Source: Malacoraja senta (taxonomy: Eukaryota). Taken from it: 64,000 bases of DNA. This document shows positions 1 to 64,000 of the stretch, piece after piece (the stretch's first letter is position 1; every line of letters starts with the position of its first letter). The stretch lies in the NCBI GenBank assembly GCA_038087875.1, contig JAXLNO010002359.1:62001-126000 (forward strand). The letters run 5' to 3'. A program made the position numbers and the translations under genes. Below the pieces are notes generated by a model. It made no database searches, was not told where the DNA came from, and was given only the letters and a program-made list of their open reading frames with translations.

Positions 1-3000
1 TCGACGGGGCCGTCTTTTGCCCTGGCCGCCGACGTTTCTGCTGCCCTAGGCGAGTGAGACGTAAAAACATAAGTGTTAATACCAGCAGCTGTTAAGACTT
101 CTTTTATCCATCTGGAAATAGTCTGTATTGAAACTCTCTTGTCTGGTTTCTTGTGTGTGATCAACAACCCAGTTTCCGTATTCTCAAATTCTTTGTAACC
201 TCAATGTATTGTAATAAATATGTCTTAATACAGAGACATGGATCATTTGGATATGCTGCCAGCATAATTTTAAATCCTGTCACACCTGGCCTAATTTGCT
301 TTAGTAGGTCATAGATATAGAATGTAACCTTGTCTTCAGTTACTTCCATACTGTCTATTTGTAATTTTCCAAGTGTTTGCACTCGTTGTGCTGTCACTCA
401 TGCCATAAGCATGAATACTTTCATACTGAGCTTGACCAAAGGTAAAGACACACTTGATGAGCATTCACGAAGTAGTTTCAGTACCACACTTACATCCCAG
501 ATTGTCACGTACCTAGGTTTCGGTGGTTTGGAATTAAAGATTCCTTTCATTAGTCTGGAAACAATTGGGTGTGACCCAATTGAGTTTCTTTCTGAATCCA
601 GAACCAAATATGAGGACAATGCACTTCTGGCTGAATTAATTGCACTACAACTCAGACCTTCATCATAATAAAGTTTTGACAGAAATTCTAAACATTTGAA
701 ATATCTGCAGTACTTTATTGCACATTCTTTTGTACCCAGAACTCTTCCCATTTCTTAATATAAGAAAGGTACTGTTTTTGAGTGCTCTTCCTCCAGGTTG
801 CCGTAAGCATGTCCACAGTATGCTCAGACAGTCCTCGTCCCAGAAAAGGCATTCTCTCTTTTTTGGGACTTTCATCAACATTTGTGTTGTTAATTCTAAT
901 ATCAACGGATACCATGGCTGTGTAGGCCAATCTGGTACTCCCAATACCCTTCAAGCAGCATCTTGCCTGATTTTAAGCAAACATTGGCTTATGAGGCAGA
1001 AAGGTGGAAATATATATGAAAACATACCACCCCAATGTAGCGAGAAAGCATCAATCGCCACTGCTCCTGGATCTGGTTTCCATGAGACATATCTCGATAG
1101 CTGATGATTCAAGTCGATGTCGGTCATTCCAAATCTGATTACTATATCATTGAATACCTCTTGATTCAACATCCATTCTTTATTATCATGGAACTTTTCG
1201 TGACCTGGTGTCTGCTATCGTTCATTCTACCTGGTAGATAGATAGCTGAAATCCAAATGGTCTTTTCAATACACCAAGCCCAAAGTTGATTAACCATTTT
1301 GTCACAAGACACCGACTTAATTCCACCCATATCATTAATATAAACAACTACTGTTGTGTTATCAATTTGAACTTGAACATGCTTATTAGTTGTGTTAGAA
1401 CAATAAGCTTGGAGCCCATAGAAACATCCTAGAAGCTCCAAATAGTTAATTCCCCATGTCTGCAGTAACAATGACTCTTCCTGATTCCATCTGCCTCCTC
1501 AGCTAGATGTTAAGTCAGTTGCACCCCATCCTGGTGCACTGGCATCAGTTTGTAATATCATGGAAGGTTGTTCAATCAGCACTTTGCTGGAACTGCTTGA
1601 GACATGTAGAATCCACCACTGCAGATCAGAAACAGCATTTGTTGTTAGTTGCATGGTTCTATCAAAATGACGAACATGCATTCTCGGTGCCTGTTCTTTA
1701 AGTCTCTGCAGCTGTTGATAATGTAATGGTCCGAATTGGACTGCTGGGAATGCTGCTACTAATTTTCCCAGTACACGAGCCACCTGTCTAATTGAAGGTT
1801 TTTGCTCGTTTAGGAGATTACTGCAATCTTTAATCAAATCCACCCTTTTTTCCCTGGGCAAAGTAATATTCATTTGGACTGAATCAATTGTGAACCCCAA
1901 ATAATTAATAGAGGTACATGGTGTTAACCTAGATTTCTTTGGATGAATTAGAAACCCCAAATTTTCAAAAGTTGATTTCACAACTTTAACAGATGCTTCT
2001 GTTGACTGTTTTGTCTTTCCTATAATCAAGACATCATCCAAATATGCCATTAGTACATGCCCCTGGCTACTCAGCAAGCCCAGAATTGGTTATATCAATT
2101 TTGTCAATATTCTGGGTGCAGATATTAACCCATTAGGCAGAGCTTTGAACTGCCACAACTGGTTCATCCATTTAAATTTAAGATACTTCCTATCTTCTGA
2201 ATGAACAGACACTGAATAATATGCATCTTTCAAGTCTATAGTTGCCATATAACATTCTTCTGAAATAAGCTGTTTGGCAGTCACAAATGTTTCCATTTTA
2301 AAATGTCTAAATTGCACAAAAGGATTCAGATTTATCAAATCTACAAGAATCCTACATCCTCCATCCTTTTTTGATCGAGGGAATATATTTGACACAAATT
2401 GGTGACTTTGGTAGACTGATTTTTCAATAACCCCTTTTTTATATAGGGTTTCAATTGCAACCTGAACCTCCATCACTTCTTTTTGTACAAAGTGCAGAGT
2501 TCGGCTAGGAACATGCTGAACAGGCAAATCATAATTTGGATTGAATTCAATTCGAAATCCTTGTATATTATTCAGGATTACCACATCTGAAGTAATTTTC
2601 TTCCAATTATTATACAAGAAATGTAACCTGCCTCCAACTTTTGGACTTAATCCAGTTAGTATGTTCCCATGAGAACCAGGTCCACCTACCTCTTGAGTCA
2701 TTTGAGTACCCTGAGATTCCTGGGTTCTCCCGGAAGCACGCCCACTGGTTCTTGCTCCCGCTGCAGGCCGCCAACTACGACCCTGCGTTGATGAGCGACT
2801 TGGTCCAGGATCCGTATGACGTCTGAAAGGATACTTCCTCTTTACAGACTTCACAACCATTGATGTCTTCATCAATCCTGTTTTCGCTTCATCTTCCAAC
2901 TCTTTAATACGTCTCCCGAGATCTCTCCAAGGAGTAAGTTGGGTAATTTGTATATTACTTGGGTTGCAGAGTGCTGCGAATTTCGGATTCATAGTAGACC

Positions 3001-4135
3001 GTATAGCACTTCTCGAAGTGGGTGCTGCATAGCAACCCCAGTGCTTGCTGATGCAACTTCGTCATCTTTTGGTTGTTACCTGCTATTCTGGTAAAAGGAG
3101 TTATTCCAGAACCCAGCAGCTTTAATATTCTCTGCAACTGATTCCAGATAATTTAATTCACTGCTGCTGCTTTCAGCAACCCACAGTTACTTCTTGCAGT
3201 CTCATCCATTTCATGCTGTTCCAGCTAATGGTAAACCAAGTAATTTATTAAGGAGGCCAGTTCTTCCTAATGGCTCTCCTGACCCTGACGGGGCAGCGAA
3301 TCCTACTGCCAGGGGTGGAACATCTGGCAGCTGCCGTTCATTGCCTTGTACAGCCTCACCGTCAGAGTCGGGGTCTGAAATCTCATGACCCGTAGCACGC
3401 TCCTCATTCCTGAGGGTGCATTCCATCAGCCCTGAGCCAGGTGCTGTTAAGCTGCTCCTGCAGCTTGGATTACAGTACACTCCTTCCTGAGTGAAGTTTG
3501 CTCCAACAACCTATGAAAAAGGCTTCTATTTGGGCAATACGCTCGAAAGCAGTATCTAGCCCTGTACCAGGAGCTGTTTGAGCTGCTTCCAGCAGCTTGG
3601 CTTTCAGAACACTCCTCCCTGAGTGAACTTTGCTCCAACAGCCTGTGTAAAAGGCTTTCTATTTGGGCAATACGCTCGAAAGCAGTATCTAGCCCTGGAG
3701 CTACTCCATTGCCTGGGACTCCCTCCGTTGGTATTTAAACTTTGTATTTTGCCCGACAGGCGCTGACTGTGTTTTCACCAGCCCCAGGTCCACAGTCGCT
3801 ATGCTCACCGCTGGCGACTGTACCGGGGTTTAGAGGCGGTTGGTCTCTAACCGTGGACTCCCGACTTTCCCGACTTCTGTCGGCTATGTTGCTCGCCTCT
3901 TCCCCCTGTCCGTTTTTTCCCATGGCGTCTGTGGAAAAAATCGCCATAGACCCACAGTAAACGGACCTGGAAAACCTGTAAAAAAGTTTTTACTTACCTT
4001 GTAGTTGAAAAACTACAAACCACTCGAGGAGCACTGCTCCTCACGTCCGTTTGCGTCAAGGCGTCTGACGTAATGAAGCGCAGGCGCACTGGCGGGGTTC
4101 TTCACGTAGTCACTCACGTGACTCCGAAGTAAAAT
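1..4135 (-). mobile_element. DIRS1-like tyrosine-recombinase retrotransposon, frameshifted, runs off the left edge
   Basis: Minus-strand ORF pieces in DIRS order: gag/RT (2090-2992; LVDLINLN, YMATIDLKDAYYSV), RT (1499-2077; YLDDVL), RNase H (1166-1471; INYLEL..DNTTVV), methyltransferase-like (951-1172; AIDAF..YIFPPF), tyrosine recombinase (161-954; WRKSTQKQY, SAINSARSALS). Terminal repeat ends ..cacgtgactccgaagtaaaat at about 4135. Confidence 0.93.
3428..3697. repeat. Two-copy tandem duplication (about 130-133 bp) in the DIRS gag region
   Basis: agccctg recurs at 3428, 3558 and 3691; ctatttgggcaatacgctcgaaagcagtatctagccctg is present twice. Confidence 0.85.
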
Positions 4136-4771
4136 GAACACAACCCTCTATGGAGGTTTTTTCATCATGAAATGGCAGGACCTCCCTGGATTGCATGTAC
4201 TCTCTCGTGGAACATCAGGCCCAGCAGGATGCGGCAAAGCACCTGGAGCTCTCCCATTTGAGATCCATTCGAAATGTTCAAAACCGCAAAGGTGCAAGTT
4301 CGATTCCAGATGGAATCTTTATTTGTGGTATAATTCTATATCTGAACCCATTTGTATCAACACCAGTGGTGCCGGAAACCTGAGCTGGAGAGGGAGTGTC
4401 GTTTAGTTTGACAAGAGGCAGTGTCAGTTACTGTGCAGTGTGAGGGAGCCTCAGCTTGTCCTGTGCTGGGCTCAAAGCCACGTTGCTGCTTCTCCCGAAT
4501 TCCACACAAGTTCCTCTGCAGAGGTCGGTAAACTTCAGACATTATTCTTCATTGGTAATAGTGGATTAAATGAACGGGATTAAATGATTGAAATGTAGTT
4601 TGCAAAACTGATGTACTTCTTCAAATGTTATTGTGAAATGTGTTTTCCTATTACAATGATGGTGTCTTCACTAAAAAGGGAACAAATGTCATTGTTTTTG
4701 CTACATCCGACTGATTAAAATCTAAAATAGCGGTGTTTCTCTTGACTATTCAAATTCATTTTATTCTTTCC
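4133..4771 (+). repeat. About 640-bp segment duplicated at 27626-28265
   Basis: Colinear, near-identical sequence from aatgaacacaaccctctatgg to ttattctttcc in both places; no TE hallmark seen. Confidence 0.95.
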
Positions 4772-4814
4772 AATGAATAAAGCTAATGTTATTATTCTTT
4801 CAAATGATTCTATT

Positions 4815-5957
4815 TTTTTTCCAATGTTCAATAGATTCAAGATCAGTTCCTGTGGATTGGAGGGTAGCTAATGTTATCCCACTTTTTAAGAAAGGCGGGA
4901 GAGAGAAAACAGGGAATTATACACCAGTTAGCCTGACATCGGTGGTGGGGTAGATGCTGGAGTCAATTATAAAAGATGAGATAGCCGCACATTTGGATAG
5001 CAGTAACAGGATCGGTCCAAGTCAGCATGGATTTACGAAAGGGAAATCATGCTTGACTAAATCTTCTGCAATTTTTTGAGGATGTAACTAGGAAAATGGA
5101 CAAGCGAGAGCCGGTGGATGTAGTGTACCTGGACTTTCAGAAAGCATTTGATAAGGTCCCACATAGGAGATTAGTGGGCAAAATTAGGGCACATGGTATT
5201 GGGGGTAGAGTGCTGACATGGATAGAGAAGTGGTTGGCAGACAGGAAACAAAGAATAGGGATTAGCGGGTCCCTTTCAGAATGGCACGTAGTGACTAGTG
5301 GGGTACGGCAAGGCTCGGTGCTGGGACTGCAACTATTTACAATATACATCAATGATTTGGATGAAGGGATTCAAAGTAACATTAGCAAATTTGCAGATGA
5401 CACAAAGCTGGGTGGCAGTGTGAACTGTGAGGACGATGCTATGAGAATCCAGGGTGACTTGGACAGGTTGGGGGAGTGGGCAGACAGATCCAAAGTACCT
5501 GTTCAACTCATCTGCCATTTCCTTGTTCCCCATAATAAATTCACCTTTTTCAGTCTACAAGGGTCCAACTTTGGTCTTAACTAATATTATCCTCTTCACA
5601 TACCTAAAGAAGCTTTTACTATCCTGCTTTATATTCTTGGCTAGCTTACCTTCGTACCTCATCTTTTCTCCCCGTATTGTCTTTTTGGTTATCTTCTGTT
5701 GTTCTTTAAACATTACCCAATCCTCTTGCTTCCCGCTCATCTTTGCTACGTTGTACTTCTTCACTTTAATTTTTATACTGTCCCTGACGTCCCTTGTCAG
5801 CCATGGTCGTCCCTTTCTCCCCTTGGAATCTTTCTTCCTCCTAGGAATGAACTGATCCTGCACCTTCTGTATTATTCCTAGAAACACCTGCCATTTTAAT
5901 TCCACTGTCATCCCTGCTAGTGTATCTTTCCAGTGAACTTTGGCCGGCTCCTCCCAG
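4815..5957. mobile_element. Rearranged CR1 LINE: RT part on + (4815-5486) joined to an upstream ORF2 part on - (5487-5957)
   Basis: ORF 5096-5584 (LDFQKAFDKVPH, FADDTKL) on +; ORFs 5333-5533 and 5555-6118 (GNKEMADELNRYF, KSFFRYVKR) on -. Confidence 0.85.
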
Positions 5958-7020
5958 TCAGTTGAGCTAGTGTCCAAATATACACACAGATGCAGCCTAG
6001 AGTCATAGAGCTGTACAGCATGGAAATAGGTCCATTGGCCCAATGCATACATGCTGACCAAGTTGTCTATCTGAGCCAGTCCCAACTGCCTGCACCTAAC
6101 CCATGTCCGTCCATACATTTCCTATCCATAATATTGTGGATAAACTTGATGTTTTGATGAAAAAGCAGAAAGACTGAGAAGTATAGGAATTGTGATTGAT
6201 TCAGAAATATTGATAAAGATATCTGCGTCTTTGTGCACTAATCACTGAAAGCAGACATGTGATGCAGCCTGCAGTAAGTAGGCAAGTGATATTTGTTGGT
6301 CTTCTCTTCTGGAGTTTTTGAGCACAGTAACAAGGTGTCTTGTTGCCATATTACAGGATATTCCTGAGACCACCCCTTGTGTGCTGTTTTGTTCTCCTTG
6401 CCCACTAAGGATCAGTTAGGCGATTCTGTGGACGCAGTCAGGAGACCCAGATGGTAGTTTGCCTCCCTGGTGCCAGGGTCTGGGATGTGTCTGAAGGTGT
6501 CCAAGATATCCTGAAATGGGAGGGAGGAGCCTGAGGTCGTGGTACATATAGGTCCCAATGACATAGGGAGACAAAGAGAAGAGGTCATGAAAGGAGAATT
6601 TAGGGAGTTAGGAAGAGAGTTAAGGAGAAGGACCGCAAAAGTAACAATCTCAGGATTACTGCCTGTGCCACGCGACAGTGAGAGTAGGAATGGAGTGAGG
6701 TGGAGGATAAATTTGTGGCTGAGGGACTGGTGCAGAGGGCAGGGATTCAAGTTTCTGGATCATTGGGACCTCTTTTGGGGAAGGTGTGACCTGTACAAAA
6801 AGGACGGGTTGCATTTGAACCCAAGGGGAACCAATATCCTGGCGGCGAGATTTGCAAAGGCTACTGGGGGGACTTTAAACTAGAACGGTTGGGGGGAGGG
6901 ACTCAAATAGAGAAAGCTAGTAGACAGTGTGTGAGGCAGGAGGCAGAGAAGGGAAGCACTCAGACCCAACATGTAGGGGGGAAAGGAGAAAAAGATAATA
7001 AACAGAAAATAAGTGGTGGT

Positions 7021-7373
7021 GGCAGATGGCGCAATGGGCTAAGTGTTCGGCTGGCAACCGGAAGGTAGCCGGTTCGAATCCCGCTTGGATTGCATACTGT
7101 CGTTGTGTCCTTGGGCAAGACACTTCACCCACCTTTGCCTGCGTGTGAATGTGTGTGAATGTGTGTGAGTGATTGGTGGTGGTCGGAGGGGCCGTAGGCG
7201 CAGATTAGCAGCCACGCTTCCGTCAGTCTGCCCCAGGGCAGCTGTGGCTACAGAAGTAGCTCACCACCACCGAGTGTGACTGAGGAGTGAATGAATAATG
7301 TGATGTAAAGCGTCTTGAGTATTAGAAAGGCGCTATATAAATCTCATCCATTATTATTATTATTATTATTATT
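7021..7373 (+). mobile_element. tRNA-derived SINE (CORE/AFC-like) inserted between CR1 ORF1 and ORF2
   Basis: Box A tggcgcaatgg, box B ggttcgaatcc, central gttgtgtccttgggcaagacacttcacc block, (att)n tail; CR1 sequence resumes at 7374. Confidence 0.85.
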
Positions 7374-8946
7374 AAATGTGTCTATTTTAATGCTAGGAGC
7401 ATTGTAAGAAAGGTGGATGAGCTTAGAGCCTGGATTGACACCTGGAAGTATGATGTTGTGGCGATTAGTGAAACATGGTTGCAGGATGGCTGTGATTGGA
7501 AACTAAATATTCCAGGATTTCATTGCTTCAGGTGCGCTAGAATTGGAGGGGCAAGAGGTGGAGGTGTTGCATTGCTTGTCAGGGAAGATATTACAGCAGT
7601 GCTTTGGCAGGATAGATTAGAGGGCTCGTCTACGGAGGCTATTTGGGTGGAACAAAGAAATGGGAAAGGTGTAGCAACACTTATAGTGGTGTATTATAGA
7701 CCGCCTAATGGGGAGCGAGAATTGGAAGAGCAAATATGTAAGGAGATAGCAGATATTAGTAGTAAGGACAAGGTAGTGATTGTGGGAGATTTCAATTTTC
7801 CACACATAGACTGGGAAACACATTCTGTAAAAGGGCTGGATGGTTTGGAGTTTGTAAAATGTGTGCAGGATAGTTTTTTGCAGCAATACATAGAGGTATC
7901 TACTAGAGAAGGGGCAGTGCTGGACCTCCTGTTAGGAAATGAGACAGGTCAGTTGACAGAAGTATGTGTTGGGGAGCACTTTGGATCCAGTGATCATAAT
8001 GCCATTAGTTTCAATATAATTATGGAGAAGGTCAGAACTGGACCAAGGGTTGAGATTTTTGATTGGAGAAAGGCTAACTTTGAGGAGATGCGAAAGGATT
8101 TAAAAGGAGTGACTTGGGACATTTTGTTTTATGGGAAGGAGGTAATAGAGAAATGGAGGACATTTAAAGGTGAAATTTTAAGAGTACAGAATCTTTATGT
8201 CCCTGTTCGGTTGAAAGGAAAGAGTAATAATTGGAAAGAGTCATGGTTTTCAAGGGAAATTGGACACGGTTCGGAAAAAGAGAGAGATCTACAATAATTA
8301 AGGGCAGCATGGAGTAAATGAGGTGCTTGAAGAGTATAAATAATGTAAAAAGAATCTTAAGAGAGAAATTAGAAAAGCTAAAAGAAGATATGAGGTTGCT
8401 TTGGCAAGTAAGGTGAAAGTAAATCCAAAGGGTTTCTACAGCCATATTAATAGCAAAAGGATAACGAGGGATAACATTGGTCCATTAGAGAGTCAGAGTG
8501 GACAGCTATCTGCAGAGCCAAAAGAGATGGGGGAGATATTGAACAATTGATTTTCTTCGGTATTCACCAAGGAGAAGGATATTGAATTATGTGAGGTAAC
8601 GGAAACAAGTAGAGTAGCAATGGAAACTATGAGGATCAAAGAAGAGGAAGTGCTGACACTTTTGAAAAATATAAAAATGGATAAGTCTCCAGGTCGTGAC
8701 AGGATATTCCCTAGGACATTGAGGGAAGTTAGTGTAGAAATAGCAGGGGCTATGACAGAAATATTTAAAATGCATTAGAAACGGGAATGGTGCCGGAGGA
8801 TTGGCGTACTGCGCATGTTGTTCCATTGTTTAAAAAGGGTTCTAAGAGTAAACCTAGCAATTATAGACCTGTTAGTTTGACGTCAGTGGTGGGCAAATTA
8901 ATGGAAAGGATACTTAGAGATAATATATATAAGCATCTGGATAAAC

Positions 8947-9042
8947 GTCTGAAGAAGGGTTGCGGCCCGAAACGTTACCTATTTCCTTCGCTCCATAGAT
9001 GCTGCTGCACCCGCTGAGTTTCTCCAGCATTTTTGTGTACCT
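8947..9042 (+). mobile_element. 96-bp Penelope-terminal-repeat-derived insertion carrying a minimal hammerhead ribozyme motif
   Basis: 9-bp target duplication tggataaac (8938-8946 and 9043-9051); CTGAAGA (8949-8955), stem ggg..ccc, GAAAC-GTT (8969-8976). Confidence 0.8.
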
Positions 9043-10366
9043 TGGATAAACATGGTCTGATTAGGAACAGTCAACATGGATTTGTGCCTGGAAGGTCATG
9101 TTTGACTAATCTTGAATTTTTTGAAGAGGTTACTCGGGAAATTGATGAGGGTAAAGCAGTGGATGTTGTCTATATGGACTTCAGTAAGGCCTTTGACAAG
9201 GTTCCTCATGGAAGGTTGGTTAAGAAGATTCAATTGTTGGGTATTAATGGTGGAGTAGCAAGATGGATTCAACAGTGGCTTAATGGGAGATGCCAGAGAG
9301 TAATGGTGGATGGCTGTTTGTCAGGTTGGAGGCCGGTGACTATTGGGGTGCCTCAGGGATCTGTGTTGGGTCCACTGTTGTTTGTCATATACATCAATGA
9401 TCTGGATGATGGTGTGGTAAATTGGATTAGTAAGTGTGCAGATGATACTCAGATAGGTGGTGTTGTGGATAATGAAGTAGATTTTCAATGTCTACAGAGA
9501 GATTTAGGCCATTTGGAAGAGTGGGCTGAAAGATGGCAGATGGAGTTTAATGCTGATAAATGTGAGGTACAACATCTCGGCCGGACAAATCAAAATAGGA
9601 CGTACATGGTAAATGGTAGAGAATTGAGGAATGCAGTTGAACAGAGGGATCTAGGAATAACTGTGCATAGTTCCCTGAAGGTGGAATCTCATGCAGATAG
9701 GGTGGTAAAGAAAGCTTTTGGTGTGTTGGCCTTTATAAATCAGAGCATTGAATATAGAAGTTGGGATGTAATGTTAAAATTGTACAAGGCATTGGTGAGG
9801 CCAATTCTGGAGTATGGAGTACAATTTTGGTCGCCTAATTACAGGAAGGATGTCAACAAAATAGAGAGAGTACAGAGGAGGTTTACTAGAATGTTGCCTG
9901 GGTTTCAGCAACTAAGTTACAGAGAAAGGTTGAACAAGTTAGGCCTTTATTCATTGGAGCGCAGAAGGTTAAGAGGGGACTTAATAGAGGTCTTTAAAAT
10001 TATGAGCGGGATAGACAGAGTTGACGTGGATAAGCTATTTCCATTGAGAGTAGGGAAGATTCAAACAAGGGGACATGACGAGAATTAAGGGACAGAAGTT
10101 TAGGGGTAACATTAGGGGGAACATCTTTACTCAGAGAGTGGTAGCTGTGTGGAATGAGCTTCCAGTGGAAGTGGTGGAGGCTGGTTCGATTTTATACTTT
10201 AAAAATAGATTGGATGGGTATATGGACAGGAAAGGAATGGAGGGTTATGGTCTGAGTGCAGGTAGATGGGACTAGGGGGGGGTATTTATTAAAATAAAAA
10301 AAAATCCGGCACGGACTTGAAGGGCCGAGATGGCCTGTTTCCGTGCTGTAATGGTTATATGGTTAT

Positions 10367-11665
10367 ATGGACGCATTGGTGATCATTTTCCAATGTTCAA
10401 TAGATTCAGGATCAGTTCCTGTGGATTGGAGGATAGCTAATGTTATCCCACTTTTCAAGAAAGGAGCGAAAGAGAAAACGGGGAATTACAGACCAGTTAG
10501 CCTGTCTTCGGTGGTGGGAAAGATGCTGGAGTCAATTATTAAAGAGGTAATAATGGGGCATTTGGATAGCAGTAAAAGGATTAGTCCAAGTCATCATGGA
10601 TTTATGAAAGGGAAATCATGCTTGACTAATCTTCTGGAATTTTTTGAGGATATGACAAGTAAAATGGATGAAGGGGTGCCAGTGGATGTAGTGTATTTCA
10701 GAAAGCCTTTGATAAGGTCCCGCACGGGAGACTGGTGACTAAAATTAGAGCACATCGTATAGGGGGTAGGGTGTTGACATGGATATAAAATTGGTTGGCA
10801 TACTGGAAGCAAAGAGTAGGAGTGAACGGATCCTTTTCAGAATGGCAGGCAGTGGCGAGTGGAGTGCCCCAAGGCTCGGTGTTGGGGCCGCAACTGTTTA
10901 CCATATATATTAATGATTTGGAAGAGGGAATTAGGAGCAACACTAGCAAGTTTGCGGATGACACAAAGCTGGGTGGCAGTGTGAACTGTGAAGAGGATGT
11001 TAGGAGGGTGCAGGGTGACCTGGACAGATTGAGTGGGCAGATGCAGTATAATATAGATAAATGTGAGGTTATCCACTTTGGCGGCAAAAACAAGGGGGCA
11101 GATTATTATCTCAATGGGGTTAGGTTAGGTAAGGGGGAGGTACAGCGCGACCTGGGTGTCCTTGTTCACCGGTCACTGAAAGTTGGCTTACAGGTACAGC
11201 AGGCAGGAAAGAAAGCTAATGGAATGTTGGCCTTCATACAAGGGGATTCAGGAGTAAAGAGGTTCTTCTGCAGTTGTACAGGGCTCTGGTGAGACCACAT
11301 CTGGAGTTTGTGTAAAGTTCTGGTCTCCTAATTTGAGGAAGGACATCCTTGTGATTGAGGCAGTAAATCCAAAGGGTTTACTGCCTCAATGACAGTCCCG
11401 CCATCCCTGGGATGGCGGGACTGTCATATGAGGATAGATTGAAAAGACTAGGCTTGTATTCACTGGAGTTTAGAAGGATGAGGGGATATCTTATAGAAAC
11501 ATAAAATCATAAAAGGACTGGACAAGCTGGATGCAGGAAAAATGTTCCCAATGTTGGGCAAGTCCAGAACCAGGGGCCACAGTCTTAGAATAAAGGGGAG
11601 GTCATTTAAGACTGAGTTGAGAAAAAACTTTTCAACGCAGGGAGTTGTGACTTTGTGGAATTCCT
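10367..11665 (+). mobile_element. CR1 LINE 3' part (RT), second subfamily, with deletions
   Basis: ORFs 10367-10738 (NYRPVSL), 10795-11292 (PQGSVLGP, FADDTKL), 11542-11660 (RTRGHSL). Confidence 0.93.
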
Positions 11666-11895
11666 CTCCTCAGCCTCCTAGCCGAAGACTCTCGAGCCAA
11701 AGACTCTCACTTTTCTCACAGGGCACTTCCCTCACAAGGCCGCTGCATTACTGCCGCTCCCTAAGAGCCGTCTTGCTTATATTGAGTTATATAAGTTATA
11801 TAAAGTTATATGGAAGCATACATAGCAGTAGATGTCAATTATTTTACGTAATCATCATAAACATGTCCGAGACGCTACATCTTGAAAATATTTAG

Positions 11896-13428
11896 GAACA
11901 TAGAAAATATGTGCAGGAGTAGGCCATTCGGCACTTCGAGCCTGCACCGCCATTCAATGTGATCATGGCTGATCATCCAACTCAGTATCCTGTACCTGCC
12001 TTCTCTCCATACCCCCTGATCCCTTTAGCCACAAGGGCCACATCTAACTCCCTCTTAAATATAGCCAATGAACTGGCCTCAACTACCTTTTGTGGCAGAG
12101 AATTCCACAGATTCACAACTCTCTGTGTGAAAAATGTTTTTCTCATCTCGGTCCTAAAATACTTTCCCCTTATCCTTAAACTGTGACCCCTTGTCCTGGA
12201 CTTCCCCAACATCGGGAACAATCTACCTGCATCTAGCCTGTCCAACCCCTTAAGAATTTTGTAAGTTTCAGTAAGATCCCGTCTAAATCTTCTAAATTCT
12301 AGCGGGTACAAGCCGAGTCTATCCAGTCTTTCTTCATATGAAAGTCCTGACATCCCAGGAATCAGTCTGGTGAACCTTCTCTGTACTCCCTCTATGGCAA
12401 GAATGTCTTTCCTCAGATTTGGAGACCAAAACTGTATGCAATATTCCAGGTGTGGTCTCACCAAGACCCTGTACAACTGCAGTAGAACCTCCCTGCTCCT
12501 ATACTCAAATCCTTTTGCTATGAATGCTAACGTACCATTCGCTTTCTTCACTGCTTGCTGCACCTGCATGCCTACTTTCAATGACTGGTGTACCATGACA
12601 CCCAGGGCTCGCTGCATCTCCCCTTTTCCTAATTGGCCACCATCCAGATAATAGTCTACTTTCCTGTTTTTGCCATCAAAGTGGATAACCTCACATTTAT
12701 CCACATTATACTGCATCTGCCATGCATTTGCCCACTCACCCAGCCTATCCAAGTCACCTTTCAGCCTCCTAGCATCCTCCTCACAGCTAGCACTGCCCCC
12801 AGCTTCGTGTCATCCGCAAACTTGGAGATGTTGCATTCAATTCCCTCATCCAAATCAATAATATATATTGTAAATAGCTGGGGTCCCAGCAGTGAGCCTT
12901 GCGGTACCCCACTAGTCATTGCCTGCCATTGTGAATAGGACCCGTTTACTCCTACTCTTTGCTTCCTGTTTGCCAGCTAGTTCTCCATCCACATCAATAC
13001 TGAACCCCGAATACCGTGTGCTTTAAGTTTGTATACTAATCTCTTATGAGGGACCTTGTCGAAAGCCTTCTGAAAGTCCAGATATAACACATCCACTGGT
13101 TCTCCCTTATCCACTCTACTAGTTACATCCTCGAAAAATTCTATAAGATTCGTCAGACATGATTTACCTTTCGTAAATCCACGCTGATATTGTCCAATAA
13201 TTTCACCACTTTCCAAATGTGCTGTTATCCCATCTTTAATAACTGACTCTAGCAGTTTCCCCACTACTGATGTTACACTAACTGGTCTGTAATTCCCCGT
13301 TTTCTCTCTCCCTCCCTTTTTAAAAAGTGGGGTTACATTAGCTACCCTCCAATCCTCAGGAACTACTCCAGAATCTAAAGCGTTTTGAAAAATGATCACT
13401 AATGCATCCACTATTTCTGCTTGCAGCT
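11896..13428 (-). mobile_element. CR1 LINE 3' part (RT and tail), 5'-truncated
   Basis: ORFs 12977-13447 and 11982-12752 on - (NYRPVS, LDFQKAFDKVPH, RPHLEYC); tail ..tattttctatgttc. Confidence 0.95.
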
Positions 13429-13669
13429 CTTGTTGTGTCTGCAGCAATTTAAATCAGTCTAAAAAATTCCTTAAAATCTTCCGGTGGCGACATGCTTTGC
13501 TAGCAGTCGCAAATTTTTTAGCTCCGCTGAAAAAAAATCGCGATTTTTCGCGTTAAAATCGGGTCTGGAGGTCGGGACCGTTTTTAAAAACTTACCGGAG
13601 TCTCATGTCGCGGCGCTGATGACGTCATCAGTAAGCGCCGTGAATTTAACGGAGGGAAAGTCATTTTAA

Positions 13670-14680
13670 ATGAAAAGTACATCTCCAGGTCAGAGCCCAC
13701 AGAGGAAAGTTACAAAACAATCGCTGAAGACTCTGGAACATCAAGAAACTGCAAAACGGACCTCTGGAGGGGTTTCTGGAATGGACACACGATCTAAGAC
13801 TGAGATGACTACAAAAGAGAAAACCGAATTGGAGGAGTTAAAAAACTCGGTAAGAGATTTGAAAAATGACTTGAAAGTTGGAAACATAAATTTGATGACC
13901 GGTAATGAAAAAATACTTGCGGGCATTGATGCTCTGAAAAAAAGAGTGGATGATGTGCAAGAAGAATTAACGGGGAAAATTAATAAGGTGGCAGAAGAGA
14001 CCACAAAGATGTTTGAGGCTGTGCATGAAACTGTTTCTGCAAATGTAACTGCAGTGAAAGATATGGAAGCTGTTGTGGAAGAGATGACAGGAGAGATGCA
14101 GACGATGAAGTTAGAAATAGACAGCCTCAAGAGCCATCTTACAAAAGTGTCTGATAAATGTGTTGACCTAGAAGCTCGCTCAAGACGACAAAATATACGT
14201 ATACGTGGAGTAAAAGAGGGAGCTGAGGGGGACAATGCTTGTGAGTTCACTGCCAATCTAATTAAACACGTACTCAAACTACCTGAGGCACCTGTAATTG
14301 AAGCAGCACATCGACTACCCAGATTTAAACCAAGATCTCAAGGAGCACATGCCTATCCACGACAGATCATAGTTAAACTTCGGGATATTCCAACAATGGA
14401 AGCGCTGATGAAAAAAATCAAATACGGAGAGGAGATGATGTACAGAAATGATTCTATTAAACTCCTACGGGACTACCCTTACGAGATTGTGCCAAAGAGA
14501 AGAAAGTTCTCACAGACCAGAGAAGTTCTTTACGGTGTCAAGGGTGTTATGTGTGGGGTGTATTACCCGGCCAGGATGCGTATAACTTTCATGGGAAAGT
14601 CAAAAACATTCATTAACCCGGCAGAATCTCTTAAATACGCTCAAGAAATCGTGGCCAAGGCAGCAACAAGTGAAGATTGA
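13670..14680 (+). CDS. L1 ORF1p (coiled coil, RRM, CTD), 336 aa, open
   Basis: Heptad-rich N-terminal half, then LEARSRRQNIRIRGVKEG, AAHR, PRQIIVKL, RDYP, YPARMRI typical of L1 ORF1p. Confidence 0.92.
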   Translation: MKSTSPGQSPQRKVTKQSLKTLEHQETAKRTSGGVSGMDTRSKTEMTTKEKTELEELKNSVRDLKNDLKVGNINLMTGNEKILAGIDALKKRVDDVQEELTGKINKVAEETTKMFEAVHETVSANVTAVKDMEAVVEEMTGEMQTMKLEIDSLKSHLTKVSDKCVDLEARSRRQNIRIRGVKEGAEGDNACEFTANLIKHVLKLPEAPVIEAAHRLPRFKPRSQGAHAYPRQIIVKLRDIPTMEALMKKIKYGEEMMYRNDSIKLLRDYPYEIVPKRRKFSQTREVLYGVKGVMCGVYYPARMRITFMGKSKTFINPAESLKYAQEIVAKAATSED

Positions 14681-14928
14681 TCACCAAGACGTCATGAACA
14701 AATTAATTTGTTTATTCCCCCATCAAGAATATCACAAGAAAAGTGAATAACTGAACATCAAGCTTTTAAATTTATCACACGCAACAGATTTTCCAGGAGA
14801 CGTGTCTAGACATTATTATCTTCCCTTGAACATTGTGGCATATAACTCAAGGACACTCTGTGCTCAAACGAGGAAAGACTGATAACATGGGACTGACGAT
14901 CTGATGTGCTGAGAGCGAAAAACATCAC

Positions 14929-15563
14929 ATGGCTTATATAGTTTTATTAAATATTGAGAATCATTAATAATTAATAATTAACAATACTAATATAGAAATA
15001 GCAATTGAAACTGATAAAAATGTGTTGCCGGTTTTATAACACAGACAACAGTAATTACATATGTTCCGCAGCTCGAGTGGGGAGGGGAGGAGATTAGGCA
15101 CCTGGCATAATTCCAGGAGCCTGACTCCGGTTAACCCTTTCAGCGAACAGCTCACTTTTAACAATACTAAAACCAATTCAAAATAGTTAAGAGATAAAGA
15201 GTGAGGAATATATATAACTGAATACATTTGAAGTCGGAATGAAACATATATATGGCTTATATAGTTTTACAAAATATGGAGAATCAATAATAATTAATAA
15301 TTAACAATACTAATATAGATATAGCAATTGAAACTGATAAAAATGTGTTGCCTGCCTTATAACGCAGACACATATGTTCCGCAGCTCGAGTGGGAAGGGG
15401 AGGAGACTAGGCACCTGGCACAACTCCAGGAGCCTGACTCCGGTTAACCCTTTCAGCAAACAGCTCACTTTTAACAATACTAAAACCAATTCAAAATAGT
15501 TAAGAGATAAAGAGTGAGGAATATATGTAACTGAATACATTTGAAGTCGGAATGAAACATATA
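14929..15563. repeat. About 320-bp two-copy tandem duplication in the L1 inter-ORF spacer
   Basis: atggcttatatagtttta..gaagtcggaatgaaacatata at 14929-15250 and 15252-15563. Confidence 0.93.
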
Positions 15564-15924
15564 AATATACTGCAACTAGGGTGAAATAGAACTGATTTGG
15601 AAACGGTACAGACCCCCTAGGTTTTGGGTAATAAAGGCAGCGGGGCTAACGTCATAACATCTACGCCGGAAGCAATATAGATGTCGTACCCCACAGACGA
15701 GTGGGACACTCACTACGGTGTTGAAATCTTAGACACCGTACACTTATTTGATATAATTTATTTTTTTATTTTTATCACAATACGTCACATCTATGTGTTT
15801 TCTTTCCAAGGACAATCGCGGAGGAGAACTACCAAGGAAGTCTATAATAGAAATGCCCCCAAAATAACCAGAGTCCTGAGGTATGAATGCACCATAATAA
15901 ATAAGATCAATAAAATTGGTAAAA

Positions 15925-18900
15925 ATGTATGATGATAATCAAAAGAAAATGGGAGGAATCACACTATGTAGCTGGAATATAAGGGGTATTAATGAACCTA
16001 TTAAAAGGAGCAAGGTACTAGCTCAGTTGAAATCATACAACACCGACATTTCGTTTCTACAGGAAACGCATCTTAAACATCAAGATCAGACGAGACTGAG
16101 GGCAAACTGGATGGGACAAACATTTCACTCTTCATTCACCTCCAAATCTAGAGGCACTGCAATCATCATTCGTAAAGGAATTCCATTTAAATCAAAGAAT
16201 ACTATTTTAGATAAGGAAGGGAGATACCTTATAGTAGCAGGAGAGATCAATAATACGCCAATTACGCTGGTAAATATATACGCGCCCAATTTCGATAACC
16301 CTCAATTTTTTAATAAAATTCTGAATATAATTGCAGAATTTAATTTTCAAAATGTTATAATTGGAGGAGACTTTAACTGTGTTTTAGACCCTTATCTAGA
16401 TAAATCGATGCAAAAACAAAAAGGTAATACGAAATCTAAAACCAGTGAACTTTTACATACATATATGGAAAACACAAATATAGCAGATGTGTGGAGGATT
16501 GCAAACCCGACGGGAAGGGATTATTCGTTTTATTCAACGGTGCATAAAACATACTCACGGATAGACTACTTTCTTGTGGATACAAAATTAATTCCGCACA
16601 CTATGAACGCTAAATATCACACTAATGCGATCTCAGACCACTCTCCGTTAACTTTTGTTTTAAAATTAGAAGGAATGTCTATGAATAAATCGTTCTGGAG
16701 GTTTAACTCGCAAATTTTAAAAGACCCACAAGGGAGTATATATCTAAAAAAACAGATGGATCTATTTTTTGAGATAAATGATACACCAGATATTTCCCCC
16801 ACGCTATTATGGGAATCCTTCAAAGCATTTATTAGAGGAGTCATTATTTCATTCCAAGCTTATCAAAATAAAAAGAATAAGAATGAACAAAGACACTTAG
16901 AAGAACAAATAAAACAATTAGATACAGATAATGCTAAAGACCCAACTATGGATAAACATAATAAAATCCTACTATTGAAATTCAAGCTAAATAAATTCCT
17001 GTCAGAGAAAGTTATAACATTATTTCAAATCACAAAACAAGAACACTTCGAATTCGGGGACAAACCCCACAAACTCCTAGCACGCCAACTGAAAAAACGG
17101 GAAAAAGAGAATGCAATATTAAAGATTAAATCAGACAGAGGGGAATTAATAACACTACCCAAGGAGATCAATAAAAGATTTGCTCAATTTTACCAGAATT
17201 TATACACATCTAAAACGTTAATAGATAATAATAAAATCTCAGAATTCTTAGATAACTGTAACCTACCACAATTAGAACTGAGGGAACAAGAGGAACTGGG
17301 AGCACAAATCACTCCTAAGGAGATAGAAGACACAATAAAAACACTAAAGAATGGAAAAACACCAGGACCAGACGGATTCAGTAATGAATTTTATAAATCT
17401 TTTTATGACATAGTTACTCCACGATTACAGAAAATGTATACACATGCTTTTAAAGAGCAAAACTTACCAGAAACACTAGCAGAATCAACGATTATATTAA
17501 TACTTAAAAAAGATAAAAATATAGAAGAACCAGGATCATATAGAGCTATAGCTTTGTTAAATACGGATCAAAAAATAATAGCGAAAACACTAGCCAGTAG
17601 ACTAAGCAGGTATGTTAGTAGACTAATAAATGAGGATCAAACAGGATTTATACCTAAGAGACATTCATTTAATAATTTGAGACGTTTGCTTAATATAATG
17701 CACTCGCATAAATCTCAGGACCAAGAGTTATCTATCATCTCATTGGACGCAGAAAAAGCGTTTGATCAAGTAGAATGGGACTATATGTTTAAAGTATTGC
17801 AAAAATTCCAATTGGGAGAGAACTTCATTGCATGGATAAAACTATTATATAACAAACCTACGGCTAGAATACTAACTAATAATATATTATCCCCGAAATT
17901 TGAACTATCAAGGGGCAATAGACAAGGATGTTCATTATCACCGCTGTTATTTGCTTTAGTAATTGAACCCCTTGCTGAAAAAATAAGAACACACATGGAT
18001 ATTTACGGTTATAATACAAAATATTCAAATAACAAAATATCCTTATATGCCGATGACGTACTATTATACATCACAAAACCACAAATTAGTATACCAAATA
18101 TATTAAATTTAATTGAGGACTTTGGATCCTTTTCAGGATATAGAATAAACTGGAACAAAAGTGAAATTATGTCGATAAAACCAAAAGACTCAACACACCT
18201 CAGGAAATTCCCTTTTAAAATAGCCATAGAAAAATTCAAATATTTGTGAATTGAAATTACTAGAAATTACCAGGATATGTTTAAAGCCAATTATAATCCC
18301 TTACTTAAGAAATTAAATAATATGATTAAATTCTGGAAAACACTTCCGATGTCCTTAATAGGCAGAATAAATGCTATAAAAATGATTTTCTTACCACAAA
18401 TCCTATACCTATTTCAATCAATACCTATATATATCCCAAAAAAGTTTTTCAAAAAATTGGACTCAGACATTACAAATTTCATATGGGATTATAAATCCCA
18501 TAGAATACAAAGAGCACACCTTAATAAACGAAAAGAGTTGGGGGGTCTCGCGCTCCCTAACTTTATGTATTATAAATGGGCAGTAAATATTAAAAATATG
18601 ATTCACCTGCTGGACAATTCTGCCCAGCAGGTGGACTGGATTATAATGGAAAAAGAGGACTGTTCCCCGAGTAATATAGGAGCGATTATTCTCTCTCCAA
18701 TAAATTTGAATAATAAAAATTATAATAAAAACCCAATTATAAATAGCACAATTAGAACATGGAAACAAATAAAACAGAATCTAAAATTAAGAAACCTATC
18801 TCTCTCAACACCAATCGTTAATAACCCATCGTTTAAACCTTCAACCATAGACAAATCATTTATACAATGGGAAAGAATGGGAATCAAAACGCTCGAAGAT

Positions 18901-19716
18901 CTGTATGAACTGGGAAAATTACTATCATTTCAACAACTACAACTGAAATATAATCTGAAAAATAATCAATATTTTAAATATCTACAAATTTGTGATTACC
19001 TAAAAAAACACACAAAAGACTATCATAATATGCCTTCCGACTTACTAGATGAAGCAATGAAGACAAAGGCGGAATCAGCTAATCTAATATCGTACTTATA
19101 TAATATCATTTTAAACATAGAAATACCCATAACAGATGGAATTAGAAGAGACTGGGAACAAGAATTAGCTATAAAAATTTCAAAAGAGAGCTGGGATAAC
19201 CATTTACTACAGGTGCATAAATGTTCGATCAACGTACGACAAACGCTTATCCAATTCAAAACATTACATAGACTATATTATTCAAAAACTAAATTAAATA
19301 AAATCTTTCCTAATGTTTCACCAATCTGTGATAAATGTCTATGTCAAGAAGCTACCATAGCGCATTCTTTTGTTTTTTGTACAAAAATCCAAAATTTTTG
19401 GTATGAAATATTTGATATTTTCTCAAAATTAATTAAAATAAAACTGGTACCAAAACCAGAATGGATCATTTTTGGAATATCGGAAGGTATCCCTGAATTA
19501 AATGTGTACCAGAAGAACTTATTCAATTACGGGCTAATAATGGGTAAAAGGCTCATACTTAAATTCTGGAAAAATGCGCCCACACCAACAATAAAAATGT
19601 GGACATCAAATATGTTGGAAACATTACATCTGGAAGAGATGAGATTCCTCTTAGCAGGGAAAGCAGACCAATTCCAAAAGACGTGGTCTACGTTTTTGGA
19701 CCTATTACAAGCATGA
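15925..19716 (+). pseudogene. L1 ORF2p (APE endonuclease, RT, C-terminal cysteine-rich region) interrupted by one in-frame TGA at 18247-18249
   Basis: SWNIRG, LQETH, GGDFN, SRIDY, SDH (APE); KTPGPDG, LDAEKAFD, RQGCSLSP, YADD (RT); CDKC..H. ORFs 15916-18249 and 18277-19716 share a frame; YL*I replaces YLGI. Confidence 0.93.
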
Positions 19717-20882
19717 GGTGCAATAGTAATTTTAAAAATAAATAAATAAAGAATGGTATCAGGACCTGGTAATGGGAGGTAAAACAATAAAAACAGACTT
19801 GGTCGGTGGTTCCCTTTCTGCGATTGTTCCTACTTTATTTTTCTTTCTTTTCTAGGATCTGCTTTCTTACTTTACTTCCTTCTCTAACTTCTTTTCTAAG
19901 GGGCTTTCTTTTCACAACACTCTTTTGCACTTCACGACTCTTGCGCACTTTCTTTACTTTTCTTACTTCTATCTTTCTCTTAAAGCGTAAAAAATGAAGC
20001 GGTATAAAAAATGTACTAAGATATAAGTGTTGTGTATTACTGTAAATTACCGTACTTCTAATAAAAATAATTAAAAAAAAAAAAAAAATCTATTGAAAGT
20101 TATAGAAATAATACATTTAATTTAATATCGAGTAGATGTAATAATAAAAATGCTGTATTTACTCAGTTATTCCAATGTTGAGTGTAATTATCTCCTGAGT
20201 TTCACACAAGCTAAACCCACCAGTCACCATCCTCATGATCATCCAATTTCTTCTGCAACTTTCAGTTTTCTCCAAATCAAACCGCACAGTTTGCACCAAG
20301 ACCTTCACAACCTCTGGGAATAAATCACGTCCCTTCCAGTTCAATTCAGTTTAGTTCAGTGTCACGTTTCTGAGGTAAAGTGAAAAGCTTTTGCAGAATG
20401 CTAACCAGCCTGGAGAAAGACGAGTATAATGAATGCTATTCACAACTGAAGTTAGAATACTTTCCAGTTACACATATTCAAGCAGATGACTGTGTGATGT
20501 TTGAAATGTCTATGATAATGGCAAATGACAGAATATGTTGTTTTGTCATAAATGGAACGGTCAATATTCATGCCTGTTCATGCTGTAGTTGGTCCGATAG
20601 TTCAAACCAATATTCAATTGCATCAGATCATGGTGGAGGTTGGACTTAGGAGGTCACCAATCAGCTGCGTATGATAATCAAGCTACTACAATTTTTCAAA
20701 GTAAGTCCAATATTGAGAGCAATTTTCTCCTCAGTTCTGAATTTCACTCAAGGTAGAACCTCCAGCAAACATTTTCACAATCACAAGTTTTTCCCCATGT
20801 CATTTGGTGTTCTCCAAGCCCAACCTCACAGAGTTGCACCAAGATCTTCACAGCCTAGAGATATAGACACGAGAGATACATT

Positions 20883-20948
20883 GTGTTCCAGGTGTACACT
20901 GGCCCTATCCCCGAACTCTATCCCCATTACATTGATGACTGCATCGGT
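20883..20948 (+). mobile_element. Penelope-like RT fragment
   Basis: Reads VFQVYTGPIPELYPHYIDDCIG; YIDD catalytic motif in a PLE-like context. Confidence 0.6.
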
Positions 20949-21161
20949 ACTAGAAAATATATCCACAATATGCAAGCACAATCCATACCCAGAATTGCTT
21001 GGTCAAGTTAGTGGAGTGGCAAAAATTGATCCAGTTAGTCACCATCATAACTTGGAAATACATTGCTGATCCTTCGTTATTTGTGGGGCATACTCTTATC
21101 ATTTACGTCATTTACTAAACACGTAATTTACTAAACACGTCATTTACTAAACACTCGAAAT

Positions 21162-21390
21162 TTAGTTGAGATAAAAAATAGGAAGCGAAACAGCCCAGCG
21201 CTCAGAATGGACAAATCATTGTGGTTAAACTGCAAGATAGCTCTTCATGCAGCCTTGACCATTGCTCTGAATGATTCAGGACCTGATGCAAAATTCAGAG
21301 CAACGGTCAAGGCTGCAGGAAGAGCTGTCTTGCAATTTAACCACAATGATTTGTTTTTTTAACCACAATGATTTGCTTCCTGTTTTATAT
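21162..21390. mobile_element. Fold-back (MITE-like) element with 60-bp arms and a 20-nt spacer
   Basis: 21213-21272 is the reverse complement of 21293-21352 with 4 mismatches; outer aaaataggaagc / gcttcctgtttt match; partial copy in the opposite orientation at 31064-31191. Confidence 0.75.
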
Positions 21391-21557
21391 TAGACTAAAT
21401 TTCACAATGTGTAAATAAACATCAGAAGTGTGAAGGACAAAGAAAATATCAAACCATCCCAAAACCTATTGAAACATGCAAAAGAGAACCAGGGGTGGAT
21501 TATTTGTCACTTTGAGCCTGTTCAATCATACAGAACAATCTCATATTCCAATTCTCT

Positions 21558-21910
21558 CCCGGACGTGGATAAGCTTTTCCCATTGAGAGTAGGGAAGATT
21601 CAAACAAGGGGACATGACTTGAGAATTAAGGGGCAGAGGTTTAGGGGTAACATTAGGGGGAACTTCTTTACTCAGAGAGTGGTAGCTGTGTGGAATGAGC
21701 TTCCAGTGGAAGTGGTGGAGGCAGGTTCGATTGTATCCTTTAAAAATAGATTGGATGGGTATATGGACGGGAAAGGAATTGAGGGTTATGGTCTGACTGC
21801 AGGTAGATGGGACTAGGGGGAAGTAAAAAAAAATTGTTTTAAAGTGTTCGGCACGGACTTGAAGGGCCGAGATGGCCTGTTTCCGTGCTGTTATGGTTAT
21901 ATGGTTACAT
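21558..21910 (+). mobile_element. CR1 3' fragment (same subfamily as 6410-10370)
   Basis: DVDKLFPLRVGKIQTRGHD..GRWD* followed by the atggtt tail. Confidence 0.9.
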
Positions 21911-24076
21911 AAATGTTGCTGCATTTTATGTCATATAAATCTATCCCCGTCTTAACAGGATTCAGTGACCTGCCATCTACCAGTTTCTGTGGGGTGAATT
22001 TCAATGGCTCACCATATTCACAATGAAGAAATGTCTCAGCCCTAAATGTTTCACCCCTTATCTTGCATCCTAAACTCCTTGTTCCAGATCCTAGTCACTG
22101 GAAATATCTTTATGTATCGAGTCTGTCTAGCTCTGCTTTGAATTTTGTTTAATGTAGAGAGGTCATGTCTAAGTCTTCTAAATTCCAGTGACTACTGACT
22201 CAGTCAGCTCCTCCTCTCCTTACACATTAGTCCTGCCATTCCAGGAATCAGTCTGGTCAGCCTTGGCTGCATTACATCTGTGGCTGAAAAACCCTTTCTC
22301 CGGTAAGGAGAGCACAAAGACATGTTTGGAGAGACATGGGCCAGGCACAGCCAGTTGTGATGGGGTCAGTTGGACATCTTGGTCAGCATGTGTGCGTTGG
22401 GTCGATGTGTCTATTTCCATGCTCTACAGCTCTATGACTCTCTGCTGCATCTGTGTATATTTGGCAAGTAACTCAACTGACTGACATCACCTGGAAACCT
22501 CTTTGCATCCTCTTTGCTTCTCCTACTTACTCTCATTTTCATGTCATCAAACTTAGAAACATTAAATTTGTTTCCTTGTCAATACCATTGATGAACATTG
22601 AAAATAACAGACTCAAGAACTGGATTGATTCTGGATCATTCATCACCAACTGCCACCCTAACGAAGTCTTCTCTCTGTTTCCTGTCTGCCAAATAATTTT
22701 CAATTCATGCCTGTTTAATATTGTCTAATCAACATATTAAAAAATTCAAAGACTTTCTAAAAAATTGACACATACTCTTGTTCTCCCTGAAACAAACAAA
22801 AACAATCTGCTGGAGGGACTCAGTGGGTCAGGCAGCATCTGTCGAGGAAAATGTGCAGATGACCCTGTATCGTGACCCTTCTTCAGTTGCCAATGGTCAT
22901 CTGTCCATTTACTTCCACAGATGATTCCTGATCCACAAATTCCCTCCAGCAGTTTGCTCTTTGCTCGTGTTTCCAGAATCTGCAAACTCTTGGGTCTCCA
23001 CATCTTCTCCCTTATCTATTCTACATGGTACATCACCATCATCTCCAATAGATTTGTTTGCCATGATTTCACTTACATAAATTCAAAAATACATTGTCTT
23101 ATCGCATAAATTATTTAAAAATATCCAAACACTGTTTTGGAACCTGGAAACACTAAACCAGGTTGGAGATTGAAATATTTTTAATGAATAAAGAGCAGTC
23201 ATTTAGTAGAGAGAAACACCACTATTTTATTTTTTAATCAGTGGAAAGTAGCAAAAATAATGTTAAAAATTATGCTTTTTGGTCAAGACACCAACACTGC
23301 AATAGTTAGTTACTATCCTTATAATAAATACATCCTCAACACACATGCCCCATGTTCTCTTCTCACGTATTAAAAAAATCTCATAGTAATAAAAAATTAC
23401 ATAAATAGAATTATACGGAATTACTTTTAAATGTAAAGGGTAAATAGAGACTTTGTTTCTGAAGATAACATCAGCGTAAAAGATGAAGGATCTTTGTTAG
23501 GCCCTGTTTACACTTCTGCTGTGAAACTCAGCAAGTGCCCCAACGGAGACATTTGCACCAGATAAGACAGGTGATGATCCCAGTGTTTAGAATGTGAGAG
23601 TGACGGACAGTGTGAGTTGGAGGGGGAGATGAGATGAATTACGAAGATAAAGATTCAGGGACTGGGGAAAAATATCAAAACAGAGGGTGAGCAGCAATAA
23701 AAACGAATTGTATTTCTCTGCAGAATTCACACAATATGGGGGAAATGAGTTGTTAACCCGGATTAAGGAAGGAGCCTGATTAGGTTTCTTGTCACAATGA
23801 GGACGACACTAACTCCTGAGCTGATGATGAGCTGCACTTTGTGATTCCCTCCAGAAATTTTGCTTATAAATCTTTGTTTTTGGATATGGGCCTTAGTGCT
23901 TAGTCTTCCATTTTTAACCCATGAGGATGTGACCATCCTTATTTCACCACTGAGGTGTTTAGTAAATGATGTAAATGATAGGAGTAGGCCCCACAAATAA
24001 CGAAGGACCACCAACATCGTTCTTGATGTTGCTGTACTGAGGGACAACAAAGTCTATCTTTCTTGGCTAACAAGCT

Positions 24077-25147
24077 AACCTTCAGCCTCCAAGATGCAGG
24101 TACATTTTCTAGCAATGTTACAACATTTTGAGATATTAAAAATCAAGTCTGCAATTTATCCCATCAGATAAAGCATAAAAAGTTTAATTTGACACCTAAT
24201 TCACTTTCATATCTTCAGTATTAATAAAGTTATGGCCATTTTCATACTCGGAAATCAGTATCTTGTTCCCTATTGCTTTTCCATTGACTTAACACAAAAG
24301 CTGTGATCGAGGACAGTCAAAAGCCCATACCTTTCTTAAAAATTAAGAGAACTGAATGAAATTTTCAGTTATTATAGATTGAAGCATTCTGAAACAAATA
24401 TAAAACATCTTACTTGGATGACCTGAAATTAAAGCATATAATTAGTTAATTACCTAATTGTAGCTAATTACAAAATTGACCGTTGTGACGGATATAGTAA
24501 TAAACACCCAGACTGCCTTGAAAATTCAAAAATGTGATATTCTCAAGATCAGAACTTTAATATTATTGTATTATATGCTGTAAGTCTGTAACAGATAGGT
24601 AAATACATTACAATTTCTAGCAATAGACTAGGTCTTTATGGAGAAGATCAGTTGCTAGCTGGTACATTGGCATATCATAATCAGTAGCATCATCATACTC
24701 CTCAGATTGTAACCAATAAGCAACTCTGTACACCTTGTTTTTCCTCAACTTTTCCATTTTGGCATTGTAAACTACAAGTTTTTGCTCTTTAAACCACGCA
24801 TGACATGCCTTTCTGCCCACTACTTTCCCTTTAAGAATCTCCTGTAGATTCCCATTCTTAAGAAAAGGATAATTTTAAAAAAATAGCCTAAGTATCCAAA
24901 TAACAAACTAATCCCATTCACACAAGAATTCACAATATAACATGGTTTTTAAATCTCATTGTCATGAATTTATATGCCAGATGGAAGGAATTTAATGTTT
25001 AATTCCCATAAACTAATCTAGAAACATCCACTCAATATAATCAAAATCTCTGTAGAACCTGCAATGTGATGTTACATATATATTGCAATCAGTGATGGAA
25101 ATGGGTTTCAGGACTGGGGATACGCTAAGGTCCGTGAGGCTGAGGTT
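24077..25147 (-). mobile_element. Unclassified interspersed repeat, possibly a DNA transposon remnant
   Basis: AT-rich block with a coding-like ORF remnant (24617-24820) and weak inverted ends aaccttcagcctc / gaggctgaggtt. Confidence 0.35.
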
Positions 25148-25641
25148 GGGCAGGAAGGGGGGGGGGGAGGGGGTAGTCGCTATAAGCCCCCCATGATAAA
25201 TTTTATCTAACACTGATATTGAAGATAGACAAAAGCTGGAGTAGCTCAGCAGGACAGGCAGCGCAGCGACTCTGGAGAGAAGACCCTTCTTCAGACTGAA
25301 CTGAACTCTTGTCGGTGAGAGTACTTGTGATTGTCTAAAGAAGGGTCTCGACCAGAAACGCAACCCTCTCCCCAGAGCCCCTGCCCGTCCCGCTGAGCCA
25401 CCACAGACAGGGAGTTGAAGGTAGCGACAGGGGGGTCCACCTTCAACTTCAGAGCCAAACAAAAAACACAGAGTGCTGGAGGAACTCAGCGGGCAAGGCA
25501 GCACCCGCGGAGGGAACAGATCACTGATCAGGAGCCGCCACGGGCCAGGACTCTCCCCCCCCCCCCGAACAGAAAGGAACCGCAGATGCAGCCGTCACTG
25601 CAAAACGTCTAAGAAGGAACTGCAGATGCTGGAAAATCGAA

Positions 25642-25816
25642 GGTAGACAAAAATGCTGGAGAAACTCAGCGGGTGAGGCAGCAACTATGTAGCGAAGGAA
25701 ATAGCCAACGTTTCGGACCAGGTCTGAAGAAGGGTTTCGACCCGAAACGATGCCTATTTCCTTTGCTCCATAGATGCTGCCTCACCCGCTGAGTTTCCCC
25801 AGCATTTTTGTCTACC
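25642..25816. mobile_element. Inverted pair of Penelope terminal repeats forming a palindrome around a hammerhead core
   Basis: ggtagacaaaaatgctggagaaactcagcgggtgaggcagca.. is mirrored by ..tgctgcctcacccgctgagtttccccagcatttttgtctacc; CTGAAGA at 25724. Confidence 0.75.
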
Positions 25817-26039
25817 GCAAAACGTCAATGATTACGGGAATGCCGAGAGAGCTGGAGAGAGACGAGATGGGGAGCGGGAGAGAGAGAGCGCGCGAGAGAG
25901 AGAGGGAGGGAGAGAGCGAAAGACAGAGAGACACAATGTGGGTCAGTAGGTCCGTGCATTGATGACACATTGTATAACTACTTGCTAACTACTGGCTGTT
26001 AACAAGTGCTACAATAATAGTTAACAAATCGTTTGTGTC

Positions 26040-26234
26040 TGACGGCCGTGCAGCGGTTGTTATCCATGTTCGTTTTGTAAAAAAATCCATATGGCGAATG
26101 TTAAAAAAAAAATCTTTATTTAACAAAGCGAATATGTATTTCCGTACGAAATACGGAAAATTAACACGGGGCTCCCCTTAGGCGCGGGCCCCAATTGGGA
26201 GAAATCGGTCCAATCGGCTTAAGGTCGGCCCTGC
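26040..26234 (-). mobile_element. Probable end of a non-autonomous hAT-like DNA transposon
   Basis: Minus strand starts cagggccgaccttaagccgattgg, a CAGGG terminus typical of hAT MITEs; partner end not found. Confidence 0.4.
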
Positions 26235-26239
26235 CCTGA

Positions 26240-26735
26240 CTCTACTATCTTCAAGAGCCCTATCTAGCTCTCTCTTGAAAGCATCCAGCGAACCGACCTC
26301 CACAACCCTCTGAGGCAGAGAATTCCACACTCACAACCCTGTGTGAAAAAGTTTTTCCTCATCTCCGTTCCAAATGGCTTGCCCCTTATTCTTAAACTAT
26401 GGTCCCTGGTTCTGGACTCTCCCAACATCAGCAACAAATGTCCTGCCTCTAGTGTGTCCAAACCCTTAATAATCTTATATGTTTCAATAAGATATCCTCT
26501 CATCCTTCTAAATTCCAGAGTATACAAGACCAGCCGCTCCATTCTCTCAGCATATGACAGTCCCGTCATCCCGGGAATTAACCTTGTAAACCTACGCTGC
26601 ACTCCCTCAATAGCAAGAATGTCCTTCCTCATATTAGGGGACCAAAACTGCGCACAATACTCCAGGTGTGGTCTCACTAGGGCCCTGTACAACTGCAGAA
26701 GGACCTCTTTGCTTCTATACTCAACTCCTCTTGTT
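26240..26735 (-). mobile_element. CR1 3' fragment
   Basis: ORF 26264-26692 (RPHLEYCAQFWSP..RTRDHSL). Confidence 0.9.
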
Positions 26736-27625
26736 TGAATCCTTTATCCTTTAAATGTAAAGGATGCCCTATGTGTTCATATTAAACCTTATCATCTCAC
26801 CTCAAACCCGTGTCCTCTGGTTCTTGATACCCCCACACTGGATAAAAGGCTCTGTTCATTCAGCATATCTATTCCCCTCAATAATTCAATTATCTCAGCC
26901 TCCTGCACTCCAAGGAATAAAGTCTGAGGGAGCACAATTTTTCAGGCCCATACAGCTGATCCAATATTGGTCTCAACACCACCTTCCCACTTTTCCCACG
27001 TCTCCTGACTTCTGTTGAGTTTATAGTCAATCATCCTCTTCCTTGAACATAGTCAATGTCTCAGCCTCTGCAGCTCCTTTGGGAAGATGACATCAAAAAC
27101 TGTTGTGCCAGTCAGAGCAATATGGGATGACTTTGGTGTAATGACAAAACATTGTCCTCAATGAGTGTGCAATGGTCTTCTGATTTCTGCCAAAGCCATG
27201 GTCAACAGATTCACCTGTTGCAGGTGGACAGGAGAGGAGGAGGTTAAGTAGGTCATTCCCTTATGTTGGCTCATTCTCTACCTGCTGTACAAAGAGCCTG
27301 GCAGTCACATCCTTCAGGGTTTGGCCATCTCAGTGAGTGGTCGTGTGACCAAGCCACTCCCAATGATGGATGCTGAGGTCCACACCCAGTGTACACTCTG
27401 TACTCTTGCTTCTTTTAATGTCATTCGAGATTTTGCTCAGCTGACCAATAATGGTGGGCATTCAATAGGACACTGAAAGCTTCCCATGGTGAAATCTGTG
27501 GAATCCTTCCCATGAAGAGGCAAGTGAGGAAAAAGTATGTTCTTTCTCCTTTCACCAGGGCCAATCCTCTCTCCGGGAATGCTTCAGTTTATCCTAATGG
27601 GTGCAATGGAATTGCCAGCATGTTT

Positions 27626-28265
27626 AATGAACACAACCCTCTATGGAGGTTTTTTCATCATGAAATGGCAGGACCTCCCTGGATTGCATGTACTCTCTCA
27701 TGGAACATCAGGCCCAGCAGGATGCAGCAAAGCACCTGGAGCTCTCCCATTTGAGATCCATTCGAAATGTTCAAAATCCCAAAGGTGCAAGTTCGATTCC
27801 AGATGGAATCTTTATTTGTTGTATATTTCTATATCTGAACCCATTTGTATCAACATCAGTGGTGCCGGAACCCTGAGCTGGAGGGGGAGTGTCATTTAGT
27901 TTGACAAGAGGCAGTGTCAGTTACTGTGCAGTGTGAGGGAACCTCAGCTTGTCCTGTGCTGGGCTCAAAGCCACGTTGCTGCTTCTCCAGAATTCCACAC
28001 AAGTTCCTCCGCAGAAGGTCAGTAAACTTCAGACATTATTCTTCATTGGTAATAGTGGATTAAATGAACGTGATTAAATGATTGAAATGTAGTTTGCAAA
28101 ACTGATGTACTTCTTCAAATGTTATTGTGAAATGTGTTCTCCTATTACAATTATGGTGTCTTCACTAAAAAGGGAACAAATGTCATTATTTTTGCTACAT
28201 CCGACTGATTAAAATCTGACATAGCGGTGTTTCTCTTGACTATTCAAATGCACTTTATTCTTTCC
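27626..28265 (+). repeat. Second copy of the 640-bp duplicated segment (no DIRS insertion here)
   Basis: Matches 4133-4771; continues leftward into sequence that the DIRS element replaces in the first copy. Confidence 0.95.
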
Positions 28266-28792
28266 CACATTTCAAATTTCCTGTTTCCTACCTGCTGTAT
28301 GAAAAGATTGCAATATATAACCTTGTTTGTTGTTTCTGTTTCCCAAAACAATGTTTTGATCTTGAAAAAAAAGAAATTGTTGGATGAATCATTTGCCTCC
28401 ACAGATGCTCCTGAGCCGCTGAGTTCCTCCAGGAACTTGTTTTGTTTTTTTTGCTTCAAGGAGAAGAAGTGGATGTGTTGAATTTTCAGAAGGTCTTTGA
28501 TAAAACCATGCATAAAAGATCAACAAGGAATATTAAAATATGTGGATTTGGCAATGTTCAACTGGGATGGATTGAAAATTCTTTAGCAGGCTAGGAACCG
28601 AGACTTCTTTTGGGTGGCACATGGTGACTAATGAGCCATCATTCAAACCATTGCTTGAGCCTGTTATTTTCAATGTACATTAATGATTTTGACAAGTAAG
28701 TAAATTTAATATTTCTAAGTTTTATGACATGAAACCGAGAGCAATTAGGAGAAGCAAAGAGGATGCAAAGAGATTTCCAGGTGATCTCAGTC

Positions 28793-31050
28793 AATAGACA
28801 ATAGACAATAGGTGCAGGAGTAGGCCATTCGGCCTTCGAGCCAGCACCGCCATTCAATGTGATCATGGCTGATCATCCCCAATCAGTACCCCGTTCCTGC
28901 CTTCTCCCCATATCCCCTGACTCCGCTATTTTTAAGAGCCCTATAGAAACATAGAAAATAGGTGCAGGAGTAGGCCATTCGGCCCTTCGAGCCTGCACCG
29001 CCATTCAATATGATCATGGCTGATCATCCAACTCAGTACCCTGTACCTGCTTTCTCTCCATACCCCCTAATCCCTTTAGCCACAAGGGCCACATCTAACT
29101 CGCTCTTAAATATAGCCAATGAACTGGCCTGAACTACATTCTGTGGCAGAGAATTCCAGAGACACTATCTAGCTCTCTCTTGAAAGCATCCAGAGAACCT
29201 GCCTCAACCGCCCTCTGAGGCAAAGAATTCCACAGACTCGCCACTCTCTGTGAGTAAAAGTGTTTCCTCATCTACGTTCTAAATGGCTTATTTCTTATTC
29301 TTAAACTGTGGCCCCTGGTTCTGGACCCCCAACATCGGGAACATGTTTCCTGCCTCTAGCGTGTCCAAACCCTTAACAAACTTATATGTTTCAATGAGAT
29401 CCCCCTCATCCTTCTAAACTACAGAGTGTACAAGCCCAGCTGCTCCATTCTCTCAGTATATGACAGTCCCGCCATCCCGGGAATTAACCTTGTAAACCTA
29501 CGCTGCACTCCCTCAATAGCAAGAATGTCCTTCTTCAAATTAGGGGACCAAAACTGCACACAATACTCCAGGTGTGGTCTCACTAGGGCTCTGTACAAAT
29601 GCAGAAGGACCTCTTTGCTCCTATATTCGATTCTTCTTGTTATAAAGGCCAACATGCCATTCGCTTTCTTCACTGCCTGCTGTACCTGCATGCTTACTTT
29701 CATAGACTGATGAACACGGACCCCCAGCTCCCGTTGAACTTCCCCTTTTCCTAACTTGACACAATTTAGATAGCAATTTGCCTTCCTGTTTTTGCTACCA
29801 AAGTGGATAACCTCACATTTATCCGCATTAAACTTCATCTGCCATGCATCTGCCCACTCCCCCAACCTGTCCAAGTCACCCTGCATTCCCATTGCATCCT
29901 CCTCACAGTTCACACTGCCACCCAGCTTTGTGCCATCTGCAAATTTGCTAATGTTACTTTGAATCTCTTCATCCAAATCATTGATGTATATTGTAAATAG
30001 CTGCGGTACCAGACCGAGCCTTGCCATACCCCACTAGTCACTGCCTGCCATTCTGAAAGGGACCCATTAATCCCTACTCTTTCTTTCCTGTCTGCCAATC
30101 ACTTCTCTATCCATGTCAGCACTCTACCCCCAATACCATGTGCCCTAAATTTGCCCACTAATCTCCTATGTGGGACCTAATCAAATGCTTTCTGAAAGTC
30201 CAGGTACACTACATCCACTGGCTCTCCCTTGTCCATTTTCTAGTTACATCTTAAAAAAATTCAAGAAGATTGGTCAAGCATGATTTCCCCTTCGTAAATC
30301 CATGCTAACTAGGACCGATCCTGTTAATGCTATCCAAATGTGCGGCTATTTCATATTTTATAATTGATTCCAGCATCTTCCCCACCACCGATGTCAGGCT
30401 AACTGGTCTATAATTCCCTGTTTTCTCTCTCGCTCCTTTCTTGAAAAGTGGGATGACATTAGCTATCCTCCAATCCACAGGAACTGATCCTGACTCTATT
30501 GAACATTGGCAAATGATCACCAATGCGTCCACTATTTCTAGACCTACCTCCATGAGGACCTTGGGATGCAGACCATCAGGCCCAGGGGATTTATCATCCT
30601 TCAGTCTCATTAGACTACCCAATACTATTTCTCGCCTAATGAACATTTCTTTCAGTTCCTCTACCCACTTAGATCCTCTGTCCTCCAGTATTTCTGGGAG
30701 ATTGTTTGTGTCTTCCTTAGAGAAGACAGATCGGAAGTACCTGTTCAACTCTTCTGCCATTTCCTTTTTACCCATAATAATTTCACCCACGTCTGCCTTC
30801 AAGGGACCCACATTTGACTTTGCTACTCTTTTTCCCTTAACATATCTAAAGAAGCTTTTACTGTCCTTCTTTATATTCCTGGCCTGCTTCCCTTCGTACT
30901 TCATTTTTCAGCCCGTTTAGCCCGTTTTGTTTCCTTCTGTTGTCCTATGAAAGTTTCCCAATCCTCTGGCTTCCGGCTACTCTTTGCTGTGTTGTACATC
31001 TTTTCTTTTAGTTTTATTCTATCCCTAACTTCTCTTGTCAACCACGGTTG
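28793..31050 (-). mobile_element. CR1 LINE (ORF2 linker, RT, tail) with a second CR1 tail nested at about 28945-29160
   Basis: ORFs 30305-30904 and 29419-30027 on -; two aataggtgcaggagtaggcc tail motifs (about 28808 and 28957). Confidence 0.92.
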
Positions 31051-31199
31051 CCTCCCACTTCCCTTAGTTGAGAAAAAATCAGGAAGTAAAACAGCCCAGA
31101 GATCAAAATAGACGAATCATTGTGGTTGAATTGCATAAAAGCTCTTAATGCAGCCTTAACCATTGCTCTGAATTTTGCTTCAGGTCCTGAATGTGATAT

Positions 31200-31430
31200 G
31201 AGTTTGTATGTTGGTTGCACCAAGCTTCAGTGCGTCCCTCAGCACGTTTTCCTGCAGTCTAGAGTGGGTCAAGTGGCAACATTCCCTGATGGAACACACT
31301 TTGACATATCGTTGCTTCATTCCTCAGCACAGTAACAGCGTGTGGGAGATGGGGCAATGTTCCTGTCCTTATAATCCAGCCTTTGACCCACAGTGAGCAG
31401 CACCAGAACGGAAGTATTGCAATTGAAGTT
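31200..31430 (-). mobile_element. Tx1/L1-like LINE 3' remnant
   Basis: Minus strand reads SRLQENVLRDALKLGA; matches the + strand remnant at about 36090-36130. Confidence 0.55.
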
Positions 31431-31644
31431 TTATCTTTAGAAACAAAATAGACACTTCCTCACTCTTACATTCAATGGCCTTAGCATTGAAGGCAAGCAT
31501 ACCATACGCCTTCTTCACTACCCTAACTACTTGTGCTGCCACTTTCCGTGAGCTATCAACGTGGACTACAAATGCACTGAAGATATGTGTCTCAAACTGG
31601 CTCAGTCTTAAATTCTATGTTATTTCCCACAGGGAATCCACAAA

Positions 31645-31732
31645 ATGAGGCCCAGGTTTTTCTGCAGCAGTTTGCCAGCTGGTTTGATGTTCGGTGTCTT
31701 TGTTTTCCTGCTTCGACCTGTTTCCACACAGA
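31645..31732 (+). CDS. Leader exon: signal peptide MRPRFFCSSLPAGLMFGVFVFLLRPVSTQ
   Basis: Acceptor tatttcccacag before 31633, ATG at 31645, hydrophobic core, phase-1 donor A|gtaagt. Confidence 0.75.
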
Positions 31733-34700
31733 GTAAGTGCTTTCTCTTCACCGGTCACAATCACGTTGCTTTACTTTATCATTGTCCGTGTAAACCCACA
31801 CCCCATTGTCAATCTCTCTTTCCTCTCCACATCCCACAAAACCACCCCATCCTTGCTGGGGCTCCATTTGTGACAGGGACATGATTAGCAACACAATGTT
31901 CCATGTTTCTATGGGAAAAAGATGGGGGAATTGCTCTATTAATCAGGGAAACTATCTTGTTGGCACTCAGAGCGGAGACTCTGGATGGTTTGTCCATTGA
32001 GGTGATATGGGTGAAAATAAGAAAGGTGAACGCAATTCAACGAAGTTGTATGAGACGTCCCCCAAGAGTGAGCAGGAAATAGAGGAACAGATGTGGACAC
32101 AGATTACTGAAAGATTACACAAATGGATGTCTTGGGGGTGACTAATGGTATATTCAATAGGATGTTTTGTAACAGTTGTGAATAGTGCAACGTCAGATAG
32201 GAATCCAAAATGGACCTTGTGTTGGGAAATGAGTCTGGCCAAGTGACTGATGTTTTAGTGAAAGAGTATTTTGGAGACAGTGAATACAACTGCATAAGTT
32301 TTAAGATTGGTTTGAATAGGGATAAGTCTGTTCTGTGCGACAAGACATTAATTTGAGTAAGGCAAATGACACCATTATTAGGCAGGAGCTTGGTAAGGTA
32401 CACTCAGAGCAGTTGTTATTAAGTTACTCCAAGTCTGAGATTGACAATTGTCTGAAGGTCAGTTGATCCAAACTCAAGACCGGCAAGTTCCAGTAAGGAG
32501 GAGAGATAAGACTGACAAAGTAAGGGAACCTGAGATGACCAAATAAATGTGTAAATTTGGTCAAAAATAGAAAGGAAACACATGCAAGGTTCAAGAATAT
32601 GGAAGCAGAGAGGGCCATTGAGGAATATAAAGCAAGGAGGAAAGAACTCAAGCGGGCGATTAGAAGGGAGAAAATAGGCCACAAAATGGCTGTGGTGATT
32701 TGGAGTAAAGAAAGTTCCAAGGCTTCTTATACTTACATTAAAATCAAGACGGTAGACAAGGAGAAGGTAAACAAGGATAAATGAAGGAAACTGAAACTGG
32801 AGTTAGGGGATGTAGGTGAGGTGTCAGATAACTCCAGGGATGAGAGGAGCAAGGGAAAAGAGGAAAAAATGAAATAAAATAAAATATGTCAGTAAAAAGC
32901 TGGGGTGGATTGTTTGGGGATTTGTTGCCTGAAAGTCAAGAATTCAATGTTCATACCATTAAGTTGTCAGATACCCAAGAGAAATATGAAGTGAGATTTC
33001 TTCAGTTTGCATGTGGCCTCACTGGCAATGGAGGAGGCCAAGGACAGAAAGATCAGTATGGGAATGGGAGTTAAAATGGTTTATTTGTTTAGAGAGAGAA
33101 TTCAGCGAATTAAAGAACTATGAGTCACATGACAACGGTAGGAAACTATTGGAAAGGATTCTTTGGGATAGAATTGACTCCCATTTGGAACAAAATAGAT
33201 GAGGGGATTAAAGACAGTAGGCATGACTTTTACGTGGCATTGTCTACAGTGATTTTAGTAAGGCACTTGGTAAAGTTCCCCATGATAGACGGATGCTGAA
33301 GATTAATAAGCATGGGATTAACATTGAATTGTTTGTCAGGATTCAGAATGGGCAGACTAGAAAACAGAGGAAAAGGTAATATTCAGGCAGGAAATCTGTG
33401 ACCAGTGGAGTTCTATATGGATCTCTGCCAGGACCACTGTCAGTCATGATTTATACAATGAATTTAAATGTAGATGGGTTGGTTAGTACATTTGCAGATG
33501 AGAACAAGATTGCTGCACTGTGCACAACGCTGTCAAAGTACCAAAGTATGTTGTAAAGTAATGAATGGGATATAGACCAGCTACAGAAGTGGGTGGACAA
33601 ATGACAGATCAAGTTTAATCCAAGCATCTGTGAGGTGTTGCACTTTGGGAGGTTGAATATAAGGGGAAGATATACAATTAACGGCAAGGCCCTTAACAGC
33701 ATTGATGTACAGAGGGACCTTGGGATCCAAGTCCCAAACTCTCTGAAAATGGTAATACAGGTAGATAGAGTGGCAAAGAAGGCAGATGGCATGCCTTTGG
33801 TTGGATCATTGGGTATAAGAGTCAGGAAGTCAGGATGTGATGCAGCTTTGTAGGACTTTGGTTAGGCCGGATTTCAAGCATTACATGCAGTTCTGGATGC
33901 CCCGAAAAGATGCAGAGGCTTTGGAGACAGGGCGGAGAAGGTTTACAAGAATTATGCCTGTGTTACTGGATATTAGCTACAGGGAGAGGTTGAATAGACT
34001 TGGATTGTTTTCTCTGGAATGTTTGACATTGAAGTGAGGCTTGATAGAATTCTACCAAATTATGAGCGGCAAGGTCAATGTAGACAGTCAGAATCTTTTC
34101 CCCAGGATGGATATATCAAATACAAGAGGGCATGGGGGGCTTTTGGGTGAGAGAGGCAAAGTGTGAAGGAGATGTGAAGGACAAGTATTTTACAGTGGTG
34201 AGTGGCTGGAACATGCTGCTGGTGGTGATGGAGGGAGATGTGTCAATGGGCTTTAAGAGACTTTTGGATAGGCACATGGACATGCAGGGAATGGAGAGAT
34301 ATGGATTATGTGTAGGCAGATAAGAGTTGGTCGTGGCATTATGCTCGACATAGACCTTGTGGGCCGAGGGGCTTGTTCCTGTTCTGAACTGTTCTATGTT
34401 GTAAATCACTGTGGAATGAGGAGCAGGCAGGGAGGCAGGAGCATGTTTATTCTGTTCCAGGTCTGTCCGACAAGGGCCGGGGATGCGGTGTGTACAGGAT
34501 CGGCCTGATCTCCACCCACACCAGGAAACCCCGTCACAGGGAACACCGGCTGGAGACCCGACACAAACGCCCTTCCACCTCCGTCTTTCTCCCACTCACT
34601 CTTCTCATGTCATGAAGTATCCCTGGATCAGGCCAGGTTATTCCAGCCAGCCATCTATTCACAAACTGTCCGTCTCACTGGAGGTTCTGTGGGATATCAA

Positions 34701-37700
34701 AACATTCTGGAAATAAATGAAATTCAAAATTAATAATTACAGACATGGAGTGGAGGAAATGTGCTTAAAATATTAATTGCTACATTTTTCCTATTTCCAA
34801 CAGAAATCAGAAATCAGATTTATTTCTTGGATAATGGAGGCGACATTGTGTTAAAAGGACCGGACAATCCTGGGAGTGACACTGTCGTCTGGGAATGGGA
34901 ACCACACTCAGGGCCGGGAAAACAGACAGTGGTAACTCTCCGCATCCAGGTCAGGGGCGTGTGGAGCAAACAGTGGGACAATGGCTGGGGAAACGCAGAC
35001 AAGACCCAGCAGGTGGATGTGGATCTCCGTACTGGTAATCTGGCAATAAAAAAACCCACATTTAAATGGTCAGGATTGTTCACTTTGACCGAAACACATC
35101 CGAGGAACCAGATCCTGGAACGATATGAAATATATGGGATCAAAGGTGAGTGGGCGAGACACGGATCAACAATATGTTTCTCTGTAAATAATGTCACGTG
35201 TAATGATGAAATATGGCGGGAATTGTGAGACTACTTCCACCCGATGAATCTCCCAATGAAACAATTGGGGGAAAGATTTGTCTTCATTGATTCTGTGGGC
35301 CTGGGGTGAGATTGTCGAGTGATACTGCTGCTCAATGTTACCCAGTGAACCAGGTCCATGCCTCACTTGGTTGAGATCCCAGAGGAAGTCCTTCATCTGT
35401 GGAACTTACACTGGTGGGAGAGTTCCCACCTTGAGGGCGGTCGGGGGAGACATGACAGGGACAAATGGAGAAACGTATCAATCCAGTTACATCTAAACGT
35501 TGTTACCATTCACTGGTCAGAGTGTTGCCGGTTGCACCAGCAGTGTCACGGTGAACAGCCGGCATTTACCTGTGTGAATATGAACAGCTTCAGGACTTCC
35601 ACCCATGCGTTTCACAACGAGGAATTCCACAACTTGCTGACAGTTCTTGCGGTGAATCTGCCAGCGCTCCCCTTCACTTCTCCACGTGGAGACCAGGACT
35701 GGAGCAGGAATATGCTGATATTCCCCGACACTGGCACTGGGAAAACTGCTCCCAGATCCGGTGCCTGCAGGGGTGGACACTCTTCAGGGATCAAAACTAA
35801 TCGTTATTGTAGAATTAGTCTCTTTCATGATAAAAAAAAATGAAATATTAATTATTAATAAATGTGTTTACTTCCAAAAGTTGGTGCCACTCAGAACCAT
35901 TCCAACAGCGTGGGAGCTTTAGCAGAGGACGAACACGGCCTTTGCCTCCTGTAGATAATTCTCCACAGGTGTAAAGTGATTGGGATTTGTTCATTGCTCT
36001 AACGTTTGCCGAGATACAGTGAATGAGGTTGGATCCAACTACTTTGATCTTCATGTTTTCCCCAGGGAAATCTCCATTGCAGAATATTCTAGGCTGCAGG
36101 AGTACGTGCTGAGGGACACACTGAAGATCAGTTGCAGACAAAGCAAAAACATTGTGGAATAGAACTACAGTCCATGGACCTTCTGCCACCAGTCCCCGCC
36201 GAGCTAAATCTAATGTACAAACCTCTGAAACACTTGAATTGGTATAATCTCAGGATGCAGCATGAGTGTCAAGAGTGTTATGTACACAAAATGTGTGAAC
36301 ACTGTCAAAGTGAGGAACAATCACACTATGTCTGTGTAGTCTGGACAATATCAAATTCAGATCTAGATTCATATTAGTTCATTGTCATATACATTTGGGT
36401 AAAACACATTCATTGTTCAGATAAAGTAAATTATAATAAAAGGTACATTAAAAAATGCAACAAAAGGAAAACAGTAGAATGGTGCAGAGATTGCAGTGCA
36501 GTCTGAAGTAATGCAACATAAAACTAACGTTTATGAAAATGCCCCAAGGGATGATGAGTGTTTGTGGCTCTGGGCTTGGACTAGCTGGAGTTTAGAAGAA
36601 TGAGGGGCGGGTCTAGGTTTTCAGTTGAGGTGAGATTGAGGCCAGTCATTGGACTTGTACAAACCACTACTCACTCTGAATCTCATTGATCTGTTTTTCA
36701 CAGTTGAGGCAAGTCCACAGAGGACTCTGCTGGGCAGTGACGTCACACTCAGCTGCACCATCTCCAGACTCTCAGATACAGTCAGTCTTCACTGGAGACC
36801 CATGGACTCATCCCAGCAGTACAGAAACAACACTGATCAGATCCGCCTGGATAACACGGTCTATCTGATGGTTCAACACGTTACAGTGGAGGATGGGAAG
36901 TATGTGTGTGATGTGCAGGAAAAAGGAAACATTGTTCACGCAAGTAACGGAGATTTTACTGTAAACGACAGTAAGTGTAAACACCTCCCATTGGATATCA
37001 AGTAGACACTTGTATCACAGTGCTTCTTGTAATATTATGTGTGCGCCCTGTGAAGAACTGTGGCAGTGACCAACTGCTCTCCAGTATAAAATGCTGCAAT
37101 GATCAGGGTGAAGTTTACAGAAAGTCTCTCTGTGGAGCAGCTGCCTGCTTGTCTCTGTGTGACAGACACACAGCACAGGAGGGGGATGTCTTTCTGTAAC
37201 CATTGTTCAGTCAAGTATTTTGTCAGTTTAGTGTGGGGAATTACAGACCAGTTAGTCTAACATTGGTAGTGGGGAAACTCCTAAGGTCAGTTATTAAAAA
37301 TGGGATAGCAGCACATTTGGAAAGTGGTGAAATCATTGGACAAAGTCAGCATGGATTTATGAAAGGTAAATCATGCCTGACGAATCTTATAGAATTTTTC
37401 GAGGATGTAACTAGTAGAGTGGATAAGGGAGAACCAGTGGATGTGTTATATCTGGACTTTCAGAATGTTTCGACAAGGTCTCACATTAAAGATTAGTATA
37501 CAAACTTAAAGCACACGGTATTGGGGGTTCAGTATTGATGTGGATAGAGAACTGGATGGCAGACAGTAAGCAAAGAGTAGGAGTAAACGGGTCCTTTTCA
37601 GAATGGCCGGCAGTGACTAGTGGGGTACCGCAAGGCTCAGTGCTGGGACCCCAGCTATTTACAATATATATTAATGATTTGGATGAGGAAATTGAATGCA

Positions 37701-40700
37701 ACATCTCAAAGTTTGCGGATGACACGAAGCTGGGGGGCAGTGTTAGCTGTGAGGAGGATGCTAGGAGGGTGCTAGGTGACTTGGATAGGTTGGGTGAGTG
37801 GGCAAATGCATGGCAGATGCAGTATAATGTGGATAAATGTGAGGTAATCCACTTTGCTGGCAAAAACAGGAAAGTAGACTATCTGAATGGTGGCCGATTA
37901 GGAAAAGGGGAGATGCAGCGAGACCTGGGTGTCTTGGTAGACCAGTCATTGAAATTAGGCATGCAGGTGCAGCAGGCAGTGAAGAAAGCGAATGGTATGT
38001 TAGCATTCATAGCAAAAGGATTTGAGTATAGGAGCAGGGAGGTTCTACTGCAGTTGTACAGAGCCTTGGTGAGACCACATCTGGAGTATTGCGTACCGTT
38101 TTGGTCTCCTAATCTGAGGAAAGACATTCTTGCCAAAGAGGGAGTACAGAGAAGGTTCACCAGACTGTTTCCTGGGATGGCAGGACTTTCATATGAAGAA
38201 AGACTGGATAGACTCGGCTTGTACTCGCTAGAATTTAGAAGATTGAGGGGGGATCTTATAGAATCTTACAACATTCTTAAGGGGTTAGACAGGCTAGATG
38301 CAGGAAGATTGTTCCCTATGTTGGGGAAGTCCAGAACAAGGGGTCTCAGTTTAAGGATAAGGGGGATGTCTGAGAAAAACATTTTTTTTCACACAGAGGG
38401 TGGTGAATCTGTGGAATTATCTGCCACAGAGGTAGTTGTGGCCAGTTCATTGGCTATATTTAAGAGGGAGTTAGATGTGGCCCTTGTGGCTAAAGGTATC
38501 GGGGGTATGGAGAGAAGGCAGGTACAGGATACTGAGTTGAATGATCAGCCATGGTCATATTGAATGGCGATGCAGGCTCGAAGGGCCGAATGGCCTACTC
38601 CTGCAACTATTTTCTATGTTTCTATCAATGCTCCAGTATCTGAGACTGAGATACTGATAAAGGACTCACGTCAAAGTGTCAGATAGAAAGTGTAGTCACC
38701 ATGACAACCACGAGCACTTGCTGCTCACACTCACACTGGGGGTCCCGGCTCACACATCAGCACTGAACAATAATCCATCCCCTCTCCCCTCACTGACCCT
38801 TCTCTCCGAGTCTGGTGTTGCTTGAAGTGATTCCAACTGCTGCAGACTCGGGTTTCGGATCAGCATTCAGCTGGGAGCAGGACCCGGGAACAGGGAAGGA
38901 CAGGGAATCAATGGGTGTGAATGGGAGAGGGATGGTGGGAATAATGGGAATGAAGGGACGGGAAGACCCGACCCACTTGAAGTGCCAACCTGTCCGGGTC
39001 AGTCCCCACGCAGGCATCCTCTGGGCTGCTTCTGTCCGCAGCCTGAACCTGCACCACCTCCTGCAGACAGACTGACAGAGACATTCACCCCCCAGACCGC
39101 TCTCGGGAGTCTCCGGGAGGTTTCATTCCATCCCGGGAGATTCCCGGACAGTCCGGGTGTGGGGGCGAACCTAATGTAGAAATGTAGAGTGGAATATCCA
39201 AACTTCACTGCAATTTGCTGACGTACATGACATTGTATTTTATAAAGATCTGATGAGTTTAGTGCGGCATTCATGAAACATGTTACATTTGAAACTTGAT
39301 CAGCTGAACAAAACACCACAAATATTTAAAAGAATACGGTTGAGAATCTCTGTATGGCACGGTAACTGTAATACTGAAAGGAGTTATCCTCTGTCTCTCT
39401 GATACAGATTTATCTAATGGGAGATACACACTTTACCGCTCCAGCACAGATCACAGTGAACTTCACCTGGTTTGCGATAATAGTTATGGTGATGGCTATT
39501 CCAGTGCTCAGTGGACCTGGGCACCTCATCACCTTCAACCACTGAAAGTAATAGCATCTGCAGACCGTTCTCAGCCCATCAATGTCAATGGGACCGACTT
39601 CGGGAATCGACTGGTGACCTCAGGGAAACCCTTCGATGGCAAGGATTTCAGTGTGAGAATTGTCCCCGTTGTGTTTCAAGATGCCGGAGTTTACGCATGT
39701 CATCTGGAATCAAATCCATTTCCCACCATTGACCTAATCACAGTGAAAGGTAGGAGACAGAATGTTGCCACTGTGTTTACTGCTGAACATTGTTTAAAAT
39801 GTAAACAACCTGTTTGTTTCCACAGTCACAGCTGAACCGTCTGATGCAGTGACTGAGGGAGACACCGTTACCCTGACCTGCTCTGTGTCTCACGTCATTG
39901 GGTCAATGAGACTGGTTTGGATCAATGGCGATGGCAAAAGTGTTGGAGAAAAGTCACTGACTGTGGAAGAGAAATCACAGAGTCTGGTTATTCAGAAAGC
40001 TGAGAGAGGCAGAGGGAACTGGAGATGTGGTTTGTTTCATCAAGACCTGCCCCGGCTTTTTGTCCCGTACTATCTGGAGCCCCGTGGTAAGTGATAAGGG
40101 TTTGTTCTTCATACTTAGAGTCATGATTCAGTTTTGATGTCGCTTATTGATCCTGAAATTTGAGTGGAATATTTTCTTCCAGTTTGAGTGGTCTAACTGT
40201 TATGAATACCGAATTCTCAAATTTCAAATAACACATCCCGAACCCTACTTCTCCCCCCACCCTTCATTGTGCACGCATTTATCCCACCACCCAGTTATCC
40301 TATTCTCTTCCCTTCCTCTTTCAACTCATTTCCCACCCCTTCCAATTGCAGAGTTTTCCTTTTATGTTCTTGCTCCACTTCCACCCATATCCCTCCCTCT
40401 GCTACTGATCTGACTGTAGATCAGTCAGTATTAGTTGACCTGATCTATGTCATGTTTTACTGCATGCCGCTGTGCACTCAAACAGTCATCATATTATCTA
40501 GTCTGTTAGTCCAGCCTCTAGTTAGATTCGTTGCTGAACTTGAGCTTACAACACCTAAGTATTTGAGCTCTGTGTGTGTACTATAACAAACAACTTCTTC
40601 TTGTGTTAGCATTTGAGTATAGTGGCAGGGAGGTTCTTCTGCACCCGTACAGGGTCTTGGTGAGACCACACCTGGAGTATTGCATACAGTTTTGGTCTCC

Positions 40701-43700
40701 AAATCTGAGGAAAGACATCCTTGCCATAGAGGGAGTACAGAGAAGGTTCACCAGACTGATTCCTGGGATGTCAGGACTTTCATATGAAGAAAGACTGGAT
40801 AGACTGGGCTGTACTCGCTTGAATTTAGAAGATTGAGGGGAGATCTTATAGAAACGTACAAAATTCTTAAGGGGTTGGATAGGCTAGATGCAGGAAGATT
40901 GTTCCCGATGTTGGGGAAGTCCAGGACAAGGGGTCACAGTTTAAGGATAAAGGGGAAATCCTTTAGGACCGAGATGAGAAAAACCTTTTTCACACAGTGA
41001 GTGATGAATTTCTGGAACTCTCTGCCACTGAAGGTAGGTGAGGCCAGCTCATTGGCTATATTTAAGAGGGAGTTAGATGTGGTCCTTGTGGTTAAAGGGA
41101 TCAGGGGTATGGAGAGGAGGCAGGTACAGGATACTGAGTTGGATGATCAGCCATGATCATATTGAATGGCGGTGCAGGCTCGCAGGGCCGAATGGCCTAC
41201 TCCTGCACCTATTTTCTATGTTTCTATGTATGGATCCTGTTATTACACATGTTTATACTGACAACCTTTTGTCTCCATTTCACCCCTCCATTTTGTCATT
41301 ATCTCACCATTCCCCACCTGTATCCACCTATCACTCACCATGCTTTGTCTCATGCCTACATCCCTTCCCCAGTTGTCACTCTCCCATTCCATCAGTCTGA
41401 GAATGCATCCTGACATGAAACGTCATCAATCCATTCCCTCCACAGATGCTGCCTGAGTTCAACTCCATTGAGTTTCTCCAACACTTTGCGTTTGATCAAC
41501 ATTCCACAATCTGCAGTTTCTTGTGTCTCCATGTAGACCCACTGGTCAGCGTGGATAGATTGCTGCAGAGGGCCTGTTTCCATGCTGTTCCATGATGATG
41601 AATTATAACGTACAACTTAGTAAAGATTAATTCTCTGCAATATTGCTAATGACAAGGTCAGTGAAAAATTGTTGACAACATTTACACATGTGTTCTCGTT
41701 TCCTACAGGAAGTGGACATTATCTGTACTTTTTCCATCAGCAAGGCAACTTTGTATTGAAAGGACCAGACAGTCCTGGAAATGGCCCCATTGACTTGGAA
41801 TGGAGCCCACACTCAGGGCAACAAACCACAAAGCGATTGGCCACTTTCCGCAGAGAAGATCGACAGTGGGCTGTACGATGGAGTGATGAGTACAATCAAA
41901 TACCAGGCATCTCCCAGAGGATGCATGCGGACTGGGGTACCCTTAATCTGAGGATCAGGATGCCCACATTCAAACTTGCAGGACTGTTCACCTGGAATCA
42001 GACACAGCACGCTGGGAAAATCCTGAGACAGTGGGAACTATTTGGGATTAAAGGTAATAGAGTCATAGTGTCACACAGCACTGAAACAGGCCCTTTGGCC
42101 CAATTCATCCATACTGACCAACTACCCATCTAAACATCCCATTTGCCCTCATTTGGCCCATATCCCTTTAACCTTTTTTCCATATACCTGTTTAAATGTA
42201 TTTTAAGTGTTGTTGTACCTGCATCAAACACTTCCTCTGCTCGATATTTCCATAAAGTATGTTCATGTACCACTCTCTTTGTCAAAAAACTGCCCCCTAA
42301 TATTAAAGGGTATATCTAATCTGCCCCTCTCACCTTAAACATGTACTAACTAGTTTTTGATTCCCCAACCCTGGAAAAAAGACCATGTGCGTTTACTATA
42401 GATATGCCTCTCATGATTTTATTCCCTCACATATAATCTCTGTTAAAGACACCCAAGAAATATAATCAGTCTGAAGAAGGGTCTCAACCTGAAACATCAC
42501 CTATCTATGTTCTCTAGAGTTCAAAGGTCTTTTATTGTCACGTGTACCAATTAAGAGGCAGTGATATTCATATTACCAGACCTGCTGAATTACTCCTGCA
42601 CTTTATGTCCTTTTATATATTAACCAGCATCTGCACTTCTGTGTTTCTACTATACTAAAAACATCCCTACCTGGAAGTGTTGATGTGGGAGATGAGGGGG
42701 CGAGGGGGACAGGTGGTCACTACCAGGAAGTGTTGATGTGGGAGACGAGGGGGCGAAGGGGGACAGGTGGTCACTACCAGGAAGTGTTGATGTGGGAGAC
42801 GAGGGGGGCGAGAAGGACAGGTGGTCACTACCAGGAAGTGTTGATGTGGGAGACGAGGGGGCGAGTGGGACAGGTGGTCACTACCTGGAAGTGTTGATGT
42901 GGGAGACGAGGGGCGAGGGGGACAGGTGGTCACTACCTGGAAGTGTTGATGTGGGAGACGAGGGGGCGAGGGGGACAGGTGGTCACTACCAGGAAGTGTT
43001 GATGTGGGAGACGAGGGGGACGAGGGGGACAGGTAGTCACTACCAGGAAGTGTTGATGACATCACTGAGCACGGCAGCTCAATATTCAGCCGAATGTCTG
43101 TCTGCAGGGAAAAGACAATTCTGCCCACAGTAGTTCAGAAAGCTGTTGGTGAACTGAACCACATGTGTCTGTTTCCACAGTTGAGGCCGACTCACCGAGG
43201 CCAGTAATGGGCAGTGACATCACCCTCAGCTGTACCATCTCCAGACTCCCAGATACCATCAGTCTTCACTGGAAACCAAGAGGCTCATCTCAGCAGAACA
43301 GGAGGAACAACACTGATCAGATCCGTCTGAACAACGCCGTCTATCTGATGATCCAACACATTGGAGCAGGAAATCCCAATCTGTACACATGGGAAGTGCA
43401 GGAAAATGGCTCCATTGTTCTCACTGGAGACACCAATGTTGAAGTGGATCAGGGTGAGTCCAAAGCTGCCTTGCAGCAGGTATTAAATAGTTCTTGATAT
43501 CAAACTGTTCCACATGTTGTATAGTGAGCACTGACTCCACCCGTGGGCTTCCACACTGCAGGATGTGGACATTGCCTTTATCCTGGGACATGGTGTAAAT
43601 ACAAAATGGTGGCACTAAGATTGATGGAGCCACACAGGAGAACCAAGGGATTCATTTCAGTTCACCTGCATGAATCAAAGAGAATAATATCCAGTGATGG

Positions 43701-46700
43701 AAATAACATCTAGTTTTCAGTGTATAACAGAACAGGAAAATATGAACTAATTCAAGTATAAATGCAGAGGAAATATCAGAATCAGAATCACATTATATTG
43801 GCCACGTAATCATACACAAGGAATTTGACAGTGCTTTGCTCGCATATGGTAAAAACACGATATACAGCAGACAATTAAAAATAAAACATTATAATTTAAA
43901 CATGTGAAAATAAAGTACCGGAGTAAAAAGAGGCTACCGACATTTGGCTGTTGAGTAGAGCTACGGCTCGTGGGAAGAAGTTGTTTTTATGTCTGGCTGT
44001 GGCAGCTTTGACAGTCAGGACTCACCTGCCAGTGGGAAGTGATTCAAAGAGTTTGTGGCCAGGGTGAGAGGGGTCAGAGATGATCTTGCCCGCTCGCTTC
44101 CTGGCCCTTGCAGTGTACAGTTCATCAATGGAGGGAAGGTTGCAGCCAATAACCTTCTCAGCTGAAATGACGATTCGCTGCAGCCTCCAGGTATCGTGCT
44201 TGGTGGCTGAGCCAAACCAGACCATGATGGAGAAGGTGAGGACAGACTCTATGATGGTAGTGTAAAACTGGACCATCATTGCCTGTGGCAGATTGTGTTT
44301 CCTCAGCTGCCGCAGGAAGTACATCCTCTGTTGGGACTTTTTGACTGTGGAGTCGATGGTGGCGTCCCAATTAAGGTTGCTGGAGATGATGATTCCGAAG
44401 AAATTAAATGACTCCACAGTTGTGACTGTGGTGTTGTTAAAGATGAGTGGGGGGAGGGGAGGGGGGGCTCTACAATCAGGAGGGGAGGATTGAGTCTACA
44501 GTCAATTCCACTGTCTTAAGAGCACTGAGCTTCAGGTTGTTGCGATGTCAACAGGACACCAGCTTTATGATTAGGGTGACTTGGACATCTTGCTGAAGTA
44601 AGCATGCAGGTACAGCAGGCAATGGTGAAAGCAAATGGCATGTTGGCCTTCATAGCGAGATGATTTGAGTATAGGAGCAAAGAGATCCTACTGCAGTTGT
44701 ACGGGGCCCTGGTGAGACCGCACCTGGAGTATTGTTTGCAGTTTTGGTCCCCTAGTTTGAGAAAGGACATTCTTGCTATCGAGGGAGTGCAGCATAGGTT
44801 CACCAGGTTAATTCCTGGAATGGCGGACTGACATATGATGAAAGAATGGATCGACTGGGTATATATTCACTGAAAATTAGAAGGATGAGAAGGAATCTTA
44901 TAGAAACGTATAAAATTATTAAGGGATTGGGCAGGCTAGATGCAGGAAAAATGTTCCCCATGTTGGGCGAGTCCAGAACCAGGGGACCCAGCTGACATCC
45001 CAGAGCCGGGGGTTTGTCCTTGTGGAGACTCACAACATTGTATCTCGGCGTGTGTGGAAATCTAATTCTTTGTTCCCTGTCCCTCTCTTGCAGGTTTACA
45101 TAACAAGACGTACACAGTTTATCGCTCAGTCACAGATCACAGTGAACTCGACCTGATTTGTGAAGCTTCTCCTGAGCTCAGTGAAACCAAATGGACTTGG
45201 AGATCACCACGTTTCCAGAATCAAGAGAAGGAAATAGCTTCTTCTCACTGGTCTGAGCCGATACATGTCAACAGGAGCTACTTTGGGAATCGACTGGAAA
45301 CCACAGAGGGAAATGTGAATGGCAGGAATTGCCATGTGAGGATTGTCCGCGTGCAGTTTGCAGATGCTGGAGTTTACACATGTTCCACGGGATCAAATAT
45401 ATATGTGAACATTGACCTAATCACAGTTACAGGTAGGAGACTGGATGTTACTACTTTCAAGAATTAAGTAACTGGTGTAGAGTTTCTAATCTGAGTACAG
45501 ACTGCAATGTCAGCAGAAATTCCCAAGTTTGAAGAATTATTTTACCTCCAGAGCTTCCTCTTCAACTTATTTGTATTTTGCTGAACCCAAACTCTGCCCT
45601 AAACCAACATTATTGGGAAGCACATCAAATGTTATTTTCATTTATTTTGCTGAAAACACATTTTTTATACATAAGAGAGGGAATATGATGAAATGTGATT
45701 CAGAAAGGTGCAAATGAGCTTCCATCGAAAATATTTAAAAAATCATTCAAATTCTCTTAACACGTTCCCGAAGTTTCTTTGACCCCAAACGACCCATCCT
45801 AATTTTTGAAGGCTCACTGGAGGCTTAAAACTGAGTGTATTTTGTGGAATTTATCGATTCATATTTACCTGGATGAGTGTTGTGGCCAAAACTGTGGCCA
45901 GAGGCAATGATGTGGGCATTGGTTGCTCTTTGTATAATTAGTTCAAAACTGTTGTGAATGATTATGGAAAAGACACTTGGAGAGGTACATGGATGGGAAA
46001 GGTGCAGAGGGATATGGGCCAAATGTGGGAACATATTTTAGATGGAGCATCTTGGCCGGCATGGATGAGTTGGGCTGAATGGACCGAATTGTTTCATGCT
46101 GTATGACTATGCCTCTAACTCTTGTTGTGTAATATAATTTTCCACACTTAGAACGCCAGATACTGGTGTCAAAGTACTGAGAAAAACACAACACAATCCA
46201 GACAAAATTCATTGTTTTACGATTTTCTTCTTTCCACAGTCACAACTGAACCATCTGGCGCAGTGACTGAGGGAAGAAACGTTACCCTGACCTGCTCTGT
46301 GTCTCATGTCACTGAGTCACTGAGACTGGTTTGGATCAATGATGAAGGCAAAGTTGTAGAGGAGAAAAATCTCATGCTAACAAAGCAGGAGAACAATTCT
46401 TTGCAGCTGATTATTGCAATAGCTGATGGAGTAAGAAGGAAATGGACAACATGTGGTTTGTCTCATCAAAGCACAACCAAGGTTTTCATTCCATATAATC
46501 TGCAGGTGAACAGTAAGTTTCTTAGCTTCTGCTCTTCGTTATCTCGACACAGAGTTCTTGTCACGTTGCTATTCTTTTTGTTTAATTGTATGTTGTCCCT
46601 GGTGTGTGTAGGATAGTGTTAGTCTGTGGGAATCGCTGGTCGGTGTGAACTCGGCGAGCCGAAGGGCCTGTTTCCGTGCTGTATCTCTAAACTAAACTAA

Positions 46701-49700
46701 ATACGCCCTTTCCCACCCATCCATTAATCCCTGCCCTTCATGTGGCCCCAAGCCTCGGTGAAAGACATTTTTTACAAAGCTGACAGAAGGCAAAGCACTG
46801 ATCACTAACAGAGGAAGATCCTGTAAACACCCAGGCACAAAGAAACAATCTCCACCACACATAGTTCAATGAAGAGTCAGTGTAGCACAAAGTGGAAAGT
46901 ATCAATGTCCCAACAGGAACATTTTAATTCCTCACAGATAATCACATCATCCAATCATAGAATTGTGGAATGGTTGTAGCACAGAAGGTGGCCATTTGAC
47001 CCATCATATCCATGCTAACTCTCATCCAGAGCAAATCGCTAATTCTACCCCCTCTCCTTTTGCCATCACATTGCAGCTTTTTCATCACTATATATTTGTC
47101 CAATTCTCTCTGGAAAGCCACGATAGAACCCAGCTCCCCAACTGATGCAGACAGTACACTTCAGACTCCAACTACCTGCTGCCCAAAAAGATTTTGCTCA
47201 AGTCATTCTAAAATGTTTTCCCCTTTATTTTAAACCTATAACTTTTTTGTGCTCAGCCTTTCCACTGAAGGGAGCATCCTTCCACAATCCATTCTGTTCA
47301 GACTGAATAAATAATGCATAAATGAACAATGATGCCATTGATGTGATGAAAGAGCATTATTGACTCTTGTCTTCAAACTCTCTCTTCAGTGTGCCATGGT
47401 AATAACTGGACAGAGAACACCATAAAAAGAATCTCAATTATACCAACCATGTTTACAGTTTAGTTTAGTTTAGGCCCACCAGGTCCACGCCAACCAGCGA
47501 TCCCCGCATATTAACACTATCCTACACCCACTAGGGACAATTTTTGACATTTACCAAGCCAATTAACCTACAAACCTGTACGTCTTTGGAGTGTGGAAGG
47601 AAACCGAGGATCTCGGAGAAAACCCATGCAGGTCCTGGGGAGAAAGTACAAACTCCGTACAGACAGCACCCGTAGTTGGGATCGAGCCCGGGTCTCCGGC
47701 GCTGCATTCACTGTAAGGCAGCAACTCTACCGCTGCGCCACCGTGCCGCATTCATTGTGTCATCTCTTTGTGACATGTTTACAGTTTGACTTGCCGATTC
47801 AACTGCTTCAATGCACCATCTGATGTGATTATTTGACTGAACACAGCAACCTGCTCCCTGATGGTCACTGTGTGCTATAGGTTGGTGTTATTAATCCTTA
47901 CTCCTGGCGAGCAGCAGTCTCCCCCTGGGAGAGGACAACACGGGCTCTGACTACAGTCAGCTGAGAGTCCACTGAGGAATGACGACTTTGGTTGTCCTCT
48001 GCCTGTGCCTCAGTGCCAGCAGAACCCTGCTCCGTCAGCCGCTGCACCAAGGGAGAGGCCACCCCCACCCACACCCACTCCCACTGTGGTGTCCCCACCT
48101 CCCAGATTGGAAATCTGTGCTCCCGGTTGAGCAGACGCCTCCCCATGTACGCTCATTTAGCACAGTCTCGCTATGCAGCAGAACTGAAGTTGAACTTTAT
48201 TTTACAAGGGTAGCGCACACCAGCCTCTCCATCCTTTGGCCTCATTGCAGACTGATGCTTTTGGGTGTTGAGCTGTCCTTAAAGGGCAGGAGATATCAAT
48301 CAGTGAGTGAATAGATTAGTTGGTGTGTGGAATTAATGCATGGATCAACCATCTCCAATTTTACACTAAAAACACATGAAGATGTGGTCATTAGGATTGC
48401 AATAATAATGTGTTCAACCTCATTGACATCATATAACCATATAACCATAACAGCACGGAAACAGGCCATCTCGGCCCTTCAAGTCCGTGCCGAACATTTA
48501 AAAAAAATAATAATAATAATTAAAAATAAATACTTCCCCCTAGTCCCATCTACCTGCACTCAGACCATAACCCTCCATTCCTTTCCCGTCCATATACCCA
48601 TCCAATCTATTTTTAAAGGATAACATCGAACCTGCCTCCACCACTTCCACTGGAAGCTCATTCCACGCAGCTACCACTCTCTGAGTAAAGAAGTTCCCCC
48701 TAATGTTCCCCCTAAACTTCTGTCCCTTAATTCTCAAGTCATGTCCCCTTGTTTGAATCTTCCCTACTCTCAATGGAAAAAGCTTATCCACGTCCACTCT
48801 GTCTAACCCGCTCATAATTTTAAAGACCTCTATCAAGTCCCCTCTTAACCTTCTGCGCTCCAAAGAATAAAGACCTAACTTGTTCAACCTTTCTCTGTAA
48901 CTTAGTTGCTGAAACCCAGGCAACATTCTAGTAAATCTCCTCTGTACTCTCTCTATTTTGTTGACATCCTTCCTATAATTAGGCGACCAAAATTGTACTC
49001 CATACTCCAGCATTGGCCTCACCAATGCCTTGTACAATTTTAACATTACATCCGAACTTCTATATTCAATGCTCTGATTTATAAAGGCCATCAGTATGCA
49101 ATGGTTACATGCACAGTACAGTTTTAGTACTTGAAGACCAAAATTAATTTTAGGAGTTGAAAATCCGAATTAAAAATAATAATAATAATCAGCAGGACAG
49201 ATAGGAACTGTGAAAGAGGAACAAGTCCAGCCATGACCCAATTAAATGGCGGTGCTGGCTCGAGGGGCTGAATAGCCTACTCCTGCACTTATTGTCTATT
49301 GGCAAAGATCCTTTCTTTGAATCTGACAACGTTTTTTTCATCATAAAACATGAGCTCACTTCTTTCCCTTTCCACGGATACTGCTCAAACGGCTGAGTAT
49401 TTCTAACGTTTACAGTTCTTGTGCTCCTGGTTAGAGAGGCTTGAAGCTGGAGGGCAATATCCACTCTGTTGTCAGCAGTGTTCATTTAACCATTGTTCCA
49501 GGCTTAGACTATGATAGACATTTGTCCACTGTACAGTGGGAAGTATCACAGCTGAATCAGCTACTTTATCAACCAACCATCAGCTCCCATCTCCTGCCTG
49601 AGAAATGTCAGCTGATTGTAACGAAGAAATAGAAACTTGTGTGAATGTTTAGTCTCTAACTGATGGCTACTGAGGCAAGTTGTGGCTCTCTGATCTTTCT

Positions 49701-52700
49701 GAGTAAGGTCAATTAATCTGGGGGGAAAAAAAACACAATGTGCTGGAGTAACTCAACGGGTCAGGCGGAATCTCTGGAGAACATGGATAGGTGAGGTTTT
49801 GGATCTTGACCCTACTTCAGACTAAAGGGCTGCGACCCGAAATGTCACCTGCCTAACCTGCTGAGTTTCTCCAACACTTTGTGTCTTTTATTGGTAAACT
49901 CTCATCTGCAGTACCTTGTGTCTCAGTGAATCTGGATCACAAGTTAAACTCAAGACTTCTGATCTAAATTAGTCAGTGTGGTTCATGCCTGGTCTTTGGG
50001 GGAGCTTTTAACATAGAAACATAGAAACATAGAAAATAGGTGCAGGAGTAGGCCATTGGGCCCTTCGAGCCTGCACCGCCATTCAATATGATCATGGCTG
50101 ATTGTCCAACTCAGTATCCTGTACCTGCTTTCTCTCCATACCCCCTGATCCCTTTAGCCACAAGGGCCACATCTAACTCCCTCTTAAATATATCCAATGA
50201 ACTGGCCTCAACTACCTTCTGTGGCAGAGAATTCCACAGATTAACCACTCTCTGTGTGAAAAATGTTTTTCTCATCTCAGTCCTTAAAGATTTCCCCTTT
50301 ATCCTTAAACTGTGACCCCTTGTTCTGGACTTCCCCAACATCGGAACAATCTTCCTGCATCTAGCCTGTCCAACACCTTAAGAATTTTGTAAGTTTCTAT
50401 AAGATCCCCCCTCAATCTTCTAAATTCTAGCGAGTACAAGCTGAGTCTATCCAGTCTTTCTTCATATGAAAGTCCTGACATCCCAGGAATCAGTCTGGTG
50501 AACCTACTCCGTACCCCCTCTATGGCAAGAATGTCCTTCCTCAGATTAGGAGATCAAAACTGTACGCAATACTCCAGGTGTGGTCTCACCAAGACCCTGT
50601 ACAACTGCAGTAGAACCTCCCTGCTCCTATACTCAACTCCTTTTGCTATGTATGCTAACATACCATTCGCTTTCTTCACTGCCGTCTGCACCTGCATGCC
50701 TACTTTCAATGACTGGTGTACCATGACACCCTGGTCTTGTTGCATCTCCCCTTTTCCTAATCGGCCACCATTCAGGTAATAGTCTACTTTCCTGTTTTTG
50801 CCACCAAAGTGGATAACCTCACATTTATCCACATTATACTGCACCTGCCATGCATTTTCCCACTCACCCAGCCTAACCAAGTCATCTTGCAACCTCCTAG
50901 CACCCTCCTCACAGCTAACACTGCCCCCCAGCTTCGTGTCATCCGCAAACTTGGAGATGTTGCATTCAATTCCCTCGTCCAAAATTAATATATATTGTAA
51001 ATAGCTGGGGTCCCAGCACTGAGCCTTGCTGTACCCCACTAGTCACTGCCTGCCATTCTGAAAAGGACCCATTTACTCCTACTCTTTGCTTCCTGTCTGC
51101 CAGCCAGTTCTCTATCCACATCAATACTGAACCCCCAATACCGTGTGCTTTAAGTTTGTATACTAATCTCGTATGTGGGACCTTGTCGAAAGCCTTCTGA
51201 AAGTCCAGATATAACACATCCACTGGTTCTCCCTTATCCACTCTACTAGTTACATCCTCGAAAAATTCTATAAGATTTGTCAGACACGATTTACCTTTCA
51301 TAAATCCATGCTGACTTTGTCCAATGATTTCACCACTTTCCAAATGTGCTGCTATCCCATCTTTAATAACTGACTCTAGCAGTTTCCCCACTACCGATGT
51401 TAGACTAACTGGTCTGTAATTCCCCGTTTTCTATCTTCCTCCCTTTTTAAAGTGGGCTTACATTAGCTACCCTCCAATCCTCAGGAACTACTCCAGAATC
51501 TGAAAAATTATCACTAATGCATCCACTATTTCTGGGGCTACTTCCTTAAGTACTCTGGGATGCAGCCTATCTGGCCATGGGGATTTATCAGCCTTTAATC
51601 CATTCAATTTACCTAACACCACTTCCCGGCTAACCTGGATTTCACTCAGTTCCTCCATCTCATTTGACCCCCGGTCCCCTGCTATTTCCAGCAGATTAAT
51701 TTAGTCTTCCTTAGTGAACACAGAACCAAAGTAGTTATTCAATTGGTCTGCCATGTCCTTGTTCCCCACGATCAATTCACCTGTTTCTGACTGCAAGGGA
51801 CCTACATTTGTTTTAACTAATCTTTTTCTCTTCACATATCTATAAAAACGTTTGCAGTCAGTTTTTATGTTCCCTGCCAGTTTTCTTTCATAATCTATTT
51901 TCCCTTTCCTAATAAAGCCCTTTGTCCTCCTCTGTTGGACTGAATTTCTCCCAGTCCTCTGGTAGGCTGCTTTTTCTGGCTAATTTGTATGCTTCATCTT
52001 TTGTTTTGATACTATCCCTGATTTCCCTTGTAATCCACGGATGCACTACCTTCCCTGATTTATTCTTTTGCCAAACTGGGATGAACAATTGTTGTAGTTC
52101 ATCCATGCAGCCTTTAAATGCCTTCCATTGCATATCCACCGTCAACCCTTTAAGAATCAATTGCCAGTCTATCTTGGCCAATTCACGTCTCATACCCTTA
52201 AAGTTACCTTTCTTTAAGTTCAGAAACCTTGTTTCTGAATTAATTATGTCACTCTCCATCCTAATGAAGAACTCAACCATATTATGGTCATTGCCCAAGG
52301 GGCCACGCACAACAAGACTGCTAACTAACCCTTCCTCATTACTCAATACCCAGTCTAGAATAGCCTGCCCTCTCGTTGGTTCCTCTACATGTTGGTTTAG
52401 AAAACTATCCCGCATACATTCCAAGAAATCCTTTTCCTCAGCACCCCTGCCTATTTGATTCACCCAATCTATATGTAGATTGAAGTCACCCATTATAACT
52501 GTTTTACCTTTGTTGCACGGATTTTTTATTTCCTGTTTGATGCCATCCCCAACTTCACTACTACTGTTAGGTGGCCTGTACAGAACTCCCACTAGCGTTT
52601 TCTGCCCCTTAGTGTTTCGCAGCTCTACCCATATCGATTCCACATCCTCCAAGCTAATGTCCTTCCTTTCTATTGTGTTAATCTCCTCTCTAACCAACAA

Positions 52701-55700
52701 CGCTACCCCACCTCCTTTTCCTTTCTCTCTATCCCTCCTGAATATTGAATATCCCTGGATGTTCAGCTCCCAGCCTTGGTCCCCCTGGAGCCATGTCTCT
52801 GTGATCCCAACTATATCATGGTCATTAAAGCTATCTGCACATTCAACTCATCCACCTTATTACGAATGCTGCTTGCATTGGGACACAAAGCCTTCAGGCT
52901 TGTTTTTACAACACTCTTACCCCTTATACAATTATGTTGAAAAATGGCCCTTTTTGATTTTTGCCCTGGATTTGTCTGCCTGCCACTTTTACTTTTCACC
53001 TTGCTACCTATTGCTTCTACCTTCATTTTACACCCCTCTGTCACCCTGCTCACATATTTAAGAAACCCACCACCTCTTATTCTCTGTTTATTATCTTTTT
53101 CTTCTTTCCCCCCTACATGTTGGGTCTGAGTGCTTCCCTTCTCTGCCTCCTGCCTCACACACTGTCTACTAGCTTTCTCTATTTGAGTCCCTCCCCCCAA
53201 CCGTTCTAGTTTAAAGGCTCCCCAGTAGCCTTTGCAAATCTCCCCGCCAGGATATTGGTCCCCCTCGGGTTCAAGTGCAACCCGTCCTTTTAGTACAGGT
53301 CACACCTTCCCCAAAAGAGGTTCCAATGATTTTTGAATGATGTCCATTTATTCTACAAATGTGAACTCTGTGTTTATTATTTTGACAGAGAATGAACCTT
53401 TTATATACATCATTGTTGGAATTATCGGGAGTCTGGCTCTTCTCATCGTCATTTTACTGGCAGTGGTGTGGTGTCAAAGAAAGCGCAAGCCTACAGGTAA
53501 AGTACATGAAGACATGCTTAATGCAGCACAGATTACCCAAATTATCAATGACAATGTTATCTTTGTTACAGGGAGAAAATAACAATATATTTTGGACAGG
53601 AAAAGTGTCTGATTGTGCTTATGTTGTTGAGAAATTGATTTCAGACTTTTTGTGGTCAATTAAAGCATTATTTATGCAATGTGGATTGTCTACCTGTCTA
53701 CCTGCGTTGCCATGAGGAGTCTGCTGTATGATTTCAGGTGCTGTTCTGCAATGATCTGACCACGTGGTGATTGTGTCACCATCCCCTGTGTAAACCATTA
53801 TCAAATAAACATGCCAGAAGTTGAAGTATAGCTAGTGTAGTCATGTAGAAAATATGGTCTCCAATTTGCCCTCAACATGTTCCTATTTACTGAGGGATAA
53901 ATATTGGCCAGGAAACCAGGAGACCAAGGTATCTCCACTGCACTTTGGTGGTTCAAACTTAAAGTGAAAACTTTGCCTTGTGTACCATCCTAATATGGTC
54001 ATAATTTAGGGAACACTGTGTTTCCATGGACTCTGATTTTATCCACATGGTCTTATCCCACCATTAAATGTCTCTGACGTACATCTGAAGCCATGTTCCT
54101 GGTCATTCTGGTGGATCTCATTATTAATTGGGTACAGTTTAAACACTGGATTGCTGCTTCTTTAAAATCAAGCCGGATTAAAGTCTTAATCAGAAAATAA
54201 TACTTATTTTCCAGAAATTAATGTGACCCCAGTACCTGAGATGAGCCATGTTGCTGAATATATGTCTGTGAGTAGGAAGACAAAGCAAGAAGGTAAATAG
54301 ATGACTCAGTCAATGAATCTCTAGTTGTAGAGGTGTTGTATTTGATGAAACAACCTATTTCACAGTTTTCTAACAAGAATGTGAGGAAGAGAACCTCAAG
54401 CACACAAACTAATTTATCAATTCAACAGTCTCTCTTGTGTCAATTCACCCCTCAGTCCCAATCTTCCTCATCCAACTGCAGGTCTTACTCTGCATTGGTC
54501 AATTGACTAATTTTCACTGGACTATCATGGTCAACCCATGAATGTTGAGACATCACCATGAACAACATATTCACACTCCTAATTTATTGTTGATCCTGAT
54601 TAACAGCTTGGTTAGTGGCTCTCTAAAGAATGGACAACACTTGCCCTTTCAAAAGTCACCATCCCTTTCACAAAATATCATCTAGCATTAAATGCCTCCA
54701 ATTCACTTTGCCACTAGGTCAGATTTTATTCTAAAGTGAAAATAACAACATTTCAGAATGGTTTGAGCATCATTAATAGATGGCGGATAGGTGATGTTTC
54801 GGATCGAGACCCTTCTTTTGAGTCTGAAGAAGGGTCACGACCCGAAACATCACCTATACATGTCCTCCAGAGATGCTGCCTGACCTGCAGAGGTACTCCA
54901 GCACTTTGTGTCCCTTTGTGTATTAACCAGCATCTGCAGTTCTTTGTTTCTACCTAAGACAGAATCAGAATCAGATTTTATTCGCCAAGGATGTTTTGCA
55001 ACATACGAGGAATTTCACTGGCCAGGTCAGTCATACAATTAAAAAGCAAGACACAAAAACACATTTTAACATGAACATCCACCACTGTGACTCCTACACA
55101 TTCCTCACTGTGATGGAAGGCGAAATAAAATTCAAGTCCTTCACTTGTGTACTTCTTCGGTCGGGGGACTCGAGCCATCACCCTGGTGGTCAAATGGTGG
55201 ACAGTATTGTTTTTGCCAGAATTTAGACCACATTTCTGATGAATCTGATGAACAACAGAGAAATCTTTCTTGAAAAATCTGAAGGAACCTTTCAATAAAT
55301 CAGACATTGCCCATGTTTTAGAGATTAGAGATTAGAGATTCCTTTATTTGTCATTCAGACCTTTCGGTCTGAACGAAATTTCGTTGCCTGCAGTCATACA
55401 TATAATAATAAATGACAAAACACACAATAAACACAAATTAACATCCACCACAGTGAGTTCACCAGGCACCTCCTCACTGTGATGGAGGCAATAGTCTTAA
55501 AGTCTCTGTCTCTTCCCGCTTTCTTCTCCCTCTGCGCTGAGGCGATCCAGGCTTCTGATGCTGTGACCCCGCCGGGCGACGGTAAGCCAGTCCAGCGGCC
55601 GAATCCGTGCTCCGCGACGGGCCGGCTCAAACTCCGCGGCCCGGGGTGGTCGAATTTAATGAGAAAAATATAAATTCCTCACCTTGTTCCACAGTATGGA

Positions 55701-58229
55701 TCAATTGTATTCCACTGTGTTCCACTGTAAAGGGATCGATTGTATTCATATATTGTCTTTCTGCTGATGCAACAAAAGCTTTTCCCTGAACCTCGGCACA
55801 CATGACAATAAACTAAACTGAACCTCAGCTGATCATATCTCCCCATATTCCTTGATCTTAGTCCACATATGACTGGTCTCTAGTTTGTGTTTTGCAGTCT
55901 TTTTTTCCACTAACCTGTGGTCTTTGTAATTTATGCTTCATTTATGTGTTGTGTTGCCTTAGTCAAAATGCCTCTGATGCTGCTGCAGGCAACATTTTCA
56001 TTGTGCCTGTACCTCGCCATTGTTGTGTATCTGTCAATAAATTCAACAACTACGAAAATGTACTGAATGATTTGGCTCCAGACAAATGTGTGGTAGAGAA
56101 TGTAACAGATTCTTTGTTCTCCTCATCTTCATCCTTATTGTCTCTTGGCTTAAACCTTTACCCCTGGTCATGGTCTCCCCCAACAGGGAACATCTTCCTC
56201 CATCCAGACTGGTCTACCTGTTGGAATTTTCTATGTTTCCATGAGAACCATTGTCATTCTTCTAAACTCCACAAGCCAAATTAACTCAAATTCTCTTTGT
56301 AATTTCCACCATCCCAGGAAGAAGTCAAAACAAGGAGGTTAGGAGATGTGACTTTTCATGGAGGGTTTTTTCAAACTGCTGGATGTACTCTATGGGTCGA
56401 GCAGCATTTATGGAGGGAAAGCGATGATCAGCGTTTAGTATCGTGACCCTGCATTGACTTAAATCATCCCTTTTCAAATACAAATAAATTCTTTGTTTCC
56501 AACTTATTTCCACAGATACAGAAGAAGGTATTCATTATGGATCCATCTCCTTCCAGCCAAAAGCATCTGGTGGTAAAATGACTTTATTTAAATATGTTTT
56601 AAACTTTTATCACAGTGAGGATTATTGGCACTGAGTAGTCTGAAACCCTGCTGTCTTTGGCCACCTTACAACAGCATCAGGCATTCCTGGGATAAAGTCC
56701 CTCACTCTATCCGTCGACATGAAGTGGGAGTCAGCTGAGGCTCAGTTAGGAGTCCAACCTTCTCTGGGTGGGTTCAACCTCCCCAACCTTCTCCGTGTGT
56801 GTTCTGGTCCCCTAAACTACAGGGAGTGTGTTCTGGTCCCCTAAACTACAGGAAGTGTGTTCTGGTCCCCTAACCTACTCTAAGTGAGTTCTGGTCGCCT
56901 AGCCTACTCTGAATGGGTACAATAGCCACTCCAGAGATCCAACCAGTGACATCCAGGCTGCTGTTACAACACTGTTGTGCATTGTCGTTGGTGATGAGAA
57001 GTGAAACCAAGACACCATTTATGTCCATCTGAAGAACATTCTTCTACACAACTCCTGACTGAGCTAAAAGTGATCAGCGCAAACTTCCTTGAATTACAAA
57101 TTTTTGATATTGATTAGTAGGACTGGATGTTACAATCCCCTAAGTTTCTGCACCACAACTGACCCAATATTCTTGGGGGAGACCACGAGGTGATTTTGCT
57201 ACCAATCAGACACATCTTCAGTTGTGTACCTCAACATCACTGCGTGTTTCGGCCTTTTATCACAAGACACCCTCAGTCAAGGCAGGCCCACCGCAGGGTG
57301 ATCAGCCCTGGGTGTGTGTCTTATGGTTAGCCTCTAGATGGTCGCGTGGCAGCCCAGACAGCATCTTTTCTCTTCAGCCACAGCCAGTGACTGCTCCATT
57401 CTGCTTTTATCCTTCCATCTTCCTCTCTACCGCTGACTGTGGCTGGTTGGGCTCTGGACTCGTGTCCGTTGGTGGGACAGTTATTGGTTGAGCTTCGCCT
57501 GGGGTGCTGATACCCTGTGGACTGTGGTGGTTAACCTGCCACTGGGCTTCACTCCACTGATTTGGCCTACCTCTTAGGTCAATGTGAGGCCCCTCACCAA
57601 GCTCTCCCAGGCACTTTTCCCTGCCTTGGTGGATCTTGAGACCCTTCTCTGATATTATCTTATCCCAGCCACAGATGCAGCTTCATAGCTTATGTCCTGC
57701 CCGGGCTGCTGCTCTGTCAATTGCTGTGTTAATTCACTTATTCATAGTCGATTCCTTCCATAGCAATATAAGGGTGTCTTGTTCATGCTGACCATTCCTG
57801 CAGCTCACTGTAAATGCAGAGGTATGAGCATACAGATGACAGATGGGTTTTCTGGAATTCTATGTCTTGTTGATCTACTGTCAGGAAGAGCAAAATGTAG
57901 TAAGCTTTAGACTTTCATATTCCATTTGTCGTTTCCTTTGTCAACATAATCCACCAGTGTCATTTTTAATTGTGATGTTTGCATTTATTACAGGCAGCAG
58001 CGATAATACACTGTCCTCCAATCAAGCATCAGGCACTGTAAGTATATTGATTCTTGTTGATGAAATCCCAGATCGTACAAGTATGAATTAAAGCTGTAAT
58101 CTGTTTACTGATCTAAACAGCGACAACAGCAACGGTCTTAAATACAATTGGTATTTATTTCTCTTTCAGAACCTTGTTTCTTCAAAGGAAGATGAGTCTG
58201 TCATCTATGCTGAAACAGTAAAATCATAA
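31645..58229 (+). CDS. Eight-Ig-domain, ITIM-bearing type I receptor (CD4/LAG-3-like architecture, doubled); 14 coding exons, 958 aa
   Basis: join(31645-31732,34804-35145,36704-36970,39408-39749,39826-40086,41709-42053,43181-43453,45094-45432,46240-46512,53389-53496,54215-54292,56516-56572,57994-58037,58170-58229) = 2877 nt, no internal stop, all introns GT-AG, phase 1 except the last (phase 0). Confidence 0.88.
31860..34400 (+). mobile_element. Old, heavily decayed CR1/HER1-type LINE in intron 1
   Basis: Degenerate APE and RT remnants (cattgatgtacagagggaccttggg, CRTLVRP) and a gggccgaggggcttgttcctg tail. Confidence 0.75.
34804..35145 (+). CDS. Exon D1: cysteine-less V-like Ig domain
   Basis: tttttcctatttccaacag| ... 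G|gtgagt; IVLKGP (B strand), WEW (C), NLAIKKP (E), SGLFTL (F). Confidence 0.85.
35850..36140 (+). mobile_element. Tx1/L1-like LINE 3' remnant in intron 2
   Basis: Reads SRLQEYVLRDTLKI near 36090-36130. Confidence 0.5.
36704..36970 (+). CDS. Exon D2: C2-like Ig domain
   Basis: tttttcacag| VEASPQRTLLGSDVTLSC..LHW..YLMV..GKYVC..FTVND A|gtaagt. Confidence 0.92.
37210..38625 (+). mobile_element. CR1 3' part in intron 3
   Basis: ORFs 37203-37496 and 37535-38563 (NYRPVSL, PQGSVLGP, FADDTKL); ttttctatgtttctat tail. Confidence 0.95.
39408..39749 (+). CDS. Exon D3: canonical V-set Ig domain
   Basis: ctctctgatacag| ..LHLVC..QWTW..NRL..FSVRI..DAGVYAC..IDLITVK G|gtagga. Confidence 0.92.
39826..40086 (+). 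CDS. Exon D4: C2 Ig domain with WxC motif
   Basis: tttgtttccacag| VTAEPSDAVTEGDTVTLTC..LVW..SLVI..GNWRC..YYLEPR G|gtaagt. Confidence 0.93.
40600..41230 (+). mobile_element. CR1 3' fragment in intron 5
   Basis: RPHLEYCIQFWSP and the same tail. Confidence 0.92.
41709..42053 (+). CDS. Exon D5: cysteine-less V-like domain, paralogous to D1
   Basis: tttcctacag| ..FVLKGPDSPG..EWSPHSG..NLRIRMPTFKLAGLFTW..FGIK G|gtaata. Confidence 0.87.
42667..43058. repeat. G-rich minisatellite, about 53-bp unit, about 7.4 copies
   Basis: Unit ctaccaggaagtgttgatgtgggagacgagggggcgagggggacaggtggtca. Confidence 0.95.
43181..43453 (+). CDS. Exon D6: C2-like domain, paralogous to D2, F-strand Cys replaced by Trp
   Basis: gtttccacag| VEADSPRPVMGSDITLSC..LHW..YLMI..LYTW..VEVDQ G|gtgagt. 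Confidence 0.92.
43777..44515 (-). mobile_element. Rex1/Babar-type LINE 3' fragment
   Basis: ORF 44022-44417 (KKSQQRMYFLRQLRK..IESVLTFSIMVWFG..DPSHPGH) and (tctgat)n tail. Confidence 0.85.
44570..44990 (+). mobile_element. CR1 RT-end fragment
   Basis: gcaaatggcatgttggccttc, gagaccgcacctggagtattg, gagtccagaaccagggg. Confidence 0.85.
45094..45432 (+). CDS. Exon D7: canonical V-set domain, paralogous to D3 (absent from the ORF track)
   Basis: ccctctcttgcag| ..LDLIC..KWTW..NRL..NCHVRI..DAGVYTC..IDLITVT G|gtagga. Confidence 0.92.
46240..46512 (+). CDS. Exon D8: C2 domain, paralogous to D4
   Basis: ttcttctttccacag| VTTEPSGAVTEGRNVTLTC..LVW..KWTTC..YNLQVN A|gtaagt. Confidence 0.92.
47458..47749 (-). 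mobile_element. HE1-like tRNA-derived SINE
   Basis: Minus strand: gcggcacggtggcgcagcggtag head, box-B-like gggctcgatccc, (ctaaa)n tail; a shorter + strand tail lies at about 46600-46700. Confidence 0.85.
48437..49090 (-). mobile_element. CR1 3' fragment (subfamily of 6410-10370)
   Basis: ORF 48540-49091 on - ending GRWD*. Confidence 0.93.
50010..53330 (-). mobile_element. Long CR1 copy (ORF1 end, APE, RT, tail), broken
   Basis: ORFs 51909-52700 (YRPPNS, GDFN), 50966-51391, 50554-51039, 50111-50341. Confidence 0.95.
53389..53496 (+). CDS. Transmembrane exon
   Basis: tttattattttgacag| NEPFIYIIVGIIGSLALLIVILLAVVWCQRKRKPT G|gtaaag: uncharged helix followed by a basic stop-transfer cluster. Confidence 0.9.
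54215..54292 (+). CDS. Cytoplasmic exon 1 (AEYMSV tyrosine motif)
   Basis: cttattttccag| EINVTPVPEMSHVAEYMSVSRKTKQE G|gtaaat; 78 nt, phase 1-1. Confidence 0.75.
54787..54955. mobile_element. Penelope terminal repeat with an inverted 31-bp head and hammerhead core
   Basis: 54787-54817 is the reverse complement of 54827-54857 with few mismatches; CTGAAGA at 54824. Confidence 0.75.
56516..56572 (+). CDS. Cytoplasmic exon 2 (canonical ITIM IHYGSI)
   Basis: ttatttccacag| DTEEGIHYGSISFQPKASG G|gtaaaa; 57 nt, phase 1-1. Confidence 0.8.
57994..58037 (+). CDS. Cytoplasmic exon 3 (Ser-rich spacer)
   Basis: gcatttattacag| GSSDNTLSSNQASGT |gtaagt; phase 1-0. Confidence 0.78.
58170..58229 (+). CDS. Terminal coding exon (VIYAETV, ITIM/ITSM-like)
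   Basis: tttatttctctttcag| NLVSSKEDESVIYAETVKS*. Confidence 0.8.
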   Translation, partial: NLVSSKEDESVIYAETVKS

Positions 58230-58386
58230 ACATGAATACTGTGAAGAGAGTGGAAAGTGAAGGCTTGGACTTTGACAAGTGCAACGTTGCAATTTTTGGA
58301 ATTGAATTTTTTACTTTACAATTTCTACATACTTTCACGAATGTACATCCCGAGTTATCAAAATCATCACATTCATCTTCTATATT

Positions 58387-58392
58387 AATAAA
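58387..58392 (+). terminator. Candidate polyadenylation signal of the Ig receptor gene
   Basis: First AATAAA after the stop codon, about 160 nt downstream. Confidence 0.5.
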
Positions 58393-58719
58393 ACTAAGAT
58401 CTTGACCACTTTCTGACTTCCTGTTTCGTGATTTCTGAAAGAACGCCGCCACTTACGGCCGTTATTTTTGGCCACCTCGCTCACAGTCCCCCTCCGCTGA
58501 GCTGGACCAGAGGCTTTTTCCCATCGATGAAAAATCAGAGAGTTGTTCATGTTTTAGTATTGGTTGTGAGTGTGTGTGTGTGTGTGTCTGTGTGTGTGTT
58601 TTCAGAAAATGTATTGGTGTAAAGTGTTTGCAAATTTGGAGACTTTAAACGTTTGAATCATTCGGTTTCCACACTATGTTTACCACGTTCTGAAGTTACT
58701 TGGCATTTTAGTCTTGGTT

Positions 58720-59112
58720 GTGTGTGTGTGTGAGTCAGTGTGTGAGTGACTGTGTGTGTGTGAGTGACTGTGTGTGTGTGTGACTGTGTGTGTGTTTGAC
58801 TATGTGTGTGTGTGACTGTGTGTGTGTGAGTGAGTCTGTGTGTGAGAGTCTGTGTGAGTCTGTGTGTGTGTCTGTGTGTGTGTCTGTGTGAGTGAGTCTG
58901 TGTTTGTGTAAGTGAGTCTGTGTGTGTGTGTGTGTGAGTGAGAGTCTGTGTTTGTGTGTCTGTGTGTATGCGTGCGTGAGTGAGAGTGCGTGCGTGTCTG
59001 AGATTGTGTGTGTGTGTCTGAGATTGCGCGCGTGTCTAAGAGTGCGTGCGTGTCTGAGTGCGTGTGTGTCTGAGTGCGTGTGTGTCTGAGAGTGTGTGTG
59101 TGTGTGTGTGTA
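58720..59112. repeat. Compound (TG)n / tgtgag / tctgag microsatellite
   Basis: Direct inspection. Confidence 0.97.
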
Positions 59113-59830
59113 TAGGGGGGTTGCACGCAAGGTCACCGGGTCAAAGGGCATGATGCATGGAGCTGCTCTGGAGGACATCGCAGCTTCCGGTATATGTTGT
59201 TAATACACGAATCGCGTACTTTCCTACCTGTTAAAAAACGCCAAAATGGTGAATTTTTGCGCTGTAAATAATTGTGGAAGTCGGGGTAACCGTGAGAGAC
59301 ATCTATCCTACTTCAGAATTCCAAAAGTGAAGCGAAATGAAGGTAAAGAGAAGCAACAGCTGAAGGGACAACAACAGCTAAAGTGCTTGGCGAACATTGG
59401 CCGTGCAGATATCGAGATTGAAAATATTGGGAATTATCGCCTTTGCTCACTGCATTTCATCAACAGTAAGGCATTATTTGTGTTTTTTCTTGATTCCTTT
59501 GGTATCTAAAAAGTTTCAGAAGTGATAAATCTGGCTGTAAAATTTTAAAATCGCCCATGGTTCTGAAGTGGGTTTGTACATGCAAAAAGAAAACGCCTCT
59601 GAAGCTAAATTTATCATTAAAGAAATCTCCAGACTCACAAGTGATGTGTAGAAAAGTTTTCTATCATTATGCTATTGAGATGTATATTTTGGCAAATAAT
59701 AAAATGTCCTGACAGCTTAAACACCCACTGTCCTTCAATAGGATATTGTCAATTTGCTGAAGTTGATTATGTCCAATTAACAGCTAACAATACTGCCATT
59801 CCTTGGCTTGCATCTGAGTAAAATGTAATT
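59113..59830 (+). mobile_element. 5' fragment of a THAP-domain DNA transposon (ISL2EU/Harbinger- or P-type)
   Basis: 59246 MVNFCAVNNC..YFRIP..RLCSLHF is a C2CH THAP signature; donor aaca|gtaagg; the conserved Trp appears as Cys (KCLANI). Confidence 0.7.
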
Positions 59831-60087
59831 CGGGTGATCACAGAGGAAGAGGACTGAACTTTTTGATGCCGTGGACAGTGGAAAATTTTGATTCCGTTGT
59901 GGGGGGACGTTCATGTTGAATTCTATAATGTGTTGTGTCATTTTTTCTTATTTTAAATTTTTTCTATGGATGTACGGAAACTTAATTATTTCTTTTATGT
60001 AAAGCACTTTGGTTTCAACGCGAGTTTATTTAAACGTGCTATATAAATAAAATTTACTTACTTACGTACGGTTTGTGATTTTTTTAC

Positions 60088-61357
60088 TCTCACCCACCCA
60101 CACCCACCCGAAACCACCCTCATCCACCCATACCAACCCAAAACCACCCTCACCCACTCACAACCACCCTCACCCGACCAAAACCACCCTCACCCACCCG
60201 TACAGGGTCTTGGTGAGACCACACCTGGAGTATTGCGTACAGTTTTGGTCTCCAAATCTGAGGAAGGACATTCTTGCCATAGAGGGAGTACAAAGATGGT
60301 TCACTGATTCCTGGGATGTCAGGACTTTCATATGAAGACTGGATAGACTTGGCTTGTACTCGCTAGAATTTAGAAGATTGAGGAGGGATCTTATAGAAAC
60401 TTACAAAATTCTTAAGGGGTTGGACAGGCTAGATGCAGGAAGATTGTTCCCGATTTTGGGGAAGTCCAGGACAAGGGGTCACACAGTTTAAGGATAAGGG
60501 GGAAATCTTTTAGGACCGAGATGAGAAAAACATTTTTTTTTCACACAGAGTGGTGAATCTGTGGAATTCTCTGCCACAGAAGGTAGTTGAAGCCAGTTCA
60601 TTGGCTATATTTAAGAGGGAGTTAGATGTGGCTCTTGTGGCTAAAGGGATCAGGGGGTATGGAGAGAAGGCAGGTACAGGATACTGAGTTGGATGATCAG
60701 CCATGATCATATTGAATGGCGGTGCAGGCTCGAAGGGCCGAATGGCCTACTCCTGCCCCTATTGTCTATGTTTCTATGAAACCACCCACACCCACCCGAA
60801 ACCACCCACACCCACCCGAAACCACCCTCACCCACCCGAAACCACCCTCACCCACCCTAAACCAACCACACCCACCCAAAACCACCCTCACCCACCCGAA
60901 ACCACCCTCACCCGAAACGACCCACACCCACCCGAAACCACCCTCACCCACCCGAAACCACCCTCACCCGAAACCACCCACACCCACCCGAAACCACCCT
61001 CACCCACCCAAAAGCTCCTGAAACCACCCTCACCTGAAACCACCCTCACCCACCCACACCCACGCGAAACCACCCTCACCCACCCGAAACCACCCTCACC
61101 CGAAACCACCCTCACCCACCCGAAACCACCCTCACCCAAAACTACCCTCACCCACGCGAAACCACCCTCACCCACCCGAAATCACCCTCACCCACCCGAA
61201 ACCACCCACACCCACGCGAAACCACCCTCACCCACCCGAAACCATCGTTACCCACCCACACCCACCCGAAACCACCCACACCCACCCGAAACCACCCTCA
61301 CCCACCCAAAACCATCGAAAACCACCCGAAACCACCCTCGCCCACCCGAAACCACCT
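60088..61357. repeat. C/A-rich minisatellite (cccacccgaaaccaccctca, about 20 bp) split by a CR1 3' fragment at about 60200-60776
   Basis: Repeat units on both sides of an RPHLEYC..tail CR1 piece. Confidence 0.93.
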
Positions 61358-61542
61358 TTACAGCCTCTCTCTCTCTTCTTCTTCTTTGGTGTGGCGTGCA
61401 CAGCCTAAAGTTGTTGGACAACTTGTTCTATTTCATCTCTCTCCATCTCTCTCTCTCTCCATCTTTCTGTCACCAGGGTCCGGGGTCTCGGCGCCGGTTT
61501 CATCTTCATCTTGTTCCCGCCCAAAGCTCCAACCGCCAACCG

Positions 61543-61767
61543 CCGACCTCACCTGCCCTCACCAAGATGGCCACCGGCTGCCGTCCTTACCTGCCCTCAC
61601 CAAGATGGCCGCCGGCTGCCGACCTTACCTGCCCTCACCACGATGGCCACCGGCTGCCGACCTTACCTGCCCTCACCACGATGGCCGCCGGCTGCCGACC
61701 TTACCTGCCCTCACCACGATGGCCGCCGGCTGCCGAACTCAGCTGCCCTCACCAGGATGGCCGCCCG
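61543..61767. repeat. 38-bp GC-rich VNTR, 6 copies
   Basis: ccgaccttacctgccctcaccaagatggccgccggctg units starting at 61543, 61581, 61619, 61657, 61695 and 61733. Confidence 0.95.
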
Positions 61768-61769
61768 CC

Positions 61770-61950
61770 CGCCGGTCCCGCCCCCCCCCCACACGGGGCC
61801 GAGTCTCCCCGTCGACCGCATGAGAATGGCGGCGCGCGGGCGGGCGGAGAAGCGGCAGTTGGTGACGTCACTGCCGACGGACCTGAGGTAAATAAATAAA
61901 TAACTGATGATCAGCGGCTGCAGCGGATTGTGCGGGATCGGGTCACGTGG
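61770..61950. promoter_or_regulatory. CpG-rich promoter-like region
   Basis: Dense CpGs, YY1-type aatggcggcg (about 61825), perfect CRE TGACGTCA (61862-61869), possible donor gag|gtaaat at 61888. Confidence 0.5.
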
Positions 61951-62235
61951 GGGAGAAGTGAGTGGGTGAGTGAGGTCAATGACCACATACAGTACAGTAC
62001 AGGCCGGTACAGTCACGTGTGTGGGGGGGGGGGGGAGAGAGAGAGAGCTGAGGGCAATCTCCACATAAACCACGTCTGGGGGAATCAAACTGGTCAAACT
62101 GGGGTCAATTATATAAACTCACCGTCTGGAGCAGCGTCCTGAGATAAAACACCTTATAAATAAACATCTCCCTCTCTCTGGCTCCCAACCCTCTGTAAAT
62201 AATCAATAAATCACCACATAAACTGCACGTCTGGG

Positions 62236-62965
62236 GGAATAAACCCGGTAAATCTGGGGTTAATAATGTTATAAACACACAGGGGAGCAAATTAAACCCA
62301 GTAAAACTGGGGTAAATAATGTTATAAACACACAGGGGAGCGGAATAAACCTGGTAAAACTGGGGTAAAGTAAGTAAGTTTATTGGCCGTATTCACATAC
62401 AAGGAATTTGCCTTGGTGCTCCGCCCACAAGTAACAACATGACATACAGTGACAGTAAATAATGTTACAATACAGTAAATAATATTAGAAACACACAGGG
62501 GAGCGGAATAAACCCGGTCTGGGGTATAACTAGGGTAAATAATGTTATAAACACACAGGGGAACAAAATACACAAACCGGGTATTCCCAAATACACAATA
62601 CACAGCCATCAGGATATTGATCTCAACTCAAACAAAACTCTGAATATTAATAGCCCATTATCAATTTATTTCCACTTTATCTGTTTTATTTATACATGTG
62701 TGTATATATTTATACAATGGTATATGGACACACTGATCTGTTCTGTATTCATGCCGTCTATATTCGTTTGTGCTGAAGCAAAGCAAGAATTTCATTGTCC
62801 TATCTGGGACACACGACAATAAACTCTCTTGAATCTTGAATAAACCCAGTCTGGGGTAAAACTGAGGTAAATAATGTTATAAACACACAGGGGAGCTAAT
62901 TAAACCCGGTCTGGGGTAAAACTGGGGTAAATAATGTCCTAAACACACACGGGAGCGGAATAAAC
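62236..62965. repeat. Imperfect repeat of about 50-55 bp, interrupted by other insertions
   Basis: ctggggtaaataatgttataaacacacaggggagc recurs several times. Confidence 0.8.
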
Positions 62966-63344
62966 TGGGCTGTGGAGTCGTTCCCAAAACATCCGACCCC
63001 GACCCCTCGGTAAAATAATTCTAAATCTGCTGTGATGACATTACACAAGTTGGCATTTCATAAGAACCACATGAATCCTCAGGCTGCCTTTTAAACCCAT
63101 GTCCATAAAGTTTTGAGTCTAACGGTTGTATCTGTGCTAATGTGTTTTTTTTTTAATGTTTATTCTTGAAATAAAAACCATAATTCATTATGCTAAAAGA
63201 AAACTAAATGGCAGAAAGGACCATGACAAAATTAAAGTTCCATTGAATTAAGTAAAAATTATAAAAGCATTACTCCAAAATGTATTAAACTAAGGCCACA
63301 GGTATGAGGTAAATGGCTAAATTATGACAAAAAAAACATCATGT

Positions 63345-64000
63345 GCATAGAAACCATAGAAAATAGGTGCAGGAGGAGGCCATTCGGCCCTTCGGGCCAG
63401 CACCGCCATTCATTGTGATCATGGCTGATCGTCCCCAATCAATAACCCGTGCCTGCCTTCTCCACATATCCCTTGATTCCACTGGCCCCTAGAGCTCTAT
63501 CTAACTCTCTCTTAAATCCATCCAGTGATTTGGCCTCCACTGCCCTCTGTGTCAGGGAATTCCATAAATTCACAACTCTCTGGGTGAAAACTTTTTTTCT
63601 CACCTCTGTCTTAAATGACCTCCCCTTTATTCTAAGACTGTGGCCCCTGGTTCTGGACTCGCCCAACATTGGGAACATGTTTCCTGCATCTAGCTTGTCC
63701 AGTCCTTTTATAATTTTATATGTTTCCATAAGATACCCACTCATCCTTCAAAACTCCAGTGAATACAAGCCTAGTCTTTTCAATCTTTCCTCATATGACA
63801 GTCCCGCCATCACAGGGATCAATCTCGTGAACCTACGCTGCACTGCCTGAATCACAAGGATGCCCTTCCTCAAATTAGGAGACCAAAACTGTACACAATA
63901 CTCCAGATGTGGTCTCACCAGAGCCCTATACAACTGCAGAAGAACCTCTTTACTCCTATACTGAAATCCTCTCGTTATGAAGGCCAACATTCCATTAGCT
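63345..64000 (-). mobile_element. CR1 3' fragment running off the right edge
   Basis: ORFs 63748-63990 and 63439-63744 on -. Confidence 0.93.

Follow-up and report, generated by a model that had tools for sequence, protein, structure and literature searches.

In this study, we analysed a locus in the skate Malacoraja senta within a stretch of 64,000 nt of genomic DNA, referred to here as the window. It is probably an intact gene for a predicted 958-aa type I membrane glycoprotein, in which a cassette of four Ig domains is doubled and one canonical ITIM is present in the cytoplasmic tail. The gene is one member of a large uncharacterised family, and we propose that its product acts in inhibitory signalling.

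Gene model and domain organisation

Rebuilt from the window sequence, the gene comprises 14 exons on the + strand between positions 31645 and 58229, and conceptual translation of the spliced coding sequence gives a stop-free type I membrane protein of exactly 958 aa. An earlier, sequence-only reading of this DNA had arrived at the same number of exons and the identical length, with a leader, (V*-C2-V-C2)x2, a transmembrane (TM) segment and a tail of 80–90 aa, and this layout was borne out, the tail being 82 aa long. AG and GT border every internal exon with compatible phases, all Ig exons and the TM exon being of phase 1-1, and the stop codon lies at 58227-58229 on the + strand. Every exon has an open frame and canonical splice sites, and the 2.9 kb of coding sequence is free of frameshifts. 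The exons are as follows.

Exon 1, 31645..31732, + strand: start codon, signal peptide of 29 aa and 1 base, phase-1 donor (A, then GTAAGT)
Exon 2, D1, 34804..35145, + strand: Cys-less V-set domain, 'a' type, membrane-distal; phase 1-1
Exon 3, D2, 36704..36970, + strand: C2 domain, 'b' type, canonical B-F cysteine pair (YVC); Pfam ig 1.5e-5
Exon 4, D3, 39408..39749, + strand: V-set domain with disulfide, 'c' type; Pfam V-set 6e-6
Exon 5, D4, 39826..40086, + strand: C2 domain, 'd' type, WRC (WxC motif) in the F strand; Pfam Ig_3/ig
Exon 6, D5, 41709..42053, + strand: second Cys-less V domain ('a' type)
Exon 7, D6, 43181..43453, + strand: C2 domain, 'b' type, F-strand Cys replaced by Trp (YTW)
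Exon 8, D7, 45094..45432, + strand: V-set domain, 'c' type; Pfam V-set 1.5e-6
Exon 9, D8, 46240..46512, + strand: C2 domain, 'd' type, WTTC in place of WxC
Exon 10, TM, 53389..53496, + strand: transmembrane segment without charged residues, followed by a basic stop-transfer (CQRKRK)
Exon 11, tail, 54215..54292, + strand: AEYMSV; 77-88% identity to Rhinoraja and A. radiata tails
Exon 12, tail, 56516..56572, + strand: IHYGSI, the single canonical ITIM
Exon 13, tail, 57994..58037, + strand: Ser/Asn-rich spacer GSSDNTLSSNQASGT, restores the reading phase
Exon 14, tail, 58170..58229, + strand: C-terminal, VIYAETV followed by the stop codon

Support for the junctions of this copy comes from predicted models of relatives, and all of them, D4-D5 and D8-TM included, recur in the relatives' RefSeq models, as does the arrangement of the four tail exons. 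The leader and the leader-D1 junction agree with A. radiata XP_032868270 (P0005) at 93% identity, the D4-D5 junction is present in A. radiata XP_032885417 (P0014) and in full-length models, and the peptide of exon 13 is also found in A. radiata XP_032868266 (P0028) and in Rhinoraja P0099. Over residues 1-958 the protein is colinear with Pristis P0061 (RefSeq XP_; 66% identity) and with Leucoraja LOC129701496/495 (75-77%), and the DNA flanking the exons shows 81-90% alignment identity with the Leucoraja locus. A 13-exon model of 936 aa, using a weak acceptor at 58192, was dropped, since the exon at 57994-58037 was found and the peptide order is the same in P0028 and P0099. An additional Ig exon at 35323-35800 ("AGIYLCEY") was ruled out because usable phase-1 splice sites are absent; this segment matches solely the read-through end of the short A. 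radiata model P0006. No further paralogous Ig exons were found in the rest of the window, and nothing but retroelements and a THAP ORF lies in its flanks. The segment of the Leucoraja locus contains just the homologous gene.

The ectodomain consists of two copies of a four-exon cassette, namely a Cys-less V domain (a), a C2 domain (b), a V domain (c) and a C2 domain with WxC (d). Six of the eight domain exons have Pfam matches, to V-set for D3 and D7 and to ig or Ig_3 for D2, D4, D6 and D8. The two cysteine-free 'a' domains, D1 and D5, gave no match in Pfam and PDB sequence searches, and a profile of the Cys-less V domain run against the PDB returned a marginal match to Nav-beta4 alone. AlphaFold2 (AF2) modelling of the window's D1 nevertheless gave a V-set fold at a pLDDT of 87.9, and both D1 and D5 are confidently predicted to fold as V-set Ig domains. 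The two cassettes align domain by domain with identities of 39% (D1 and D5), 62% (D2 and D6), 50% (D3 and D7) and 55% (D4 and D8) at E values of 1e-20 to 1e-28; judged from these alignments, the internal duplication of the cassette is real. Within the cassette, hhalign additionally aligns the two V types (a and c) with each other, and likewise the two C2 types (b and d), at E values of about 2e-5 each.

In 36 d-type domains of the family, W and C of the WxC motif are invariant. D8 of the window gene, its most deviant domain, has WTTC, with a one-residue insertion unique to this copy. The F strand of the b-type C2 domains reads Y-x-C (YVC in D2) or Y-T-W (D6) in all aligned species and never WxC, the exchange of Cys for Trp in D6 being common to nearly all of them. 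Across the family, variability is highest in D1, whose mean pairwise identity is 50%, and lowest in D5 and D6, D5 reaching a mean of 71%.

The TM segment is free of charged residues and the 82-aa tail carries AEYMSV, IHYGSI and VIYAETV. All three motifs had been listed by the sequence-only reading, and all three are present; a regular-expression scan of the tail for (I/V/L/S)xYxx(I/L/V) is matched solely by IHYGSI at residues 911-916, leaving AEYMSV and VIYAETV outside the consensus. The same tail lacks Cx(C/H), as found in CD4, and (F/Y)xxL(D/E), as found in LAG-3, and a scan for YxN, ITAM and ITSM (TxYxxV/I) was likewise negative. A juxtamembrane LYSNxNEIQ exon was found neither between the TM exon and the first tail exon nor in the rest of the window, and no activating-type TM exon with Lys (GYLxVK) occurs anywhere in the window. 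With an ITIM downstream of an uncharged TM segment, the predicted protein can be classed as an ITIM-bearing receptor at the level of sequence, and its earlier description as an ITIM-bearing type I receptor is supported. The tail layout of an ITIM, a spacer of ~30 aa and a terminal xIYxxI resembles the tails of CEACAM1, Siglecs and CD22.

Relatives and age of the family

The relatives of the window gene in rays and sharks have RefSeq models, contrary to the first impression of an unannotated gene, although all of these models are named just "uncharacterized protein". About 100 proteins display the architecture (a-b-c-d)n with n = 1-4 cassettes. One class carries inhibitory tails with LYSNxNEIQ, AEYMSV, IHYGSI and VIYAQI, LYSNxNEIQ being kept in most members, and a second class has a GYLLVK TM segment with Lys and a short tail (P0004, P0010, P0012, P0023, P0029, P0049, P0054, P0078 and P0098), P0078 being an eight-Ig form. 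Since members with Lys in the TM segment and a short tail exist beside ITIM-bearing members, the family is, as far as its sequences tell, of the paired activating/inhibitory type, and it is large, modular, multigene and uncharacterised. It shares with the KIR, LILR, SIRP, CEACAM, Siglec and teleost LITR/NITR/DICP families the multigene organisation, the placement of near-identical ectodomains on ITIM tails or on short tails with a charged TM segment, and a membrane-distal domain that is the most variable. None of these families, however, has the order Cys-less V, C2, V, WxC-C2 or grows cassette by cassette.

Homologues with a Cys-less V domain and a WxC C2 domain were also found in sturgeon, paddlefish, bichir, bowfin and eel, and the family is present in chimaera. 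Both tail types, ITIM and Lys-TM, occur in sturgeon and bowfin as well, and the homologues of sturgeon, paddlefish and bichir end in tandem YxN motifs (IYDNVENIYEN). No ITAM was found in any of the family members examined. The lineage had initially been read as one of cartilaginous fishes, which proved too narrow: sequence comparison shows the family to be older than the split between cartilaginous and ray-finned fishes. The doubling itself is ancient, because the clades of first units and of later units each hold both sharks and batoids, with SH-aLRT values of 100 and 98. When the sturgeon homologue and a mixed alignment served as queries, only uncharacterised proteins of basal fishes and weak CD22-like matches came back, and no named teleost relative. 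The sequence-only reading had recognised no described molecule of this build; in agreement with that, we found no published description of the family in the searchable literature.

Resemblance to CD4 and LAG-3

In a search of the PDB with a four-domain family profile, LAG-3 ranked first (E 9e-10), with the end of a V domain and the whole WxC C2 domain aligned onto the end of D1 plus D2 of LAG-3, and D4 aligned full-length to LAG-3 D2. The same search gave CEA at E 1.7e-9 with a total score about equal to that of LAG-3, and over a single stretch PD-L1 was the stronger match (32 bits versus 23 bits for LAG-3). At the sequence level, the link of the family to LAG-3 must be considered weak.

For structural comparison the cassette of the Leucoraja homologue (P0082:31-434), which is 73% identical to the first cassette of the window protein and is not the window protein itself, was modelled with AF2 at a pLDDT of 88. 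In this model, strands assigned by DSSP at 101-116 and 306-321 cross both V-C2 junctions, giving a continuous G-to-A strand at each and hence rod-like V-C2 pairs, a build also known in CD4 and LAG-3. Foldseek against the PDB placed LAG-3 and CD4 at the best six positions for this cassette, and they also make up the best 17 structural matches among the AFDB Swiss-Prot models, Ly9 being the first match outside them. VIA-align gave CD4 a Z of 17.6. For the c-d pair, the superposition onto rat CD4 D3D4 covers 169 residues at 2.6 A, and for the a-b pair that onto CD4 D1D2 covers 170 residues at 3.4 A; overall, two-domain rigid-body fits to CD4 D1D2 and D3D4 ranged from 2.6 to 3.9 A. D1 alone behaved differently, since its best structural matches were to 2B4 (TM 0.70-0.74), with CD58, nectin V domains, CEACAM15 and SLAM also listed; in its model it resembles a V domain of the CD2/SLAM family more than CD4 D1. 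By profile and predicted fold, the whole cassette is closest to CD4 and LAG-3.

The V-C2-V-C2 ectodomain typical of CD4 and LAG-3 is present twice over. The WxC motif is found in the C2 domain equivalent to D4 (WRC in the window D4), but is absent from the one equivalent to D2. According to a figure legend in PMC10768021, the first V domain of CD4 and LAG-3 is split by an intron, whereas each of the eight Ig domains here is encoded by a single phase 1-1 exon; the same publication reports that sharks own a separate, bona fide LAG-3 (PMC10768021). The continuous G-A strand is seen on the model of the Leucoraja homologue. With LAG-3 the skate gene shares the V-C2-V-C2 unit, WxC in a C2 F strand with a comparable G-strand pattern after it, the strand continuity at the V-C2 junctions, the best PDB profile and Foldseek matches, and inhibition via a tyrosine-type motif in the tail, this function being a prediction for the skate gene. 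It differs from LAG-3 in having eight domains, a first V domain without a disulfide and without the 'extra loop', WxC in one C2 type only, a canonical ITIM instead of (F/Y)xxL(D/E), and a place in a multigene family with activating-type partners. CD4 has in common with it the four-domain rod-hinge-rod build, the best VIA-align score and one of two V domains without a disulfide; this Cys-less V, however, is the first of four domains in the skate cassette and D3 in CD4, and the skate gene has eight domains and an ITIM tail without the Cx(C/H) LCK-binding motif. Because the tail motifs are absent, no V domain is divided between exons and WxC is confined to one C2 type, the gene, by its sequence features, is neither CD4 nor LAG-3. 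The proposed status as related to, but distinct from, these two receptors holds in part: the doubled unit, the closest profile and fold matches and the gene's own tail agree with it, and the restriction of WxC to one C2 type and the more CD2/SLAM-like D1 qualify it.

Origin, integrity and proposed function

We tentatively propose, with somewhat less than even confidence, that the family is a third branch of the CD4/LAG-3 superfamily which predates the split of cartilaginous and bony fishes. It would have reached 4, 8, 12 and 16 Ig domains by cassette duplication, would serve as a set of paired innate receptors and not as a T-cell co-receptor, with D1 as the ligand face, and may have been lost or altered beyond recognition in most teleosts and tetrapods.

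A possible, though somewhat unlikely, alternative is that no separate third lineage exists and that the family represents an expansion of G6F/G6F-like in chondrichthyans and basal fishes, the window gene being a doubled, ITIM-bearing relative. The thrombocyte receptor G6F-like of teleosts has YxN in its tail together with an ITAM that is split over two exons, and was reportedly described by Ohashi et al. in 2010 as similar to CD4/LAG-3. In G6f-like, four Ig-like domains are combined with a single TM segment and a tail whose YxN motif binds Grb2 (PMC3528668), and the occurrence in fishes, the four-Ig CD4/LAG-3-like ectodomain, the YxN motif (LYSNxNEIQ) conserved in most family tails and the tandem YxN of the sturgeon, paddlefish and bichir homologues all fit such an origin. 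On the other hand, the window tail has neither YxN nor ITAM, other members have YSN and no ITAM, and human and mouse G6F are absent from the best 30 structural matches. The ITIM, the doubled ectodomain and the multigene organisation additionally separate the window gene from G6F-like and LY6G6F, the two being set apart by description only.

That we are dealing with a silent or decaying paralogue, its open frame a recent remnant, seems unlikely for this copy. Three features depart from the family consensus and could be taken as signs of decay, namely the loss of the LYSN juxtamembrane exon, VIYAETV as a degenerate version of the family's terminal ITIM VIYAQI, and WTTC in D8; D8 reaches at best 66% identity to any relative (D1 63%, D3 64%), and the introns are full of retroelements. 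The open exons and splice sites described above argue against this reading, as do the retained central ITIM and cysteine pattern. The VIYAET ending is shared by A. radiata P0028 and is therefore a change common to species and not private decay.

It is quite improbable that the likeness to CD4 and LAG-3 is generic or convergent and that the true origin is of CD2/SLAM or CEACAM type, in which a Cys-less V domain is followed by C2 domains and tails carry tyrosine motifs. The D1 matches point in this direction, as do the CEA score with the family profile and the superposition of the NTB-A V domain onto the 'a' domain at 1.9 A. Ly9 (SLAMF3) shares the Cys-less N-terminal V, the doubled V-C2 and the tyrosine-motif tail, and a 'CEACAM homolog' was reported among little-skate ESTs in 2013 (PMC3628338). 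However, three methods put LAG-3 and CD4 first for the whole cassette, Ly9 ranks below them, and the two-domain rigid-body fits go to CD4 D1D2 and D3D4 and not to CD2, SLAM or CEACAM. Unlike the third domain of CEACAM, that of the cassette is a V domain with a disulfide; WxC is the rule in the d domain, and ITSM is absent from the tail. That the family corresponds, in cartilaginous fishes, to the MHC-linked DICPs of bony fishes, which have D1-D2 or D1a-D2a-D1b-D2b ectodomains and exist in inhibitory, activating and secreted forms (bioRxiv 10.1101/2021.06.11.448072), is highly improbable: the alternating two- or four-domain architecture with ITIM and charged-TM forms and the homologues in bowfin, sturgeon and bichir would suit it, but, compared by description, DICP D1 and D2 keep C23 and C104 even in four-domain forms while the 'a' domains have neither, and activating DICPs of bowfin have Arg in the TM segment where this family has Lys in a conserved GYLxVK.

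Returning to the main reading of the gene as one for an inhibitory receptor, we infer that the variable, membrane-distal D1 would engage a ligand and that a Src-family kinase would phosphorylate the ITIM tyrosine. SHP-1, SHP-2 or SHIP could then be recruited, dampening signalling from ITAM-coupled receptors, which may include the Lys-TM relatives acting via an adaptor of the DAP12/FcR-gamma type.

For the single gene, the result is modest, namely a well-supported annotation, from its sequence, of a predicted inhibitory family member. CD4 and LAG-3 usually count as a family of two, linked to MHC class II and T cells. If the third branch holds, a large and ancient sister group that uses the same V-C2 rod module for multigene paired receptors of up to 16 Ig domains would alter this two-member picture and raise the questions of what the ligand of the CD4/LAG-3 ancestor was, whether G6F-like is a surviving member and what partner the GYLxVK TM motif has. 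To our knowledge, few germline-encoded families of inhibitory and activating Ig receptors have been described in cartilaginous fishes, which would thereby gain a candidate receptor family of NK or myeloid type.

The receptor gene and its surroundings

Open stretches and their acceptor and donor sites outline a clean multi-exon gene on the + strand (31.6-58.2 kb of the window), in which the leader, the eight Ig-domain exons (D1 to D8) and the transmembrane (TM) exon are all phase 1-1. A tail model using a weak acceptor gave 936 aa and was superseded once a phase-correcting exon was added, which renders the strong acceptor at 58170 usable and the CDS exactly 958 aa long, the very length claimed in the sequence-only reading.

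Exons at the ends of the gene
31645-31732, +, leader exon (open stretch and splice sites)
57994-58037, +, small phase-correcting tail exon

Six domain exons were assigned Ig or V-set by Pfam. The other two, D1 and D5, lack cysteine and found no match in Pfam or among PDB sequences; the window's own D1 was modelled as a V-set fold with good confidence (pLDDT 87.9) and, taken singly, comes nearest to V domains such as those of 2B4 and CD58. The two halves of the ectodomain are clear paralogues, their four domain pairs being 39, 62, 50 and 55% identical, and D8 carries a private one-residue insertion in its WxC motif (WTTC). No further exons related to the receptor were found elsewhere in the window. 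Rebuilt exons, domains, internal duplication and the models of relatives together confirm the eight-Ig receptor gene first noticed from the sequence.

Flanks and introns of the gene consist of LINE-type retroelements, and several further elements were recorded.

Other elements in the window
1502-3061, −, retroelement remnant with reverse transcriptase (RT)
7341-10085, +, retroelement remnant (EN 7341-8294, RT 9018-10085)
15901-19713, +, near-intact LINE ORF2 with endonuclease (Exo_endo_phos, 1e-17) and reverse transcriptase (RVT_1, 2e-38) by Pfam
42589-43130, tandem repeat within the D5-D6 intron, two frames giving units of the GHYQEVLMWETRG type
58661-59199, CA/TG-rich microsatellite, several frames reading THTHTH
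59204-59506, +, 101-aa open stretch with a zinc-finger domain of the THAP type (PF05485, E 1.5e-7), located some 1 kb past the receptor stop codon
60047-61400, G+C-rich minisatellite coding peptide repeats (GC 0.56 versus about 0.43 elsewhere)

Just one stop, near 18247, interrupts the LINE ORF2 and leaves open stretches of 782 and 488 aa, so the element may be young. Either a transposon or a host THAP gene, as one of its exons, could be the source of the THAP stretch.

Relatives, modular plan and tails

A D1+D5 profile searched against 1.8 billion cluster representatives matched 44 proteins, and cluster look-ups together with a second search using a Mobula homologue extended these to a large family across sharks, rays and skates. 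The family was found only as unnamed predicted proteins: nearly every member is called 'uncharacterized protein' in RefSeq. Other labels are 'obscurin-like' (one UniProt entry from nurse shark, one entry from Pristiophorus), 'vascular cell adhesion protein 1-like' (one entry from Pristiophorus) and 'hypothetical protein' (two catshark/bamboo-shark entries). A Pristis protein is colinear with the model across residues 1-958 (66% identity), as are two Leucoraja proteins over the first 752 (77%) and the first 840 residues (75%). DNA flanking the exons aligns at 81-90% with the Leucoraja locus; the window is therefore skate DNA, and its gene is an orthologue or close paralogue of Leucoraja LOC129701496. 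All junctions that had been named for testing, including D4-D5 and D8-TM, are present in predicted models of relatives, as distinct from transcripts of the window copy, and predicted models from A. radiata (XP_032868266) and Rhinoraja have all four tail exons in matching order. An intronic stretch (35555-35797, +, frame 1) resembles the C-terminal end of A. radiata XP_032885416, a 243-aa model of leader, D1 and read-through that may reflect either an artefact of annotation or a short, secreted isoform; the stretch in the window lacks good splice sites.

Mapping four domain types onto about 100 family proteins revealed a strictly modular plan, (a-b-c-d)n with n = 1-4, each a-b-c-d unit forming one cassette.

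Domain types and cassette classes of the family
Type a (D1/D5): V domain without Cys
Type b (D2/D6): C2 domain with YxC
Type c (D3/D7): V domain with disulfide
Type d (D4/D8): C2 domain, WxC invariant
One cassette: about 500-600 aa
Two cassettes: about 990 aa, the commonest class
Three cassettes: Heptranchias, 1404 aa
Four cassettes: Scyliorhinus and Mustelus, about 1710 aa

The three- and four-cassette predicted proteins (homologues P0001, P0055 and P0057 from Scyliorhinus, Mustelus and Heptranchias; 12-16 Ig domains) may be real long receptors or fused tandem genes. Profile-profile comparison matched the two V types, a and c, to each other and likewise the two C2 types, b and d (both at E about 2e-5), as expected from duplication of V-C2 into V-C2-V-C2. 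First and later cassettes form separate, well-supported clades in the cassette tree, and the presence of both sharks and batoids in each indicates that the doubling is older than their split. Variability is highest in D1 (mean pairwise identity 50%) and lowest in D5 (71%) and D6 (77%), the F-strand Cys of D6 being replaced by Trp in almost all species.

Two kinds of C-terminus occur in the family. Where the TM segment is uncharged the tail is long, with LYSNxNEIQ, (A/S)EY(M/A)xV and two canonical ITIMs, (I/L)HY(G/A)S(I/V) and, at the end, VIYAQI; where the TM segment has a conserved Lys, in the motif GYLLVK, the tail is short. Such a combination is the hallmark of a paired inhibitory/activating receptor family. 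The window gene has a long tail, without the LYSN exon and ending in VIYAETV. Three of its tail tyrosine motifs had been read as ITIMs; by regular expression IHYGSI is canonical but the others are not, and ITSM, ITAM, YxN, Cx(C/H) and (F/Y)xxL(D/E) are absent from the tail.

Comparison with CD4 and LAG-3

CD4 and LAG-3 are defined by a V-C2-V-C2 ectodomain whose D2 and D4 both have WxC in the F strand, by a strand continuous from V-domain G into C2-domain A, by a tail with Cx(C/H) or (F/Y)xxL(D/E) and by their location in a conserved genomic region (PMC10768021). Among PDB sequences, a cassette profile built from 71 sequences found LAG-3 as its top match (E 9e-10), with one stretch aligning the V-domain end and the whole WxC C2 domain to the LAG-3 D1 end plus D2; in the same search CEA reached a similar total score and PD-L1 a better single stretch. 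On sequence alone, kinship with CD4/LAG-3 is only suggestive. The AlphaFold model of a Leucoraja cassette (pLDDT 88, pTM 0.86) contains long strands across both V-C2 junctions, and Foldseek returned LAG-3 and CD4 as its six best PDB matches and as the best 17 Swiss-Prot models, followed by Ly9. VIA-align gave Z 17.6 with CD4, and rigid-body two-domain fits gave 2.6 Å for c-d on rat CD4 D3D4 and 3.4 Å for a-b on CD4 D1D2.

However, CD4/LAG-3 have WxC in both C2 types whereas the b-type domains of the family lack it, the V exons of the family are unsplit, both CD4/LAG-3 tail motifs are missing from the window gene, and sharks already possess separate CD4 and LAG-3 genes, all of which counts against membership. 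The family is a lineage distinct from CD4/LAG-3. In its build the window receptor is like an ectodomain of the CD4/LAG-3 type set on an ITIM tail of the CEACAM or Siglec style, and it would work in the same manner.

Taxonomic range and age of the family

The family had been regarded as a cartilaginous-fish lineage, which was not borne out. Lower-scoring homologues from Callorhinchus, sturgeons, paddlefish, bichir, bowfin and eel combine, as in elasmobranchs, a Cys-less V domain bearing WEW...PH..G with a WxC C2 domain; one sturgeon protein also has the inhibitory tail motifs, and the GYLxVK transmembrane segment is present in sturgeon and bowfin proteins. The family is therefore older than the split of cartilaginous and ray-finned fishes. 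The lysine of GYLxVK is kept from sharks to bowfin (P0037 and P0039 from sturgeon and bowfin; elasmobranch homologues P0004, P0010, P0023 and P0078), which suggests one specific, ancient signalling adaptor.

Teleost G6F-like was reportedly called CD4/LAG-3-like by Ohashi in 2010. It combines four Ig domains with a YxN motif and an ITAM (PMC3528668) and, compared by description, may be a member or sister of the family, given that most family tails have a YSN motif and that the sturgeon and bichir homologues end in tandem YxN motifs. DICP, likewise compared by description, keeps both canonical cysteines in its domains, unlike the a-type domain.

The earlier interpretation was largely right in its CD4/LAG-3-like fold, ITIM-bearing tail and distinct lineage, but not in the three ITIMs or the restriction to cartilaginous fish. 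Ligand, expressing cells and signalling of the receptor are matters that we infer; the window gene is intact and belongs, as a predicted inhibitory member, to an old, modular family of paired receptors whose fold is CD4/LAG-3-like.
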